From Spirochaetota bacterium (GTDB taxonomy: Bacteria > Spirochaetota > UBA4802 > UBA5550): a stretch of 64,000 bases of DNA. How positions within the stretch are numbered: position 1 is the first letter of the stretch; every line of letters begins with the position of its first letter. The DNA lies in contig JBNKTL010000005.1 of NCBI GenBank assembly GCA_050298055.1, forward strand, positions 77,104-141,103. Direction: 5' to 3'. This document shows, piece by piece, positions 1-64,000 of the stretch. Position numbers and translations under genes: made by a program. The notes beneath the pieces are model-generated. The model was not told where the DNA came from. It ran no database searches and worked only from the letters and a program-made list of their open reading frames with translations.

Positions 1-1491
1 GGGAAAAGAGGTAAAAACGTAACAGGCGCCATCAGGCAGCCGTCCGGCGGACCGACCATGAATGTGAAGGGAAGCGCAGCGGGAGGCGGACTTTCGCAGT
101 GTATTCCCCTAACGCCCTTTTCACTTGGACTTACCGGTGACATCAATGCAATTATGAATGCCCATAACCTCGCTATGGTTGCAATCACTTCCCGGATGCA
201 GCATGAGTTTAATTATAACGATGAGATACTCAAATCAAAGAATCTCAAGAGGCTCGATATTGATCCCCATAATGTTGAGTTCAGGTGGATTATCGACTTC
301 TGTGCGCAGTCTCTGAGAGAAATTATTATCGGCCTCGGAGGTCCCAAAAACGGTTTCACTATGAGATCGAGTTTTGGTATTGCAGTAAGTTCCGAGCTTA
401 TGGCTATTCTCGCGGTTGCAACAAGCCTCAAAGATATGAGAGAGAGGATGGGTAAGATCGTTGTTGCCTACAGCAAATGGGGCGACCCGGTCACAACAGC
501 CGATCTCGAAGTTGACGGGGCTATGACGGCATGGATGATGGAGGCCATCAATCCCACACTTATGCAGACAATTGAAGGCCAGCCTGTATTTGTTCACGCA
601 GGTCCTTTTGCCAACATTGCTATCGGCCAGTCTTCAATCGTTGCCGACAAGCTGGGCCTCAAGCTGGGAGACTACCATGTTACCGAGAGCGGTTTCGGTG
701 CTGATATCGGGTTTGAGAAGTTCTGGAACCTCAAATGCAGGTTCAGCGGACTTACACCGGACTGTGCTGTTATTGTTGCCACAGTCAGGGCCCTCAAGAG
801 TCATGGCGGCGGTCCTCCTGTTCCTCCCGGAAAGAAACTCGACCCGGTCTATACATCTGAAAATGTTGAGCTTGTTGACAAGGGATGTGTCAACCTCGTT
901 AAGCATATCGAAAACGTCAAGAAGGCGGGGATTTCTCCTGTTGTCTGTATCAACTCCTTCTACACCGATACAAAAGATGAAATTGCTGCTATCAGGAAAC
1001 ATGCCGAAGCGGCAGGTGCCAGGGTGGCGGTATCCAATCACTGGCTCGAAGGCGGTGATGGGGCCCTTGAGTTAACTGATGCGGTGATCGAAGCATCTGA
1101 GGAAAAGACAGACTTCAAATTCCTCTACGAGCTCGATGCGTCCCTCAGCGAGAGGATCGATAAGATCGCCAGAGAGGTTTACGGTGCGGATGGCGTTAGC
1201 TACACTCCTGAAGCAAAGGCAAAGCTTGAAAGAATGGAGAAGGACCCTGATATATCATCGCTGGGAACATGTATGGTTAAAACACACCTGAGCCTTTCAC
1301 ATGATCCTACGCGGAAGGGGGCCCCCACAGGCTGGACTCTGCCCGTAAGGGACATCCTCACATACAAAGGCGCCGGCTTTGTGGTTCCCGTTGCGGGTAC
1401 TATCAGCCTGATGCCGGGTACGGCTTCTGATCCTGCATACAGAAGGGTCGATGTTGATACCAAGAGAAGGAAAATCACCGGAGTATTCTAA
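1..1491 (+). CDS. fhs: Formate--tetrahydrofolate ligase (5' end outside window)
   Basis: Frame is open from base 1 ([24 protein letters not shown]); FTHFS motifs [27 protein letters not shown] near C-terminus. Confidence 0.97.
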
Positions 1492-1516
1492 TACCGGGTG
1501 ATCTGAAATATAACGG

Positions 1517-1547
1517 ATACCGGTACCGGACTTTCCGGTGCCGGTGT
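1517..1547 (+). terminator. Hairpin after fhs (terminator or mRNA-stabilising stem)
   Basis: accggtaccgga-ctt-tccggtgccggt inverted repeat just past the stop; no clear U-tract on +. Confidence 0.5.
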
Positions 1548-2012
1548 TCATAAAAAAACATTTGAAAGTTATCTTTAATTTTGATATTATTTCAATAGTT
1601 ATACATGAGCCAGATGTCACTTAAAGATAAGTCAGAGTCAGCCTGAGAAGCTGGCTTGAGTAGAGGTTATAAAAAGATTGATTGTTACATCCGGGGTGAA
1701 ATGTTCACCCGGTAAAATAGATAGAGGCTTATTAAATGCATTGATGCTGCCTGTATGCCTGTCAGACATCTCTCTATTCGCTTATTCAGATATCAGTATT
1801 GACCTGGGATCTTTTAAAGAACTATAGTATCAATTTTTAATTGTTATTACAATTAAAACAGCAATTATTGATTTTTAAAGGAATAGCCTGTTAAGTATTT
1901 TAAAAGATCCTAAAAAAATATTGAATTAATTAAGAATAATTTTTAAATGGAGCAATGGACACAAAAATGGGATTTTACTAAGGAGTTTGTCTGAATTGGA
2001 AGAGGAAGTTTT

Positions 2013-2768
2013 ATGAGTTATGTAATCGCCGTAGCAGGCAAGGGGGGGACCGGAAAATCTACCGTTTCGTCATTAATTGTTCGTTCATTATTGAAAAAGG
2101 GGGAGACTCCTGTTCTTGCTATTGATGCGGACCCGAATTCCAATCTCGCAGAATCCATTGGGATCAATGTAAATGATACAATCGGTACTGTTCTCTCCGA
2201 TTACATGAGACAGAGACTGGACCTCCCCCAGGGGATGACCAAGCAGGCTTTCCTGGAGATGAAACTTCACCAGATCATCAAAGAGGATGATAAAATTGAT
2301 ATGCTGGTCATGGGCTGTCCCGAAGGCTCCGGTTGTTACTGCGGCGCCAACGCGATTCTTAAAAGTTATTTTGAAGACCTTAAAAAGAACTACAAATTCA
2401 TTGTTGTAGACAACGAGGCGGGGATGGAGCACTTCAGCAGAAAGACAGCGGCTGATATCGATCTTCTCCTTTTTGTTTCAAATTATTCCAAAAAAGGAAT
2501 TGTAACCGTAGAGAGACTCTCAAAGATGGTTGATGACCTTAAACTTTCGGTCAAAAACCGTTATCTTTTAATAAACCAGACCCCTGAAGAGCTGGATCCT
2601 GATTTTGTCAAAGATGTAGAAAATATCGGAATACCCTATTTCGGTAACCTGGTTTCCGATAAAGTGATAGAAGAATATGATGTTAAAGGTAAGCCGTTAA
2701 CAGACCTTCCGGACGATTCTCTTACCGTACAGAACTTTGAAGAAATGCTCTGGGAGAGAATAGATTAA
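2013..2768 (+). CDS. cooC: CooC/AcsF-type nickel-insertion ATPase
   Basis: GKGGTGKS deviant Walker A, DADPNSNL, GCYC motif, DNEAGMEH; inside the acs cluster. Confidence 0.9.
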   Translation: MSYVIAVAGKGGTGKSTVSSLIVRSLLKKGETPVLAIDADPNSNLAESIGINVNDTIGTVLSDYMRQRLDLPQGMTKQAFLEMKLHQIIKEDDKIDMLVMGCPEGSGCYCGANAILKSYFEDLKKNYKFIVVDNEAGMEHFSRKTAADIDLLLFVSNYSKKGIVTVERLSKMVDDLKLSVKNRYLLINQTPEELDPDFVKDVENIGIPYFGNLVSDKVIEEYDVKGKPLTDLPDDSLTVQNFEEMLWERID

Positions 2769-2789
2769 AGAAATTTTATGGAGGAAAAA

Positions 2790-3683
2790 ATGTCAGCAAA
2801 GATCATAAGCGGAACAGAAATTGCCAAAGAGATCAGGGCGGAACTGAAAAGTGAAGTTGAAGAACTGGTCAGTAAACATAATGTTCAACCGGGACTTGTT
2901 ACCATTCTTGTGGGAGAAAATCCCGCATCGGTAAGCTATGTTACGGCAAAAGGGAAAACAGCCAAGGAACTGGGATTCAACTCAATACAGGATGACCAGC
3001 CCGAGGATATCACGGAGGAAGATCTTCTGAAGTTGATTGATAAATACAATAATGACCCGAAGATCCATGGAATTCTTGTTCAGCTTCCCCTGCCAAAACA
3101 CATTGACGAGAATAAGGTTCTCTATGCCATCGATCCGGATAAGGATGTTGACGGATTTCATCCGGTAAATGTGGGAAGACTCGTCATTGGCGAGGCAAAG
3201 TTCTATCCCTGCACACCATACGGGATTCAGGAGATGCTCATCCGTTCAGGAGCAATCCATGACGGGGCAGAAGTTGTGGTCGTGGGGAGAAGTAATATTG
3301 TGGGTAAACCAATATCCATGATGCTGGTTCAGAAGGCCAAGGGCGCCAACGCCACCGTAACCATGTGTCACACACGGACAAAGGACATGAAGGCCCACAC
3401 TCTGCGTGCTGATATTCTTATTGTGGCGGCGGGTGTTCCCAAGGCGGTAACGGCGGATATGGTCAAGCCGGGCGCGGTGGTCATAGATGTGGGGGTCAAC
3501 CGGGTGGGAAAGACACCGGAAGGAAAGGCGATCCTTGAGGGAGATGTGGACTTTGAGCCTGTGAAGGAGATCGCGTCCGCCATAACTCCGGTACCCGGCG
3601 GTGTGGGCCCCATGACCATTACAATGCTTATGAAGAACACGGTGAGAGCCGCAAAGATAGCGGCAGGTCTTTCACTGGATTAA
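2790..3683 (+). CDS. folD: Methylene-THF dehydrogenase/methenyl-THF cyclohydrolase
   Basis: HGILVQLPLP, KDVDGFHP, GRSNIVGKP, TPVPGGVGPMT; GGAGG precedes ATG 2790. Confidence 0.97.
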   Translation: MSAKIISGTEIAKEIRAELKSEVEELVSKHNVQPGLVTILVGENPASVSYVTAKGKTAKELGFNSIQDDQPEDITEEDLLKLIDKYNNDPKIHGILVQLPLPKHIDENKVLYAIDPDKDVDGFHPVNVGRLVIGEAKFYPCTPYGIQEMLIRSGAIHDGAEVVVVGRSNIVGKPISMMLVQKAKGANATVTMCHTRTKDMKAHTLRADILIVAAGVPKAVTADMVKPGAVVIDVGVNRVGKTPEGKAILEGDVDFEPVKEIASAITPVPGGVGPMTITMLMKNTVRAAKIAAGLSLD

Positions 3684-3761
3684 ATATGTCTGTAAACGGA
3701 GGATAGAATTATTTTCCGATTAAGTTATATATTTTGAAAAAAGACCTCAGGAGGTAAATAT

Positions 3762-3977
3762 ATGTCTGAGAAAATAGTCGAGAAGAAGGATTTTTCCGGA
3801 AAAACCGTAAAGGTCCTTGATGAAACATATGAGCCGGGTAATCCGTCTGCTGATAAAGATCAGATAGATAAGTGGCGAAACAAGATAAGAAACAGAGATC
3901 AGAACATGAAATTCTTACAGAGTTCTCAGAGGTACTGGTACAGTAATGACTGGTATGGAAGCGAAAAGAGAAAATAA
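3762..3977 (+). CDS. Small hypothetical protein inside the acs operon (71 aa)
   Basis: AGGAGG RBS, fills the folD-acsD gap, same orientation as neighbours. Confidence 0.75.
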   Translation: MSEKIVEKKDFSGKTVKVLDETYEPGNPSADKDQIDKWRNKIRNRDQNMKFLQSSQRYWYSNDWYGSEKRK

Positions 3978-4005
3978 TTGTCAGGAAACAGGAAGGAGGA
4001 ACTAA

Positions 4006-4947
4006 ATGGCTTTTGAAATCCCAAAAATTGATTATTCTGGTAAAATCAGAGAGATAACATTAGGTACAGGCGACAAGGCTGTTACTGTTGGCGGGGAGAC
4101 CTGCTATCCGTTCTATACTTTTGAAGGTGAAATGCCCCATCTTCCGAAGGTCTCAATGGAAGTATGGGACTTTCAACCGGATGACTGGGCGGAGGCAGCA
4201 GTTGAGCCTTTTAATGATGTTCTCGGAGACCCGGTGGCATGGGCAAAGAAGTGCGTAGATGAATACGGAGCTGAGCTCATTACCCTTCAACTCCGAAGTA
4301 TAGATCCCAATGGCATGAACAGGCCCGCGGAAGAAGCTGCTGATGTGGCCGCAAAGGTTATCGAAGCGGTTGATGTACCTGTTATTTTATGGGGTGTTGC
4401 CTCTCATGAAAAAGATACCGAAGTATTAAGGCTGATTGCTGAAAAGTGCGAAGGGAAAAACGTATCCCTGGGACCTGTTGAGGAAGGTGATTACAAGCAG
4501 ATAGGTGCGGGCGCCATAGCGTACAAGCACGTTGTGGTTGCTTCTTCTCCCATTGACATCAACCTTGCAAAGCAGCTGAACATACTTCTCGGCAACCTGG
4601 GAGTTGGAGATGACAAGATCATTGTTGATCCCACCACCGGCGCCCTGGGCTATGGACTGGAATATTCTTATTCCGTAATGGAGAGGGACAGAATGGCGGC
4701 CCTTACACAGGAAGATGAAAAGCTCCAGTATCCGATTATCTGTAATGTGGGACTGGAAACATGGAAGGTCAAGGAGTCAAAGATCTCCGAATCCGAAGAG
4801 CCCACACTGGGAGACGCAAAAAAGAGAGGAATAATGATAGAGTGCGTAACGGCAATGTCTGCTCTGCTTGCCGGTGCGGATATCCTTGTCATGCGTCATC
4901 CTGAATCTATCAAACTTATTAAGAAGATGATCGACGATCTTGCTTAG
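4006..4947 (+). CDS. acsD: Corrinoid Fe-S protein small subunit
   Basis: VGGETCYPFY, DINLAKQLN, DPTTGALGYGLEYSYSVMER, GADILVMRHP. Confidence 0.96.
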   Translation: MAFEIPKIDYSGKIREITLGTGDKAVTVGGETCYPFYTFEGEMPHLPKVSMEVWDFQPDDWAEAAVEPFNDVLGDPVAWAKKCVDEYGAELITLQLRSIDPNGMNRPAEEAADVAAKVIEAVDVPVILWGVASHEKDTEVLRLIAEKCEGKNVSLGPVEEGDYKQIGAGAIAYKHVVVASSPIDINLAKQLNILLGNLGVGDDKIIVDPTTGALGYGLEYSYSVMERDRMAALTQEDEKLQYPIICNVGLETWKVKESKISESEEPTLGDAKKRGIMIECVTAMSALLAGADILVMRHPESIKLIKKMIDDLA

Positions 4948-4984
4948 TAGAAAATCTATGAGTATTCGTTAGGAGGACAATAAT

Positions 4985-6925
4985 ATGGCTGAAGCGAAAG
5001 TCAGAAGTGTTGACAGCGCTACTGTTAAAATGCTGGAAAAGGCCGAGAAAGACGGTTGCAATACCGCCTTTGATCGGGCAGAAGATATGAAACCCTGTCC
5101 TATCGGAGCAGTGGGAAGTTGCTGTAAGAACTGCGCCATGGGGCCCTGCCGTGTACCTTATAAAGAAGGTAAGGAGCAGAAAGTCGGTATTTGCGGTGCT
5201 ACTCCCGCGACAATAGCTGCAAGAAATTTTGCAAGAATGATAGCTGCGGGATCGGCATCGCACTCAGACCACAGCAGGGACGTTGTTGAGGTCTTTATCC
5301 TTGCGGCTAAGGGAGAGATTCCCGGGTATGAGATAAAAGACGAGCATAAACTTATTGCCATGGCAATGGACTATGAGATTGAAGTTGAAGGAAGAGAAAT
5401 CAACGAGATAGCAATAGATCTCGGGGAGAAATGCCTTTCCCAGTTCGGCCAGCAGCATGGCGAACTACTGGGCTGTAATAAGGCCCCGGAAAAGAGAAAG
5501 GAAATATGGAGAGAAAAGGGTGTCTGGCCCCGGGGGATCGACCGCGAGGTTGTTGAGGTCATGCACAGGACCCATATCGGTGTTGACCAGGACTACAGGA
5601 CCCTTATTCAGCAGGGAACGCGGACGGCTCTTGCTGACGGGTGGGGCGGTTCAATGATATCCACCGATCTCCAGGACATCATGTTCGGTGTTCCCACTCC
5701 GGTTTACAGTGAAATCAACCTGGGAGTCATCGAAGAGAAGAATGTGAACATAATCGTTAACGGCCACGAGCCCCTTATTTCCGAGATGATCATTGTTGCG
5801 TCACAGGACCCTGAAATGCTCGAACTGGCCAAGTCCAAGGGCGCTGAAGGGATCACGGTATCGGGAATGTGCTGTACGGGAAACGAGATCCTGCTCAGGC
5901 ACGGTATTCCCCTGGCAGGGAACTTCCTGCAGCAGGAACTTGCCATCGTTACCGGGGCTGTTGAAGCAATGATCGTTGATGTTCAGTGTATCATGCAGTC
6001 TCTTGCCAGTGTTTCAAAGTGTTACCACACCAAGCTGATAACAGTTTCTCCCAAGGGGAATATCGAAGGCGCGGAGAAGATCCTCTTCGATGATCATGAT
6101 GCCCTCAATTCGGCAAAAAAGCTCATTACAGCGGCAATTGAGAATTTCCCCAACAGGAAGAGCGAGGTGCTTATCCCCGATGAAAGGGCGCCTATGATTG
6201 CGGGTTTCAGTCATGAAACCATAGACTACCTTCTCGGCGGAATGTTCAGGGCATCATACAAACCTCTCAATGATAATATTATCAACGGGAGGATCCGGGG
6301 TATAGCCGGTGTTGTTGGGTGCAACAACGCGCGGTCGGTTCACGATGACAAACACCTGAAGCTTATCAAGGAGCTCATCAAGAACGATGTGATCGTACTG
6401 ACTACAGGATGCAGCGCCGCCGCGTGCGGTAAAGCAGGTCTTCTTACCCCTGAAGCGGCACAGGAGTATGCCGGAGCAGGGCTTGCGGAGGTCTGTGAGA
6501 CGGTGGGTATCCCCCCTGTGCTTCATATGGGTGCGTGTGTTGATAACAGCCGGATACTCATAGCGGCAACAGCCGTTGTGAAGGAAGGCGGACTGGGTGA
6601 TGATATCTGTGACCTTCCCGCAGCGGGAGCAGCTCCCGAGTGGATGAGTGAAAAAGCTATCGCTATTGGCCAATACTTCGTGGGGTCGGGTGTTTACACG
6701 GTCTTCGGAACGGCATTCCCCACAACGGGGAGTAAAGAATTTACCGATTACCTTTTCAATGGTATTGAGAAAGATTTCGGTGGTAAATGGGATTTCGTGG
6801 AAGATCCTATTGAAATGGCGCAGAAGATGATAGCTCATATCGATAAGAAGCGAAAGGAACTTGGCATCGACAAGGCAAGGGAAAGGGTACTTATGGATAT
6901 GGCAGACAGACGAGAACTGGCATAA
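4985..6925 (+). CDS. cooS: Ni-dependent CO dehydrogenase catalytic subunit
   Basis: CCKNCAMGPC, HSDH, NGHEP, GMCCTGNE, VVGCNN, TTGC, GACVDN, EWMSEKA. Confidence 0.97.
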   Translation: MAEAKVRSVDSATVKMLEKAEKDGCNTAFDRAEDMKPCPIGAVGSCCKNCAMGPCRVPYKEGKEQKVGICGATPATIAARNFARMIAAGSASHSDHSRDVVEVFILAAKGEIPGYEIKDEHKLIAMAMDYEIEVEGREINEIAIDLGEKCLSQFGQQHGELLGCNKAPEKRKEIWREKGVWPRGIDREVVEVMHRTHIGVDQDYRTLIQQGTRTALADGWGGSMISTDLQDIMFGVPTPVYSEINLGVIEEKNVNIIVNGHEPLISEMIIVASQDPEMLELAKSKGAEGITVSGMCCTGNEILLRHGIPLAGNFLQQELAIVTGAVEAMIVDVQCIMQSLASVSKCYHTKLITVSPKGNIEGAEKILFDDHDALNSAKKLITAAIENFPNRKSEVLIPDERAPMIAGFSHETIDYLLGGMFRASYKPLNDNIINGRIRGIAGVVGCNNARSVHDDKHLKLIKELIKNDVIVLTTGCSAAACGKAGLLTPEAAQEYAGAGLAEVCETVGIPPVLHMGACVDNSRILIAATAVVKEGGLGDDICDLPAAGAAPEWMSEKAIAIGQYFVGSGVYTVFGTAFPTTGSKEFTDYLFNGIEKDFGGKWDFVEDPIEMAQKMIAHIDKKRKELGIDKARERVLMDMADRRELA

Positions 6926-6958
6926 GCCGGTTAAAAATACTAGAGAGGAGGCTAAAAA

Positions 6959-9163
6959 GTGTCTAAGATAATAGCTTCAGCAGCCATTAGAGGCGCACAT
7001 AAGATAGTCGGCAGAGTCGATGACAAGATAAAAGAGGCCATAGATAAATTCGGCCCAAACCAGGAAGTGGCGTTTCCCAATACAGGTTACTATCTTCCTA
7101 TCATATACGGCATGACAGGGGAAAAGGTGGAGAAGCTCAGTGATATGGAGAAGATCATCGGTATCACCAAAGATCTTCTTCCCGCCCCGGTAAGGGAGAA
7201 AACACATCTTCCCTACCTGGGACCTGTTCTCGATGCGGGTATGGCAACGTTCTTCGCGGAAGAAATGGAAGAAGCCATCAGGTATATTGAGGACCCGAAA
7301 TGCTATGTCCCGGGTGAGGACCCTACGGATGAAAATATCTGGCTCGGTGCGGCGGATGACGTTATCATGAGGAAGAGGGGAGTTGAGTTCGTTGACGGAA
7401 CAGCTCCCGGGTTTGCCGCCATTCTCGGCGGACCGGAAGATCCCGAAGTTGCGGAAAAGATCGCGTTAGAGCTCCAGGAGAAGAACCTCTATGTCTTCAT
7501 GAGTGCTGATTCCGAGGGAAAAAAGATGTCGGAGCAGCTGGTTGAGAGGGGTGTCCAGATAGGATGGCCCACGCGGCTGGTATCCTTCGGACCCAATGTG
7601 GGTTCCGCGGTATTCTCTATCGGTTTCGCCACCCGTGCGGCCATGTCCTTCGGTGGAATTGATCCCGGTGATTACAGAAAGATCCTCATTTACAACAAGG
7701 ACAGGGTTTACGCTTTTGCCATGACTTTCGGGTTTGTCAATGACGAGTGGTACGCCAACGGCGCCGGTTGTATCAACTGGGGATTTCCCGTTATTACGGA
7801 CACGCCCACACCAGAGATCAATCCTACCGGTGTCTGTACATATGAACATGTTGTGGCGAATATTCCTCACGAAGACATCGTACAGAAGTCCATCGAGGTC
7901 AGGGGACTGAAAGTTTCCATCACCAAGGTCCCCGTTCCTGTTTCTTACGGGCCTGCCTTTGAGGGTGAAAGGGTCCGGGGGGACGATATCTTCCTTGAAG
8001 CCGGCGGCGGAAGGACAACTGCCGTAGAACTTGTAACGTCCGCCGAGATGGACCAGGTGACAGACGGAGAGGTAAAGGTTGTGGGGCAGGATATTGGCGA
8101 TCTCGAGGCCGGCGCGAAGATCCCCCTGGCGATCCTTGTTGAGATCGCGGGAAGGCAGATGCAGCCTGACTTTGAGCCGATCCTTGAAAGACAGATCCAC
8201 CACCTTATCAACTACGCCCAGGGAGTCATGCATATCGGGCAGAGGGACATTACGTGGATCAGGCTGAGCAAGAACGCCGTGGAGAAGGGATTTACCCTGA
8301 GACACCTGGGTGATATCCTTCATGCCAAGCTCCACCAGGACTTCGGCAATATCTTTGATAAGGCCCAGGTAACGATCTTTACCGATGAAGCGGAGGTCCA
8401 GAAGATCCTTGAAAAGGCCAGGGGGATATACAGGGTAAGGGACGACAGGGTCGGAAGCATGACAGACGAGGACACGGATCCTTTCTATTCATGTACGCTC
8501 TGCCAGTCATTTGCTCCCAACCACGTATGTGTTGTTACCCCTGAAAGAACAGGGCTCTGCGGCGCGTACAACTGGCTCGACTGTAAAGCGTCATACGAGA
8601 TAAATCCCACAGGGCCCAACCAGCCCATTCTCAAGGGTGAAACGCTTGACGCGGAGTACGGGAAGTGGTCAGGGACCGATGAGTTTGTACTCAAGGCATC
8701 AAGGGGAAATGTCCCCACCGTTGATGCGTACAGTATCATGAGAAATCCCATGACCTCATGCGGGTGCTTCGAATGTATAGCGGCTGTTCTGCCCACATGC
8801 AACGGCATTATGACTGTTGACAGGGACACATCGGCTATGACCCCGTCGGGTATGAAGTTTACAACTCTTGCGGGAACTGTAGGGGGCGGTAACGTGACAC
8901 CGGGATTCCTGGGACACAGTAAGCTCTATATTACAAGTAAGAAGTTTCTCAAGGCGGAGGGAGGACTTCAGCGGCTTGTCTGGATGCCAAAATCTCTTAA
9001 GGAGGAGATCCGGGAGAGGTTTGAGGTCCGCGCAAAGGAGATCGGGATCCCCGACCTTCTTGACAGGATCGCGGACGAGACCGTGGCATCAACCGAGGAA
9101 GAAGTCTACGCTTATATCAGCGAGAAAAAACATCCCGCTCTTGAGATGGATTCACTCTTCTAG
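6959..9163 (+). CDS. acsB: Acetyl-CoA synthase
   Basis: FPNTGYYLP N-domain, CTLCQSFAPNHVC, GLCGA, PMTSCGCFE A-cluster motifs; GTG start. Confidence 0.97.
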   Translation: MSKIIASAAIRGAHKIVGRVDDKIKEAIDKFGPNQEVAFPNTGYYLPIIYGMTGEKVEKLSDMEKIIGITKDLLPAPVREKTHLPYLGPVLDAGMATFFAEEMEEAIRYIEDPKCYVPGEDPTDENIWLGAADDVIMRKRGVEFVDGTAPGFAAILGGPEDPEVAEKIALELQEKNLYVFMSADSEGKKMSEQLVERGVQIGWPTRLVSFGPNVGSAVFSIGFATRAAMSFGGIDPGDYRKILIYNKDRVYAFAMTFGFVNDEWYANGAGCINWGFPVITDTPTPEINPTGVCTYEHVVANIPHEDIVQKSIEVRGLKVSITKVPVPVSYGPAFEGERVRGDDIFLEAGGGRTTAVELVTSAEMDQVTDGEVKVVGQDIGDLEAGAKIPLAILVEIAGRQMQPDFEPILERQIHHLINYAQGVMHIGQRDITWIRLSKNAVEKGFTLRHLGDILHAKLHQDFGNIFDKAQVTIFTDEAEVQKILEKARGIYRVRDDRVGSMTDEDTDPFYSCTLCQSFAPNHVCVVTPERTGLCGAYNWLDCKASYEINPTGPNQPILKGETLDAEYGKWSGTDEFVLKASRGNVPTVDAYSIMRNPMTSCGCFECIAAVLPTCNGIMTVDRDTSAMTPSGMKFTTLAGTVGGGNVTPGFLGHSKLYITSKKFLKAEGGLQRLVWMPKSLKEEIRERFEVRAKEIGIPDLLDRIADETVASTEEEVYAYISEKKHPALEMDSLF

Positions 9164-9175
9164 ATAATCAGGCAG

Positions 9176-9210
9176 TACCGGGGATGCCGGAAATTAAGGT
9201 ATCCCCGGTA
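9176..9210 (+). terminator. Intergenic stem-loop between acsB and acsC
   Basis: taccggggatgcc/ggtatccccggta 13-bp stem with one G-U pair. Confidence 0.45.
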
Positions 9211-9282
9211 TTGATAAAACCGTAGAGCGGTTATAATGAGAAAAAATAGAAATAAAAGAGAAAAAAAGGAAGGAGATATTAA

Positions 9283-10632
9283 ATGGCACTTACAGGTATA
9301 GAAATCTTCAAGCTTTTACCCAAGACAAACTGCGGTGATTGCGGTGTTCCCACATGTCTCGCGTTTGCAATGAAACTCGCGGCCGGGCAGGCGGAACTTG
9401 CGTCATGCCCCCATGTTTCCGAAGAGTCAAAGGCCAAGCTTGATTCTGCGTCCGCTCCTCCCGTGTTGCCGGTGACAATCGGTACGGGTGACGGGGCATT
9501 CAAGACCGGTGGTGAAACGGTCATGTTCAGGCATGAAAAGACCTTTGTTAATCCCACGGGTATAGCTGTTCTTATAACGGATAAAATGAGCGATGCTGAT
9601 GTGGAGAAGAGGTTAAAGAATTTTGTTGATCTCCAGTATGACCGCGTGGGCATGCTTCTGAAAGCCGATCTCATCGCCGTGAAGTCCGAAACCGGTGATG
9701 CGGGCGCTTTCGAGGCCCTTATTAATAAGGCCAAAGGGACGGCAAATTGCGGACTTATCCTTATGAGCGATAATGCCGATGTCCTGGAGGCAGGGGTTAA
9801 GGCATGTGCTGAAACAAAGCCGCTTATTTATGCTGCCACAAAAGATAATGTTGAGAAAGTCGGAAACATTGCAAAGGAGAACAAGTGTTCCGTTGCGGTG
9901 AAAGGCGCAAATCTTGACGAAGTTATCGAACTGACGGAAAAGCTGGCAGGCATGGGCCTTAAGGAGATCGTCATAGACTCCGGGGCACGTGAGAAGAAGC
10001 AGGCTTTCCGGGACCAGGTAGTCATAAGAAGGGCCGCAATAAAGAACACCTTCAGGGCGCTGGGATATCCCACAATCACATTTCCCTGTGAAATGTCAGA
10101 TGACTTAATGGAAGAAACACTTATCGCTTCCACCTTTATCGCCAAGTATGGGGGAATATGCGTCATGTCCGACCTTGAAGGTCACAGCCTCTTCCCGCTT
10201 CTGGTTGAGAGGATGAACATATTTACCGATCCTCAGAGACCCATGGCCACGGAAGAAGGAATTTATCCCATTAACAATCCCGATGAAAACTCACCGGTTC
10301 TTATCACCACAAATTTCTCTCTTACCTACTTTATTGTTTCCGGTGAGATTGAAGGAAGCAGGATGCCCTGCTGGCTTCTCATCATGGAAAACGAGGGGCT
10401 CTCGGTCCTCACGGCCTGGGCGGCAGGCAAGTTCGTAGCCGATGCCATTGCTCCCTTTGTGAAAAAGAGCGGAATTGCGGATAAGATCAAACATAAATCA
10501 CTGGTGATACCGGGATACGCGGCGACAATCAGCGGGGAACTTGAAGAAGAACTCTCAGACTGGAAAATCGTGATCGGTCCCAGGGAAGCCGCTCATATTC
10601 CCGCGTTCCTTAAGGAATTCAAGCCGGAATAG
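9283..10632 (+). CDS. acsC: Corrinoid Fe-S protein large subunit
   Basis: LPKTNCGDCGVPTCLAFAM, FRHEKTF, TDPQRPM, TTNFSLTY, SVLTAWAAGKF. Confidence 0.97.
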   Translation: MALTGIEIFKLLPKTNCGDCGVPTCLAFAMKLAAGQAELASCPHVSEESKAKLDSASAPPVLPVTIGTGDGAFKTGGETVMFRHEKTFVNPTGIAVLITDKMSDADVEKRLKNFVDLQYDRVGMLLKADLIAVKSETGDAGAFEALINKAKGTANCGLILMSDNADVLEAGVKACAETKPLIYAATKDNVEKVGNIAKENKCSVAVKGANLDEVIELTEKLAGMGLKEIVIDSGAREKKQAFRDQVVIRRAAIKNTFRALGYPTITFPCEMSDDLMEETLIASTFIAKYGGICVMSDLEGHSLFPLLVERMNIFTDPQRPMATEEGIYPINNPDENSPVLITTNFSLTYFIVSGEIEGSRMPCWLLIMENEGLSVLTAWAAGKFVADAIAPFVKKSGIADKIKHKSLVIPGYAATISGELEEELSDWKIVIGPREAAHIPAFLKEFKPE

Positions 10633-10663
10633 TCTATTAGAGTATTACAGAAGGAGGAAATTG

Positions 10664-11551
10664 ATGTCAAAATTTATTCGTATTGGTGAAAACTTAAACG
10701 TCATGTCCAAGGTTCTCGGGCCGGCTATGAAAGAGAGAAATCCCGGCCCTATCCAGGAGATGGTTAAAAAAGAAGCTGAAAAGGGTGTGGATTATATCGA
10801 TCTGAATATCGGCCCCGCGCGGAAAGAGGGTGATAAGCTCATGGACTGGGTGGTCAATACTGTCCAGGAAGTTACGGATATTCCCCTTTCGCTGGATACA
10901 ACAAGCCTTGTTGCCATGGAAGCGGGTCTGAAAGCGGCAAAGAACAAACCGCTTATCAACTCTGTGACCATGCAGTCTGACAGGCTTGTTCCCGGGCTGG
11001 AACTTGCGGCGAAGTACAATGCCGATGTTGTTGCCGTGCTCTGGAGCGACCAGGGAATGCCCCGGGACACCAACGAGCGCGCAATGCACGTGGTTGATTT
11101 CTCTACAAAGGCGGCGGAACTGGGGGTCCCCCTGGAAAATATATGGTTTGATCCCATTGTCTCGCCAATCAGTGTTGAGGTAAACCAGGTCAAGGCATGT
11201 GTTGAGTGTATGGGAATGCTTGCCGATATTGCTCCCGGCTCAAAATCAACCGTGGGCCTTTCAAACGTATCCAACGGTGTTCCCGAGGAGCTTCGGCCAT
11301 GGCTGAATATTACCTATTTGATCATGTTGATGAAAAACGGTCTCTATTCTGCCATCGTTGACGCTTTTGATGATGAAATGACTGCATTTGTATCAGGAGA
11401 GAAACAGAACATTGTGGATCTCGTGAACAGAATGACAGATGGTGAAAAAGTTGATATAAATTCACTGAGCGATGTAGAGAAGAAATTTGCCAAGACAGTG
11501 AAGGTGCTCACAGGTGAGACTCTCTTCTCTGATTCATGGCTTGAGGTTTAA
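10664..11551 (+). CDS. acsE: Methyl-THF:corrinoid Fe-S protein methyltransferase (pterin-binding barrel)
   Basis: IGENLN, IDLNIG, PLSLDT, LINS, GLSNVSNG; follows acsC. Confidence 0.9.
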   Translation: MSKFIRIGENLNVMSKVLGPAMKERNPGPIQEMVKKEAEKGVDYIDLNIGPARKEGDKLMDWVVNTVQEVTDIPLSLDTTSLVAMEAGLKAAKNKPLINSVTMQSDRLVPGLELAAKYNADVVAVLWSDQGMPRDTNERAMHVVDFSTKAAELGVPLENIWFDPIVSPISVEVNQVKACVECMGMLADIAPGSKSTVGLSNVSNGVPEELRPWLNITYLIMLMKNGLYSAIVDAFDDEMTAFVSGEKQNIVDLVNRMTDGEKVDINSLSDVEKKFAKTVKVLTGETLFSDSWLEV

Positions 11552-11703
11552 TGAACCTGTAGTGTTAAAGATAACGCCTCCGGCCCATCCGTGCCGGGGG
11601 CGTATGATATAACTGTTATTATACATAAAAAAGATTTCTGTTATAATTTATTTTTCCCTCAAAAAAATAATACTCTCAGTAAATTAGTAGGAGAGGATTC
11701 ACT

Positions 11704-12360
11704 ATGACGACAATAACCGAAGAGATTAAAAAGGAAGAAAAAGCCGAAGGTGCCGTTAAACCGGATACGGCGGAGAGGCCCCGGGCAAAATATACCTACA
11801 GGCTGAATGAGTACAGATCCTTTGCCGGTGAGATTGCCGGTGCCAGCGGTGAGCCCATAAACAGCTGCTACCAGTGTAAGAAGTGTTCCAACGGCTGTCC
11901 CGTTACCTATGCCATGGACTACCAGCCGCACCAGGTAATAAAGATGATGCAGCTGGGACTTGAGGAAAAGGTCCTTTCATCAAAGACCCTGTGGCTCTGT
12001 GCCGCCTGTGAAACATGCGGGACGCGGTGTCCCAATGAGATAAAGCTCGCGGAGATGTTCGATGTCCTCAAACAAAAGGCGGAAAAGTCCGGGTACCGGG
12101 TAGGGCATAAAGAAGCTTCCGTATTACACAAAGTCTTTCTCTCTTCGGTTAAGAAATACGGGCGGGTCCATGAAGTGGGAATGATGAGGCAGTTCATGCT
12201 GAAATCAGGAGGGCTCATGGGGAAGTTGTTCAGCGGGGCCCTTTTCAAAGACGCGATCCTGGGCCTGAAATTTTTCAAGAGGGGCAAACTCTCCCTGTCT
12301 GCCCACAGGATCAAGGGTGTGGATGAAGTAAAAAAAATCTTAAAAGGGGTAGGGAAATAG
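11704..12360 (+). CDS. hdrC: Heterodisulfide reductase subunit C-like Fe-S protein
   Basis: CYQCKKCSNGCP and WLCAACETCGTRCP; precedes hdrB. Confidence 0.9.
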   Translation: MTTITEEIKKEEKAEGAVKPDTAERPRAKYTYRLNEYRSFAGEIAGASGEPINSCYQCKKCSNGCPVTYAMDYQPHQVIKMMQLGLEEKVLSSKTLWLCAACETCGTRCPNEIKLAEMFDVLKQKAEKSGYRVGHKEASVLHKVFLSSVKKYGRVHEVGMMRQFMLKSGGLMGKLFSGALFKDAILGLKFFKRGKLSLSAHRIKGVDEVKKILKGVGK

Positions 12361-12361
12361 T

Positions 12362-13216
12362 ATGAAAGCTTCTTATTATCCCGGCTGTTCCCTGCACGGA
12401 ACGGGACTGGAATATGGCGAATCAACAGAGACAGTGTTTAAAGCTCTCGGAGCGGATCTTGTTGAAATAGATGACTGGAACTGCTGCGGCGCGTCATCGG
12501 GCCACAGTGCCGGTAAGAAAATTGCCGTTGAACTGGCGGGAAGAAATCTTATGCAGGCTGAAAAGAACGGCTTAAAGGACATGGTGGTCCCCTGTTCCGC
12601 GTGCTACCAGAGAACAAAGGTGGCCGAGAATGAAATTGAGAAAGACCCGGAATCTTTCCCCGAAGTGAAATATAACGGTGAACTGAAGGTATGGGACATT
12701 CTCTCATTCCTCAAAGAAGAAGTGGGATTCGATGCCATAAAATCAAGGGTACAGAAAAAACTGGAAGGCCTCAGGGCTGTCTGTTACTACGGCTGCCTTA
12801 CCATGAGGCACCCGGAAATTACGGGAGCAAAGGAATATGAAAATCCAACGAATATGGAGAAGCTCCTCTCTGTTCTCGGTGTGGAGGTGATAGAGTGGTC
12901 CTACAAGACAGACTGCTGCGGGGGCGGACTGGTGCTTTCGAGCCCGGATGTTGTTTTTGACCTCACCGGGAAGCTTTTTACAAAGGCCCGGGAAGCGGGT
13001 GCCCAGTGCCTTGTGACAATATGCCCTCTCTGCCAGGGAAACCTTGACCAGAGACAGGGCGACGCGGGAGCAAAGCTTAAAACAAAGTTTGATCTTCCGG
13101 TGTTCTATATTACCGAGTTGATCGGTCTCGCCCTGGGAGAGAAGGAGACGGAAAAGTGGCTTAAAAGGCACTTTGTTGACCCTGTAAGACTTCTAAAGTC
13201 AAAGGGTCTTTTGTGA
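12362..13216 (+). CDS. hdrB: Heterodisulfide reductase subunit B (two CCG domains)
   Basis: YYPGC, WNCCGA, CSAC, YYGC, DCCGG, CPLCQ. Confidence 0.93.
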   Translation: MKASYYPGCSLHGTGLEYGESTETVFKALGADLVEIDDWNCCGASSGHSAGKKIAVELAGRNLMQAEKNGLKDMVVPCSACYQRTKVAENEIEKDPESFPEVKYNGELKVWDILSFLKEEVGFDAIKSRVQKKLEGLRAVCYYGCLTMRHPEITGAKEYENPTNMEKLLSVLGVEVIEWSYKTDCCGGGLVLSSPDVVFDLTGKLFTKAREAGAQCLVTICPLCQGNLDQRQGDAGAKLKTKFDLPVFYITELIGLALGEKETEKWLKRHFVDPVRLLKSKGLL

Positions 13217-13358
13217 AGGAATAATGAGCTATTTATGAAGCCCCTAACCCCCGGAGGGGGCATAAGAGAGTGTTTGAAAATATCTTGCGCCCCCTGAGGG
13301 GGCTGGGGGGATATGCAGCAGTGTATTTGCATAAATAATTTTAATCAGGACAATAACT

Positions 13359-16300
13359 ATGACTGAAAAAGATAATGTTGTTCAACTGAATGAGAAGACA
13401 GGACCGGGGTCCGGTGTAGGGGCTGTTATGGTGGTCGGCAGCGGTATTGCGGGGATGCAGGCAGCCCTTGATCTTGCTAACAGCGGTTTTAAGGTCTACC
13501 TCATTGAGAGGGACACGGCAATAGGGGGAAAGATGTCGCAGCTTGACAAAACATTCCCAACAAACGACTGCGCAATGTGTGTTATCTCTCCCAAGTTGAT
13601 TGAAGTTGATAAGAACATTAATATAGATATTATCACAAACTCCGAGGTCATGGCTGTCGAGGGAAGTGTGGGAGAATTCGAAATTACCGTGAGGGAACAC
13701 GCGCGGTATGTAGACCTTGACAAGTGTACATCATGCGGCGACTGTCTTAAGGTCTGTCCCATATCCCTGCCCAACGACTACAACCTCAACCTCAATGAGA
13801 AAAACGCCATATACAAAAGATACCCCCAGGGCATCCCCAATGGCTATGCCATTGAAAAGGCGGACAGGGCCCCCTGCGGTCTCACCTGTCCCACGGGGAT
13901 AAACGTGCAGGGGTATGTTGCCCTTGTGGGAGACGGGAAGTTCCGGGAGGCGTATGATCTCATTACCGAAAGGAACCCTTTCCCCTCTGTATGCGGGCGT
14001 GTCTGCCACCATCCCTGTGAGGGAGAGTGTAACAGGGGGGATATTGACGAACCTGTTGCCATCAACAACCTCAAGAGGTTTACCTCTGACTGGGTAAGAA
14101 AGAAGAGGAAAGAGGAAGGATACCAGGTTGAGAAACCGGAAATTGATTCCGGTAAGAAGAAGGTCGCCATCGTGGGCGGCGGGCCGGCAGGTCTTACCGC
14201 GGCCAGGGACCTTGTTCTCGCGGGATACCCGGTTACTGTTTTTGAGGCCCGGGAGAAACTGGGCGGCGCAATGAGATACAGTATTCCCCGGTACAGGCTT
14301 CCCGAAGAGATGCTCGACTGGGACATTAAAAATATCATCGAACTGGGGATCGAGGTTAAAACGGAAACGGCACTGGGAAAGGACTTTACCGTTGAGAGCC
14401 TCATGCAGGGAGAATTTGGGGCCGTATTTCTCGGTATAGGAGCGCGGCTGGGAAGCTCATCACGGGCGAAGGGTGAAGAACTGGAAGGCGTCATGCAGGG
14501 GATCGATTTTCTCCTGGATGTAAGCCGGGGAAAGGACGTGGATGTGAAGGGCGGTGATGTCTTTGTTATCGGCGGAGGTAACACGGCCATCGATGCTTCC
14601 CGGACAGCACTCCGGCTGGGGGCCAAAAGCGTCACCATCGTCTACAGGAGGACCGAGGCTGAGATGCCCGCCCAGGACGAGGAGATCGAGGACGCGAAGG
14701 AAGAGGGGATCAGGATCGAGGTTCTCAATGCCCCTGTTGAATATATCGGCGAAAACGGCAGGCTGAAGAAGGTCAGGCTCCAGAAGATGGAGCTGGGAGA
14801 ACCGGACGAGAGCGGCCGGAGAAGACCGGTGCCCGTTGAAGGAAGTGAATATGAAGTTGATGTTGATTATGTTATTGCCGCCATCGGGCAAAATGTTGAT
14901 ACGGACTGCCTCGACGGCGTGAATACCTCCCGGTGGGGGACCATAGAAGCGGATGAACTGCTTTTGACCACTAACAGGGAGGGAGTGTTTGCCGGCGGAG
15001 ACGCCGTTACGGGACCTGCGTCTGTTGTTGAAGCCATCAACCAGGGACATGAGGCAGCCGAGAGCATCATGAGATTTCTTGAAGGCAGGGACATTGCCCG
15101 GGGCCGGGAAAAGCCGGAACAGGAAATGGCCAAAGTCCCGGAGAACAGGCCTTACTACAGCAGGGAGAGGTATGAGGCCGGGAAGATCCCCGTTGAAGAG
15201 AGAAGGGGGAACTACAATGAAGTGGAACAGACATTTACCGAGGAGATGGCGGTGGATGAGGCCAAACGATGTGTTGCCTGCGGCATCTGCTGCGAGTGTT
15301 TCCAGTGTGTTATTGCCTGCCTTCCCGGGGCGGTGAACCACGACCAGGAGACCGTTGACGTAAAATACAAGGTGGGGTCCCTTGTCCTTGCACCCGGATT
15401 TGATCTCTTTGACGCTTATAAGAAGCCGGAATACGGATACGGAAGGTACCGGAACGTCATTACCTCCATGGAGATGGAGAGGACATTCAGCGCGTCCGGG
15501 CCGTACCAGGGGCATGTGAAACGGCCCTCTGACAAGACCCTGCCGCCGAGAATTGCCTGGCTGCAGTGTGTGGGATCAAGAGACGCGTCCATCGGCCGGG
15601 AATACTGTTCATCGGTCTGCTGTACCTATGCCACAAAGCAGGCCACTCTTGCCAGGGACCACTACAGGGAGAAGGTCAGTGCCACGATTTTTCTCAACGA
15701 TTTAAGAACATTCGGAAAGGGTTTCGAGCGCTACTACAACAACGCCGTGGAGAAGTATGGTGTGAGATATGTAAAGAGCTTTATCTCCACCATTAAGGAA
15801 GTCCCTGAAACGAAGAACCTTTTGATAACGTATATAAATGAAGAGGGTAAGCTCACCGAGGAGGAGTTTGACCTTGTTGTCCTCTCCATGGGGCTTGTTC
15901 CCTCGAAGACATCCCGGGATCTCGCGGAGAGACTGGAGATCGGGCTGAACAAGTACGGATTTGTTGAACCGCAGCCCATGAAGCCGGGAGAAACATCCCG
16001 GGAGGGGATATTCGTGGCAGGGGCCTTTGAGGCGCCCAAGGACATCCCGGAATCGGTCATGAGCGCCAGCAGTGCCGCGGCACTTTCAACGGAGTTTCTC
16101 TCAAAGTCCCGGGGTTCCATGGTAACCGGTAAGGAGTACCCCCCGGAGAAGAAGATAGGCCCTGAAGACGAACCGAGGATAGGGGTGTTTGTCTGTCACT
16201 GCGGAGTGAACATAGCGGGTGTTGTTGATGTCCCCAATGTAGTGGATTATGCCAAAACAATACCCAATGTGGTGCATGTTGAGAACAACCTCTTCACCTG

Positions 16301-17837
16301 CTCAAGCGATACCCAGGAGCATCTGAAAGAGGTCATTGAAGAACATAAGCTCAACAGGGTGGTGGTTGCCTCCTGTTCGCCCAGGACCCATGAACCCCTT
16401 TTCCAGGAGACAATAAGGGACGCCGGTCTCAACAAGTATCTATTCGAGATGGCAAATATCCGGGACCAGTGCTCATGGGTCCACGCCACCGAACCGGACC
16501 ACGCCACCGACAAGGCCAGGGACCTGGTAAGAATGGCCGTATCACGATCAAAAACCCTGGAGTCCCTCTACGAGATGCCCTTTAAAGTGAAACAGAACGC
16601 CCTGATAATCGGGGGGGGTGTTTCCGGTATGACAGCCGCGGTGGGCCTTGCAAAGCAGGGTTTTAAATCAGACCTTGTTGAGATATCGGACAGCCTGGGA
16701 GGCAACGCGCACCATGTTCATTATACACTTGAAGGTGTGGAGCCGGGAGCATATCTCCGGGGACTTATTGATGAAGTCAATTCAAATGACCTGATCAATG
16801 TCCGCCTGAACACGAGTGTTAAGAGGTACACCGGGCACGTTGGAAACTTTACAACGGTTGTGGAAAGCGACGGGAACCAGTTTGAGATTGAACACGGCGC
16901 GTATATTGTCGCCACGGGAGGTGTTGAATATCGGCCCCGCGAATACATGTACGGGGAAAACGAAAATGTTGTAACGCAGGTGGAACTTGAAGAGAGGATC
17001 ACCGGCAGCCCCGAAGTGTTCAAGAGCGTACAAACAATTGTTATGATACAGTGCGTGGGGTCCCGGGACAGCGAACACCCCTACTGCAGCAGGTACTGCT
17101 GTTCCGCCGCGGTGAAAAACGCGCTGAAGCTCAGGGAAATCAACCCGGAGATGAATATCCATGTCCTTTACCGGGACATCCGTACCTACGGATTTAAGGA
17201 ACTCTACTATAAAGAGGCACGGGAGAAGGGGATAAACTTCATTACCTATGACAAAGATATTAAACCGGAAATAAGCAAAGGGACCGGTTCCCCTCTCTCC
17301 GCGGTTGTTTATAATAAGGAGCTTGATGCCGATCTTGAGATCGATGCGGATCTCGTTGTACTCAGCGCCGCAATAAGGCCCCATCCGGAGAGCCACAGGA
17401 TCGTTGAGGCCCTGAAACTCTCAAACGATCCGGACAACTTTTTCCTTGAGGCCCACATGAAGCTGCGGCCCCTGGATTTTGCCAATATCGGCGTCTTCCT
17501 CTGCGGTCTCGCCCATTCGCCAAAGCTCATTGAGGAGAGCATTTCCCAGGCCAAAGGGGCGGTATCCCGGGCCTGCACGGTCCTCTCCCGGGAGGAGATG
17601 ATGGTAGGGGGGATCGTCTCACATGTGGATGCGGACAGGTGCGTGGCCTGTCTTACCTGCATCAGGGTGTGTCCCTATGATGTTCCGGTAATCAACGCGG
17701 AGGGTGTTGCCGAGATATCCGAGGCATCGTGCCAGGGCTGCGGAAACTGCGCGGCAGCCTGTCCCCGGAAGGCCATTGAGGTCTATCACTATAAAGACAG
17801 ACAGATAATCAGCAAATGTGAGGTGCTCTTCGCATAG
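13359..17837 (+). CDS. hdrA: Large HdrA-family flavoprotein (HdrL type) with two HdrA modules and an inserted GltD/NfnB-like NAD(P)H:FAD module
   Basis: LDKTFPTNDC, two QCVGSRD/YCS..CC sets, VFVCHCG, ANIRDQCSWVH; insert carries CGRVCHHPCE, GGGPAG, GGGNTA, YRR, FAGGD. Confidence 0.92.
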   Translation: MTEKDNVVQLNEKTGPGSGVGAVMVVGSGIAGMQAALDLANSGFKVYLIERDTAIGGKMSQLDKTFPTNDCAMCVISPKLIEVDKNINIDIITNSEVMAVEGSVGEFEITVREHARYVDLDKCTSCGDCLKVCPISLPNDYNLNLNEKNAIYKRYPQGIPNGYAIEKADRAPCGLTCPTGINVQGYVALVGDGKFREAYDLITERNPFPSVCGRVCHHPCEGECNRGDIDEPVAINNLKRFTSDWVRKKRKEEGYQVEKPEIDSGKKKVAIVGGGPAGLTAARDLVLAGYPVTVFEAREKLGGAMRYSIPRYRLPEEMLDWDIKNIIELGIEVKTETALGKDFTVESLMQGEFGAVFLGIGARLGSSSRAKGEELEGVMQGIDFLLDVSRGKDVDVKGGDVFVIGGGNTAIDASRTALRLGAKSVTIVYRRTEAEMPAQDEEIEDAKEEGIRIEVLNAPVEYIGENGRLKKVRLQKMELGEPDESGRRRPVPVEGSEYEVDVDYVIAAIGQNVDTDCLDGVNTSRWGTIEADELLLTTNREGVFAGGDAVTGPASVVEAINQGHEAAESIMRFLEGRDIARGREKPEQEMAKVPENRPYYSRERYEAGKIPVEERRGNYNEVEQTFTEEMAVDEAKRCVACGICCECFQCVIACLPGAVNHDQETVDVKYKVGSLVLAPGFDLFDAYKKPEYGYGRYRNVITSMEMERTFSASGPYQGHVKRPSDKTLPPRIAWLQCVGSRDASIGREYCSSVCCTYATKQATLARDHYREKVSATIFLNDLRTFGKGFERYYNNAVEKYGVRYVKSFISTIKEVPETKNLLITYINEEGKLTEEEFDLVVLSMGLVPSKTSRDLAERLEIGLNKYGFVEPQPMKPGETSREGIFVAGAFEAPKDIPESVMSASSAAALSTEFLSKSRGSMVTGKEYPPEKKIGPEDEPRIGVFVCHCGVNIAGVVDVPNVVDYAKTIPNVVHVENNLFTCSSDTQEHLKEVIEEHKLNRVVVASCSPRTHEPLFQETIRDAGLNKYLFEMANIRDQCSWVHATEPDHATDKARDLVRMAVSRSKTLESLYEMPFKVKQNALIIGGGVSGMTAAVGLAKQGFKSDLVEISDSLGGNAHHVHYTLEGVEPGAYLRGLIDEVNSNDLINVRLNTSVKRYTGHVGNFTTVVESDGNQFEIEHGAYIVATGGVEYRPREYMYGENENVVTQVELEERITGSPEVFKSVQTIVMIQCVGSRDSEHPYCSRYCCSAAVKNALKLREINPEMNIHVLYRDIRTYGFKELYYKEAREKGINFITYDKDIKPEISKGTGSPLSAVVYNKELDADLEIDADLVVLSAAIRPHPESHRIVEALKLSNDPDNFFLEAHMKLRPLDFANIGVFLCGLAHSPKLIEESISQAKGAVSRACTVLSREEMMVGGIVSHVDADRCVACLTCIRVCPYDVPVINAEGVAEISEASCQGCGNCAAACPRKAIEVYHYKDRQIISKCEVLFA

Positions 17838-17880
17838 GATGGTGCTGAAATGGATGATAACTTTAATGTTAAAAAGATTG

Positions 17881-17990
17881 GCCACAGAGGTACATTAAGT
17901 TCCAAGTTACGAGTTGAAGACACTGAAAATAAACAAAGAACTTGGAACCTGGAACCTGGAACTCAAAACTCTATTCATAACCTCTGTGGC
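17881..17990. repeat. Palindromic element with 7-mer tandem repeats
   Basis: gccacagaggt/acctctgtggc outer inverted repeat enclosing agttccaagtt and (tggaacc)n. Confidence 0.7.
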
Positions 17991-18050
17991 AGATTTATAA
18001 TTTAGATAATAAATACTGATTATGTTTAATAATTTAAGGAGAATGAGTGA

Positions 18051-18500
18051 ATGAGCACAGATTTTGAACCGAAAATAGCGGCATTTGCCTGTCACTACTG
18101 TTCCTATACGGCGGCGGACCTGGCGGGCTCCATGAGGCTTGACTATCCCTCTACGGTGCGGATCATCAAGCTTCTCTGCACCGGCCGTGTGGATACTATC
18201 CACCTGCTCAAGGCATTCGAAGAAGGCGCTGATGCTGTCTTCGTTGCCGGATGAGAAGAGGGCGACTGCAATTTCCTGGAAGGAAATTATCGAGCGAAAA
18301 ACCGCGTTAAATATACAAAGAAGTTACTTGATGAAATAGGGATTGGCGGAGACCGGCTGGAGATGTACAACATTGGCGCTTCCGAGGGGCCCATGTTTGC
18401 CCAGGCGGTAAAGGAGATGACCGAGAAGGCCAGGGAACTGGGCCCGAGCCCTATTACCAGGAAAAAACACCACGAAGGAGACCAGGGGGACAGAAGATGA
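18051..18500 (+). CDS. mvhD: MvhD-type [2Fe-2S] subunit, selenoprotein (in-frame TGA at 18252-18254), 149 aa
   Basis: FAC..C, LCTGRVD, GADAVFVAG-TGA-EEGDCNFLEGN...ELGPSP; TGA occupies a conserved Cys position; readthrough ends at TGA 18498-18500, overlapping the metV ATG. Confidence 0.92.
18270..18288 (+). promoter_or_regulatory. Putative bacterial SECIS hairpin
   Basis: aatttcct-gga-aggaaatt stem-loop, G-rich loop about 24 nt 3' of the TGA. Confidence 0.65.
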
Positions 18501-19165
18501 TCGTAGCAAATCGAAAACCCATAGAAGAGATAAAAGAGATGCTCTCTCCATACAAAAAGATATTACTTGCCGGGTGCGGGACCTGTGTCAGTGTTTGTAT
18601 GGCCGGGGGTGAAAAAGAGGTGGAGATCCTTGCCAGTGAACTGAGGATGATATCCGAAATGGAAAACAAAGGCTGGGAGATCACCGAAAAGACCCTGCAG
18701 CGCCAGTGCGACAGGGAGTACATTGAACCGTTTAAGGATGATTTTGACGGAGCGGATATCGTCATGTCCATGGCCTGCGGCGTGGGTGTTCAGTATTCGG
18801 CGGAAGTGTTCCCGAAGTCTGTTGTCGTCCCGGCGCTGAATACCACATTCTACGGTACCAACCTGGGTGAGGGTGAGTGGTCCGAACGCTGCGCGGGATG
18901 CGGAGACTGTGTCCTTGACCAGACACTGGGGATCTGCCCCGTTGCCCGGTGCTCCAAGGGGCTCTACAACGGGCCCTGCGGCGGGACCGACAAGGGGAAA
19001 TGCGAGGTGAGCCAGGAGCTTGACTGCGCGTGGTACCTTATCCATGAAAGGATGAAGGAACTGGACAGGCTTGACATGATGGGTAAAATCATCGAGCCCA
19101 GAAGCTGGAGCTCCAGCCTCAACGGGGGACCCAGAACGAGAATCAGGGAGGACTTAAAGAAATGA
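18497..19165 (+). CDS. metV: Methylene-THF reductase Fe-S/Zn subunit
   Basis: GCGTC..VC, RQC, ACGVG, CAGCGDC, CPVARCSKGLYNGPCGG, CAW. Confidence 0.93.
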   Translation: MIVANRKPIEEIKEMLSPYKKILLAGCGTCVSVCMAGGEKEVEILASELRMISEMENKGWEITEKTLQRQCDREYIEPFKDDFDGADIVMSMACGVGVQYSAEVFPKSVVVPALNTTFYGTNLGEGEWSERCAGCGDCVLDQTLGICPVARCSKGLYNGPCGGTDKGKCEVSQELDCAWYLIHERMKELDRLDMMGKIIEPRSWSSSLNGGPRTRIREDLKK

Positions 19166-20094
19166 AATCAGGCAGTAATTTAGAAAAAGTCTTTGCAAAG
19201 GGAGAATTTGCCATAACCGGCGAGCTCGGCCCTCCCAAGGGGAGCGATGTTGAGGAAGTGAAAAAGAAGGCCGGTATGCTCAAGGGGTTCGTTGACGCGG
19301 TCAATATTACTGATAACCAGACTGCGGTGGTGAGGATGTCCAGTATCGCCGCTTCAACCATCTGCCTGCAGGAGGGCCTTGAGCCTGTGATGCAGATGGT
19401 CTGCCGTGACAGGAACAGGATCGCGATGCAGAGTGACATCCTGGGCGCTGCCGCCTTTGGTCTCAGAAATATTCTCTGTCTCAGCGGTGACCACCAGTCA
19501 TTCGGGAACCAGGCCGCCGGCAAAAACGTTTTTGATATAGACTCCATACAGCTCATCAGCACGGTAAAGAGGATGCGGGATGAGAAAAAGCTCCTGAACA
19601 ACGATGATGAACTCATGGGGGGTGCTCCCTTTTTTATCGGGGCGGCGGCGAATCCCTTCGCGGAGCCCTTTGATTACAGGCCCTACAGGCTCAAAAAGAA
19701 GGTCGAGGCGGGCGTGGACTTTATCCAGACGCAGTGCATATACGACATGGATATGTTCAGGGAGTATATGAAAAAGGTCGTTGATATGGGACTTCATGAA
19801 AAATGCAGGATAATGGCGGGTATTACACCCCTGAAGTCCGCGGGTATGACAAAGTATATGGCCAACAGGGTCCCGGGTATCATCATCCCCCAGTCGTATA
19901 TCGACCGGATGAGCGGTGTCCCCAAGGAAGAGGCCGCCGAAGAAGGGATCAAGATCTGTATCGAGCAGATGCACCAGATGAAGGAGATCGAGGGTGTGGC
20001 CGGTATCCACCTCATGGCCATCGAATGGGAGCACCGTTCCGGTGAGATCATCGAGAGGGCGGGTTTCCTCCCGCGGCCGGTTTTTGAGAGTTAG
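19162..20094 (+). CDS. metF: Methylene-THF reductase catalytic subunit
   Basis: ELGPPKG, NITDN, CRDRNRIAMQSD, LSGD, AGVDFIQTQ, GIHLM. Confidence 0.95.
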   Translation: MKSGSNLEKVFAKGEFAITGELGPPKGSDVEEVKKKAGMLKGFVDAVNITDNQTAVVRMSSIAASTICLQEGLEPVMQMVCRDRNRIAMQSDILGAAAFGLRNILCLSGDHQSFGNQAAGKNVFDIDSIQLISTVKRMRDEKKLLNNDDELMGGAPFFIGAAANPFAEPFDYRPYRLKKKVEAGVDFIQTQCIYDMDMFREYMKKVVDMGLHEKCRIMAGITPLKSAGMTKYMANRVPGIIIPQSYIDRMSGVPKEEAAEEGIKICIEQMHQMKEIEGVAGIHLMAIEWEHRSGEIIERAGFLPRPVFES

Positions 20095-20163
20095 AGAGGA
20101 TGTTAAAACAATTTTAATAATATTACGGAAGGCGCGGTTTTAAGACCGCGCCTTTTTTTATAA
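20026..20163 (+). repeat. Direct repeat copy 1: metF 3' end plus terminator
   Basis: 20026-20099 matches 23822-23895 at 71/74 nt; looser similarity continues through the terminator. Confidence 0.92.
20129..20159 (+). terminator. Rho-independent terminator after metF
   Basis: aaggcgcggt...accgcgcctt followed by a T run. Confidence 0.85.
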
Positions 20164-20536
20164 AAAAGTATTAGTATTTAGGAGGAATTTTTCTGTTTTC
20201 CTGTGCTTTTTTGTCAGCTGAAAGTCTCTGAATAAGAAAAAAATTAGTATTAATCTTGACGTTAGTAGTTTTTTTTACTAATTTTATATTTAATAATGAT
20301 GTGATGTGATAGTTTTAGTCGGGAATATATAATTAATCTCTAATACAAACAAAGCAAATTATAATTTCTCGTATATTCTTACTAAGCATTTGTACGTCCT
20401 GTTTAATTTTTGGACACATATGAAAGGACTTTTTTGTATGAAAAGGTCCTAGTTGTGGATACCGGCTTTTTCTTTTTTAAGGCTTTTTGTATTTTAAACG
20501 GGCCTTTGGGTGGAGAAATTTCCTGGGAAAAAATAC

Positions 20537-21052
20537 ATGAAGCTAAATACAAAAATATTTCTCTTTTTGAAAATTTTATTGCATATTTCCTTCCTGACCA
20601 CTGGTACTCTATCGGTTGCAGCAGAAATAAAAGTTAACGATAAAGCACCATACATTACTCTGCGCGATATCAATAACCGGCTGATATTCGGTAAAAATAT
20701 ACTTAAAGAAAAACCTATAATAGCCGGGTTCTTTTTTACTGATTGCCTGCCCTGTAAAAAAGAAATTCCTGAACTTGAACTCCTGAATAAAAAATACAGC
20801 CAAAAAATAAAGATGTTCCTTATTGCGACCGACAAGGAAGGCGCAGATGCGGTTGTTCCCTACATGAAAATGATGAATATTACGATCGACGTACTAATTG
20901 ATAAGTACTCCGATGTAGCGCGGGATTATGGTGTTACAAAATATCCCTCGCTGTTCATAATCGGAAGAAACGGAAAAGTGTTGTATTCATGCTATGGATA
21001 CAAAAAAGACAATATCCGGAATATAGAAAAAATCATCAAAGGCTTGAAGTAG
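20537..21052 (+). CDS. TlpA/ResA-like thioredoxin-fold protein, exported
   Basis: Hydrophobic N-terminus, AP.ITL.D, CLPC CxxC motif, YGV..YP..FII. Confidence 0.85.
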   Translation: MKLNTKIFLFLKILLHISFLTTGTLSVAAEIKVNDKAPYITLRDINNRLIFGKNILKEKPIIAGFFFTDCLPCKKEIPELELLNKKYSQKIKMFLIATDKEGADAVVPYMKMMNITIDVLIDKYSDVARDYGVTKYPSLFIIGRNGKVLYSCYGYKKDNIRNIEKIIKGLK

Positions 21053-21130
21053 AAGGAGTCATTAAACTGTCATTACAAAGAATAACCGGGCATTAAAACA
21101 TATGATTAATCTTATCTATAGAGGAGAGTT

Positions 21131-22159
21131 ATGAAATATAAACATCGATTTATTAGAATAATCGTACTTTTCTGTCTTTTGTTTATATACGATTATGCCT
21201 ATACCGCAACCAGGTCCATATACATAAGGACATTTAACATTGGAAGAGGGTTGTCTAAATCCGATCCCATAGGAGATAGGATAAAAGACTATATCTCGGA
21301 AGTAATAGTCGCGAAGGGCGGTTACACAATCACCTCCGATGATGAGGTCAGGCAGGTCATGGCGCAGGAAGAAGGCCTGATGTCTATGCAGACATGCTAT
21401 GACGATACCTGCGTTAAAAAGCTTATGCAGAGCCTGAGAACGGACCTGATCATTTATGGTGTGGTTTCTCTTGAAGATGGGCGTTATCATGTCACAGCTA
21501 AGATGCTCGATAGAAGAACAGGAACGGTAAAATTGACCAGGGTAAAGTCTCTGGAGTTCAAGGATAAGAATAAACTAAAAATGGCTTCCATAGACCTGGC
21601 AAATTACCTGACAGAAGGTAAAAAAATTGATATGGCACGCTATGATGACGCTTATCAGGCAGTCATCGATGCTTATGAGAAAAAAAACCCTACAGGATTA
21701 TCGGCTTATTTTCTTTATTTTAAACCCTCCAAGGCTCCTTTTAAAACTTATTACGATTCTCTGATGGGCGGAGGACTGGAATATTATTTTAAATTCAATG
21801 ATTACTTATCTTTTGGCCCGGGTATTTATTATGTGACCGGAGACGATACAAGCGGAAACGTAACAGTATCGCTCAATTCATATTCCCTGAGCTGTCGTGC
21901 TGGATATTCTCTGCTCGGCTTTATTTATCCTTACATCGGCATAACAGGCCGTGTCACATGGTATAACGAAAGGGGTTATGATAAAAGCGCGAGCTACACC
22001 GGCTATGGCGGAGATGCCTTTGCCGGATGCTCATTCATTGTATGGCGCACGCTTACAATATGGGCCGACTATTCATTGAGTCTGGTTAAACTGAACGACG
22101 AAGGAAGCACAGATATTAGCGTAAGTGCTATACGCGCAGGGGTAATGTATGGATTTTAA
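21131..22159 (+). CDS. Exported protein with probable C-terminal outer-membrane beta-barrel
   Basis: Signal peptide, alpha/beta N-domain with a CxxxxC pair, alternating aromatic strands ending in YGF. Confidence 0.6.
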   Translation: MKYKHRFIRIIVLFCLLFIYDYAYTATRSIYIRTFNIGRGLSKSDPIGDRIKDYISEVIVAKGGYTITSDDEVRQVMAQEEGLMSMQTCYDDTCVKKLMQSLRTDLIIYGVVSLEDGRYHVTAKMLDRRTGTVKLTRVKSLEFKDKNKLKMASIDLANYLTEGKKIDMARYDDAYQAVIDAYEKKNPTGLSAYFLYFKPSKAPFKTYYDSLMGGGLEYYFKFNDYLSFGPGIYYVTGDDTSGNVTVSLNSYSLSCRAGYSLLGFIYPYIGITGRVTWYNERGYDKSASYTGYGGDAFAGCSFIVWRTLTIWADYSLSLVKLNDEGSTDISVSAIRAGVMYGF

Positions 22160-22205
22160 TCGAAAATAACTTAATTGAATAATTGACTTATCGGAGGCAA
22201 TAAAA

Positions 22206-23723
22206 ATGAAAACAAAAATAAATATAAATATAAATATAGCAATTCCAATACTTTTATGCTTGTTTCTCCTTTTTACGACAAGCTGTGATAGCGGGTCAGC
22301 ATTCGATATTACAAGAGAAGGCCCCCCCTGTGCAGGTTTATGTACTCAATGGGCAAAAACAGTAGTTTCAGGTTCGAACTATTCTTGGTTTGAGTCAGTA
22401 GCAGTAGACAGCAGCGGAAATGTCTATGCTGCAGGTTTTATAAATGGTACTAGTGAGATTAATTTCGGTAATGGCCAGACGGCAACAGGTGTAATTAGTG
22501 GTGATAGTTTACTTCTTGTGAAATATAACTCATCCGGAGTAGCTCAATGGGCAAAGACAGTAACTTCTGGTTCGAACAGTTCTCGGTTTTACTCAGTGGC
22601 CGTCGATAGCAGTGGAAATGTCTATGCTGCAGGTTATATAAATGGCACCACTGCATATGATTTCGGTAATAGCCAGACTGCCACAGGCTCATATAGTGGG
22701 AATAATATTCTTCTTGTAAAATACAACTCATCCGGACTAGCTCAATGGGCAAAGACAGTAGATACAGGTTCGCTCTCTTCTATTTTTTATTCAGTATCAG
22801 TAGATGGCAGCGGAAATGTCTATGCTGCAGGTTATATAAATGGCACCACTGCATATGATTTCGGTAATAGCCAGACTGCCACAGGTTCACATAGTAGTAA
22901 TAATATACTTCTTGTGAAATATAACTCATCCGGTGTGGCTCAATGGGCAAAGACAGTAATTTCAGGTTCGAACTCTTCATGGTTTAGGTCAGTATCAGTG
23001 GACAGCATCGGAAATGTCTATGCTGCCGGTAGTATTTCGGGCACCACTGCATTTGATTTTGGCAATAGCCAGACTGCCACAGGTTCATATAGTAGTAATA
23101 ATATACTTCTTGTGAAATATAACTCATCCGGAGTAGCTCAATGGGCAAAGACGGTAGATTCAAGTTCAAGTTATTCCGAATTTTATTCAGTGGCAGTAGA
23201 CGGCAGCGGAAATGTCTATGCTGCAGGTTATATTGCTGGTACCACTGCATATGATTTCGGCAATAGCCAGACTGCCACAGGTTCATATAGTAGTAATAAT
23301 ATACTTCTTGTGAAATATAACTCATCCGGTGTAACTCAATGGGCAAAGACAGTAACTTCTGGTTCGAACAATTCTCAGTTTCAATCAGTAGTAGTAGACA
23401 GCAGTGGAAATCTCTATGCTGCAGGTTATATAAAGGGCACTGGTGAATTTAATTTAGGCAATGATCAGATTGAAACAGGTACATTTGATGAATTAAATAT
23501 ACTTCTTGTGAAATACAACTCATCCGGCGTAACTCAAAAGGCAAAGACAATATCTTCAGGTTCAGATAGTTCTGTTTTCTTCTCAGTATCAGTAGACAGC
23601 AGTGGAAATGTCTATGCTGCAGGTTATATATATGGCACTACTGAATTTGATTTCGGCGATGATCAGACTGCAACAGGTGCAAATGGCACCAATAATATAA
23701 TTCTTGTAAAATACTCAAATTGA
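22206..23723 (+). CDS. Lipoprotein with seven 66-aa SBBP-like beta-propeller repeats
   Basis: Lipobox-like FTTSC; repeated SVAVDSSGNVYAAGY and LLVKYNSSG..QWAKT. Confidence 0.85.
   Translation: MKTKINININIAIPILLCLFLLFTTSCDSGSAFDITREGPPCAGLCTQWAKTVVSGSNYSWFESVAVDSSGNVYAAGFINGTSEINFGNGQTATGVISGDSLLLVKYNSSGVAQWAKTVTSGSNSSRFYSVAVDSSGNVYAAGYINGTTAYDFGNSQTATGSYSGNNILLVKYNSSGLAQWAKTVDTGSLSSIFYSVSVDGSGNVYAAGYINGTTAYDFGNSQTATGSHSSNNILLVKYNSSGVAQWAKTVISGSNSSWFRSVSVDSIGNVYAAGSISGTTAFDFGNSQTATGSYSSNNILLVKYNSSGVAQWAKTVDSSSSYSEFYSVAVDGSGNVYAAGYIAGTTAYDFGNSQTATGSYSSNNILLVKYNSSGVTQWAKTVTSGSNNSQFQSVVVDSSGNLYAAGYIKGTGEFNLGNDQIETGTFDELNILLVKYNSSGVTQKAKTISSGSDSSVFFSVSVDSSGNVYAAGYIYGTTEFDFGDDQTATGANGTNNIILVKYSN
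22347..23715 (+). repeat. Intragenic tandem repeat, 7 x 198 bp
   Basis: Unit starts at 22347, 22545, 22743, 22941, 23139, 23337, 23535. Confidence 0.95.
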
Positions 23724-23821
23724 GTTTCGCTTTTTTTAAGCATTTTTCTCACATCTGTAATTTCAAATTAAAGCATCAACAGATTTTAGTTGGTGCTTTT
23801 TAACAAGGGTTTTCCCTAAGG

Positions 23822-23958
23822 TGGGAGCACCGCTCCGGTGAGATCATCGAGAGGGCGGGTTTTCTCCCGCGGCCGGTGTTTGAGAGTTAGAGAGGCTGTT
23901 TCATCAATTGAGAATGATATCAGAAGGCGCGGTATTGGATCCGCGCCTTTTTTTATAA
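23822..23958 (+). repeat. Direct repeat copy 2: orphan metF 3' fragment (WEHRSGEIIERAGFLPRPVFES*) plus terminator
   Basis: Three differences from metF, all synonymous; followed by aaggcgcgg...ccgcgcctttttttt. Confidence 0.92.
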
Positions 23959-23999
23959 GGGGATTGTGGACTTTTTTAGAGAAGATTACTAAAACAAAA

Positions 24000-24443
24000 A
24001 TGGGAATAAAGAAAAAACAGTTCAGTGATTTTGAGGATCTGAAAAATTATATTACATCTGCCAAAGCAAGAGGTACAATGATTTTCTCGAAGAATTCAGA
24101 GAGATACCCGGGAGTTGTTGAATCTCTTACATTTTATTCCACTAGATCGGGCAAAAAACTTGATCTTCACCACACTTTTGAATCCTACGGTCTTGACTGG
24201 ATGGGAGATCTCTCAGAACACATATCCTATCATATTGAGAGTTTGGATTCATTTAAAGAAGTTTTAGATAAACCGGAAATTGACTTAAAAGAGTTGATAG
24301 TAATGTTCTCTTTACCTGAAAACTTTCAACGGACAACTGATGGAAAAACAGAAATGTATCAAAAGGGTTGGAAAGACCTCTGCAAGGACTTTAAATCGGG
24401 AAAGCTATTCATAGAGGGACTTCAGGTAAAGGAAGATTCCTGA
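24000..24443 (+). CDS. Hypothetical protein (147 aa)
   Basis: ORF after the duplicated terminator; ATG 24000 preferred because the longer start lies inside the repeat. Confidence 0.55.
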   Translation: MGIKKKQFSDFEDLKNYITSAKARGTMIFSKNSERYPGVVESLTFYSTRSGKKLDLHHTFESYGLDWMGDLSEHISYHIESLDSFKEVLDKPEIDLKELIVMFSLPENFQRTTDGKTEMYQKGWKDLCKDFKSGKLFIEGLQVKEDS

Positions 24444-24559
24444 AAATGGATGAATTGTATCAGCGAAATCAAAAAGTGTTTTACATATTTCCCTGGAAAG
24501 TTAAAATTATTCTTATGTATAGTTGAGTCGTTACAATCAAAGGCTATTGAGGACAGAGT

Positions 24560-24754
24560 ATGATAGAACCGGTAACAAGAAAATTTAAAATGGAAGATGT
24601 TGATGATGATTTTGAGACTATCTCTTTCTGGATGAGTAAAACTCCGGAAGAGAGAATGGATGCCATGGGTATCCTTCATAAACGAATGATCCTTGCACAG
24701 GGTTATAAAAGAATCCCCCGAATTAAGAAAATAACAAGAAAAGTAAAAAAATAA
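24560..24754 (+). CDS. Small protein, probable partner of the downstream nucleotidyltransferase
   Basis: GAGGA RBS; FW.SKTPEER motif of a kind often seen upstream of minimal nucleotidyltransferases. Confidence 0.6.
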   Translation: MIEPVTRKFKMEDVDDDFETISFWMSKTPEERMDAMGILHKRMILAQGYKRIPRIKKITRKVKK

Positions 24755-24756
24755 AC

Positions 24757-24897
24757 GTAATTATTCGGCTATGTATTAAATAAACATTTTCATAAATAGA
24801 AGATAACTGATGTGCCCCCGCCGCATTCGGCGGCGGGGGCACATTGATGTAATTTTATTACATTCGTATATTTTTAATCATACAACTGAGTAGTAAC
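24757..24897. mobile_element. ~140-bp palindromic MITE/REPIN-like element, copy A
   Basis: Imperfect terminal inverted repeats (gtaattattcggctatgtat / atacaactgagtagtaac) and a central perfect 15-bp GC stem at 24810-24844. Confidence 0.7.
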
Positions 24898-24906
24898 AAA
24901 TAAACA

Positions 24907-25370
24907 ATGAACATTCATGATGATTTTATAGAATTTATCTCACTGATGATAAAAAATAATATTGATTCATTATTGTCGGGGCGCATGTAATGGGCTTCTA
25001 CGGAATGCCCCGTGCAACCGGTGATATTGATATCTGGATTAAGCCCTCTGAAGTTAATGCAAAGAACCTGTTGCTTGTAATAAAAGAGTTTTTCGGAACA
25101 GATTTTGATTACACGGCTGCAGACCTGCTCGATGATGAAACAATTCAATTTGGGGTACAACCGGTACGAATTGATCTGATAAAAACACTAAGCGGTGTGT
25201 CCAATGAAGAATTATGGAATACGAAAATCAAAGGGCGCTTTGCTGATTATGATGTCTATTTCATCAGCAGGGAACTTTTCATTAAAAATAAAAAAGCGTC
25301 TGGAAGAAGAAAAGACCTTTTTGATGCGGAAACACTCCTTGATTTTGACGCAAAAAACTCTATAAAATGA
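24907..25370 (+). pseudogene. Minimal nucleotidyltransferase (DUF6036-like) with a 1-nt frameshift near 24967
   Basis: MNIHDDFIEFISLMIKNNID in one frame joins (F)IIVGAHVMGFYGMPRATGDIDIW...NKKASGRRKDL.D in another. Confidence 0.75.
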
Positions 25371-25706
25371 AAAAAAAGGCAAATTAAAACTTCCCGTATA
25401 TTCTTATGAACAATTCTCTGTCCTGTTTAATTTAAGGACACACACATATATAGGACACTTCGGTAAACTCAGTGTATGCTTTTCAGTATAAAAAGGACCT
25501 TTGTGGGGTGATGACGGCTTTATCACAACCTCCTGTCGCAGTACCGGCAGGTCTTTGTCTGGAAAACTTTCCTGGAAAAAACATATGACTTAAGTAAATA
25601 AATCCTGCCTGATATATAAAAACAATCAGACAATGATAAAAAGCTGGGAAACTGCATTTTTATTCACTATTTTAATAATAAGTAATTATGCAGGCAGTCA
25701 TATATT

Positions 25707-26378
25707 ATGAAAATGAAAACTATTATTATATCAATAATAATTTTTCACTCTCTTTGCCTGGTTCAGTGTTCGAAATTACATGCCCAGACATACCTGGGGT
25801 TTTACGGAGGGGCGGGTTATACTACCGGAAGTGAAGTTAATGTTTATAAATCGGGAGTTGAAGAATCCTATACGGTTGATTATACCATGTCAAGCCTCTT
25901 TGGTTTCAGGTTCATTACCAGAAGACAGGGCAATTCTGTGATCTATTACGGGATGGATCTGAATATCAGTTCGTTCAATGGTGAAGGCGAGAACGGAACA
26001 AATTTTAAATTAAATGCAGTGGCACTTACTCCTATGATTTTTATACGCTTTCATCTGCTCAGTAACAATGAATTTCCATTTGGCAGGCTGCATCCCTACC
26101 TGGGTGCCGGTTGTATTCTTTATTATGGTGATGCTTCAGCCCGGTACTCTTACACTTATACCGACAGAGTAAGTTTTTCATCTGCAGGAGGTGTTGGGGT
26201 TGAGGGTGTTTGCGGATTATCGCTGCATATTTCTCCAAAGGTGGCTGGTTTCTTCGAATTTCGTTCAGCATTGATAAATGTCGATGTCTCCGATGACAAC
26301 ATGTTCACTGAAGAATCTGTGGATACGACTATTCATACCAAACGTTTTGTGCTGGGTATTTCACTATTAATCCGCTGA
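25707..26378 (+). CDS. Outer-membrane beta-barrel protein
   Basis: Signal peptide, PYLGAG motif, amphipathic beta strands. Confidence 0.65.
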   Translation: MKMKTIIISIIIFHSLCLVQCSKLHAQTYLGFYGGAGYTTGSEVNVYKSGVEESYTVDYTMSSLFGFRFITRRQGNSVIYYGMDLNISSFNGEGENGTNFKLNAVALTPMIFIRFHLLSNNEFPFGRLHPYLGAGCILYYGDASARYSYTYTDRVSFSSAGGVGVEGVCGLSLHISPKVAGFFEFRSALINVDVSDDNMFTEESVDTTIHTKRFVLGISLLIR

Positions 26379-26569
26379 TTATTTCTCTTTACACGATTTG
26401 CACTTCTTTATCATGCACTGATTCTTTCCTCCTGCTCCCTCTGTGTAACTCTTCGGGCCAATACTTGTGCCCGGGAATGTGGATTTGATGTTGCCCCGGA
26501 ATAACTTTATTTCATGGTTACCGGAAAGAGTGAACATAACCCGGTTTCAGTTGCATAACAGAAAAATCC

Positions 26570-26598
26570 TTGACAATGTATATACGTATGTATATATT
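26570..26598 (+). promoter_or_regulatory. Sigma70 promoter of vapBC with overlapping palindromic operator
   Basis: TTGACA-17 nt-TATATT; gtatatac and gtatatat boxes inside the promoter. Confidence 0.75.
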
Positions 26599-26620
26599 AC
26601 CTTCAGAGGAGGAAAATACC

Positions 26621-26851
26621 ATGCTGACATCAAAGGTTTTTATTAGCGGAAACAGCCAGGCAATAAGATTGCCGAAAGAGTACCAGGTTGAAGAGAAAGA
26701 ACTCTATATCCAGAAAATCGGAAGTACAATTCTCTTATTTCCGAAGAAAAAGCCGTGGGACACTTTCGAAAAAAGCCTCACTGAATTTACCGATGATTTT
26801 ATGGAAGAGGGAAGAAATCAACCTGAAATGCAAAAAAGGGATAATTTATAA
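26621..26851 (+). CDS. vapB: AbrB-fold antitoxin
   Basis: KVFISGNSQAIRLPKEY, DFMEEGR.QP; GGAGG RBS. Confidence 0.92.
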   Translation: MLTSKVFISGNSQAIRLPKEYQVEEKELYIQKIGSTILLFPKKKPWDTFEKSLTEFTDDFMEEGRNQPEMQKRDNL

Positions 26852-27246
26852 TGTATCTTTTAGATACAAATATCTGCATATACATAATAAAGAAAAAGCC
26901 GGAACAGGTTGTTGAGCATTTTAAAAAACTGAAGCCGCACCAGGTAAAGCTTTCATCTATTTCTCTGGGAGAACTTGAATATGGTGTTTCAAAAAGCAGG
27001 GAGAGAGAAAAAAACCGGCAGGCACTTGTGCATTTTGCTTCGGCATTTGATATAATTGAATTTAATGATAATGATGCTGAAGTTTTTGGTTTGATCCGGG
27101 CAGATTTGGAGAAAAAAGGTCAAGTTGTCGGTCCCTATGATATGCAGATAGCCGCCCAGTCAATTTCCCGGGATTTTATTTTAGTGACTAATAATACTTC
27201 AGAGTTTTCAAGGATACCAAATATTAAATTAGAGAACTGGGTATAA
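26851..27246 (+). CDS. vapC: PIN-domain ribonuclease toxin
   Basis: YLLDTNICIY, EL.YG, GPYDMQIAA, LVTNN..EF.RI...ENW. Confidence 0.95.
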   Translation: MYLLDTNICIYIIKKKPEQVVEHFKKLKPHQVKLSSISLGELEYGVSKSREREKNRQALVHFASAFDIIEFNDNDAEVFGLIRADLEKKGQVVGPYDMQIAAQSISRDFILVTNNTSEFSRIPNIKLENWV

Positions 27247-27296
27247 ATAATCATCCAATTTACTCTAAAATGAATTAATATACTAAAGGAAAAAAA

Positions 27297-27767
27297 ATGC
27301 TAAAAGAGATATTAGATAGTATTGATGAATCGTTGGAAAACAATTTTAATGATGTTTTTAAGTCATTACAGCAGGGCGCCACAGAAGATGAGCTTGAGTT
27401 TTTCAGGGAAAAATTTTTTACCGGCAAAGAAATACCTGAAGGATTAATAACATTATATAAATGGCATAACGGGCAGGTTAGATTTCACTCTTTAAATCAA
27501 GATGATAATCGAACGTTTTTGCCTATTAATGAAGTGATTGATGCATGGAAATTTTTAAATAATCCTATGGAGGAGATACGAGAGCCATGGTCTAAATCCT
27601 GGATACCAATTTTATATAACGGTGCAGGTGACTACGTAGTATATGAAACGAAAGGTAGTGATAAAGGGAAACTTATTGAGTATTGGCACGATGATGAAGA
27701 TCGTGATATTGTGTATGATAGTTTGGATGAGTGGGCTGAAGAAGTATTAGCATCTTCCATTGTATAA
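27297..27767 (+). CDS. SMI1/KNR4-family immunity-like protein
   Basis: GATEDEL, P..L..LYKWHNGQ, WIP....G.GD, SL.EW. Confidence 0.85.
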   Translation: MLKEILDSIDESLENNFNDVFKSLQQGATEDELEFFREKFFTGKEIPEGLITLYKWHNGQVRFHSLNQDDNRTFLPINEVIDAWKFLNNPMEEIREPWSKSWIPILYNGAGDYVVYETKGSDKGKLIEYWHDDEDRDIVYDSLDEWAEEVLASSIV

Positions 27768-27822
27768 CAACTGGCCGCAGTTGATAAAAATTCGTATCCA
27801 ATTTACACTAAGAGGAATTAAT

Positions 27823-28578
27823 ATGAAAATCGCCATAACAGGGAAAGGAGGTGTGGGTAAAACCACACTTTCATCTCTTCTTATACAGCATATTGCCGGG
27901 AATGGTAAAAGGGTCATAGCAATCGATGCGGACCCCGATTCCAATCTTGCGTCGGCCCTGGGTTTTAAGGACATTGAAAATATAACGCCCATTTCAGAAA
28001 TGGAAGATCTCATCGAGGAGAGAACAGGTGCAAAGCCCGGGACCTCCGGGGGAATGTTCAAGATAAATCCCAAGGTGGATGACCTCCCGGAGAAGCTCTG
28101 GCTTGAGAAGGACAACATCAGGCTCATGGTCATGGGAACGGTGAAAAGCGGCGGCAGCGGATGTGTATGCCCGGAGCATGCCCTTCTCAAGAACCTTGTG
28201 ACTCACCTGGTCTTCTACCGGGATGAAGTCCTGGTCATGGATATGGAAGCGGGAATCGAGCATATCGGGAGGGGAACCGCGGGGAATGTCGACATGTTCA
28301 TTGTGGTTGTCGAGCCCGGGAAGAGAAGCATCGAGACCGCTCATAATATCAAGAAGCTCGTTGCGGACCTCGGAATAAAAAAAGTGGGTGTCGTGGGGAG
28401 CAAAATAAGGAATGAAAAGGACCGGGAATATATTAGAGAGAAGTTAAAGGATGAGGATATCCGGATTCTGGGTTTTATCCCCTACAGTGAGGATATGATA
28501 GAAGCGGACATGGAGGGTGAAGCCGTACCCCTCTCTTTAAAGGAAAATGTGGACGAGATAATAAATAATATAGCGTAA
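27823..28578 (+). CDS. cooC: CO dehydrogenase nickel-insertion ATPase (second copy)
   Basis: MKIAITGKGGVGKTT, DADPDSNL, GSGCVCPE, DMEAGIEH.GRGT. Confidence 0.93.
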   Translation: MKIAITGKGGVGKTTLSSLLIQHIAGNGKRVIAIDADPDSNLASALGFKDIENITPISEMEDLIEERTGAKPGTSGGMFKINPKVDDLPEKLWLEKDNIRLMVMGTVKSGGSGCVCPEHALLKNLVTHLVFYRDEVLVMDMEAGIEHIGRGTAGNVDMFIVVVEPGKRSIETAHNIKKLVADLGIKKVGVVGSKIRNEKDREYIREKLKDEDIRILGFIPYSEDMIEADMEGEAVPLSLKENVDEIINNIA

Positions 28579-28604
28579 GACGCGGTTACGAAACCGCGCC
28601 TTTC
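28577..28604. terminator. Terminator between converging cooC and pabC
   Basis: cgcggtt-acga-aaccgcg stem; resembles the metF terminator. Confidence 0.6.
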
Positions 28605-29250
28605 ACTTAAGAAAACCGATCTCCCCGCTGTTTGATATCTCCTGAAACCCGATAACGGCATTGGAAATATAAACTTCATCGGATTTAACCAGGTCATCCA
28701 TGAAGAATGCTTCTTCAACGACTACATGGTTTTTAATGAGATCTGCCCGGATAGTGCCCGGAAGAAGTCCTGAACTTACGGGTGGTGTAATCAGTATTCC
28801 GTTTTTTTCGATGTAGATATTTGTAATCGCCCCTTCGGTTACTTCATCTCTTTCGTTCATAAAAATGATATCGAAAAATCCCTTCTCCCTTGCCCGGGCC
28901 AGTTCGCTGTTGTAGTGATCCCTGTTTGTTGTTTTGTGGGAGAGAAAGTCGTTACTGCTTTCTGTTTTCTTTTTTGATATGGTTATCCTGTAGCTTTCCG
29001 GAAAATTCTCAATCATCTCTGTTGTTATCTCTGTTTTCCCCTCTTTTGAGAGCAGGAGTCTGACCTTGTAGGGACTGCCCGGTTTTAATGAACCTGTTGT
29101 GTTACGGATCTTTTCGCTTATCTCATCCTCATCAAAAATAAAAGCGAAGTGCTTTGCTGACTTTTGAAGTCTTGCCATATGCAGGGTGAGGTGCCGGAGA
29201 GTCCCCCGGTAGAGCATTGTCTCGATTAGTTTAAAATTGTTCCCGGCCAT
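28603..29250 (-). CDS. pabC: Class IV PLP enzyme, probable 4-amino-4-deoxychorismate lyase
   Basis: LIETM, H.ARL..SA, HKTTNR, EG.ITN, GLLPG..R, SNAV.G. Confidence 0.75.
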   Translation of the reverse strand: MAGNNFKLIETMLYRGTLRHLTLHMARLQKSAKHFAFIFDEDEISEKIRNTTGSLKPGSPYKVRLLLSKEGKTEITTEMIENFPESYRITISKKKTESSNDFLSHKTTNRDHYNSELARAREKGFFDIIFMNERDEVTEGAITNIYIEKNGILITPPVSSGLLPGTIRADLIKNHVVVEEAFFMDDLVKSDEVYISNAVIGFQEISNSGEIGFLK

Positions 29251-29263
29251 TATCGACGAATTC

Positions 29264-29629
29264 CTACAGGTAGTATGTTGCCTTTGAGTTTTCAGATTCC
29301 CAGACAGATGTCTGCCTGAGGTTTATCCCCTCCGGAAGCCTTCCGGAAATTGTTTCATGGATATATTTTGCAACGAGTTCCGAGCTCGGGTTGATCTCTT
29401 TGAAGGGCTCAAGGTCATTGAGCATTTTATGGTCCAGTTCATCTATCATGACTTTCAGCATCTTCTTTACGTCCTTGAAGTCCATGAGCATGCCGATGTC
29501 GTCAAGTTCCTCACTCTCTATCTGTATCTCAACCTTCCAGTTGTGGCCGTGGAGTTCCTCGCATTTGCCCTTATATCCTCTCAGCTGGTGTGCCGAAGAA
29601 AAATAATCATATACTGTTAATCTGTACAT
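29264..29629 (-). CDS. queD: 6-carboxytetrahydropterin synthase (PTPS family)
   Basis: FSSAH.L..Y.GKCEELHGHNW, LDH..LN, NPSSE, VWES. Confidence 0.9.
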   Translation of the reverse strand: MYRLTVYDYFSSAHQLRGYKGKCEELHGHNWKVEIQIESEELDDIGMLMDFKDVKKMLKVMIDELDHKMLNDLEPFKEINPSSELVAKYIHETISGRLPEGINLRQTSVWESENSKATYYL

Positions 29630-29719
29630 TTAAATCTCCTCTTATAGAGTTCCGGAATATATCTATGGGATTAAAGATTATTTACTGAGAATATTTCAAC
29701 AAAAAAAAATAAGGGAGGC

Positions 29720-30637
29720 TCAATATAACGACTCAAAGGCATGAATGAGATTTGTTACAGACCTGTTCACCGGACACTCTATCCCGGCTTTTTCACCTTC
29801 CGATACAATGGCGCCATTGATATAATCAATTTCTGTTTTTCTTGCATGCTTCACATCCTGGTACATGGATGAGTAGTTTTCCGCGGTGAGTCGGCAGACC
29901 TCTTCAACTTTTTTCAACGGATCGGGATAGGGGAGATTTATCCCTGTATTGTCCGAAACTGTAACTGCTTCCTGAACGAGATCATCCATCAATCTCCTTG
30001 AGTAATCACTCTCAGGGAGCCTGCCGTTCTTAACTTTCAGTATGGCAGTCAACGCGTTTATTCCCACATTTATTACCAGTTTACTCCAGATAAGTGACCG
30101 GGTATCAGGGGAAATATCGGTTTCAAATCCCGCTTGCATAAAGAGCCCGGATATGTCTGATAAAACGTCACTTTTTACATTATTTTCCGATATAAAACCG
30201 AATGAGGTTTTTCCCTTTCCCGCATGTTTTACATGGCGATAATCCTTCAGATTTGCTCCTTCGGAAGTAATCCCGGCAATGATTTTATTTTCGCAGATAT
30301 ATTTCTTCATAATATCGGTATTTCCATAACCGTTCTGCAGGGTCAGAGCATATCCTTCATAGTTAATTAAGCTCAGTGCTTTTGCCACTGCCTCTGTGTG
30401 ATATGCTTTAACCGCGATAATGACGAGGTCCGAGTCTGTTGCCTTCTTAATATCAGTCTCAACAGGGACTTTAAAGGAATATTTCTCTTCACTGCTCTCA
30501 AAAAATATTCCTTCTTTATTCAGAAGCTCGGCACGTTCATGACGGTGGTCGATTAATATGAGTTCATTTTCTGTTTTTTGAAGTTTGCCGGCAAAAAGAA
30601 GTCCGATAGCTCCCGGGCCGATTATGGATATTTTCAT
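29720..30637 (-). CDS. panE: 2-dehydropantoate 2-reductase
   Basis: GPGAIG, AVKAY, LQNG, WSKL..N..IN, SSMYQD, TEIDYING. Confidence 0.93.
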   Translation of the reverse strand: MKISIIGPGAIGLLFAGKLQKTENELILIDHRHERAELLNKEGIFFESSEEKYSFKVPVETDIKKATDSDLVIIAVKAYHTEAVAKALSLINYEGYALTLQNGYGNTDIMKKYICENKIIAGITSEGANLKDYRHVKHAGKGKTSFGFISENNVKSDVLSDISGLFMQAGFETDISPDTRSLIWSKLVINVGINALTAILKVKNGRLPESDYSRRLMDDLVQEAVTVSDNTGINLPYPDPLKKVEEVCRLTAENYSSMYQDVKHARKTEIDYINGAIVSEGEKAGIECPVNRSVTNLIHAFESLY

Positions 30638-30732
30638 CTCTCTTCCTCAGCTTGGTGATGTTTGAGATTATCACTGAGGATTTCGTTTATGCAAGCTCTT
30701 TTTGTAGAAAAGGGCTGATAATACGTCATAGA

Positions 30733-30780
30733 GGGGTCAGAGCATGTTCTTTTTTTGGGAAAATTTGATGCTCTGACCCT
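30733..30780. repeat. Inverted pair of GGGGTCAGAGCAT motifs
   Basis: ggggtcagagcat ... atgctctgaccct; motif recurs at 32009, 39495, 39546, 43770, 43811, 43852, 51288. Confidence 0.8.
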
Positions 30781-30786
30781 TTATTA

Positions 30787-30842
30787 GTGTTCCCGCCGCC
30801 GATGGCGGCGGGAACACCTCGGATTCACAGCTGAGTAGTCGC
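30787..30842. mobile_element. Palindromic element copy B (internally deleted)
   Basis: gtgttcccgccgcc-gat-ggcggcgggaacac plus agctgagtagt end. Confidence 0.65.
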
Positions 30843-30860
30843 AAAAAATCAATAAATAGT

Positions 30861-30897
30861 TTGACTTTTCAACATAATCTGGTATATTAGTACCAGA
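30861..30897 (+). promoter_or_regulatory. Promoter and putative Rrf2 operator
   Basis: TTGACT-16 nt-TATATT overlapped by the inverted repeat TCTGGTA-N6-TACCAGA. Confidence 0.6.
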
Positions 30898-30909
30898 ATA
30901 CAAGATAAG

Positions 30910-31329
30910 GTGATTAAGTTGTCTGAGCTTTTTAAACTATCCGAAGCAGCGTCAATTGCCCTTCATTCCATGGCCTATATGGCGGCAAAAGGGAGCAGGG
31001 TGACTGTGCCGGAAATATCTCACAATCTCAGTGTCTCTGAAGCGCATTTATCCAAGGTATTGCAGAGACTTGCGAAGAACGGTCTTGTGAAGTCCGTGAG
31101 AGGCCCCAAAGGAGGATATGGGATTGCCAAACCTGTTGATGAGGTCAGCTTAAAGGATGTCTATGAAGCGGTTGAGGGTGAATTAAAGAACTCAAGCTGC
31201 CTCTTCCAGGACAAAAGATGTGAGAGCAAGAAATGTATTATGGGAGAAGCGCTGGTTGAATCGAGCCGTATCTTTCATGACCATCTCACAAGAACCATGT
31301 TATCGGACCTGAGGGGAATTTACGATTAA
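30910..31329 (+). CDS. Rrf2-family transcriptional regulator
   Basis: S.AHLSKVLQRL.K.GLVKSVRGPKGGY, VYEAVEG, three C-terminal Cys. Confidence 0.92.
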   Translation: MIKLSELFKLSEAASIALHSMAYMAAKGSRVTVPEISHNLSVSEAHLSKVLQRLAKNGLVKSVRGPKGGYGIAKPVDEVSLKDVYEAVEGELKNSSCLFQDKRCESKKCIMGEALVESSRIFHDHLTRTMLSDLRGIYD

Positions 31330-31369
31330 ATTGAAGATATTTTGACGCTTCTGTTAAGGAGGATAAAGG

Positions 31370-31999
31370 ATGAATAAAACAATGTGCCCCGGGCAGGATA
31401 CAAGGTTCTGGCGGCCGGGTGATATATTTGATTCACCATGTGGCAATTGCGGCAATATTATCGAGTTTTTTAAGGATGACGCAAGCCAAAGATGCAAAAA
31501 ATGCGGTACAAAGGTCCTGAACCCGCGGCTTAACAGGGGATGCGCCCAGTGGTGTGAACATGCAAAAGAGTGTCTCGGGTATGATCCCAAAGAACAAAAC
31601 AGCGACTCTGGAAATGGAGGATACGATATCTCCCTGGCGGATAAACTTTTAAATGAGGTCACGATCAAATATGGAGAAAAGTCAGATCTGTACAGGATGG
31701 CTGTGAAAATAAAGGAAAAGATTGAGTTCCTGATAGATATAAAAGGAGGGAAACCACGGATTGCTCTTCCTGCGGCAATCCTCCTTAATGTGGACACAAC
31801 CGGTAAAAAGGGGTCAGAGCAGTTTTCTTTTAATGAGAAATTACCTGTTGCCAGAGGAATTCTTTCGGAAATCGGACTGGATGCCGGTACTATAGATGAA
31901 ATTATCCATATCATTAATGCCTATCATACTGATAACTACCTGGATCTTGATGAGTACAGGCTGGTTTCTGAAGCGGCCCGTTCGGTGGATATTCACTGA
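31370..31999 (+). CDS. Protein with Cys-rich N-terminal domain and degenerate HD-like helical domain
   Basis: CPGQD.RFW, C..CG..IEFFKDD...C..CG, GCAQWC.HA.EC. Confidence 0.65.
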   Translation: MNKTMCPGQDTRFWRPGDIFDSPCGNCGNIIEFFKDDASQRCKKCGTKVLNPRLNRGCAQWCEHAKECLGYDPKEQNSDSGNGGYDISLADKLLNEVTIKYGEKSDLYRMAVKIKEKIEFLIDIKGGKPRIALPAAILLNVDTTGKKGSEQFSFNEKLPVARGILSEIGLDAGTIDEIIHIINAYHTDNYLDLDEYRLVSEAARSVDIH

Positions 32000-32110
32000 A
32001 TTGAGGGGATGCTCTGACCCTTCATCCCCGGCACGAAACATTTCCTTTCATAACAATTAATTATTGAAATATATATTAAACTTATGAAAGATGTCCTCTA
32101 TTGATAAATC

Positions 32111-32244
32111 ATAACGACTCGGTTATGGATAAAACAGACATGTTAATGGGATAGAAAGTAAATGATCTGTCTCCGGTGCTTTCAGTGTCAGGAACAAATT
32201 ATTTTTTCTTTGTTATGCATATTTTAATCCTATAGCTGAGTATT
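32111..32244. mobile_element. Palindromic element copy F (degenerate)
   Basis: Left end ataacgactcggttatggat, right end tatagctgagtatt, same length as the other copies, eroded central stem. Confidence 0.45.
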
Positions 32245-32276
32245 TTCAACAAATCAAAATAAACAGGACCAAAAAA

Positions 32277-32723
32277 ATGAATGGAGAACTAAACTCAATA
32301 TTGAACAAGTATAAGGATGTTAAGGGGAATACCATCCTGATACTCCAGGAGATACAGAACACATTCCAGTACCTTCCCGAAGATGTACTCAATAAAGTAT
32401 CCGAATTCAACAAAATACCCCTCTCAGAACTCTATGGTGTGGCAACATTCTATTCACAGTTTAAATTCAATAAACCGGGCGAATACCAGATCAAGGTCTG
32501 CCACGGTACGGCGTGCCATATCAACAATGCCGTGAGGGTCTCCGAAGTGATTGTGGAGGAGCTCGGCATCAATCCCGGTGAGACAACCGAAGACGGTAAA
32601 TTTTCCCTGGATGAAGTGGCATGCCTCGGCTGCTGTAGCCTTGCGCCGGTTATTATGATAAATGATAAGGTCTACGGAAATCTTGATGACAAAAAACTCA
32701 GAAAGGTTTTGAAAGAGTATTAA
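32277..32723 (+). CDS. NuoE/HydC-like [2Fe-2S] subunit (StnA-like)
   Basis: GVATFYSQF, VCHGTACH, ACLGCCSLAP. Confidence 0.92.
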   Translation: MNGELNSILNKYKDVKGNTILILQEIQNTFQYLPEDVLNKVSEFNKIPLSELYGVATFYSQFKFNKPGEYQIKVCHGTACHINNAVRVSEVIVEELGINPGETTEDGKFSLDEVACLGCCSLAPVIMINDKVYGNLDDKKLRKVLKEY

Positions 32724-32833
32724 TCCTGAAATAAAAAAACTGTTCTCTTAAAACAGACGATCCGGTATAAATTATCCCTGCCGGGAAGGAAACGAAACAA
32801 TCTATCCGTATTTAATGACTTGGAGAAAAAGAT

Positions 32834-34603
32834 ATGAGTAAAAAAATTACAGTAGGACTTGCAAGCTGCGGAATATCCGCAGGGGGCGACGCGGTCTATG
32901 AAACATTTGAAAACCTGATAAAAAGCAACGGGAACAAGGAAATTGAATTAACCAGGACCGGCTGTAAGGGCTCCTGTTTCAGAGAGGTGCTGGTTGACTA
33001 CTCAGACGGTAAAGGAGCCTTTACCTATGCCGATGTGACCCCTGAAATCGCGAAGGAAATATTCGAAAAGCATGTGATAAACAACGAACCTGTTGATGAC
33101 TACCTGATGATAGACGGGGAGAAGAACAAAGAGGAGATGTTCTTCAACAAGCAGAAGAGGATTGTTCTCAGGAACACAGGTATCATCGATCCCGAGGATA
33201 TTGAGCAGTATATTGAACGGGACGGGTACAAAGGGATCGAAAAGGCCCTTAAAGAGATGACACCTGAAGATGTGAGAGAGCATGTGAAAAAGTCGGGACT
33301 CCGGGGGAGAGGTGGAGCCGGGTTTTCCACCGGTCTCAAATGGAGCTTTGCCGCCGGTGAAGATTCCGATAAAAAATACATGGTCTGTAACGCCGACGAA
33401 GGGGACCCCGGGGCATTCATGGACAGGTCGGTCCTTGAGGGGGACCCCCACTCTGTAATTGAGGGCCTCTCAATTGCCGCTTACGCCATCGGTGCCAACG
33501 AGGGATATATCTATGTCCGCGCGGAGTATCCCCTGGCAATCAAGAGACTTAACATAGCAATAGACCAGGCAACGAAGAAGGGTTACCTGGGCGATAATAT
33601 CATGGGCAGCGATTTCAGCCTGGAGCTTCATCTCAAGATCGGGGCCGGGGCGTTCGTCTGCGGAGAAGAGACAGCCCTTATCGCTTCAATTGAAGGGGAG
33701 AGGGGTATGCCGCGGATCAGGCCGCCCTTTCCCGCCAAGGCCGGTATCTGGGGAAAGCCCACAATCATAAACAACGTTGAAACACTGGCCAATGTCCCCT
33801 ATATCATTACCCATGGATGGGAGGATTTTGCCGCAACCGGGACCGAGAAGAGCAAGGGAAGCAAGGTCTTCGCCCTTACCGGAAAGATCAAAAAATCGGG
33901 GCTTGTTGAGGTCCCCATGGGGCTTTCCCTCAAAGAGGTGATTTTCGATATCGGCGGCGGTATCAAAAATGACAGGGAATTCAAGGCTGTACAGCTGGGG
34001 GGGCCTTCTGGGGGTTGTATTCCCGCGGACATGCTGGACACTCCTGTTGACTACGAGTCTCTCACGGCAACCGGCGCCATCATGGGTTCCGGTGGTATGG
34101 TTGTTATGGACGAAGGGACGTGCATGGTTGATGTTGCCAAGTTCTTCATGAATTTCGTGAAGGAGGAGTCGTGCGGCAAGTGCACCTTCTGCAGGGTGGG
34201 GACCAAGAGAATGCATGAGGTCCTGGTAAGGATCACGGAGGGGAAGGGGAAAGAGTCGGATATCGACCTTCTCCTCGATCTGGCCAACAAGGTGAATGAC
34301 GCTTCTCTCTGCGGACTGGGACAGACCGCACCAAACCCGGTACTTACCACCCTTCGTTTTTTCAGGCATGAATACGAGGAACATATAAAAGAAGGAAAGT
34401 GCAGGGCAAAGGTCTGCAAGCCCCTCCTTACGTATACAATCGATCCGGAAAAATGCACCGGCTGTACGGTCTGCGCCAAAAAATGTCCCGTTGAATGTAT
34501 CACCGGTGAGAAGAAAAATCCCCATGAGATCAGGCAGGATGACTGTATCAAGTGCGGTAACTGTTATTCGGTCTGTAACTTTGACGCGGTGATGGTGGAG
34601 TAG
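32834..34603 (+). CDS. NuoF/HydB-like NADH/FMN subunit with extra Fe-S domains (StnB-like)
   Basis: SGLRGRGGAGF, NADEGDPGAFMDR, CGEETAL, ESCGKCTFCR, C-terminal 2x[4Fe-4S]. Confidence 0.93.
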   Translation: MSKKITVGLASCGISAGGDAVYETFENLIKSNGNKEIELTRTGCKGSCFREVLVDYSDGKGAFTYADVTPEIAKEIFEKHVINNEPVDDYLMIDGEKNKEEMFFNKQKRIVLRNTGIIDPEDIEQYIERDGYKGIEKALKEMTPEDVREHVKKSGLRGRGGAGFSTGLKWSFAAGEDSDKKYMVCNADEGDPGAFMDRSVLEGDPHSVIEGLSIAAYAIGANEGYIYVRAEYPLAIKRLNIAIDQATKKGYLGDNIMGSDFSLELHLKIGAGAFVCGEETALIASIEGERGMPRIRPPFPAKAGIWGKPTIINNVETLANVPYIITHGWEDFAATGTEKSKGSKVFALTGKIKKSGLVEVPMGLSLKEVIFDIGGGIKNDREFKAVQLGGPSGGCIPADMLDTPVDYESLTATGAIMGSGGMVVMDEGTCMVDVAKFFMNFVKEESCGKCTFCRVGTKRMHEVLVRITEGKGKESDIDLLLDLANKVNDASLCGLGQTAPNPVLTTLRFFRHEYEEHIKEGKCRAKVCKPLLTYTIDPEKCTGCTVCAKKCPVECITGEKKNPHEIRQDDCIKCGNCYSVCNFDAVMVE

Positions 34604-34655
34604 GTCTTCACTAATTGTCTCAGAAAGAACTAATGAATAATTTGAGGAAAAAAAA

Positions 34656-37600
34656 ATGGTAAAGATAAAAATAGACGGTAAAGAGATACAGGCGGAAGAG
34701 GGAAAGACACTCCTTGATGTGATCAGGGAGAACGATATCGCCGATGTTCCCACACTCTGCCACAGCGAAATTCTGCCCCCCTTCACGTCATGCTTTCTCT
34801 GTGTGGCGGATGTCAAGGGGGCCAGGAGGCTTGTCCCCTCATGCGCTACTACGGTGACTGACGGTATGGAGGTGAGCCTTGATAATGAGAGGGTGTTTGA
34901 ATCGAGGAAGACCAACCTGGAGCTTCTCCTCTCAAATCACAATGCCGATTGTTATCCCCCCTGCAGGCTGAAGTGCCCGGCGAACATGGATGTCCAGGGA
35001 TATATTGCCCTTGCCAACAGGGGGCTCTATGATGAAGGGCATAGGCTTCTCAAGGAAACGAATCCCCTCCCCATGGTCTGCGGACGGGTCTGTGCCCGGC
35101 CCTGCGAGGACAACTGCAGAAGGCAATATGTGGACGAGGCGGTTGATATCAAGAACATCAAGAGGTTCATGGCGGACAGGGACCTCAACTCGGACAGCAT
35201 GTATATCCCCGAAACGGGCGCCGATACCGGGAAAAAGGTGGCAGTTGTGGGCGCCGGACCGGCCGGTCTTTCCGCGGCGTTTTACCTCAGGAAGTACGGA
35301 CACGGGGTGACCATATTCGAAAGGCTCCCCGCGGGAGGGGGAATGCTCCGCTACGGGATCCCCGAGTACAGACTCCCCAAGGCCGATCTCCAGAAGGAGA
35401 TTAGTGCCATCGAAAAGATGGGCGCCGAAATAAAGTATAACAGTGAACTGGGTAAGGATTTTACCATCGAGAGCCTCATGAAGGGTGAGTTTGACGCGGT
35501 CTTCCTGGGGATAGGCGCACAGCTGGGAAGTTCATCCCGGGCAAAGGGCGAGGACCTTGAGGGTGTCATGCAGGGAGTGGAGTTCCTCCTGGATGTAAAC
35601 CTGGGCAAGGATGTTGATGTGAAGGGCGATGTTTTTGTTATAGGAGGCGGTAATACCGCCATTGATGCCGCCCGGTCGGCCCTGCGATGCGGGGCCAAAA
35701 GCGTCACAATTGTCTACAGGAGGACCGAGGCGGAGATGCCCGCCCACAACGAAGAGATTGAAGACGCAAAGGAAGAGGGGATCAAGATCGAGGTCCTCAA
35801 TGCTCCTGTTGAATATATGGGTGAAAACGGCAGGCTGAAGAAGGTCAGGCTCCAGAAAATGGAGCTGGGGGAACCTGATGAGAGCGGAAGAAGAAGGCCG
35901 GTCCCCGTGGAAGGAAGCGAATATGAAGTGAACGTTGACTATGTCATTGCCGCAATAGGACAGAAGGTGGACACCAGTTGTCTTGACGGTGTGAATGTAT
36001 CGAAATGGAACACCATTGAAGCAGATGAAGAGCTTTTTACCACCAGCAGGGAGGGGGTCTTCGCGGGAGGAGATGCCGTCACCGGGCCTGATATTGCCAT
36101 CGCGGCCATCGCCCATGGGCGAAAGGCCGCCCTGAATATCGACAACTACCTGAACGGGAAGGAGCTTGAGAAGGAAAACAGGCTGGGATTCCATATCCGG
36201 AAGGAAGACTTTGCTCCACTTTCAAAAGATGACTTTAATGATGAGATAAAGCTTGCGAGAAACCATATGGAGAAGCTCCCTCCAAAGGAGAGAAAAAACA
36301 GCTTCAAAGAGGTCGAGCTCGGATTTACCGAGGATGAACTCCGGAAGGAGACCTTCAGGTGTCTTGAATGCGGCTGCCAGGACATCTACGAGTGTAAACT
36401 CAAGGAGTATTCAGAGAAGTATAATGTGGACAAGACGAAGTTCATAGGCGGCGAGTACAGGGAGGACCTTTACGATTCACAACAGACCTATATCAATGTG
36501 AACACCGCGAAATGCATAAACTGCGGCCAGTGCGTAAGGCTCTGTTCCCAGGTGCAGAAACAGGCCGTGTTCACCTTCAATAAGCGGGGTTTTAACGCAA
36601 CACCGGTCCCTTATATGTTCAAGGCCATGGACGATACCAACTGTATCACCTGCGGACTCTGCGTAACGGGATGTCCCGTGGGGGCTATTACCGAGAAAAC
36701 TCCCAAGGGCCGGAAACCGGGTCCTTTCGAGAACAGGCTCACGGAAACCCACTGCAGTCTCTGCGGTGACGGCTGTAAAATGGTCATGGAAACCCGGGAC
36801 GGGAACTTTATCAAGATCACTTCAAAGATGAAGAACAAAGAGTTCTTCGACAACCTCTGCCGGAAGGGGAGGTTCGGCTACGAGATCTTCACCAGGCGCG
36901 AAATGCTGGGGACAGGCGGAAAGTCAGAGGATGATATCCGTCAGTTTATCCAGGGTCTGGAGGGTGACAGCACGGTGGTATCCGTATCCCCTCATCTCAC
37001 CCTGGAGGAGATAGACCAGGTCATCTCCTTCGCGGAAGGGAAAAAGCTCCCGGTCTACTCACTGGAGGTGGGGGCCGACCTGGAAAAGATCACCCTTCTG
37101 AAAGGGGCGGGTGTTGATATCAGTGGGACGGTCAAGGGCGATATGAGCAGCTTTACGGATATCTACTACTTCGGTTCCTTTGACGAGGAGCACAACTCGG
37201 TAAGTTTCAGAAAGCTTATCAGGAACGATAAAAAGCAGAATATCCATCTTTCCCGGGATATGCCGAATTCCTACTTTAAGTACATGAAGCACGAATCGGA
37301 TAACGCCATGTTTGAAGAGATGGCCGGGAACTTCAGTGAGAGTACGCTTATCGCTTTTAACCTGCAGAAGACCGATGCGAAAGTTGTTGAAAAGCTGGCG
37401 TCTTTTATCAGGGAGAAGTCGGTAAAGAACTATACTGTCCTGAATAATTATCCTAACTATGCTTATCTTCTGGAAAAGATATCTTCCCCGGAAGCCCTGA
37501 AAAAGGATATTGAAGGGAAGAAGTACGGCACACTTGTCATGGTCAACGGTGATGAAAGCCTTGTAAACGGTTCCTTCAGGAACACTCTCTATTTCAGTGA

Positions 37601-37751
37601 CAGGGACATCAGCATGAAGGCCGATTACTTTGTCCCCATTAACTCTCTCTATGAAAAAACGGGAACGATCAGGGACCAGTGGGGAAATGAAAAGCAGCTC
37701 ATTAAGGGCGCGAAGGATTCTGCCTACACAATCAAGCAGTTTCTCGAATAG
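34656..37751 (+). CDS. Large Fe-S flavoprotein: NuoG-like N-domain, GltD/NfnB-like NAD(P)H domain, ferredoxin, degenerate molybdopterin-enzyme-like C-domain (StnC-like)
   Basis: PTLC..C..C, CGRVCARPCE, GAGPAG, GGGNTA/YRR, RCLECGC, CINCGQC, CSLCGDGC, LCRKGRFG; no H-cluster motifs seen. Confidence 0.8.
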   Translation: MVKIKIDGKEIQAEEGKTLLDVIRENDIADVPTLCHSEILPPFTSCFLCVADVKGARRLVPSCATTVTDGMEVSLDNERVFESRKTNLELLLSNHNADCYPPCRLKCPANMDVQGYIALANRGLYDEGHRLLKETNPLPMVCGRVCARPCEDNCRRQYVDEAVDIKNIKRFMADRDLNSDSMYIPETGADTGKKVAVVGAGPAGLSAAFYLRKYGHGVTIFERLPAGGGMLRYGIPEYRLPKADLQKEISAIEKMGAEIKYNSELGKDFTIESLMKGEFDAVFLGIGAQLGSSSRAKGEDLEGVMQGVEFLLDVNLGKDVDVKGDVFVIGGGNTAIDAARSALRCGAKSVTIVYRRTEAEMPAHNEEIEDAKEEGIKIEVLNAPVEYMGENGRLKKVRLQKMELGEPDESGRRRPVPVEGSEYEVNVDYVIAAIGQKVDTSCLDGVNVSKWNTIEADEELFTTSREGVFAGGDAVTGPDIAIAAIAHGRKAALNIDNYLNGKELEKENRLGFHIRKEDFAPLSKDDFNDEIKLARNHMEKLPPKERKNSFKEVELGFTEDELRKETFRCLECGCQDIYECKLKEYSEKYNVDKTKFIGGEYREDLYDSQQTYINVNTAKCINCGQCVRLCSQVQKQAVFTFNKRGFNATPVPYMFKAMDDTNCITCGLCVTGCPVGAITEKTPKGRKPGPFENRLTETHCSLCGDGCKMVMETRDGNFIKITSKMKNKEFFDNLCRKGRFGYEIFTRREMLGTGGKSEDDIRQFIQGLEGDSTVVSVSPHLTLEEIDQVISFAEGKKLPVYSLEVGADLEKITLLKGAGVDISGTVKGDMSSFTDIYYFGSFDEEHNSVSFRKLIRNDKKQNIHLSRDMPNSYFKYMKHESDNAMFEEMAGNFSESTLIAFNLQKTDAKVVEKLASFIREKSVKNYTVLNNYPNYAYLLEKISSPEALKKDIEGKKYGTLVMVNGDESLVNGSFRNTLYFSDRDISMKADYFVPINSLYEKTGTIRDQWGNEKQLIKGAKDSAYTIKQFLE

Positions 37752-37811
37752 ACAGTCATGCAAAAAGGCGGCATTGTTGCAGCGGCTGATAATATCAGAC
37801 AGAAAAAAAGA

Positions 37812-37841
37812 GCAGGGGCTTCCGGAAGGGGGCCCCTGTTG
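37812..37841 (+). terminator. Terminator-like hairpin after the Stn-like operon
   Basis: gcaggggcttcc-ggaa-gggggcccctgtt. Confidence 0.55.
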
Positions 37842-37904
37842 TTATCTTTAGCTGAAGAAAAGTTTACTCATCAGTTTCATGATTTTACAAAAGATTTATA
37901 TTAA

Positions 37905-38022
37905 TGTCATTCCCGTGAAAACGGGAATCTATTTATTTTTTTAAAATTACTAATTTTGATTTAAAATCAGCTGATAGCTAAACTTGGATTCCGGCTCTTC
38001 GTTTTACTTCGGCCTGAATGAC
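37905..38022. repeat. REP-like palindrome (GTCATTCCCG..AA.CGGGAATC type)
   Basis: tgtcattcccgtgaaaacgggaatc ... tggattcc...gaatgaca. Confidence 0.65.
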
Positions 38023-38050
38023 AGACTTTTAAAACAGGTAAAAATACACT

Positions 38051-39379
38051 CTACAGGAGGTCTGAAGCAAGCTCCGCGAGATGGGACCTTTCACCCTTTT
38101 CCATGGTGATGTGTGCATAAATGCTCTGACCCTTCATCTTGTCGATGAGATAGGTGAGGCCGTTGCTCCGTGAATCGAGGTAAGGTGTATCGATCTGGTG
38201 TGGATCACCGGTAAAGACGATCTTTGTCCCTTCTCCCGCACGGGTTATGATGGTCTTGACCTCGTGGGGGGTGAGGTTCTGGGCTTCATCCACGATAAAG
38301 TAGATCCTCGGAAGGCTTCTTCCCCTTATATAGGCCAGTGCCGTTATCAGGAGTTTCTTCGTGTTTAACATCTCGTTTATTCTGTTATATTCCGATGAAT
38401 CTTCGCTGTACTGGTTCTGTATAACTGAGAGGTTATCGAAAAGGGGCTGCATATAGGGGTCGAGTTTGTCATGAATATCCCCGGGAAGAAATCCGAGGTC
38501 CCTGTTGGAAAGAGGGACGACCGGCCGTGCGAGGAATATCTGCTTGTAACTTTTCCTTGTCTCCAGTGCCGCCGCCAGGGCCATGAGTGTCTTCCCGGTA
38601 CCCGCCTTGCCGGAAAGGGTCACAAGCTGTATCTTTGGGTCAGTGAGGACATTGATTGAAAAAGTCTGTTCGGCATTTCGCGGCTGTATCCCGTATGCCC
38701 TCTTCTTTTCAACAATATGGAGGCAGTTGTCGTGATGATGGTATGTCACAAGGGCGCTTTTACTGGTGTTGCGGAGAATGAAATTTTCATTGGGGTTCGG
38801 TTCAAGCTCTATCCCTGTTTCGTCTAAAGGCACACAGTTGTCCCGGTAGAGCAGGTCAATGAGGCTGTGGTCAACATTCTCTATGAGGGTTTTCCCGGTA
38901 TAGAGCTCGTCGAGGTTCTGGATTTTTCCCGTTTCATAGTCCTCAGCCTGTACGGCGATACTCTTCGCTTTCATCCTGAGGTTGATGTCCTTGGATACCA
39001 GGGTGACCCTTTCCCGTCCATACTCATTTGAGAGGTTGTTTGCCAGGGAGAGTATCCTGTGGTCCGGTTTGTCTTCCCAGAAGAGCTCCTGCATGAACCG
39101 GTCTTTTTTGCTGTCGGACAGGACTATGATAAAGCCCCCCTTTTCCAGCATGATGCCGTCATGAAGCATCCTGTCACCGATAAGAAAATCCAGCTCCCGG
39201 GAAAACTCACGGGCATTGTAGTTTATAATTTCGTTTCCTCTTTTAAACCGGTCAATTTCTTCAAGGAGGGTTATTGGTATTACCACGATATGTTCTTCGA
39301 AGGAGTAGAGGCAGCGGTAATCGTAAAGAACAACATTTGTATCAAGAACAAATATTTTTTTATCTCTGTTGTCTAGCAT
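38051..39379 (-). CDS. PIN-PhoH fusion protein (PhoH2)
   Basis: FVLDTNV PIN start, SKDINLR.KA, GKAGTGKT, GFLPGD, RGRS, DEAQN, GDP.QID. Confidence 0.93.
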   Translation of the reverse strand: MLDNRDKKIFVLDTNVVLYDYRCLYSFEEHIVVIPITLLEEIDRFKRGNEIINYNAREFSRELDFLIGDRMLHDGIMLEKGGFIIVLSDSKKDRFMQELFWEDKPDHRILSLANNLSNEYGRERVTLVSKDINLRMKAKSIAVQAEDYETGKIQNLDELYTGKTLIENVDHSLIDLLYRDNCVPLDETGIELEPNPNENFILRNTSKSALVTYHHHDNCLHIVEKKRAYGIQPRNAEQTFSINVLTDPKIQLVTLSGKAGTGKTLMALAAALETRKSYKQIFLARPVVPLSNRDLGFLPGDIHDKLDPYMQPLFDNLSVIQNQYSEDSSEYNRINEMLNTKKLLITALAYIRGRSLPRIYFIVDEAQNLTPHEVKTIITRAGEGTKIVFTGDPHQIDTPYLDSRSNGLTYLIDKMKGQSIYAHITMEKGERSHLAELASDLL

Positions 39380-39549
39380 TCAATGAACAAATATTTCACG
39401 TCACATTATTTATTTGCAAGATAAATGCAATTACTACGACATTATGTCTCATTTGTAAAGAGAAATTTTGTTTTTTATGAATTTTTCTTAATGAGGGGTC
39501 AGAGCATAAAATGACGGTTAACTATCCACAATTTTTGAGAAAATAGGGG

Positions 39550-40623
39550 TCAGAGCACACTCTCCGGAGATTCAATAACAGAATCTGCCCTCTCTTCAAG
39601 AACTTTCACTGCAAAGATCAGCGACTTAAACCTCGGATCCTTTGTCTGTCCATGATAATACCGGTAGTAGATCTGCTGCGCAATAACCGCCAGCCTGAAA
39701 AGACCAAAACAGTAATAAAAAGTGAAAGATCCGGTATCCCTTTCTGTGATTTCACTATAGTAGGAGATTATCTCTTTCCGTGTAAAAGCCCCCTCCATTG
39801 TAGTTGGCAGCATTCTGATAAGCTGCATCCCCTCTGGATCATTCCTTTCAACCCAGTATGCCAATGATGACCCCAGGTCCATGAGGGGATCTCCCATTGT
39901 TGACATCTCCCAGTCCAGAACACCGATGATCTCCGTGGGGTTATCCGGGTTCAGGACGAGGTTGTCGAATTTATAGTCGTTGTGGATAATTGAGGGTCTG
40001 CTGCAATCACCGGGTATATTCTCATGAAGCCATTCCATAACATTTTCAAAGTCCGGTGCATCGAGGGTCCTGGCGTCCCTGTATCTTCTGCTCCAGCCCT
40101 CAACCTGCCGCTGTATATATCTTTCCGGTTTTCCGTAATCTGCGAGACTGATCTTTTCATAATCTACTTCATGGAGCTGCTTCAGGACTTCAACCATATT
40201 TCTGCAGAGCTTTCCCGCGTCTTCCGGAGAGAAAGTAAGGTTGTCGGGAAGATCCTTTCTGAGGATTATTCCCCTGATCCTTTCCATGATATAGAATTCT
40301 GTTCCCATAACAGAGAGGTCTTCGCAGTAGAGTACCGTGTCGGGGCAGTAGGGGAAAACGGGTTTCAGTGAAGAAATCATCCTGTATTCGCGGTTCATGT
40401 CGTGGGCGCTCCTGGCCTTTCTCCCTGCCGGGGGTCTTCGGAGGACCATCTCCTTTTCTCCGGCTTTTACCAGGTATGTGAGGTTAGAGTATCCTCTGGG
40501 GAACTGCCTGATTTCAAGTTCCCCTTCAAGTCCCTTTATGTTATCCCTGAGATATTCCTCAAGCTTACTCTTATCGAGATCTTCACCTTCTCTTATGGCT
40601 GACGGCTCATCAGTGAATTTCAT
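39550..40623 (-). CDS. APH-family phosphotransferase (ACAD10/11 kinase-like)
   Basis: G.SNLTY, VLRRPP, SAHDM.RE, HNDYKFDN, LDWEM.T.GDPL.DLG. Confidence 0.9.
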   Translation of the reverse strand: MKFTDEPSAIREGEDLDKSKLEEYLRDNIKGLEGELEIRQFPRGYSNLTYLVKAGEKEMVLRRPPAGRKARSAHDMNREYRMISSLKPVFPYCPDTVLYCEDLSVMGTEFYIMERIRGIILRKDLPDNLTFSPEDAGKLCRNMVEVLKQLHEVDYEKISLADYGKPERYIQRQVEGWSRRYRDARTLDAPDFENVMEWLHENIPGDCSRPSIIHNDYKFDNLVLNPDNPTEIIGVLDWEMSTMGDPLMDLGSSLAYWVERNDPEGMQLIRMLPTTMEGAFTRKEIISYYSEITERDTGSFTFYYCFGLFRLAVIAQQIYYRYYHGQTKDPRFKSLIFAVKVLEERADSVIESPESVL

Positions 40624-40647
40624 TCTCCTACCTTTGGATAATTGAAT

Positions 40648-41865
40648 TTAAATATTTTTCTCTTGAGATGACTCAGTGTAACGTTTGAGAATCCGTTTCG
40701 CCACGGAAACCTTGTGGACCTCATCGGCGCCGTCGTAGATCCTTGCGGCCCTTTCATGCCGGTAAAAGAAAGCAAGGAGGGCATCATCGGTCATTCCGAG
40801 ACCGCCATGGACCTGCAGTGCCCTGTCCACAACCCTCTGCATTGTATTGGCAACCATGAACTTGATCAAAGAGATATCCTCCCTTGCTTCACTGGCACCC
40901 TCCTTCTCGATCCTCCATGCGGTATGGAGTGTCATCAGTCTTGCCGCACGGATCTCCGCGGCGGATTCTGCTATCCAGGACTGTACAATCTGCCGTGTTC
41001 CCAGGGTTTTCCCGTCGGGAGATATTTTCCGTTCATTGGCCCTTTCACACATGAGGTCAAAGGACCTGCTGCATATCCCGAGCCATCTCATGCAGTGATG
41101 GATGCGCCCGGGCCCCAGGCGTTCCTGGGCAATAACAAATCCGTGCCCTTCCGGGCCCAGGAGGTTTTCCCGGGGGACCCTGCAGTTCTGAAAAATGATC
41201 TCCGAGTGACTGAAGGCGCCGCTCCCCCGGTGCCCCATCACCGGAATATTTCTCACGAGATTAAAACCGGGAGTATCCGCAGGGACAATGATCATACTTG
41301 CCTGCATATACCTCCCTGCATGGGGACTGGTAACCGCCATAACGATGGCGAACCGGGAACCATCGGCACCGGTGGTATACCACTTGTGCCCGTTAATAAC
41401 ATAATCATCACCGTCGGCAACGGCCGTGGTCTCAAGCATCACGGGATTTGATCCGGGCATATCAACCTCTGTCATGGCAAAGCAGCTCCTGATTTCCCCC
41501 TTTACAAGGGGAGCAAGATACTCTTTTTTCTGACTCTCTGTCCCGTGCAGGTGAAGGATCTCAATGTTTCCCGCGTCGGGGGCCTGGCATCCGAAAACAT
41601 AATGGCCCAGGGGTGTCCTGCCCAGGGCTTCCGAAACAAGAGCGTGGTCCACAAGGTCCAGCCCCATGCCGCCATATTCAACCGGGTGGTTCGGGGCCCA
41701 GAGTTCCATCTGTTTTACAATCTCTCTTTTTTCGTTGAGCAGAGGTTCAAGCTCTTCCGGCGGGCCGTTGAGAAATTCCTGTTCAAGGGGGATGAGTTCC
41801 CTGTGAACAAACTCGTTAATCATCTCGATAATTGTTGCTGTTTTTTCTGAAAGTGAAAAATCCAT
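40648..41865 (-). CDS. Acyl-CoA dehydrogenase (ACAD10/11-like)
   Basis: CQAPDAGN.E, SCFAMTE, INGHKW, AQERLGPGRIHHCMR, RIYDGADEVH. Confidence 0.93.
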   Translation of the reverse strand: MDFSLSEKTATIIEMINEFVHRELIPLEQEFLNGPPEELEPLLNEKREIVKQMELWAPNHPVEYGGMGLDLVDHALVSEALGRTPLGHYVFGCQAPDAGNIEILHLHGTESQKKEYLAPLVKGEIRSCFAMTEVDMPGSNPVMLETTAVADGDDYVINGHKWYTTGADGSRFAIVMAVTSPHAGRYMQASMIIVPADTPGFNLVRNIPVMGHRGSGAFSHSEIIFQNCRVPRENLLGPEGHGFVIAQERLGPGRIHHCMRWLGICSRSFDLMCERANERKISPDGKTLGTRQIVQSWIAESAAEIRAARLMTLHTAWRIEKEGASEAREDISLIKFMVANTMQRVVDRALQVHGGLGMTDDALLAFFYRHERAARIYDGADEVHKVSVAKRILKRYTESSQEKNI

Positions 41866-42022
41866 GATGCCCCCTCCTATGCGTGAATTATTTTATTCAC
41901 TTTTGATAAAAAGTCAATTAAAAGAAATGTTAGTAACTGCTCAAGCTTTATATAGGAATAATCATATTTACAATCAATGTATTTGTATTGACAACCTGTA
42001 TAAATCAGAGATATTCCGGGAT

Positions 42023-42787
42023 ATGAACATACTTGTATGCGTGAAAGAGGTCCTTGCTCCCGGAATATCTGAAAATCTCCGGGAGGCTTTTCCCGGAAAA
42101 ATTTTATCACACATAAACAGTTATGATCTTTACGGGATAGAAGAAGCAGTACTTCTCAGGGAAAAGTTTCCGGGGACCGGGGTCGATGCCCTCACAGCCG
42201 GGTATGAGAGTTCATCCCGGGTGCTCAGGAAGGCGCTGGAGATGGGCGCGGATAATGGATTCCAGATCCTCCTCGATGATTCTTTATCTACAGAATCATC
42301 TCATGTGGCTTCCTGCATTGCGGATTTTATATCAGAAAAAAACTATGACCTGGTCATTACAGGGGTCCTTTCCGAAGATTCGCTGCAGGGTGAGATGGGA
42401 GGTTTACTGGCGGGAAAGCTGGGTCTTCCCTATGCCCACTCGGTGATGAAGCTTGATTACCAGGAGGAGGACCGTTCAATTCATGCTGAATCTGAAATTG
42501 ACGGGGGAACACGGATCCTCTACAGGCTTACCCTTCCTGCAATTATTTCCGTTCAGTCGGGCATCAATGCTCCCCGCTATCCGAAGCTTTCCAATAAACT
42601 CAGGGCAAAAAAGCAGGAGCTTGTAGTCATTGATCCCGGGGACAGGGAGATTTCATCACCGGGGAAGGTGAGGGTGGCCCGTTACAGGAGAGAGAGTTCT
42701 CCGGCTGGAATTGTTCTCCAGGGTACGGGAGAAGAGAAGGCTGAGACGCTTCTCCATATCCTGCATGAAAAGAGGCTTTTGAGGTGA
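42023..42787 (+). CDS. etfB: Electron transfer flavoprotein beta subunit
   Basis: MNILVCVKEV, N.YD..G.EEA, ALEMGAD, N.PRYP. Confidence 0.88.
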   Translation: MNILVCVKEVLAPGISENLREAFPGKILSHINSYDLYGIEEAVLLREKFPGTGVDALTAGYESSSRVLRKALEMGADNGFQILLDDSLSTESSHVASCIADFISEKNYDLVITGVLSEDSLQGEMGGLLAGKLGLPYAHSVMKLDYQEEDRSIHAESEIDGGTRILYRLTLPAIISVQSGINAPRYPKLSNKLRAKKQELVVIDPGDREISSPGKVRVARYRRESSPAGIVLQGTGEEKAETLLHILHEKRLLR

Positions 42788-43764
42788 TCCTTGCCGTTAT
42801 TGAAACCATTGATAACAAACCGGTTCCCGGTTCCCTTGAGGTCCTGGGACTGGCATCCGGGCTTTCCGGAGAAACAGGCGCAAAAATCAGGGTCGTCGTT
42901 CCTGTCAGCTCTGCTAAAAAATGGGAGGATCCCTTTAGAGAAGCAGGTTTCTCTCTCTGTCTTATGGAAAACGAAACCCTCTCCTCCTACAACCATGAAG
43001 TCCTTGTTCAGGGACTGGCGGAACTAGCCGGTTCATTGAACCCCCGGTATATTTGTTTCCCGGGAACGGTTTTTTCCGGCAGCGCCGCGCCGCTCCTTGC
43101 TTCGCTTATGTCCGCTCCTTACATCGCTTCTGTGGAGAAAGTCAAAAAGACCGGTGACGGGATACTCTTTACCCGGCCAACTCATGGTGAGAAATATCTT
43201 GAGGATATTGTAACAGATGCTGATACAAGTATCATCTCAGCCAGGCCGGGGTCTTTTACTTATAAAGAGGGCCCAGTGAAGAGCGGCAGCGAAGGGGATG
43301 TAACGGTATTCAGTTTCACATGCCGGGAAAAAGCAATTTCTATTGAAGAGGTAAAATATGCTCACAGGGGAAGGTCGGACATAGAGAGAGCGGAAGTGAT
43401 CGTTACTGCGGGGAGGGGAGCCGGGGATGAGGATGGGATCATACGGGTAGAAAATCTGGGCGCTCTTTTCAGGGAGTCCGCAGTGGGGGCAACGCGGCCG
43501 GTGTGTGACAGGGGGCTCCTCCCCTATACGCAGCAGGTGGGTTCAACGGGAAGACGCGTCTCTCCCTCTGCCTATATTGCCTGTGGTGTTTCCGGTTCCA
43601 GCCAGCATCTTGCGGGCATGAGAGAGTCAGGGATGATTGTATCAATAAACAGTGATCCCGCTGCGCCCATAACAGCAGTTGCCGATTATATTATCGTTGA
43701 AGATCTTTCTGAGTTTATTCCTCTTCTCATTAAAAAGTACCGGGACAAATATGCTCCCGGTTAA
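42784..43764 (+). CDS. etfA: Electron transfer flavoprotein alpha subunit
   Basis: AGRG, GATRPVCD.G, QVGSTG, YIACGVSGSSQHLAGM. Confidence 0.9.
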   Translation: MILAVIETIDNKPVPGSLEVLGLASGLSGETGAKIRVVVPVSSAKKWEDPFREAGFSLCLMENETLSSYNHEVLVQGLAELAGSLNPRYICFPGTVFSGSAAPLLASLMSAPYIASVEKVKKTGDGILFTRPTHGEKYLEDIVTDADTSIISARPGSFTYKEGPVKSGSEGDVTVFSFTCREKAISIEEVKYAHRGRSDIERAEVIVTAGRGAGDEDGIIRVENLGALFRESAVGATRPVCDRGLLPYTQQVGSTGRRVSPSAYIACGVSGSSQHLAGMRESGMIVSINSDPAAPITAVADYIIVEDLSEFIPLLIKKYRDKYAPG

Positions 43765-43769
43765 AATGA

Positions 43770-43896
43770 GGGGTCAGAGCGTGAAAATTTTGCCGGCTCA
43801 GAGGAATCTGGGGGTCAGAGCGTGAAAATTTTACCTGTTTAGAGTAATTCAGGGGTCAGAGTCCCGGTTTTGGTTAAATTAAGGGGGCAGAGCATC
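43770..43896. repeat. 41-bp-period tandem repeat built on GGGGTCAGAG
   Basis: Units start at 43770, 43811 and 43852; degenerate fourth near 43883. Confidence 0.8.
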
Positions 43897-44021
43897 AGCC
43901 ATATTATAAAAGAGGAGAGACAAATATTGACATAACGCCTGTATTTCAATTGAATTTAAAATATATTTTATTTTAATGACGTTTAATAATTGTCCGTAAC
44001 AGCTTTTTCACAGTTAAGAGT

Positions 44022-44594
44022 ATGAAAAGACTTCTTCTTATTGATAACTACGATTCATTTACATACAATCTCAAGCAATTGATTATGATTAATTTTCATG
44101 GTGAGGTAGTGGTAAAAAGAAATGATGAAATCGATTCCGGCTATATAGCTAATGGGGGTTTTCACGGGCTTGTGATTTCTCCCGGTCCGAAGAGACCCTC
44201 AGATTCCGGGATTTCAACTGCTTCCATAAGGGAGTTCTCTTCAAAACTTCCAATCCTGGGCGTTTGCCTGGGAATGCAGTGTATCAATGAAGTCTTTCAG
44301 GGAAAAACAGTAAAGGCGCCGCTGCCGGTTCACGGGAAAACATCAGTGATTTTACACAGCGGCTCCCGCATGTTCAGGAATGTCCCCCGCAGGTTTCTGG
44401 CTGCCAGGTATCACTCATTGATCATCGAGAAGAGGTCGGATGATCTCATTATTACCGCGGAAACCGGCGAAGGAATTCCCATGGCCATTGAACACAGGGA
44501 GCATCCTGTCTTCGGTGTGCAGTTCCATCCCGAATCGTTCATGACAGAGTATGGTAATGAGATGATACGGAACTACCTGGAGCACCTGAAGTGA
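44022..44594 (+). CDS. pabA: Aminodeoxychorismate/anthranilate synthase glutaminase component
   Basis: IDNYDSFTYNL, SPGP, GVCLG.Q, RYHSL, QFHPES. Confidence 0.88.
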   Translation: MKRLLLIDNYDSFTYNLKQLIMINFHGEVVVKRNDEIDSGYIANGGFHGLVISPGPKRPSDSGISTASIREFSSKLPILGVCLGMQCINEVFQGKTVKAPLPVHGKTSVILHSGSRMFRNVPRRFLAARYHSLIIEKRSDDLIITAETGEGIPMAIEHREHPVFGVQFHPESFMTEYGNEMIRNYLEHLK

Positions 44595-45940
44595 AAATAT
44601 CCGTCAAAAGCTCAAAGGTCACCGAAATGCCCGTGATCGATCCGGTTGAATTTTTCCGGGATTATTCTGACTATTACTACAGCACTATCCTCACCGGGAG
44701 GGGCCCCGATGATATCTCGGAATATTCTTTTATCTATCTCTTCCCCCATACGATTTTACGATACAGTGACAGCCGTTTCGAGGCAGAAACTGAATCGGGA
44801 TATGAGATAATCGATGAAGATTTCTGGGAGTATCTCCAAACCGTCTACCAGATGTTAGATTATGACAGGCTGGAATATCCTTCGTCGGTCTGCGGCGCAG
44901 TGGGTTATTTTTCATATGACGGATACCATACTATTGAGAAGATCAAATCCCGTACTCAAAACAGTTACAAGATCCCTCTCCTTGAGCTTGTTGTCTATAA
45001 CAGGGTGATCTTCCTGGACCACCGGAAGGGGAAGGCCTTTCGGATCGATTTTGAGTATGAAGAAGGGAGCCTTATAAGAAAAAAAAATCCCGTGACAGAG
45101 GGAATCAAAGCAGGTGAAATTGAGAAGGAGTGCAGCAGGGAAGAATATATTGAGAAGGTCAGGAGAATAAAGGAGTATATTGTAGAGGGAGATGTCTACG
45201 AGGTCTGCCTGACACAGCAACTTTCCGCCGGTTTTAAAGGCGATCCGTACAGGCTTTTTGAGAATATCTACAGGAATAATCCCGCGCCTTTTTCCGCCTT
45301 TATGAATTTCAGGGATGCCGTATTTATCAGTAACTCCCCGGAACTCTTTATCCGGTGTTCGGAGAAGAGGGTTGAAACCCGTCCCATCAAGGGAACAGCT
45401 CCCCGGTTCAGTGCCCCCCTTGAAGACAGGGAAAGCAGGGAGAAGCTTCTCGCCTCGGAGAAGGACCAGGCGGAACTCTTTATGATCATCGACCTGCTGA
45501 GAAATGATATGGGCAAGGTCTGCAGGACAGGGAGTGTGAAGGTCATTGACAGCAAGAGAATAGAACCCTACGAGAACGTCTTCCAGCTTATCGGTATTGT
45601 TGAGGGTGAGCTTGAGAAGGAGAAGAACTTCATTCATCTCCTGAAAGCGGTCTTTCCCGGCGGGTCTATTACGGGCTGTCCCAAGGTCCGCAGCATGGAG
45701 ATCATTGAAGAGCTGGAAACATACAGGCGAAATATCTATACGGGGACGATCTTTCACTTTAACAGAAAGATTTTCACTTCAAGCATTGTGATCAGGACCG
45801 CTGTGATTTCCGGGGGAAAGATAATAATAAATTCAGGCGGTGCCGTAACCATCGACTCTGACCCGGTCCTGGAATACGAAGAAACAATCCATAAAATAAA
45901 GAACATTATGAAGGCCCTCGGTTTTGAGGATGTTCTTTAG
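44591..45940 (+). CDS. pabB: Aminodeoxychorismate synthase component I
   Basis: SPELF, TRPIKGT (PIKGT is PabB-type; TrpE has PIAGT), DLLRND, FPGGSITG.PK. Confidence 0.85.
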   Translation: MKISVKSSKVTEMPVIDPVEFFRDYSDYYYSTILTGRGPDDISEYSFIYLFPHTILRYSDSRFEAETESGYEIIDEDFWEYLQTVYQMLDYDRLEYPSSVCGAVGYFSYDGYHTIEKIKSRTQNSYKIPLLELVVYNRVIFLDHRKGKAFRIDFEYEEGSLIRKKNPVTEGIKAGEIEKECSREEYIEKVRRIKEYIVEGDVYEVCLTQQLSAGFKGDPYRLFENIYRNNPAPFSAFMNFRDAVFISNSPELFIRCSEKRVETRPIKGTAPRFSAPLEDRESREKLLASEKDQAELFMIIDLLRNDMGKVCRTGSVKVIDSKRIEPYENVFQLIGIVEGELEKEKNFIHLLKAVFPGGSITGCPKVRSMEIIEELETYRRNIYTGTIFHFNRKIFTSSIVIRTAVISGGKIIINSGGAVTIDSDPVLEYEETIHKIKNIMKALGFEDVL

Positions 45941-46083
45941 TGTTGGAGCACCCTATATCCCCTCCCAGAGGGCTGACTTTTGCCCACATTTTTTGATCCG
46001 TCAGGACGCAAAGAGCGCAAAGTTTTTCAATAAACATTTAGAAATAAAGTTTTGTTATCTACAAAAGGCACCTTAGAAAAGAT

Positions 46084-46191
46084 GTGTAAAAGGGGGATAA
46101 GGGGATAAAGAGGGGATGTGGAGATGTGTTTAGTTTATAATTTTCTCATCCCCCTATCTCCTCTTTATCCCCCCCATCTCCTTTCTTACAC
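46084..46191. repeat. Inverted repeat of purine-rich ~9-mer units
   Basis: ggggataaagagg ... cctctttatcccc arms between converging genes. Confidence 0.6.
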
Positions 46192-46232
46192 TCTTTTTAC
46201 TCTTCCTTTAATCAGTAATGAACTTTATTATC

Positions 46233-46418
46233 CTAAAATCCCACAACCTTAAGGATATCCACGAAAAGAACCCTGAGAAAAAAAATCAGGGCAATACATC
46301 CGAAGAGGAGATGAACAGTTGTCCTGTTGCCGTTCTCATCCCTGAATGTAATTCCGTGAAAGGCTATTACTCCCGTTATAATAAGGAACACTATATCAAT
46401 CAGTTTTATTCCTTCCAT
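46233..46418 (-). CDS. Small two-helix membrane protein
   Basis: AGGAG RBS, two hydrophobic segments, in line with the exonuclease gene. Confidence 0.65.
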   Translation of the reverse strand: MEGIKLIDIVFLIITGVIAFHGITFRDENGNRTTVHLLFGCIALIFFLRVLFVDILKVVGF

Positions 46419-46443
46419 TAACTTCTCCTTTGTTCTGAGTGGA

Positions 46444-47133
46444 CTAAGCCCTTCCTATGCTTATGAGGCTTTTAAGGGTAAGAATATCATTCTCCCTGTA
46501 GAAATGGATAAACCTCTGGAAAAGCTGTGCCGTTATATATGAATCAATAAGTGCGTTATGGGCCTCATCGACCTCGATATTATATCTTTTTGCAAGTGAA
46601 AAGAGGTCTGTTTGTACGCTCCCCCCCCGGTAATGCTGTCTGAAGCTCGAATCATTCTGAAGCAGCCATTCGTGCAGGTTATGGGTGTCCATGGCGGGGT
46701 TCTTTAACTTCTTCCCATAGATCTGTTTCATGAATTTATTCATAAAACCGAGATCGAAGTGGACATAGTGCCCTACCAGTACCGAGTCCCTGATGAATTC
46801 CAGAAAGCGGGGAAGGACTTCGTCTATTGGCGCCTGGTCAACAAGTTCATCGGGGGTTATCCTGTGTATGACCACGTTCTCCTTTTCCAGGTCTACCGGA
46901 GGTTTGACCAGTGTATAAAATTTTTCACTGGCATGGATCTTTCCCCCGGTCATCTTAACGGCACCGATTGACACGATGTAGTCATTTTTAAGATTGAGTC
47001 CGGTCATCTCCATGTCGAAGACCACGTAGGGGCACCGGTCAATCTCGATGTTCCCGTTTACATCCCCTGTCCATGTATCGATGGTGAGTTCCTTTTTTTT
47101 CCCGGAACCGAGTATACCGTCAAGAAATCCCAC
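46444..47133 (-). CDS. DEDDh 3'-5' exonuclease-family protein
   Basis: VFDMEMTG, GHY..FD, H.AL.D...TAQLF. Confidence 0.9.
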   Translation of the reverse strand: MGFLDGILGSGKKKELTIDTWTGDVNGNIEIDRCPYVVFDMEMTGLNLKNDYIVSIGAVKMTGGKIHASEKFYTLVKPPVDLEKENVVIHRITPDELVDQAPIDEVLPRFLEFIRDSVLVGHYVHFDLGFMNKFMKQIYGKKLKNPAMDTHNLHEWLLQNDSSFRQHYRGGSVQTDLFSLAKRYNIEVDEAHNALIDSYITAQLFQRFIHFYRENDILTLKSLISIGRA

Positions 47134-49043
47134 TATTCAATGACTCCTTCGTTTCGCATGTAATTTTCACATGCAAGCTGCAGCCTCGCAACGATCTGGA
47201 AGACCTCTTTGAGTGATCTTTTTTCAAGCGGTGTGAGAATTTCAGGGTCCAGAATTGAATTTATCTCAAGACCCATTTCTTTTTTTCTTATCTGGTCCCT
47301 TATCCTCAGGTTGAGGAGGAATTCAAATGCAAAGGGTATTTCGTTTTTCAGATCAAGGAGAAGAAGGTTGTTGGCATCAGTAAGTTTATAGAGCCTGGCA
47401 ATGGTTGTTACTTCATCAATATTATTATAGATTGAGAGTACTCTGATACAGTCAACAATGGGGTGGATCCCGTCCTTTCTGAGGTCCAGGGCCTGGACAA
47501 GTTCACCCTTTCTGCTTACAACATGCTCTTTAAAAAATCCCAGGGGTGCTTTTTCACCTGTGGCTATCTCAACGAGTTTTTTCATATGAGATCTGTTATT
47601 TCTCACCAGCCTGTGTATCCTTTTCTTGAGCCTGGTTATGGGCTCATTGTTCCCGTGCATAAGCCTCATGTCGAGAAATTTACAGATTGAGATGAGGACA
47701 TCCCTTTTCCCCGAATTGAAACATCTGTCAATTTTCTCTTCCCATTCGGAAATACTGCCGTATATGGCTACATCATCACCAAAAGGTTTAAGTTCAATCT
47801 CCGGGAAACCATATTTTGCAAATGTTCGCTGTTGTCTTTCAAGGCAGTCTTTGGAGAATTTTTTGTTTTTTTCATTTTCTTCTTCTGTTTCCGGATCGTC
47901 ATAGACAATGGCCGCGTTCCAGTCACGTTTTAATGTCTGCTCAACCCGTCCGCTGCTTCCGAAAGAGACGCACGATATTTTCTTATAGATATCCCGGTTG
48001 ACTTTGGGGTTGAGGTTGAAGATTTTCTCAACAAACCTGTCGTTGATATTGGTGATTATCCTGACGATATGTTTTGCGTCCACACCGTTATTAATAAGTG
48101 TGGATATGATCTTATCTAGCTTATCATGAAGAGGGACCAGCCCGTCGAGGTTGTCCTGTATTTCTATGCTTTTGACAATGGATATGGGTGACACTCCCTG
48201 GAGAAGCATAAAATCGGTATTTGTGACCACGCCTTTCAGTTTGTTGTTCTCGGTGACAAGCAGGTGATGTATGTTGTAGCTTATCATTTTGATAAGTGCT
48301 TCAAAGCTCATCTCGCCGGAATCAACCGTAAAAGTGGGGGGGCTCATGATTTCGGTTACGGGCTTTTCCGGATCCACACCCTTTAAAAGAACCCTGTCCC
48401 TGAAGTCCCTGAGGGTAACGATCCCGGACGGCATGCCGTTATCGTCCACTATTATCAGGCTGCTGATATTATTATTCGACATAATTTCCGCAGCTTCTTT
48501 TATGGTTAAATTGCTTTTTGACGTTACCACTTCCCTGTTGATGAGATCCCCCACATGTGAGAGGTAGAGTCTCCTGTCGTTATCTCCGAGCATTACATGC
48601 CTGTTGTGCATCTCCTGGTAGGTCTTGTCAGAGAAGTGGACCCAGAAAGATTTCAGAAAAAACTCACGGAGGAGAGGCTGTTCATCCACCATTTCCATTA
48701 TAATGTCTTTGGGGATCATGTAACAGATGGTATCTTCAATGGCGATTATATTTGACCGGGGATTATCACCGCTTATCAGTGAAAGAAAACCGAAGGATTC
48801 TCCCTTGCTCCTGAAATCGATGACCTTTTCGGTACCGTCTTTTAAAAAGAGATTTATCTTTATGCCCCCTTTTCGGATTATTCCCAGGGATGTGCAGGGA
48901 GGACCGTCCTGTTCAAAGATTTTCTGACCCCTGGGGAAAAATTCCACCGAGACATTTTTAGAGGTTTTGTCCAGCTGTTCGGGGGTCAGCAGGTCAAAGG
49001 GTGGAGACACCTTGAAAAAGTCTGTTATCTCCTTAAGAATCAT
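47133..49043 (-). CDS. cNMP-binding + CBS pair + DUF294 nucleotidyltransferase-like protein
   Basis: PPF..L, GESFG cNMP domain, GIVT.RD CBS, GSSGR.EQT, DL...G..PIVD. Confidence 0.88.
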   Translation of the reverse strand: MILKEITDFFKVSPPFDLLTPEQLDKTSKNVSVEFFPRGQKIFEQDGPPCTSLGIIRKGGIKINLFLKDGTEKVIDFRSKGESFGFLSLISGDNPRSNIIAIEDTICYMIPKDIIMEMVDEQPLLREFFLKSFWVHFSDKTYQEMHNRHVMLGDNDRRLYLSHVGDLINREVVTSKSNLTIKEAAEIMSNNNISSLIIVDDNGMPSGIVTLRDFRDRVLLKGVDPEKPVTEIMSPPTFTVDSGEMSFEALIKMISYNIHHLLVTENNKLKGVVTNTDFMLLQGVSPISIVKSIEIQDNLDGLVPLHDKLDKIISTLINNGVDAKHIVRIITNINDRFVEKIFNLNPKVNRDIYKKISCVSFGSSGRVEQTLKRDWNAAIVYDDPETEEENEKNKKFSKDCLERQQRTFAKYGFPEIELKPFGDDVAIYGSISEWEEKIDRCFNSGKRDVLISICKFLDMRLMHGNNEPITRLKKRIHRLVRNNRSHMKKLVEIATGEKAPLGFFKEHVVSRKGELVQALDLRKDGIHPIVDCIRVLSIYNNIDEVTTIARLYKLTDANNLLLLDLKNEIPFAFEFLLNLRIRDQIRKKEMGLEINSILDPEILTPLEKRSLKEVFQIVARLQLACENYMRNEGVIE

Positions 49044-49105
49044 TTTATTTCCTCCTGAAAGTTCCCATCTTTACGTTTACAGTTTTTATTTATATATTTT
49101 TCATA

Positions 49106-49238
49106 TTTACTCATATCAGTTATGTTTTTAATGAATAGATTGATTTCTCTTTAAAACTGTCTCCGCCGCCGAAGGCGGCGGGGACATATTGCTTTTATTT
49201 TAGTAAATATACTGAATCCATTATAGCTGAGCAGTAAC
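49106..49238. mobile_element. Palindromic element copy C
   Basis: tgtctccgccgcc-gaa-ggcggcggggaca, ends tatagctgagcagtaac. Confidence 0.7.
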
Positions 49239-49274
49239 TGTTATTCAAAATAAATATTTTTTCATCTTTGCAAA

Positions 49275-49544
49275 TCAGGGCATCTGCCCCGTCCCGATCA
49301 GAAAATCATCTTTTTTGTTTTCATCAGACCCGGTATCAATATTGCATGAATCGGATGAGCAAACCGCACACCCGAGTTTTTTATTAATAAAAAATGAAAG
49401 CGGGGCAATAACGGGAAAGATAACCACAAGTATCCAGTTGAAGCCACCGTTGAAATTTTCAGGTTCAAGCATCCAGGTAAAAAATGAATCACCTGAAATA
49501 TAAAAAATTACTCCGAATATGACCCAAAAAAATCTTTTCGTCAT
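49275..49544 (-). CDS. Small membrane protein with C-terminal CxxCxxxxC
   Basis: Two hydrophobic segments followed by GCAVCSSDSC; start uncertain. Confidence 0.55.
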   Translation of the reverse strand: MTKRFFWVIFGVIFYISGDSFFTWMLEPENFNGGFNWILVVIFPVIAPLSFFINKKLGCAVCSSDSCNIDTGSDENKKDDFLIGTGQMP

Positions 49545-49744
49545 GGGGTGTGTTCGAATTAATATTATTCTGTTTCGAAACAATTTATTTTCCTCGCATT
49601 TTTTCTGTCTTCATATTAATAAGTTATATAAGATTTGTAAACAATTATTAAATAATTTTGATTTCATTTTTTTATTGAAATATTTTTTCAATGATTATTT
49701 TATTTGTTTTTAGGGTATAAATAAGATTATTCCGGGTGTTTATT

Positions 49745-51274
49745 ATGGATGTTGACTTTTTTGATCATGAATCCGGTAGCCAGGCTGTTGAAGAGGAACT
49801 CAATCGTGATGATCTTCTTTACAGGGTATCAAATTACAGGTATAACAAAAAGCTTGGTGAACTCATGGTACATGATGTTTTTACCTGTAACCACGATTGT
49901 TCCGTGGTAGAAGCTGCAAGGGAGATGACAAGGAGAAAGATATCCTCGGTAGTTGTTGTGGATAATGAAGACAGGCCAACCGGAATTGTTACTGAAAGGG
50001 ACATGGTTGGAAATATCATTAGTAAAGATGTGAGTGATATGGCTAAAATTCTTATCTCAGAAATTATGACTCCCGATCCTCTCTGTCTCAATATCGATGA
50101 TACCCTTTTTAACGCACTCTCTGTTTTTTCAAAATATAAGATTAAACACCTGCCTGTGCTCAGTGAGGGGAAGGTAGCCGGAATTCTCACATTCAGGCAG
50201 ATCGTAAAGATAAGACATTACGATCCCCTTGTGCTTATCGGAAAGATAGAGGAAGCCGGAACCACAGGTGAATACAGGGAAATTAAAGAGAGTATGGTTG
50301 ACATGGTATTTGAAAGGCTCTCTTCAAAGATTGATCCTGTTGAAATAATCTATATGCTCTCCACTATTAATGCAAGTATACATAAGTCGCTTGCAGACAG
50401 GATTATCTATGAGCTTGGAGAAGAACCCCCTGTTGAATTTTCGCTCTTTTTAACCGGAAGTCACGGCAGGCGTGAGAATCTCCTGTTCCCTGATCAGGAT
50501 TTTGGTCTCATAATAGATGATTATGATGACAAGTATTTTAATGACAATGACAGGTATTTCCTTGAGTTTTCAAAAAGGCTTTCAGACTATCTCGCTGAAT
50601 CAGGATTTCCCTACTGTACGGGAAATATTATGGGTACTAATCCCAGCTGGCGAAAGAGACTTTTTGAGTGGAAAATCCATTTGAGATATATCCTGAATGG
50701 TGTATCAAGGGAATCCATAAGGTATACCACGCTTGTTTTTGATTCTACCCACCTTTTCGGAGAAGCCGGGATATTTAACAGCTTCAAAAATTTCGCAATT
50801 GCTGAGATCGGCAGGCACCACAACCTGCTCAGAGCCATGCATCTTGATGAAGAAGCGTCACACAAGGTCCCACTCAGCTTTTTCAGCAGGTTTATCACGG
50901 AGAAAGATGAGAAACACAAAGGTGAAATTGATATGAAGAGAAGCGGCCTGATATTTATCATTGAGGCTGTGAGGATACTTGCCCTGAGATATGGGATTAA
51001 AGACACCTCGACACTTGATCGTCTGGATTCACTGGTTAAGGCGGATGTCCTCAATGAAAATGATGCCGAGTATTTTGAAAACGCTTATCGTGTTATCCTG
51101 CAGCATACCCTGCGCGCGCAGGTGGAAAATTACAGGAAGACCGGAAAAAGTAATTATTTCTGTAATCCTAACAGCCTTTCACCGAGGAAGAAGCGCATTC
51201 TTAAATCTTCGTTCAAGGCAATCAGCCGGCTGCAGGAACTGGTGGGAAGTGATTTCGGCGAGTTGCTGATGTAG
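49745..51274 (+). CDS. CBS pair + DUF294 nucleotidyltransferase
   Basis: GIVTERD, GSHGRRENLLFPDQD, GF.YC.GNIM..NP.W, IDMKRSG. Confidence 0.88.
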   Translation: MDVDFFDHESGSQAVEEELNRDDLLYRVSNYRYNKKLGELMVHDVFTCNHDCSVVEAAREMTRRKISSVVVVDNEDRPTGIVTERDMVGNIISKDVSDMAKILISEIMTPDPLCLNIDDTLFNALSVFSKYKIKHLPVLSEGKVAGILTFRQIVKIRHYDPLVLIGKIEEAGTTGEYREIKESMVDMVFERLSSKIDPVEIIYMLSTINASIHKSLADRIIYELGEEPPVEFSLFLTGSHGRRENLLFPDQDFGLIIDDYDDKYFNDNDRYFLEFSKRLSDYLAESGFPYCTGNIMGTNPSWRKRLFEWKIHLRYILNGVSRESIRYTTLVFDSTHLFGEAGIFNSFKNFAIAEIGRHHNLLRAMHLDEEASHKVPLSFFSRFITEKDEKHKGEIDMKRSGLIFIIEAVRILALRYGIKDTSTLDRLDSLVKADVLNENDAEYFENAYRVILQHTLRAQVENYRKTGKSNYFCNPNSLSPRKKRILKSSFKAISRLQELVGSDFGELLM

Positions 51275-51304
51275 GAAATCTTTCCCCGCTCTGACCCTGC
51301 CTCC

Positions 51305-52738
51305 TTAAAACAGCCTGTTCTTTATCTTGAAAATCCACATGGTTATATACTGGAGGATAAAGGGCAGTACAAGTTTGGGAAAGAAGTTTATATTTTTAAA
51401 ACATCCCATAAATGAAAGATAGTGTATATGATCGCCTACTGATACGGGACATCCCCTGGCGCGAATATGCTTTTTCCCCCTGTTTTTTGCAATATTTGAC
51501 AGGGCGCCTATAAGCTTCACCAGCATATCATTTGACCGTGTTTTCGTTTCATCCACTTGGCCGGGGCTCCTGTACCTGCTTTCAATCTTTATCTCTTTTC
51601 CGTCTATTGTACCCTGCCAGCTTGTGCAATCTCCGGCAAAAATAACCTTTTCATCCTTCTCCAGGTCCAGGGGGCCTTCGACTTTTCCCACAACGTACCG
51701 GACCTTCTTCATATTCTTTTCTACGCCGGGAACTATTGTTCGTGTCATATGAATAGCTTCCTGCAGGGCACCGGGGCATCCCCCCCAGCAGTAATCTTTT
51801 GAGTGCTTTTCGGGAAAAGTCCCCACAGTACATTTTAATTGGGTGTTCTGAAAATATTTATCAACATGTTCCAGGCAGAACTGAAATCCGGCTGTTTTTT
51901 TCTGCACCTCTTTGAGGGGAAAATCACCCCCGAGATCGATCTCCTTTATATCCATGGGGCCATAGCCTCTTTCCGAAGTATATTTTAAATGTATGAGGTC
52001 TTTCGGATTTACATTCACCATGTGGCAGCCGACTGTATCAACGGCACATGAATTTGTCCCCATAATAATGGCGCCCATGGGGAAGGGGTCAGGTGTAAGC
52101 ATCATCTTCTGACCGGCAGATATGGCATCAATAGCGATAAAATGAGGCTGTATGACTTCCTGGAGGTCGGCAATCTTGTGTTCCAGGAAGCTGTTGTGGT
52201 CAACCAGCCTGTGCCTGTCATCCTGGATCCCGATAAAGTTTTTGAGGCTCAGTGTAAGCCTGCACCAGGGGTGTGCCTTGAACTTGGGAAGGTTTATAAG
52301 GAAGTCGCACTGTGCAATCGATTCGGGGAAGAACATCTGGTCCCGAAGTCTCCCTTTGGCTTTTATCTTGACAGGGACCTGCTTTTCCTCATCAAAGTAT
52401 GCTGCTTTAATATGGTGTTTCCTGATGACCTTATGGTATCCTGCGTTTCTGAATGTAAACCGTGTGGGTATTGTCAGGCCCGATCGTTCACCAAGAACGA
52501 TTTTGCTCGTATTGACAGAGTTCTTTTTAACCGCACTGATGACCCCGTCGATAAATTCCATCCGGGTAAACGCATTGGGGAAGAGCTCCTTATGGGCAAT
52601 AACAGTATTCGGTTTGAGGAGGACATTCCCTGTGGGCCTGACACCAAGTTCTTTCATTCCCAAATCTACAATTTCCGCTATCTTCCGGGGATCATAGTTA
52701 TCACATTTCATGATAAGGACTTTATGTTTTTTACTCAT
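51305..52738 (-). CDS. DUF362-domain Fe-S protein
   Basis: VLLKPN, INLPKFKAH, LSLKNFIG, AVD; C-terminal CWGGC, GDC, GCP. Confidence 0.8.
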   Translation of the reverse strand: MSKKHKVLIMKCDNYDPRKIAEIVDLGMKELGVRPTGNVLLKPNTVIAHKELFPNAFTRMEFIDGVISAVKKNSVNTSKIVLGERSGLTIPTRFTFRNAGYHKVIRKHHIKAAYFDEEKQVPVKIKAKGRLRDQMFFPESIAQCDFLINLPKFKAHPWCRLTLSLKNFIGIQDDRHRLVDHNSFLEHKIADLQEVIQPHFIAIDAISAGQKMMLTPDPFPMGAIIMGTNSCAVDTVGCHMVNVNPKDLIHLKYTSERGYGPMDIKEIDLGGDFPLKEVQKKTAGFQFCLEHVDKYFQNTQLKCTVGTFPEKHSKDYCWGGCPGALQEAIHMTRTIVPGVEKNMKKVRYVVGKVEGPLDLEKDEKVIFAGDCTSWQGTIDGKEIKIESRYRSPGQVDETKTRSNDMLVKLIGALSNIAKNRGKKHIRARGCPVSVGDHIHYLSFMGCFKNINFFPKLVLPFILQYITMWIFKIKNRLF

Positions 52739-52885
52739 AAATCAGCTCCATTAAGAGGAAAATCAGCTGCGAAAACCTGTTATATAACAATAATACAGAT
52801 AACAGGGCACATAAGCAATAATATTACCGCAGAAGTTGATAAGAAATCCTGTGGGGAGATGAAAAGTTGCCTTTTGGAAGTTCCT

Positions 52886-53476
52886 TTAGAGTACTTTGCC
52901 GGGAGTATACATAAGCTGGCTGTCATCCTTCTGTTTAAGGCGCAGTTTTCTTTCACTTTCGGGCTTTTTCAACTCAGATTCAATATACCTGGCCCTGTCG
53001 AGGATCGTAGGCGGTTCCTCTGAAATATTCCTCAGGAACCTCCATATCCAGCCCGGTCCTTCGGCAAGTTTTGGTTTGAGTTCCAGGGCCGTCTTATAGT
53101 CTTTCAGCGCATCTTCGTACCTGCCCATCTTATCAAGAAGAATGCCCCTGTTGGCAAAAGCCTCTGCAAACTTGCCGTTTATTTCAATAGCTCTGTCAAA
53201 GCTCTTCTTTGAATCGTCTAATTTATTGGCATACATCAGGGCAATTCCCTTGCCCAGGCAGGCCGCATCAAGTTTGTTGTTCATTGCCAGTGCCTTGTTG
53301 AAGTGGACCAGCGCATTCTCAAATTCGTTTTTTTCAAGAAAGTCATTTCCCATCCTGTATTCGTACTCTCCGGGAAAATCTTCCCTTGATATGCTGTTGT
53401 AAAAATAGATACCGTATGCGGCAACAGCAAGAAGGATCAGCAGGGGGATTAAATTTTTTTTAAATTGGTTTTTCAT
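52886..53476 (-). CDS. Membrane-anchored TPR protein
   Basis: N-terminal TM helix, TPR-type A...G..L / AFANRG / AL.LKP repeats. Confidence 0.85.
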   Translation of the reverse strand: MKNQFKKNLIPLLILLAVAAYGIYFYNSISREDFPGEYEYRMGNDFLEKNEFENALVHFNKALAMNNKLDAACLGKGIALMYANKLDDSKKSFDRAIEINGKFAEAFANRGILLDKMGRYEDALKDYKTALELKPKLAEGPGWIWRFLRNISEEPPTILDRARYIESELKKPESERKLRLKQKDDSQLMYTPGKVL

Positions 53477-53492
53477 CTCAATTTCTCTTGTT

Positions 53493-53744
53493 TTATTTCA
53501 TGTTGAACAGCTTGCCCGAGAGCATGTAATTAAAGAGAAGAGAGAATAATATTACAATTGCTACTATCAGAGGGAAGGTTTTTTTCTCTATATCTTTGCT
53601 CTCTTCTTCGGTTAAATCTCTCCCGAGCTTTCTGGCAGCCCTGTTAATTCTCCCTGCCAGGATTATTTTTTTTGTCGGCCTGTATAAAAGAAAAGCAAGT
53701 ACAATTATCGACACATTGTACCATATTATCATTTTATAATCCAC
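53493..53744 (-). CDS. Small two-TM membrane protein
   Basis: GGAGG RBS before GTG, two hydrophobic helices around R...K.GR.L.E.E. Confidence 0.7.
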   Translation of the reverse strand: MDYKMIIWYNVSIIVLAFLLYRPTKKIILAGRINRAARKLGRDLTEEESKDIEKKTFPLIVAIVILFSLLFNYMLSGKLFNMK

Positions 53745-53855
53745 GGGATGCCTCCATTCGGGTCATTTATCTGCTAATAGAACTAACGGGCGTTTCTCCG
53801 GTATTTTTTCAAACCGGGGAATGCTGTAAATGATTTTTTTGCAGACAATATAAAA

Positions 53856-53880
53856 AGTGAGGGGACAGAGTCCCCTCACT
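53856..53880 (-). terminator. Terminator after the symporter gene
   Basis: agtgaggggac-aga-gtcccctcact with a T run on the minus strand. Confidence 0.75.
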
Positions 53881-53908
53881 GTGTAGTCAAAAAGTTAAGT
53901 CTATTGGA

Positions 53909-55861
53909 TTACGGCTTGTCAACATCAAGTCTTGCTTTTTCAAGGTCTCCGATGTCTTCCACAAGCGCGGTAATTTCTTTTTCCGGAATCGTTGAAAATT
54001 GCATGTAGTATGCGAGGAACCACATCATGCAAACCCCGAGAAACCACCAGAGAATCTGCCATGCCCAGATTGAAGGCATCCCGAATGTCCAGGTGGCAGC
54101 ATCGTTCGGATTACCGAAAATGGTATTTCCTATAACAGCACCTGGTCCAATAGCGAAGATAAACCAGATAATGGTGACTATCCAGGCAACCGGTACCATC
54201 TTCTTCTTTGCCGCGGGAAGTCCTGCATGCTCATTGAGGAAGTTATGAAAGCTCATCTTGTGCTCAAGTTCTTCCTTGTTCTGTGTGAACATTGAGATAA
54301 TCACAGCAAGACCGAGGTTGAAATAGATACCCCATGCGGCTGAATGCATGGTCCACGGCCATCTTCCCCATGCTGTGATACCGAACCACTTGGTCCCGAT
54401 TGTCTCTGTCATGGTAACAGCAAGAATACCGGCGATAAGACCGACATTTATCCCTGTTTTCGTTAACCAGGGGAAGTAGCATATTCCTATAAGGGCCGGC
54501 CACATCTGGAAACCGTAGGCAACAGCAAGTCCGCCGAGAAGAACAAGAGCGTCTGTTGAAAATGTTGCAACAGTAAGAGCCGAAACAACAATGATAAGAA
54601 CGCCGACACGTCCCATGAACTTCTGGTTTTCATGTGAAGCTGATTTGTTGAGGAAATGCTTGTAAAGGTCCCTTGTGAGCATTCCACCGGCTGTTGACAT
54701 GTAAGCGGCGCCTGTTGACTGCATGGCGGCAAGGGCGCAAACAGAGAGAAGTCCTACTGCCCAGGGGGCAACATCCTTCATGAGGTTGATTATCTGAGGA
54801 ACAACCATTCCCTGCTTTCCCGGTGTCTCCATGAGGTCTTTACCGATCTGCATAATGTCTTTGCCCACACCTGCCTGAAGCATCGCGGAATCAGCACCGA
54901 TTAAGTGCGCTCCCAGACCCTGTATGGCTGTAAAAATTATCAGAATAAAGCCTATACCGGCTGAAGATGCCCATACCTGCTGAGGTGCGAAGGGTCTCGG
55001 GTTTTTGTTTGAGAATGACCACATTGTAAAAGCCGGGGCTGACTGAATACCCATAAGGGCAAACATGTAGGTAAGACACATCATACCTGTCCATGCGCCG
55101 CCAACTGCTTTCGGGCCGCTCTTTACAAACTGGATGACCCCGGGAATGGCAATATAGTGACTGTAGCCGTCAGGGGTTCTTTTCTTGTCGAGCTCTGCCA
55201 GCTTCGCGATACCGGCATTAAGCTCGCCGAATCCGCCAACGTAGCTGAGAACGATAAGTCCCAGTGTGAGAATACCGCCTGCAAGCAGGATGCATTGCAT
55301 AGTGTCAACATATGCAACAGCCCTCAGTCCGCCGGATGCAACATAGACAAATACGACGATAGAAAGAAGCCACATACCTACGTTAACAGAGAGCATTCCG
55401 TCTGTAAGGACGTTGAAGAGAAATCCAGATGCCCTCAGCTGTACGCCGAGATAAGGAATTGAGAAAAAGAGCGCTACTACAACTGTAAGAAGTCGTGTAA
55501 GGTCAGACTTGAAATAGTCAGAGAGCATCTCACCAGGAGTTACATATCCAAATCTCTTTCCCAGCATCCACTGCCTTTTCAGAAAAATAGTTCCTGTAAA
55601 TGGAATGGTTATTGCGTAGAATGATGCATACGCATACTGAAATCCGTCTCGATACAGAAGTCCGGGATGTCCCATAAACGTCCATCCTGAAAAGGACGTT
55701 GCAGTTGCTGCGAGAACGAATACCCAGATTGGTATCTGACGGCCGGCAATAAAGTAGTCAGAAGCCGTTTTGGACATTCTGGCGCCTTTGATGCCCCAGA
55801 AAATACAATAGGCCCAGTAAAGTGATACGAACACAAATAGCCAAATTACTTTTGCCTCCAC
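53909..55861 (-). CDS. Sodium:solute symporter family protein (possible monocarboxylate/acetate permease)
   Basis: DYFIAGR, ATSFSGWTFMG.PG, GGLRAVAY.D..Q, AAMQST; many TM helices; GGAGG before GTG 55861. Confidence 0.88.
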   Translation of the reverse strand: MEAKVIWLFVFVSLYWAYCIFWGIKGARMSKTASDYFIAGRQIPIWVFVLAATATSFSGWTFMGHPGLLYRDGFQYAYASFYAITIPFTGTIFLKRQWMLGKRFGYVTPGEMLSDYFKSDLTRLLTVVVALFFSIPYLGVQLRASGFLFNVLTDGMLSVNVGMWLLSIVVFVYVASGGLRAVAYVDTMQCILLAGGILTLGLIVLSYVGGFGELNAGIAKLAELDKKRTPDGYSHYIAIPGVIQFVKSGPKAVGGAWTGMMCLTYMFALMGIQSAPAFTMWSFSNKNPRPFAPQQVWASSAGIGFILIIFTAIQGLGAHLIGADSAMLQAGVGKDIMQIGKDLMETPGKQGMVVPQIINLMKDVAPWAVGLLSVCALAAMQSTGAAYMSTAGGMLTRDLYKHFLNKSASHENQKFMGRVGVLIIVVSALTVATFSTDALVLLGGLAVAYGFQMWPALIGICYFPWLTKTGINVGLIAGILAVTMTETIGTKWFGITAWGRWPWTMHSAAWGIYFNLGLAVIISMFTQNKEELEHKMSFHNFLNEHAGLPAAKKKMVPVAWIVTIIWFIFAIGPGAVIGNTIFGNPNDAATWTFGMPSIWAWQILWWFLGVCMMWFLAYYMQFSTIPEKEITALVEDIGDLEKARLDVDKP

Positions 55862-56216
55862 TTTTACCTCCAATTATCTTTTTTTTATTTTTTTTACCGG
55901 CTTTCCTGCCGGAACTAAGTAAAATTTTAAGGATCTTCAACAAAATCTTTTAATCTGTCAAGAGAAAATTATATTAATGAATTTATTTTCAAGTATTTAC
56001 TCATTATACTGGCATAACATAACATATGGTAGTTGCATGTATATATTATATTTAATAAAATTAAACGTATGTTTTGGTAGTAAAAGTGGTTTTCGAATAA
56101 CAAGTAAATGAAAATTTTTTAAGGTCCCATGTGAATTTCCCAAAAAAAAGGGCTGCTTCTTCAGCATGCCCTTTTAATGAATGTTTTATATACTCCCGGT
56201 CCAGCCGGTATTTTGC

Positions 56217-56588
56217 TTATTGAACTGTTATCTTTCTCGGTTTTGCATCTTCGCTTTTGCTCAGGACCACTTCCAGTATTCCGTCTGTGAGGTTAGCTTT
56301 AACGGACTCCCTGTGAATATCATTTCCGATTTTGAACTTTCTGTAGAAGTTTCTGGGGATAGACTCATAATATTTAAGTTCAGTTTCTTCCGGTTTGAGT
56401 TCTGATATATCAGCTCTGATCTCAAACTGGTCCCCATCTATAGTGATGTCAATATTTTCTTTCTCCACTCCGGGAACTTCAAATCTCATCCTGTATTCAT
56501 TTTCGTTCTCGAAGATATCTACAACCGGTATATAGACAGTTTCTGTCCTCTGATTGTTGTTTTCTCCTCTTTTGAGTTCGCCTTTCAT
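56217..56588 (-). CDS. Hsp20 small heat-shock protein
   Basis: P.VDIFE, EVPGV.K, F.R.F, A.L.DGIL. Confidence 0.92.
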   Translation of the reverse strand: MKGELKRGENNNQRTETVYIPVVDIFENENEYRMRFEVPGVEKENIDITIDGDQFEIRADISELKPEETELKYYESIPRNFYRKFKIGNDIHRESVKANLTDGILEVVLSKSEDAKPRKITVQ

Positions 56589-56625
56589 AATAGTGCCTCC
56601 TGTGATATTTTTCCCCGTAGTTTCT

Positions 56626-57033
56626 TTACCTGACCTCAATTTTCCTCAGGGCGGCTTTCTGACTTTTGGGCAATTCTATTGTGAGAATGCCGTCTTTCAG
56701 GTCTGCATTGACTTTTTCATGGTCTATGCCTTCGCCAAATTTTACTGTTTTTTTAAATTTACCGAAAGCCCTTTCTTTTCTCAGATATTTCTCTTCCGAA
56801 TAATCGGATTTTTTCTCACCATCGATAGTCAGGTGATTGTTTTTTATTTCAATATTTATGTCTTCCTTCTTTAGCCCGGGTAGTGCGGCTTTTATAACAT
56901 ACTTCTTATCCCCTTCGTAGAGCTGTATTGAGGGATATTCAGTTTGGAGATATCCATATTCGTTGCTGTTAAATATCCTGTCTGCAAGATCAAACAGATT
57001 CCTTTGATTATTAAAGACTCTATAGTTAAACAT
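56626..57033 (-). CDS. Hsp20 small heat-shock protein
   Basis: LPGLKKEDI, ER.FGKF, ADLKDGIL.I.LPK. Confidence 0.93.
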   Translation of the reverse strand: MFNYRVFNNQRNLFDLADRIFNSNEYGYLQTEYPSIQLYEGDKKYVIKAALPGLKKEDINIEIKNNHLTIDGEKKSDYSEEKYLRKERAFGKFKKTVKFGEGIDHEKVNADLKDGILTIELPKSQKAALRKIEVR

Positions 57034-57059
57034 AAACGGCCTCCTTGTTCAGTTAATTA

Positions 57060-57086
57060 TTAGCACTCAATATTATTGAGTGCTAA
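57060..57086. promoter_or_regulatory. CIRCE element (HrcA operator)
   Basis: Perfect TTAGCACTC-N9-GAGTGCTAA upstream of the hsp20 pair. Confidence 0.97.
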
Positions 57087-57090
57087 AGTT

Positions 57091-57119
57091 ATAATACAAA
57101 AATTTTTTAAAATCGTCAA
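57091..57119 (-). promoter_or_regulatory. Sigma70 promoter of the hsp20 operon
   Basis: TTGACG-17 nt-TATTAT on the minus strand, directly upstream of CIRCE. Confidence 0.75.
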
Positions 57120-57409
57120 TACCTGGAACGAAAAAAATAAAAAAATGTAAAAAAAACTCTGCCTCCTGGTTTGAGAATATCTCTATCATTAAATTTATAT
57201 TTTAGTTGACAGATGCCGACAATCATTGTATATGACTTATACAAATTTAGATGCAGGGTTTATGTATCGAGTAATATAGTAACTAGAAATTATCCCGCTT
57301 TTCTTACCCTTATTTAAAATCTGGCAGAAAAAACGGCTCACCAATTTTGTGCTTCTATATTTATCAGCATAGTATCATTGTATCAAAACAATTATCAGGA
57401 GTTTTTTAA

Positions 57410-57610
57410 ATGGAACAGGGAACTGTTAAATGGTTTAACGAAAGTAAAGGTTATGGGTTTATTCAGAGAGAGAACGGTGGAGATATCTTCGTTCATCATA
57501 CGGGAATTGACAGTGAAGGATTCAAGACACTTAACGATGGTGCAAAAGTGGAATTTATGGTTGAGGAATCTGATAAAGGCCCCAGGGCTGTTTCTGTGAA
57601 AGAAATATAG
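57410..57610 (+). CDS. cspA: Cold-shock protein
   Basis: GTVKWFN.SKGYGFI, DIFVH, GFKTL, KGPRA. Confidence 0.95.
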
Positions 57611-57795
57611 CTTAGTAAAATTATGAGCACCTTAATAAATTAAATAATTTTTCTCTAAACAATAAGGTACTCTGGTTTATGCAGGTACCTGAGAAATATT
57701 TAATTTTCATCATTAGAAGTGTGCTCAAAAGGGAATATAATAAAAATAATTTTTAAAGTTCCCTTATTATTTTGTTTTAATTCTGTGAATTGCTG

Positions 57796-57824
57796 AAAGC
57801 CTGACTTTTTAAGTCAGGCTTTTA
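57796..57824 (+). terminator. Terminator downstream of csp
   Basis: aaagcctgactt-ttt-aagtcaggctttt. Confidence 0.8.
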
Positions 57825-57871
57825 TTGCTCCGGGGTATTAAAACATTATGAAATAATAATACAAATTATCA

Positions 57872-58004
57872 AACGACTTAACTGTATAAATAAAATTTCA
57901 TATTTACTAAAATAGAAACGATATGTTCCCGCCGCGGTGGGCGGGACATATTTGTTATGTTTTTTTTTGTTGAATATGTTTATTTTTAATATATAGTAGT
58001 TATC
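57872..58004. mobile_element. Palindromic element copy D
   Basis: atatgttcccgcc...ggcgggacatat; left arm is nearly the reverse complement of the right arm of copy C. Confidence 0.65.
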
Positions 58005-58045
58005 AGATTATTGCTTATAATCCCAGGATATAAAAGAGAGGAAAT

Positions 58046-58192
58046 GTGTCAAAAAAGAGAAAATCTCCCTATGAAACTGCCAAGCGTCAAAAAGAACTTG
58101 AACGAAAAAAGAAGAAAGAACTAAAAAAGCAGAATAAACTTAAAGAAAAAGAAACTATTACTGAAAATAACGAGGACAACAGCGAATTTTAA
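58046..58192 (+). CDS. Small Lys/Glu-rich protein (48 aa, below the ORF-track cutoff)
   Basis: GAGAGGA RBS, GTG start, SKKRKSPYETAKRQKELERKKKKELKKQ... Confidence 0.55.
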   Translation: MSKKRKSPYETAKRQKELERKKKKELKKQNKLKEKETITENNEDNSEF

Positions 58193-58233
58193 GCTCTTCT
58201 TCAGAGAAAAAATATGTCTTCTTCTCATAAATC

Positions 58234-58656
58234 CTAAACATCCATATCAATAGATGTCCCGGACATGGCGTTCACAGGACATGCCTTCTTGCAGAGTCCG
58301 CATGCAATACAGTTTTCGGGATGAAAGAGGACCTCCATACTCTCCCTGTTGATGACCAGGGCTTCAACCCTGCATACTGCGGTACAGGCCCCGCAGTGTA
58401 CACACTTCTCCTCGTCCCTACTTATTCTGTCTGCAAGTATTTCTACACTGACTCCTTCGTCCCTGAAGTAACTGATGCTTCTGTTGACGGAATCACCTTC
58501 TCCCCGCAGCTCAAGAACCAGTCTTCCTTCCTGTTTCGGGTAGATCTTGGCTTCCAGGACATTAAAAATGACATCAAAGTCTTTGGCAAGTCTGTATATA
58601 ATCGGTTTGTACATTATCTTTTTATTGAATATCAGCAGTACATTTTTTGTATCCAT
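58234..58656 (-). CDS. NIL-domain 2x[4Fe-4S] ferredoxin
   Basis: P.IY.L.K.FD..FNVL.A NIL domain; CVHCGAC..VC and CIACGLC..ACP. Confidence 0.9.
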   Translation of the reverse strand: MDTKNVLLIFNKKIMYKPIIYRLAKDFDVIFNVLEAKIYPKQEGRLVLELRGEGDSVNRSISYFRDEGVSVEILADRISRDEEKCVHCGACTAVCRVEALVINRESMEVLFHPENCIACGLCKKACPVNAMSGTSIDMDV

Positions 58657-58676
58657 ATCAATTCCTGTTCTGATTT

Positions 58677-59438
58677 TTATGATTCACACCGGGGATCAAC
58701 TAATTCAATATCTCCCCACGCGGCCATATTATCGCTGTATATGACCAGGAGCCCTTTGACTCCTTTGATTCCCGAAACCCTGTTCACTGCTTCTTCCGCA
58801 TCTTCCGGGGACTTCACCAGGTTGCAGAGGAGAGTTGCCGCGGCATCGGCAAGAGCAGCGTTATGTGAAATTGCCGTTGCGGAATCAGCCTTTCCGAAGC
58901 TGAGGGAAGGGCCAATCTTTCCGGAAGAAGTGGATATTCCGCAGGGCGTATTCCCCGGCTCTAACCTGAGGGCTATCCTGTCCCTGAAATAGAGGTCTCC
59001 GGAGTATATGCTGATGGTCGCGCTGCCTGAAAGCTTCATCCAGGTATCGCCCCCGTTTTCAACGATCACTTCATCCGTATATTCGGCAAGATCACTGCCC
59101 ACCAGCTGGGCAATGGTCCCGGCAACAGCTGCCATGGGGCCGACCCCGGCAGACTCCGAAGCCCTGTACATCATGCTCACTGCGCGGCTTCCCGTGACGG
59201 CCTCTTCCAGGGGATCGAAAGATGTCATAAACGACTCCCTCTCTTCGATATGCTCCCTGATTTCTTTTCGGAGAGCCCTGACTTTTGCTACTGCAATTTC
59301 GAACATCTCACTTTTGGCAAGAGAGGAATTTGCCCCTGTACGTATCAAAAGATCGCTTGTCTCCACCTTTACTTCAAAGCTTTGCCAGCGTTTTGAATCG
59401 GTATGCTCTCTGTAAAATTTATCTGAAAACCTGTTCAT
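58677..59438 (-). CDS. UPF0280 (ApbE-like) protein
   Basis: ETSDL, GVGPMAAVAG, VENGGD, TSSG.IG.SLSFG.AD, ADAAAT. Confidence 0.9.
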   Translation of the reverse strand: MNRFSDKFYREHTDSKRWQSFEVKVETSDLLIRTGANSSLAKSEMFEIAVAKVRALRKEIREHIEERESFMTSFDPLEEAVTGSRAVSMMYRASESAGVGPMAAVAGTIAQLVGSDLAEYTDEVIVENGGDTWMKLSGSATISIYSGDLYFRDRIALRLEPGNTPCGISTSSGKIGPSLSFGKADSATAISHNAALADAAATLLCNLVKSPEDAEEAVNRVSGIKGVKGLLVIYSDNMAAWGDIELVDPRCES

Positions 59439-59439
59439 T

Positions 59440-60618
59440 TTAAGCCCTGAACCTGTCTGTGGGTATCTGGATCTGCGGTACGCCGATAGTAAACCCGTTT
59501 TCAACCCACTCTTTTAAGAGGTCGGCTATCTTTTTTGCCATGGGGTAACTTGAGAGGGGAGAGGCGGGGACTTTTTTTCCCATTATTTCCACGCTTCCCG
59601 ACTTAAGCCGGGCATAACTGACCTCACCCAGGGTCCTGTTCTCGGCATTTGGATAATCGCTGCCGTAATCAACAACCGGGCAGTAGATGTCCCTGTCTGA
59701 TATTCCCGTAAAGTACGCCATATCCTCGTTAATAATAGGGATCGGGATGCCCAGTCCCACCATGAGGGAGGTCCCGTATCCTGAGAGTGAAGTGCCCCTG
59801 ATAAATTTCCCGGACATCTCTTTCAGGTTCCCGGTAACCGCTATTGTTCCCGCCCCTTCTTTCACAACACCGTTTTCACCCCGTTTGACAACGGGGCTGT
59901 GCTGTGTCCCCTGCCATGTGACGGCGCCGGTTGTTCCGCCCAGGAAGATCTTTGTCCCGGTACCGATGGTCCAGTAGAAGGGATCATTGAGAAGGGGGGA
60001 GAGCTGCCCCGCGCTTGAATAGTTTGCGTTCCCCATCTCCGGTTTCAGTATGCCCATATAAGTATAGATGGTCTTCTCCGAGAGGTTTACCGCGCAGTTA
60101 TAGTTCTGGTAGGCGTTTCTCGGGTTATAGAGAAATGCGTCACGCAGATCATCAAGTGTAATATCTGCCTGGTGTTCCTTTAAGGGATAGCAGTCTGTTC
60201 CGTAGCCGATTGCCTTGAGGCGTACCTTTTTCCCTGAAATAAGGTCTTCTATCACATGACCGCCTCCATATTTAAACTCACCCGGATGGACCTTGTTCAA
60301 TGGATCGTCTTTGTGGACCTGTGCCGCCCCGATGTAGCAGTCAACTGCCGCAATCCCCGCGTATGCTTCAACATCGTTGAGCCAGACCCGGGAAGCTTTT
60401 ATCTTCGGCCTGGTATGCCCGAAGTTGATAAATGCGCCGGAGGAACACATCACGCCGAAGGTCCCGGTTGTGACCACATCGACTTTTTTGAAGGCGTTCT
60501 TTACGCCCTCTTCGGCCACAATATCCGGCATCTGGTCGGCGGTTACAACAACAGCTTTTCCTTCTTTTATCTTTTTGTTTATCTCTTCATAGCTCTTTTC
60601 TATCTTTATCCCGCTCAT
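59440..60618 (-). CDS. DUF39 homocysteine-biosynthesis protein (aspartate-semialdehyde sulfurtransferase family)
   Basis: EINKKI..GKAVV.TA, VDVVTTGTFG.M.SSG, YGGGHVIEDL, NPRNAYQNY, GQLSPLLNDP, GTQH. Confidence 0.9.
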   Translation of the reverse strand: MSGIKIEKSYEEINKKIKEGKAVVVTADQMPDIVAEEGVKNAFKKVDVVTTGTFGVMCSSGAFINFGHTRPKIKASRVWLNDVEAYAGIAAVDCYIGAAQVHKDDPLNKVHPGEFKYGGGHVIEDLISGKKVRLKAIGYGTDCYPLKEHQADITLDDLRDAFLYNPRNAYQNYNCAVNLSEKTIYTYMGILKPEMGNANYSSAGQLSPLLNDPFYWTIGTGTKIFLGGTTGAVTWQGTQHSPVVKRGENGVVKEGAGTIAVTGNLKEMSGKFIRGTSLSGYGTSLMVGLGIPIPIINEDMAYFTGISDRDIYCPVVDYGSDYPNAENRTLGEVSYARLKSGSVEIMGKKVPASPLSSYPMAKKIADLLKEWVENGFTIGVPQIQIPTDRFRA

Positions 60619-60643
60619 GATATGCTCCGTATTGAAAATATAA

Positions 60644-60780
60644 ATGACTATCAAGTTCTATGAATAAAAATTTATATTTTTTAAAATATCAACAATATGT
60701 CCCCGCCGCTCAAGGTGGGGACACATCAGTTGTGTTTTTTTGCTAAATATGATTTTTCTTATACATAGCTGAGTAGTAAC
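60644..60780. mobile_element. Palindromic element copy E
   Basis: tgtccccgcc...ggtggggaca, ends atacatagctgagtagtaac. Confidence 0.7.
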
Positions 60781-60993
60781 AAGTAAAATTACATTTTTCA
60801 ATGTTTTTATTCTGTATCAACAACTTTTCGGGAATTGTTACCTTATATTCCATAAACATTGATGGTTTCTTTACGATAAAAAATTAATGACACCTGTTGA
60901 TTCATAGGTTAAAATATTTTGGCTTTAATACCGGTTTTCATTAATGATGTTTGTAATGACCAGTAAAAGAGAATAATTCCGGAGGTGACTCCA

Positions 60994-62103
60994 ATGGCAG
61001 TATTTGAGGAGCTGGAGAGAGACAGTCACGAAGAGGTTGTTTTCGGATATGACCGGGACGCGGGCCTGAAGGCAATAATAGCCATACACAATACCTCCCT
61101 TGGTCCCGCCCTGGGGGGGACCAGGATGTGGCCCTATGAGAGTGAGTCCGAGGCGCTGAAGGATGTCCTGAGGCTTTCAAGAGGTATGACCTACAAGGCG
61201 GCCCTTGCGGGATTGAATCTCGGCGGCGGTAAGGCGGTCATTATCGGTGATCCGGAAAAGGACAAAAATGAGATACTCTTCAGGGCTTTCGGCAGACTTG
61301 TGGAAGGTCTCCACGGGAGGTATATTACCGCGGAGGATGTGGGTACGACCCCCTGTGACATGGAATGGGTCCGTGCGGAAACAAAGTATGTAACCGGTAT
61401 TGAAGAAGCCCATGGAGGCAGCGGCGACCCGTCACCGGTTACCGCCCGGGGGGTCTATTCGGGGATCAGGGCCTGTGTTGAGGAGGCCCTGGGAAAGAGT
61501 TCATTGAAGGGGATCTCGGTTGCAATTCAGGGTGCCGGTCATGTGGGCCTCAACCTGGCTGAACTTCTCTGGAGAGACGGAGCAGTCATTTATATCTGTG
61601 ATATAAACAGTGAAAGGGCCAAAATTGCCGTTGAGAAGTATAATGCCATTGAAACGGACCCTGATGATATCTACTCTCTTGATGTGGATATATTCACTCC
61701 CTGTGCCCTGGGCGCTGTAATTAATGACAGAACCATCGATATGTTCAAATGCGGGATAATCGCGGGTGCTGCCAATAACCAGCTTGATGACGAGTTAAGG
61801 CACGGGAGGATGCTCATGGAGAAGAACATCCTCTACGCCCCCGACTATGCTATAAATTCGGGGGGGCTGATAAACGTGGAGAATGAGCTTGAAGGATATA
61901 ACAGGGAGAGGGCGTCTAACCAGGCAGAAGGGATATACGATATTATTAAAAGCATCATACGGCTTTCCCGGGAGGAGGGTATTCCCACAAATGCGGCATC
62001 CAACCGTATCGCAGAAATGCGCATCGAGAGGGTGGGCAGGTTAAGGAGGAAGTTCGTTTCGGTCCCTCCCCATATCTTCAGGGGAGGAAGGATCTTTAAG
62101 TGA
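60994..62103 (+). CDS. Glu/Leu/Phe/Val dehydrogenase (leucine dehydrogenase-like)
   Basis: LGPALGGTRM, GMTYK, GGGKAVI, YITAEDVGT, GDPS..TA.G, AGAANNQL. Confidence 0.93.
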   Translation: MAVFEELERDSHEEVVFGYDRDAGLKAIIAIHNTSLGPALGGTRMWPYESESEALKDVLRLSRGMTYKAALAGLNLGGGKAVIIGDPEKDKNEILFRAFGRLVEGLHGRYITAEDVGTTPCDMEWVRAETKYVTGIEEAHGGSGDPSPVTARGVYSGIRACVEEALGKSSLKGISVAIQGAGHVGLNLAELLWRDGAVIYICDINSERAKIAVEKYNAIETDPDDIYSLDVDIFTPCALGAVINDRTIDMFKCGIIAGAANNQLDDELRHGRMLMEKNILYAPDYAINSGGLINVENELEGYNRERASNQAEGIYDIIKSIIRLSREEGIPTNAASNRIAEMRIERVGRLRRKFVSVPPHIFRGGRIFK

Positions 62104-62131
62104 GGAAGGAGGGCCTGAGCCCTCCTTCCTC
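62102..62131. terminator. Hairpin between converging genes
   Basis: gaggaaggagggc-ctga-gccctccttcctc, perfect 13-bp stem. Confidence 0.75.
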
Positions 62132-62150
62132 TTCGAATATATAATCTCTT

Positions 62151-63197
62151 TTACATATTGGGAATATTCTTAACACTTCCCTCTTTTTTCTCCTGCTCCC
62201 TTTTCTTCTTTCGCTCAAGTTCTTTTTGTACAAGGCGCTCTTTTTCAAGACGCTCTTTTTCAAGGCGTTCTTTTCTCAGGCGTTCTTTTGCAAGACGTTC
62301 GTTTCTCAGACGCTCGCTTTCCCGTTTTTGCAGTGCCTGTTTTTCTTCTTCTTTCTTTTTCAGTTCTTCCTCTTTTTTCTTCCGTTCTGCTTCCTCTTTC
62401 TTCTTTTTCTCCTCTAACTCCTTCTCAGCATCCTTTTTGCTGACCTCTTCGGCGATCTCAATTTTTATTCCCAGGTTTTCCGCTTCCTTTTTTAAGGATG
62501 TATTCAGATTCTTATCTGCTTTCAGATCTTTTGCTTCTTCCCTGATCTCTTCGATTTCTTCGGTCTTCAGAGCGGCAACTGCGATCTCTTTTGTCTTGTC
62601 TGTTGTAATTTCTTCAACTTCTTTTACGTCCAGTTTGACGGTTTTGTTCTTTTCAACGACTTTTTCAACTTCTTCTATGACTTTACCCTTTTTAACCGGG
62701 TTGACCTTTATCTTTCCTGACAGAACATCAATGCGCGCTGCCTTTTTGTCGGCGGAGACCCTGAAGGATGTCCCCCTTACTGAGGCAACCGCGGTCGGGG
62801 TTTTTATTTTCAGGTTTGACCCCTTGGTGAATTTGGACATAACCACAAAGACCTTGCCGCTCCCCATGGTCATGGATGAATCATCCTTCTCCGGAGTACT
62901 GATAAGACGGTCAATTTGCAACTCTGTATTTTCACTGAGCCTGAATACTCCCTTGTTGCCATACTGTATGTCGATTAGTGACCCCTTCCCTGTGATGACG
63001 GTATTTCCTGTTTCTATGCCATCCCCCGGCTGGAGGGCGTGTGTTCCCGATTGGGACCTGGCTTTTACATCACCAAGGACAAATTTAGTGACCATGACAA
63101 ATTCTTTCTCAGTTTCCTTTTTGCAGGAAATATTTGCTATTAAGACCAGGGCCAGCCCAAATACCGTTAAATTGAATAGACTTCTCTTTTTCTTCAT
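62151..63197 (-). CDS. FecR-domain lipoprotein (LipL45-like) with a charged coiled-coil tail
   Basis: Signal ending ISCKK; TPTAVASVRGTSF; C-terminal ERL[RAE]K pentapeptide repeats. Confidence 0.8.
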   Translation of the reverse strand: MKKKRSLFNLTVFGLALVLIANISCKKETEKEFVMVTKFVLGDVKARSQSGTHALQPGDGIETGNTVITGKGSLIDIQYGNKGVFRLSENTELQIDRLISTPEKDDSSMTMGSGKVFVVMSKFTKGSNLKIKTPTAVASVRGTSFRVSADKKAARIDVLSGKIKVNPVKKGKVIEEVEKVVEKNKTVKLDVKEVEEITTDKTKEIAVAALKTEEIEEIREEAKDLKADKNLNTSLKKEAENLGIKIEIAEEVSKKDAEKELEEKKKKEEAERKKKEEELKKKEEEKQALQKRESERLRNERLAKERLRKERLEKERLEKERLVQKELERKKKREQEKKEGSVKNIPNM

Positions 63198-63210
63198 ATT
63201 TCGTCCCTCC

Positions 63211-63948
63211 TTATTGATCCTTTTTTTCCTGATCACCTGAAGTACTGAATGAATAGATGACTGCCAGGGTAAACCCGTAGAAATCGTGTTTTATATCACT
63301 GGTATACCCGGAATCATTGTTTGCGTAGTCTGTCCAGAAGCGCTGATACCGGAACCCGGCGGTTATGGTTGTTGATGCCGGAGTGATATAATAGGCAAGT
63401 GAAAGGTTTGAATTAAAGCCATATTCAACCATATCAATACTGTCAGAGCCATCTTCATGGCTTCCCCAGGCGTAGAGACCGGAAAAATTTCCCAGGAAGT
63501 AAAGGTTCCCGATGGCATGGAGTGTAACACCGATACCGAGGCCGGGGCCGATTGACTGGTGTTTCCCGTCTCCGCCATCGCTGTCCCACCTGAAGCCGAT
63601 GACCTTCAGCCCGCCGAATATCTTCAGAAACTTGAAAAGGTTATAATTCAGGGCCGTATCCGAATCATAGCGGATTAAATTACTTGTATCACTGGAATTT
63701 TCCGGTTTGAATTTCCCGTATAAAAAAAGTGTTGAAAGGCTCCAGGTATTGTTAAACCTGAAGGAAGCCAGAGGACCGTAAAGGAATGCCGGCTTCAGGT
63801 CCATTCCGCCGCTATCCGAATCTTCCTCTTCCATGTTCCAGATGCTGTACCAGCCGGTAAGACCGAGGCTTATATCAAGTGAATAAGCCGGGCTCATGGA
63901 TGCTCCTGTTATGACCATGAACAGAGTTAAGGTAAGAATTTTTTTCAT
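63211..63948 (-). CDS. Outer-membrane beta-barrel-like hypothetical protein
   Basis: Signal peptide MKKILTL..., amphipathic aromatic strands; GGAG RBS. Confidence 0.6.
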   Translation of the reverse strand: MKKILTLTLFMVITGASMSPAYSLDISLGLTGWYSIWNMEEEDSDSGGMDLKPAFLYGPLASFRFNNTWSLSTLFLYGKFKPENSSDTSNLIRYDSDTALNYNLFKFLKIFGGLKVIGFRWDSDGGDGKHQSIGPGLGIGVTLHAIGNLYFLGNFSGLYAWGSHEDGSDSIDMVEYGFNSNLSLAYYITPASTTITAGFRYQRFWTDYANNDSGYTSDIKHDFYGFTLAVIYSFSTSGDQEKKDQ

Positions 63949-64000
63949 ATTGAAGCTCCTTATTTGTTTCAAAACTTATTACGATTACTTTTATAACTAC

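Follow-up and report, generated by a model that had tools for sequence, protein, structure and literature searches.

Which electron carriers would serve an Hdr-type methylene-tetrahydrofolate (methylene-THF) reductase encoded in a spirochaete, and by which mechanism? Both points have been debated for this enzyme type since 2014; the HdrCBA-MvhD-MetVF complex of Moorella thermoacetica reportedly goes back to Mock et al. (2014). The window analyzed here, the whole stretch of 64,000 nt, starts with a Wood-Ljungdahl cluster on the + strand (58..11551; fhs, a cooC-like ATPase gene, folD, acsD, cooS, acsB, acsC and acsE), of which the fhs start lies outside the window, its ORF running on upstream along the contig. 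One cluster follows acsE, all on the + strand: hdrC (11704..12360; 218 aa, 4Fe-4S dicluster, with a TIGR03290 match under the cut-off), hdrB (12362..13216; 284 aa, two CCG domains), hdrA, here also called hdrL (13359..17837; 1,492 aa), mvhD (18051..18500; 149 aa), metV (18497..19165; 222 aa, PF12225) and metF (19162..20094; 310 aa, PF02219). A sequence-only reading had listed six genes behind the acs genes, and all six ORFs were found at their places; the overlaps that it had reported between mvhD and metV and between metV and metF measure 4 nt each (ATGA). The metV at 18497-19165 was the sole metV match in the genome (a 199-contig assembly, 98% complete), and the metV/metF pair of the cluster was likewise the only one. 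The gene set and the build of HdrA agree with the Moorella-type Hdr-MetVF cluster proposed by that reading, and the six genes are predicted to encode a type IV (Hdr-type, Moorella-type) HdrCBA-MvhD-MetVF methylene-THF reductase. The operon itself is ordinary. Promoter and terminator scans remained at chance level (22 versus 20.2 and 25 versus 20.4, respectively), and nothing remarkable was observed among repeats within the operon.

We observed an in-frame TGA at codon 68 of mvhD (18252-18254), flanked on both sides by Pfam FlpD matches (model positions 1-59 and 62-123), and relatives carry either Cys or TGA at this site. A SECIS-like hairpin is predicted 15 nt after the UGA (18270..18288, + strand; -7.8 kcal/mol for the 50-nt stretch), and tRNA-Sec is encoded on the same contig. 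With a UGA at a conserved Cys, a downstream hairpin and Sec machinery, MvhD is a predicted selenoprotein. Selenocysteine in MvhD was rejected as a novelty, since it was already reported in Desulfobacterium autotrophicum HRM2 (PMC2702500, PMC5947623) and TGA occupies this site in relatives as well, including 4 of the 25 loci of the order. The ORFs beside tRNA-Sec were tentatively labeled selA, selB and selD by reading their N-termini.

Domain matches confirmed that the 1,492-aa HdrA contains two HdrA modules and an NAD(P)H module: HdrL consists of two thioredoxin-reductase-like FAD modules of the HdrA type and a GltD/NfnB-like module. The ferredoxin-binding domain is absent from the C-terminal HdrA module and, in the N-terminal one, is interrupted by the GltD-like module (aa ~170-655). 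In an alignment with PDB 5odc, E707/K760 and E1211/K1253 of HdrL correspond to the bifurcation signature E356/K409, at spacings of 53 and 42, compared to 54 and 42 in Moorella HdrA. Three GxGxxG-type motifs are located at aa ~27, 273 and 1085, and the 44 Cys residues form motifs that, taken together, are compatible with eight [4Fe-4S] clusters. A single-sequence AlphaFold model of aa 168-583 was too poor for use (mean pLDDT, 38.9). At the site of the GltD insert, one relative carries NuoE-NuoF-NuoG and others carry no insert. The insert is thus most plausibly the point of electron entry or exit, as had been suggested earlier, and most plausibly a pyridine-nucleotide port. It does not distinguish HdrL from its Moorella counterpart; Moorella HdrA (1,487 aa) carries the same insert, and HdrL has at least 8,000 homologues at E<=1e-100, so that the insert was rejected as a novelty.

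Stn-like genes begin 12.2 kb past metF, in line with the ~12 kb given by the sequence-only reading. They occupy 32277..37751 on the + strand and comprise a nuoE-like gene (32277-32723), a nuoF-like gene (32834-34603) and an stnC-like GltD/NuoG fusion (34656-37751), with 9bov_A, 8oh5_C and 9n5u_A as the best PDB matches. Judged by its gene row, the set is a predicted Stn transhydrogenase; its StnC has 1,031 aa, compared to 1,172 in Sporomusa ovata, where the occurrence of Stn beside metVF is already known (PMC7483475). Among proteins of solved structure, S. ovata StnC is one of the nearest relatives of the HdrL GltD module. K239 of HdrL aligns to K170 of StnC, a Lys cluster ligand and not the Glu of the bifurcating NfnB type, and because of this Lys ligand the GltD flavin was read as non-bifurcating, a plain entry point. 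Of the coupling between HdrL and Stn proposed earlier, shared ancestry of one domain was borne out, whereas no evidence of a physical link was obtained; the connection between the two may lie in a shared NADP(H) pool.

The coenzyme-binding part of HdrL has an NADP-type signature, GGGNTA (GxGxxA) at 405 and YRR at 429-431, in alignments with T. maritima NfnB (4ylf_B) and 8oh5_C. Y429-R430-R431 (14643..14651, + strand) align to Y310-R311-R312 of 4ylf_B, the residues by which the 2'-phosphate of NADP is held; in orthologues, S-L-E occupies this position. Only YRR discriminates, since GxGxxA is also present in the xLE class. The acidic type was found in 21 of 25 such proteins of the order and in 39 of 41 metV-adjacent HdrLs, whose kin are not independent. 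The 120 best HdrL homologues included 60 YRR and 58 xLE proteins (2 were unparsed), so that an NADP-type HdrL is not rare and only its pairing with metVF is. Moreover, motif class changes at least 19 times among 181 HdrL-family proteins on a tree of the remaining protein. DaDsrL-2 was reported to be active only with NADP(H), while DsrL-1, with S/T-L..-F/E.., prefers NAD(H) (PMC7596348), and Stn of S. ovata showed 238 U/mg with NADPH and 0.23 with NADH in a benzyl viologen assay (PMC7483475). The MTHFR of T. phaeum, which may be of either HdrA type, is described as having no activity with NADPH (PMC6895022). By its motif and by analogy with DsrL and Stn, HdrL probably uses NADP(H). The preference for NADP(H) put forward earlier is backed by YRR and by the stnC origin of this part (see below), as a prediction from sequence. 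The equation of xLE with NAD would follow by analogy with DsrL and not from an assayed HdrL, and the argument from YRR to NADPH would weaken sharply if Moorella HdrA carried YRR.

Comparison of hdrL with stnC revealed that hdrL is a mosaic: ~650 nt copied from the lineage's own stnC replaced the corresponding part of the gene. The grafted segment (14372..15018, + strand; aa ~339-553) covers the entire NAD(P)H-binding Rossmann part and is 81% identical in DNA, over 647 nt, to the donor segment of stnC (35447..36090, + strand); the two breakpoints of the graft, at aa 338-346 and 551-555, lie within motifs common to both parents. At the protein level, the segment shares 88% identity with its own StnC and only 42% with the nearest HdrL orthologue, the C-terminal flank of which is 89% identical to HdrL of the window. 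Informative sites inside the segment were StnC-like in 106 cases and orthologue-like in 10, whereas those outside were orthologue-like in 124 and StnC-like in 4, a score reached by none of 20,000 shuffles. In IQ-TREE, the segment was grouped with its own StnC (support, 96/99) and nested among StnC orthologues (100/100), and pairing with the HdrL orthologue was rejected by the AU test (p=1.4e-6). When the segment was compared at the DNA level with 122 genomes of the order, the resident stnC ranked first, followed by stnC orthologues at 70% and 67%. The segment was 74% and 66% identical to StnC of two relatives (G019 and G009, respectively) and 43% and 41% identical to their HdrL. No hdrL-versus-stnC DNA match longer than 86 nt was found in any of three acidic-type relatives. 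StnC itself is unbroken across the segment (79% identity to G019 StnC within it, 77% upstream), and stnC is therefore the donor. GC3 was no marker of the graft (0.63 against 0.60 and 0.65).

The overwrite postdates the split from the nearest relatives, and the hybrid was kept under purifying selection (dS 1.23 and dN 0.069 between the hdrL segment and stnC over 214 codons; dN/dS ~0.06). This mosaic is the new result; the stnC origin of the NAD(P)H-binding part had been missed by the earlier reader. The graft swaps an acidic SLE (NAD-type) for YRR (NADP-type) and probably switched HdrL from NADH to NADPH. Gene conversion would here have carried coenzyme specificity from one electron-bifurcating machine to another, unrelated one, a clean example from nature. 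When own-genome donors were sought for other YRR-type HdrLs (G034, G033 and G039), no close one was found among the paralogues that the searches returned, so that within this comparison only the present genome shows a resident donor. The data suggest that exchange of the coenzyme part by conversion is recurrent in the family.

We consider it likely that the locus encodes a type IV methylene-THF reductase in which gene conversion changed the specificity of the pyridine-nucleotide port. The GltD flavin would, with high probability, exchange hydride with NADP(H); that all ports are jointly wired as in methanogenic Hdr is an evenly balanced proposal. The bifurcating site would be an HdrA FAD with the E/K signature. 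The GltD module, seated in the former ferredoxin site, would form the low-potential port, MvhD(Sec)-MetV-MetF the mid-potential port (methylene/methyl-THF, -200 mV) and HdrCB the high-potential port, with a quinone as an example of a candidate carrier. A GltD insert was proposed to possibly block the ferredoxin site (PMC12054007), and a menaquinone/NADH confurcation model was put forward for Moorella (PMC13391211); bifurcation by type IV enzymes is reportedly still a proposal (PMC9430772, PMC8760232, PMC5861303). By our arithmetic, the mean of NADP (-370 mV, a cellular value from the literature) and menaquinone (-74 mV) is -222 mV, compared to -197 mV if NAD is entered with its standard value, and with this more negative mean the graft would tilt the step toward methylene-THF reduction. 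Run backwards, the enzyme could alternatively hand NADPH to Stn. Rnf is present in the genome; for menaquinone synthesis only UbiA-family matches were found, and acetate kinase, [FeFe] hydrogenase and dsrA were not found in this 98% complete genome. A classical reductive acetogen therefore does not fit, and the content of the genome lends no support to the predicted reductive tilt.

An older model, by which 2 NADPH would reduce methylene-THF and ferredoxin, is still NADP(H)-linked, and we regard it as unlikely. E/K are kept in both HdrA modules, an equivalent reaction was proposed for Moorella (PMC5861303) and Rnf of this genome could use the ferredoxin. Indeed, NADPH (-370 mV) would by our arithmetic reach ~-540 mV, compared to -440 mV for standard NADH, so that with the graft ferredoxin reduction could become feasible, a step at which the NADH enzyme of Moorella failed. 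However, the Moorella complex is described as not using ferredoxin (PMC8760232, PMC13391211), and the ferredoxin-binding domain of HdrL is missing from one module and interrupted in the other; with NADPH made by Stn, the loop would net NADH plus methylene-THF and no gain of ferredoxin. It is quite improbable that the graft, although real, brought no useful change of coenzyme (NADH or both being used), conversion among GltD-family paralogues amounting to tolerated drift. Such a swap without change of class occurs between P0025 and P0045 (flank 90%, segment 58%, both YRR), low dN/dS indicates constraint and is not proof of selected specificity, and Moorella HdrA may carry either motif. Against drift, a strong preference for NADP(H) was measured in the YRR proteins that have been assayed, the segment is 88% identical to a StnC domain and metV-adjacent HdrLs are otherwise mostly acidic (the 39 of 41 given above, kin not being independent).

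MetVF could also operate apart from HdrCB-HdrL-MvhD, in a loose complex or none, with the NADPH module serving another reaction. This appears distinctly improbable, given that 4-nt overlaps join mvhD, metV and metF, that hdrL-mvhD-metV synteny recurs across phyla, that the genome lacks a second metV/metF and that the Moorella complex was enriched whole and pulldowns in S. ovata were positive (PMC9430772, PMC8760232, PMC5861303). Yet MetVF of S. ovata was isolated by itself and could use reduced ferredoxin in vitro (PMC9430772), and in 21 of the 65 loci for which the surrounding DNA was available, HdrL occurs without metV. There is hardly any probability that the mosaic is an assembly chimera, a transfer from hdrL to stnC or a segment from another organism. 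The assembly comprises 199 contigs, run X1 may be where this DNA came from, and a dS of 1.2 is old enough to make a close outside donor indistinguishable from the resident gene; but the two copies have diverged at 19% of their bases and so are not a collapsed repeat, and in run X2 a single contig over 14159-15488 spans both junctions with 1 difference, the stnC copy lying on separate contigs (same study, not fully independent). Runs X3-X5 contained small shares, and the stretch was absent from the RNA runs. Misassembly was thus rejected, and the fully supported position of the segment within StnC orthologues also speaks against this reading.

The re-specified type IV reductase that we favor can be extended to a broader proposal, possible although doubtful: the sub-domain of HdrL that binds NAD(P)H would be an exchangeable cassette, repeatedly overwritten in anaerobes by recombination with GltD-family paralogues. 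Each exchange would reset the thermodynamic bias, and with it the working direction, of the hardest Wood-Ljungdahl step, here giving, with the donor still present, an NADPH-driven type IV reductase linked to Stn via one coenzyme pool. If so, the direction of the pathway could be marked by cassette class, much as the type of DsrL is a partial marker in sulfur metabolism. Two HdrLs with an overall identity of 81% owe most of their differences to a single coenzyme-binding part of 215 residues, and this pair would test whether the insert is the port, whether NADPH alters the direction or the third carrier and whether an NADPH-specific type IV enzyme is possible.

Among known systems, Moorella thermoacetica has the same hdrC-hdrB-hdrA-mvhD-metV-metF order after acsE. 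By its published description, its HdrA resembles HdrL in length (1,487 versus 1,492 aa), two E/K modules of the TrxR-like type and a GltD insert; eight [4Fe-4S] clusters are predicted for the Moorella protein (PMC9430772). Unlike Moorella HdrA, which is reported to oxidize NADH (PMC9430772, PMC8760232), HdrL carries a YRR domain that derives from the stnC of its own genome. The host here is a spirochaete, unlike Moorella, and its MvhD carries a predicted selenocysteine. S. ovata has the same six genes and stnABC downstream of metVF (PMC9430772, PMC7483475, PMC10482914). Its HdrA (101 kDa) is described as having no GltD insert, however, and its stn genes directly follow metVF, while here they lie 12 kb off and hdrA has received a copy of part of stnC; on purification, S. 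ovata MetVF reportedly came without Hdr/Mvh, although pulldowns gave a positive result (PMC9430772). HdrL of D. autotrophicum HRM2 and Syntrophobacter fumaroxidans is likewise a fusion of HdrA with the glutamate synthase small subunit and adjoins mvhD. It is described as NADH binding and linked to sulfur metabolism, and excerpts of these descriptions mention neither two coenzyme classes nor domain exchange (PMC2702500, PMC5947623). DsrL-1 and DsrL-2 similarly have a GltD/NfnB-type domain in assayed YRR (NADP) and S/T-L-x (NAD) forms; DsrL belongs to a different enzyme system, and its forms track the main phylogenetic branches (PMC7596348), whereas HdrL forms switch repeatedly. Archaeal "type III" HdrA also has GltD within the ferredoxin domain and was proposed to use NAD(P)H in place of ferredoxin. 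Those nine sequences are predicted to be NAD-type, are described without MetVF and arose by whole-domain insertion (PMC12054007), in contrast to the sub-domain overwrite observed here.

All six genes assigned by the sequence-only reading (hdrC, hdrB, the hdrA named hdrL here, mvhD, metV and metF) were confirmed at their positions, as were the acs genes before hdrC, which belong to a complete fhs-folD-acs cluster upstream. mvhD is a single gene whose codon 68 (TGA) specifies selenocysteine: the Pfam model for MvhD runs on across the TGA, relatives carry Cys or TGA at this position, a hairpin lies 15 nt past the TGA and a tRNA-Sec is encoded on the same contig. At two homologous loci (L022 and L030), the MvhD TGA occupies a different conserved Cys, in the first motif. 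The three closest loci are from spirochaetes (67-73% identity), and no second copy of metV or metF was found in the genome. A GC-rich, REP-like repeat of ~70 nt with 95 other BLAST matches in the genome separates hdrB from hdrL (window 13241-13313), and a rarer repeat (8 other matches) lies between hdrL and mvhD.

We then considered the coenzyme site of HdrL, which reads YRRTEAEMP in the window and SLECREEMP in its five closest homologues (67-81%). HdrL Y429-R431 aligned to Y310-R312 of Thermotoga maritima NfnB. YRR residues hold the phosphate of NADP, and an assayed YRR enzyme was active only with NADP(H), while S/T-L..-F/E.. enzymes preferred NAD(H) (PMC7596348); moreover, Sporomusa ovata Stn preferred NADPH ~1000-fold on benzyl viologen (PMC7483475). 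Judging from these assayed homologues, HdrL is thus quite likely to use NADP(H). We counted against this the Thermacetogenium phaeum MTHFR, which showed no NADPH activity (PMC6895022). HdrL K239 and R313 match K170 and R239 of StnC, a subunit of the Stn transhydrogenase. The StnC flavin with these residues does not bifurcate (PMC10482914), and the GltD module of HdrL was therefore read as a plain hydride port.

This module was 60% identical to the genome's own StnC, encoded ~12 kb downstream of metF, and 31-32% identical to two other GltD-like genes. A sliding comparison revealed a sharp switch of identity at HdrL aa ~339-553: against the nearest HdrL orthologue (P0003), identity was 80-97% in most windows outside this segment and about 25-57% inside, and the pattern against StnC was the opposite. 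At the DNA level, hdrL 14372-15018 (647 nt) matches stnC 35447-36090 at 81%, and the same comparison gave no match longer than 86 nt in any of three acidic-type relatives. Informative sites were StnC-like rather than orthologue-like by 106 to 10 within aa 346-551 and by 4 to 124 outside, a score reached by none of 20000 shuffles. In an IQ-TREE phylogeny of the segment (20 rows), HdrL paired with its own StnC (96/99) within the StnC clade (100/100), and pairing with P0003 was rejected (p-AU 1.4e-6). In a separate tree, the C-terminal flank paired with P0003 (support 100, 89% identity). The breakpoints sit in motifs common to both parents. Part of hdrL is thus almost certainly a graft from stnC.

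StnC aligns without a break to its orthologue in a related genome (G019), at 77% identity upstream and 79% in the segment, while the HdrL segment is 88% identical to its own StnC; stnC is therefore the donor, and the transfer postdates the divergence from G019. Across 122 genomes of the order, the segment matched the resident stnC best in DNA, followed by stnC orthologues. Values of dS 1.23 and dN 0.069 over 214 codons indicate that the graft is old and under purifying selection. Contigs from sequencing run X1, possibly the source of the window DNA, crossed each junction with zero differences, and a single contig from run X2, of the same study, crossed both with one difference.

YRR-type HdrL is common: the 120 best homologues comprise 60 YRR, 58 of the acidic, putatively NAD-type class (xLE) and 2 unparsed sequences. 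A segment tree of the family with 222 rows, which kept the motif columns, grouped all 111 xLE rows in one clade (SH 92). In a FastTree phylogeny of the flanks (181 full-length rows, segment excluded), coenzyme class changed at least 19 times. The closest flank neighbour was of the other class in 23 of the 181 rows; in these, flank identity exceeded segment identity by a median of 29 points, versus 4.5 in the rest. Swaps within one class were seen too. Four HdrL pairs (P0046/P0101, P0063/P0103, P0092/P0028 and P0025/P0045) share 83-90% identity in the flank and 49-62% in the coenzyme segment, the low-identity stretch of P0092/P0028 spanning the entire GltD module. Among 65 HdrLs with DNA context, which exclude the window and genome G033 and include non-independent kin, metV followed 39 xLE and 2 YRR proteins and was missing after 16 YRR and 5 xLE, with 3 at a contig edge. 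Of the 26 genomes of the order with a match, 25 were compared (one partial omitted) and carried 21 xLE and 4 YRR forms. For the three YRR forms other than that of the window, no close donor turned up in their own genomes.

Inserts of another kind occur at the same point of HdrA. Two loci carry a NuoE-NuoF-NuoG module there, encoded by a split hdrA, nuoE, nuoF and a nuoG-hdrA fusion (L116:872-10580, minus strand; L005:3690-10376), and several Desulfobacterota HdrA lack an insert, which supports the view that this site may be an interchangeable port. The order at L116 is hdrC-hdrB-hdrA'-nuoE-nuoF-nuoG/hdrA''-mvhD-metV-metF, and its genome, G009, has a GltD-type cluster too, in the acs operon. 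In G009, cooC directly follows metF and stn lies ~14 kb further. In the window, an AT-rich block (20100-28600, GC 0.36-0.40) separates metF from stn and encodes a thioredoxin-like protein, an outer-membrane barrel, a beta-propeller repeat protein, a MazE/PIN pair, SMI1/KNR4 and a second CooC-like ATPase. Directly upstream of stnABC (30910-31999) lie the gene for an Rrf2-family regulator and a Cys-rich ORF of 209 aa that matched neither Pfam nor NCBIfam.

Methanogenic Hdr wiring provides the pattern for the arms that we propose. From this pattern, the proposal that the GltD insert occupies the ferredoxin site (PMC12054007) and the model of menaquinone/NADH confurcation put forward for Moorella (PMC13391211), we derived a wiring to which we give an even chance: the GltD flavin would exchange hydride with NADP(H), bifurcation would occur at an HdrA FAD, MvhD-MetV-MetF would form the mid-potential arm and HdrCB the arm to a high-potential carrier. 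By arithmetic, the mean of cellular NADP (-370 mV, literature) and menaquinone (-74 mV) is -222 mV, versus -200 mV for methylene-THF; NAD at -320 mV gives -197 mV with menaquinone. NADH is higher in potential than NADPH in vivo (PMC5861303). The graft would favor methylene-THF reduction or, in the oxidative direction, let NADPH feed Stn. In a rival model, two NADPH reduce methylene-THF and ferredoxin; Stn and the HdrL enzyme would then net only NADH to methylene-THF, and Stn coupling is therefore not itself a gain. Against the proposal stands S. ovata, whose MetVF failed to copurify with Hdr (PMC9430772).

The genome encodes Rnf, two [NiFe] hydrogenases and seven molybdopterin-family matches; acetate kinase, [FeFe] hydrogenase and dsrA were not found in it (98% complete). 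Positions 46444-55873 of the window hold an exonuclease, two CBS/DUF294 nucleotidyltransferase genes and a sodium:solute symporter. This set resembles acetate-permease loci, which would hint at acetate uptake and hence at oxidative use of the pathway. An acyl-CoA dehydrogenase gene diverges from an etfBA pair (window 40648-43764). The host genome (G000) has two further Hdr loci. One, truncated at the start of its contig, holds an hdrA fragment, an mvhD/ferredoxin fusion, hdrC and hdrB (G000:C69:1-4906); in the other, hdrA-mvhD precede [NiFe]-hydrogenase genes (G000:C26:64281-69125). At G000:C22:5893-10499, a NuoF-like gene precedes the gene of a molybdopterin protein with one in-frame TGA, and the two probably encode a selenocysteine NAD-linked formate dehydrogenase.

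A literature search that covered few subscription papers found no account of two HdrL coenzyme classes, of sub-domain exchange in HdrL or of an NADPH-type type IV (Hdr-type) methylene-THF reductase. HdrL and Sec-MvhD were already named in PMC2702500, and in S. ovata the Stn genes adjoin metVF (PMC7483475). At least 8000 proteins are homologous to HdrL at E<=1e-100, and the order hdrL-mvhD-metV was found again in Desulfobacterota, Planctomycetota and other spirochaetes. Moorella HdrA (1487 aa) combines a GltD NAD(P)H domain with two thioredoxin-reductase-like modules, both bearing E/K bifurcation residues, and it oxidizes NADH (PMC9430772). The window HdrL is built in the same way, with 1492 aa and the pairs E707/K760 and E1211/K1253, and the GltD insert is therefore no distinguishing feature of this cluster. 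The enzyme type is known; the variant is new.

Follow-up and report, generated by a model that had tools for sequence, protein, structure and literature searches.

The type IV methylene-THF reductase of M. thermoacetica, HdrCBA-MvhD-MetVF, was reportedly the subject of Mock et al. 2014. Which electron donor and second acceptor such enzymes use is a question of acetogen bioenergetics, and the literature, in the portions available to us, assumes NADH. The complex is described in the accessible parts of PMC9430772, PMC8760232 and PMC13391211, the first two of which report that its giant HdrA oxidises NADH. StnABC/NfnABC transhydrogenases are represented by the structures from S. ovata (8OH5, PMC10482914) and C. 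saccharolyticus (9BOV, PMC11829005).

The window, a 64,000-nucleotide stretch of DNA from an uncultured Spirochaetota bacterium, contains a type IV methylene-THF reductase operon that includes hdrL and, about 21 kb from hdrL to stnC, the genes stnABC; all features given here lie on the + strand. Gene set and order are those of M. thermoacetica (hdrC-hdrB-hdrA-mvhD-metV-metF), with the full hdrCBA-mvhD-metVF cluster that marks type IV enzymes: hdrC (11704-12360; Fer4_8, with NCBIfam HdrC as the best match, below cut-off), hdrB (12362-13216; two CCG domains), hdrL (13359-17837), mvhD (18051-18500), metV (18497-19165; PF12225) and metF (19162-20094; PF02219). HdrL is a giant HdrA, the electron-input subunit of this CO2-fixation enzyme. 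Like that of M. thermoacetica (1487 aa, here 1492 aa), it carries a GltD insert (approximately aa 167-655, after an HdrA start) and two HdrA flavin modules (domain limits from Pfam and alignments). The flavin modules hold a Glu/Lys pair (K760 and K1253; Glu located by motif). Unlike M. thermoacetica, mvhD here has an in-frame TGA (18252), which we infer to be a selenocysteine codon; the genome has a tRNA-Sec. Among the proteins longer than 1250 aa that were searched for the M. thermoacetica HdrA, none fitted all four published residue positions.

As in StnABC/NfnABC, there are three consecutive stn genes: stnA (32277-32723; NuoE/HydC-like by domain search), stnB (32834-34603; NuoF/HydB-like with a ferredoxin domain at the C-terminus; top PDB match S. 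ovata StnB 8oh5_B, E 1e-261) and stnC (34656-37751), a GltD-NuoG fusion with 9bov_A, 8oh5_C and 9n5u_A as top PDB matches. The three genes include no hydrogenase domain, and PF02906 had no match in the genome. StnC shares with the described proteins its 2Fe-2S, GltD and NuoG-like parts, YRR and the Lys cluster ligand (K170 in IKRF, counted on the 9bov alignment, versus the NfnB Glu in LERF of two NfnB-like sequences). It has 1031 aa, compared with 1172-1178 in the described proteins; the PDB match stops near residue 745 of 1031, the FdhF-like tail being shorter or diverged. StnABC here is a candidate for NADH- and ferredoxin-dependent NADP+ reduction, the activity of StnABC/NfnABC. The gene identities given in an earlier note on this DNA (HdrA/HdrL and StnC-like) were correct.

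The same note described a tract of about 215 aa, with about 26 differences, shared by the two large proteins, and its coordinates and count proved accurate. HdrL aa 339-553 (14373-15017) and StnC aa 265-478 (35448-36089) are identical at 189 of 214 aligned residues and differ by 25 substitutions and one 1-residue indel, far above the homologous flanks of the GltD module (46% over 163 codons and 31% over 96 codons), so that identity along the shared module is not uniform. In hdrL the StnC-derived tract (14373-15020) covers the whole NAD(P)H-binding domain (Pfam Pyr_redox 401-475) and neighbouring FAD-domain strands. Site-by-site comparison of this HdrL with a sister HdrL (P0002) and the resident StnC placed the 5' junction at aa 339-346 (14373-14396) and the 3' junction at aa 552-554 (15012-15020), both within motifs common to the HdrL and StnC gene families. 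The DNA of the tract was also said to be strongly similar. This holds for overall identity (80.7%) but not for synonymous sites (pS 0.59 in the tract, 0.61 and 0.64 in the flanks); the DNA similarity follows from the amino-acid identity. Among 17,766 pairs of 189 GltD modules, the four largest excesses of tract over N-flank identity (24-42 points) all include this HdrL; the fifth-largest is 15. Two further GltD-like paralogues in the genome show about 32% identity over the module.

P0002, which has SLE in place of YRR, is 87% identical to HdrL in the N flank and 84% in the C flank but only 43% in the tract, whereas a sister StnC (P0036, presumed to belong to the same genome as P0002) resembles the resident StnC throughout (93/96/87% for N flank, tract and C flank). 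In the scaffold tree HdrL is sister to P0002 (100/100) within a clade of eight sequences, six of them SLE; in the tract tree it groups with the resident StnC and P0036 (100/99). AU tests with sister-pair constraints rejected HdrL+P0002 for the tract (p=2e-4) and HdrL+StnC for the flanks (p=5e-5); two looser constraints (p=0.027 and p=0.45) were set aside as satisfiable at the base of the split. In two unswapped control genomes (G019 and G009), which have both genes, tract identity is only 41-42%, and among 51 tract matches no other HdrL carried this StnC-lineage tract. Clearly, this is a bounded tract with a phylogeny in conflict with that of its flanks, as in gene conversion or domain replacement, and its relatives are StnC-lineage sequences, not the HdrL orthologues. 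Because the sister HdrL matches the flanks and not the tract, while the tract groups with StnC orthologues, these sequence comparisons make the swap one-way, from the StnC lineage into HdrL. HdrL is a mosaic that has lost the xLE-type domain kept by its sister.

An origin without any exchange, through convergence or strong shared constraint, through recent conversion or as an assembly chimera, is hardly credible. The NADPH domain is well conserved in YRR proteins (about 50% even between unrelated ones), and an exact 35-nt repeat interrupts contigs in run X1. Shared constraint of that kind is opposed by the 88% identity, the sharp junctions and the lineage-specific residues. Both junctions are covered by a contig (14159-15488, one base different) that comes from another sample (X2) of the study and, together with the high synonymous divergence, rules out collapse or chimera.

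The tract dS of 1.17 (about 1.2), an uncalibrated value from the single pair of HdrL and its own StnC, means that synonymous sites are nearly saturated, and outside an inner patch the two copies use the same codon at 59 of 130 positions. The domain swap proposed in the earlier note is upheld by trees and AU tests, but its recent date is not: the swap is likely old, and dS is low only in the inner patch (aa 421-479, 14619-14795; same codons 42/53, with an identical run of 35 nt at 14751-14785). The patch lies over the YRR region and may reflect a later, short re-conversion. In scans with five window sizes, p was 0.001-0.16 with free shuffling and 0.014-0.28 with shuffling within residues; the same region was also high in one of eight control pairs (21/35 vs 26/91). 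The dN/dS between the two tract copies is about 0.06, and selection appears to have acted on the hybrid HdrL. Evidence that the tract has since drifted back to residues typical of HdrL is suggestive only (10 of 26 differences are the P0002 residue; five StnC controls gave 7/57 to 12/45, and 2/8).

The resident stnC was probably the source of the tract, although the two pair in the tract tree at only 81/76. If instead the stnC of a related organism had been the donor, by horizontal transfer, the swap would be just as real and its cofactor effect unchanged. The HdrL tract is about equally distant from the resident StnC (88%) and P0036 (86%), which are 96% alike in the tract; 24 of its 32 variable positions are private to HdrL; the AU test does not reject resident StnC+P0036 (p=0.22); and in two other genomes, G034 and G039, no resident gene qualifies as a donor (best 53% and 51%). 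We nevertheless regard a foreign donor as quite unlikely, given the codons of the inner patch shared with the resident copy, the derived residues 448 and 522 common to both (383 points the opposite way), and the donor gene only 21 kb off, as is roughly so in G009 too. DNA of P0002 and P0036 was not found in a metagenome scan (18 loci, best 56%) or a genome scan (2 loci, 43-44%).

Orthologous HdrL proteins have an xLE-type dinucleotide domain, with SLE where this HdrL has YRR (aa 429-431, 14643-14651; 35715-35723 in the stnC tract). Six columns tell the two types apart almost without exception, a pattern that fits whole-domain exchange better than point mutation. The YRR type has Arg in both Arg columns throughout (100%) and the other type has Leu-Glu there, these columns also defining the types. 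The earlier note read GGGNTA followed by YRR as an NADP(H) marker. YRR occurs in 5 of 5 NADPH-enzyme structures among the matches listed, and HdrL shares with solved NADPH enzymes an Arg-Arg pair following the second strand, as well as an ELGEPD-GRR loop; GGGNxA, found in both types, is no specificity marker. No solved structure of an xLE-type domain was among the matches listed. According to the available part of PMC3995211, a basic residue goes with NADP and an acidic one with NAD. The xLE Glu lies two residues past the classical acidic position. At column 431, NAD-annotated E. coli PreT has Glu and NADPH-type GltD has Arg; PreT has retained the Arg of column 430, and overall it is no closer to xLE domains (30.5%) than to YRR domains (31.5%). 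Since NAD-dependent PreT has Glu where NADPH enzymes have Arg, a switch from NADH to NADPH in this HdrL is likely. The earlier note suggested that the swap possibly keeps both complexes on one nucleotide pool; with xLE-type domains in the orthologues, it more likely changed the pool.

The exchange could also have been cofactor-neutral or had another effect, the two types binding the same or both nucleotides, or xLE none, with fixation by drift or repair. The GGGNxA fingerprint common to both would agree with this, as would the weak NADH:viologen activity that PMC9430772, in its accessible text, gives for S. ovata HdrA, which has no GltD insert. The invariant Arg and Leu-Glu columns speak against it. 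Moreover, YRR and xLE domains stand in tandem in ten of 233 proteins, and three loci hold two adjoining HdrL genes, one of each type, arrangements hard to explain if the types were equivalent. We consider neutrality unlikely. In these counts, 12 further multi-domain labels resting on second matches below 11 bits were disregarded, as was the third match of P0143; seven tandem proteins sat as YRR in the 189-sequence set, and splitting or dropping them for the flank-tree analysis left its result unchanged.

YRR and xLE domains fall into separate clades, but the flank tree implies 11 changes of type. HdrL of G034 represents an independent switch of type. G039, at one time counted as a third switch to YRR, was withdrawn: it is sister to 12 xLE sequences, the direction of change is ambiguous, and one domain may have been lost from a tandem ancestor. 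Tentatively, and with somewhat less than even confidence, these patterns suggest two ancient, interchangeable GltD cassettes (YRR for NADPH, xLE for NADH), swapped by anaerobes through recombination at fixed junctions between unrelated bifurcating complexes or stacked on one FAD domain, which here, with the donor 21 kb off, would have given an NADPH-driven, ferredoxin-reducing methylene-THF reductase.

For this locus itself we are reasonably confident that HdrL is a mosaic with a StnC-lineage NAD(P)H domain, likely from an old recombination, probably with the stnC 21 kb off, and that it is predicted to use NADPH in place of NADH. Recombination between the two conserved motifs bordering the domain would have brought in the tract, perhaps followed by the short re-conversion over YRR. 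NADPH would then reduce the GltD-type FAD, from which electrons are predicted to pass through the Fe-S chain and HdrA flavins to MvhD-MetVF. StnABC may be one source of NADPH, or a sink if the pathway runs oxidatively; were it the sole source, the ferredoxin gained would presumably be consumed again.

E' is -280 mV for NADH, -370 mV for NADPH, -200 mV for methylene-THF and about -500 mV for ferredoxin. The lowest co-acceptor reachable, computed from E', is -360 mV from NADH and -540 mV from NADPH. If the prediction holds, an NADPH-driven type IV enzyme could reduce ferredoxin, a step beyond the reach of NADH at the potential NADH has in the cell, and for the YRR subset ferredoxin would then be a candidate for the missing second acceptor. 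Since the YRR type is common among HdrL proteins (57 of 128, the sampling being skewed to relatives of the query), genome-based models that assign NADH to all HdrL proteins may often be in error. This HdrL and P0002, 84-89% identical outside one domain, form a natural pair that makes the donor question directly testable. The tandem proteins are candidate dual-cofactor enzymes, and the junctions could serve as a template for cofactor engineering.

Both host complexes are of known kind; cassette exchange was not found described in the literature searched, whose supplements may hold HdrA alignments. The words 'recombination' and 'gene conversion' are absent from the accessible text of PMC12054007. 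As far as their available parts go, PMC2702500 (HdrL of D. autotrophicum) and PMC12054007 (type III HdrA) assign NADH and treat the GltD insert as a single unit, whereas here a domain was swapped within it and NADPH is predicted. E. coli PreT, an NAD-dependent dihydropyrimidine dehydrogenase (RefSeq; PMC11332652, in part), has the same GltD fold and Glu in place of the Arg of NADPH enzymes, but apparently gained this Glu separately, one Arg being kept, whereas the changes in HdrL follow whole-domain exchange. Unlike the giant HdrA of M. thermoacetica, for which the accessible sources give NADH oxidation, the HdrL of this bacterium carries a StnC-derived YRR domain and is predicted to use NADPH.

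HdrL, the giant HdrA of the window (1492 aa; 13359..17837, + strand), and the StnC-like protein (1031 aa; 34656..37751, + strand) share a nearly identical NAD(P)H-binding domain, as an earlier note had described: 189 of 214 residues are the same in the tract (aa 339-553 of HdrL, 14373-15017; 35448-36089 in stnC), whereas the flanks are far more diverged (46% and 31% identity). Tract DNA is 80.7% identical (dN 0.069, dS 1.17), and pS is 0.59 in the tract and 0.61 and 0.64 in the flanks. Identical codons amount to 101/183 in the tract, where codon usage alone predicts 38% (z = 5.0); the flanks likewise somewhat exceed that expectation (36/75 and 16/27). The excess falls in aa 421-479 (42/53). 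Because the remaining tract is near saturation (59/130), the main exchange event is old; this and the dS contradict the recent conversion or swap that the note had suggested. A shorter, later re-conversion at aa 421-479 is plausible and moderately supported. A contig assembled from another sample in the same study runs across both junctions.

The sister HdrL (P0002) is 87, 43 and 84% identical to HdrL of the window in the N flank, tract and C flank, respectively; the sister StnC (P0036) matches the resident StnC at 93, 96 and 87% in these three parts and the HdrL tract at 86%. In the tract tree, HdrL groups with the resident StnC and P0036 (100/99), away from HdrL orthologues, as expected from the exchange proposed before; in the flank tree it is placed among HdrL orthologues (100/100). 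AU tests rejected the alternative groupings of tract and flanks. Unswapped HdrL and StnC occur together in two genomes, G019 and G009, and no other HdrL among the 51 tract hits carries this StnC-lineage tract. Each junction falls in a motif common to both gene families, one within aa 339-346 and the other within aa 552-554. The donor may have been either the resident stnC or that of a close relative: HdrL pairs with the resident StnC at 81/76, and the pairing of the resident StnC with P0036 has an AU p of 0.22. These comparisons established the mosaic, its direction, its junctions and its age class, and it is nearly certain that the HdrL tract is a real, old, one-way domain replacement.

The domain occurs in two types, YRR and xLE (named by aa 429-431), separated by six almost invariant columns (430, 431, 477, 481, 482 and 488). 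HdrL was found in 27 of the 122 genomes of the class: 22 have xLE, four YRR (G000, G033, G034 and G039), and one ends before the motif. The reading of YRR as an NADP(H)-type motif was borne out by 5/5 NADPH-enzyme structures among the alignments shown. Column 431 is Glu in E. coli PreT (annotated NAD(+)-dependent) and Arg in E. coli GltD, a contrast that agrees with the general rule in the accessible part of PMC3995211. According to the accessible text of PMC9430772 and PMC8760232, NADH is oxidised by the giant HdrA of M. thermoacetica. Judged from sequence, the swap probably changed HdrL from NADH to NADPH.

The two types need one change in the core-domain tree (202 rows; support 100); support is 94 without the motif columns, and two changes are needed with the loop removed too. 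The types need 11 changes in the flank tree (182 rows; 8 forced by starred branches) and 6 in the HdrL scaffold tree (128 rows, 71 xLE and 57 RR; 4 forced), counts that, like those of tandem proteins and paired loci below, do not represent frequencies because sampling followed resemblance to the query and related sequences are not independent. When the N flanks of two proteins match at 70% or more, their tracts are 51-100% identical within a type (n=1039 pairs) and 34-47% identical between types (n=52 pairs). The tract type differs from that of the nearest scaffold relatives in HdrL of G034 (C72:51954-52604), nested among SLE rows (99/98) with tract limits resembling those of HdrL of the window, and in HdrL of G039 (C10:19981-20622), with either polarity of change; no in-genome donor was found in either genome.

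Ten HdrL proteins out of 233 proteins (P0020, P0024, P0037, P0046, P0052, P0054, P0064, P0142, P0143 and P0145), forming one clade (support 94), carry a YRR-type domain followed by an xLE/xVE-type domain inside one GltD FAD domain and are candidates for dual NADPH/NADH input. Loss of one domain from a tandem ancestor could account for some type switches; it does not cover HdrL of the window because that tract is of StnC descent. Three metagenome loci (L092, L093 and L098) encode side-by-side HdrL proteins, one of each type, as at 2685-6941 and 8890-13431 of L093 (one YRR, one CLE). The YRR gene is a 1419-aa frame and the CLE genes are 1334-1514-aa frames, with a module identity of 63/42/49%. 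P0123, a 1134-aa Nfn-like fusion, has two GltD domains of equal score, from recent duplication or an assembly artefact.

The hdrC-hdrB-hdrL-mvhD-metV-metF operon (11704-20094) is preceded by a Wood-Ljungdahl cluster, and the three-gene stnABC-like operon (32277-37751) lies 12 kb beyond it. mvhD (18051-18500) has an in-frame TGA at 18252 and is absent from the plain ORF list; the genome has a tRNA-Sec, and the contig of mvhD also carries a SelB-like ORF. The HdrL operons of four other loci (G033 L033, G014 L039, G095 L073 and G044 L075) have an additional metF-like gene and a ~600-aa HdrC-containing fusion upstream. StnB of the window has S. ovata StnB as its top structural match; StnC matches NfnA/StnC structures and has the Lys cluster ligand. 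The genome encodes Rnf and two further GltD-like genes, next to 2-oxoacid oxidoreductase and glutamate-synthase-like genes; it gave no match to [FeFe]-hydrogenase. Between the operons are an SBBP beta-propeller gene (22206-23723, about seven repeat units of 198 nt) and, at 26570-28578, an SMI1/KNR4 gene, a second CbiA/CooC-like ATPase and VapC (over the NCBIfam cut-off), whose gene has a small ORF upstream. Repeats lie at 20026-20155, 23822-23950 and 28564-28603: a direct repeat of 88 nt (92% identity) overlaps the metF end and recurs near 23822, and the GC-rich hairpin-like unit after it has three copies.

Homologous recombination between the conserved anchors probably replaced the whole domain, and the hybrid HdrL would then have been kept by purifying selection. 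NADPH is predicted to reduce the non-bifurcating (Lys-type) GltD FAD of HdrL, from which electrons would pass through the HdrA flavins to MetVF. As computed from published potentials, the lowest reachable co-acceptor is at -540 mV from NADPH and -360 mV from NADH. NADPH made by Stn costs ferredoxin, and a net gain therefore requires a different NADPH source; the pathway may also run in the oxidative direction. For Moorella, menaquinone is proposed as the other carrier in the accessible part of PMC13391211. We hold the full account, an old StnC-lineage swap into HdrL with a predicted cofactor switch, with fair confidence.

Gene conversion is known to occur between paralogous genes. The literature searched, mostly outside subscription journals, yielded no description of exchange or tandem stacking of this GltD dinucleotide domain. 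Both host complexes are of already known kinds.
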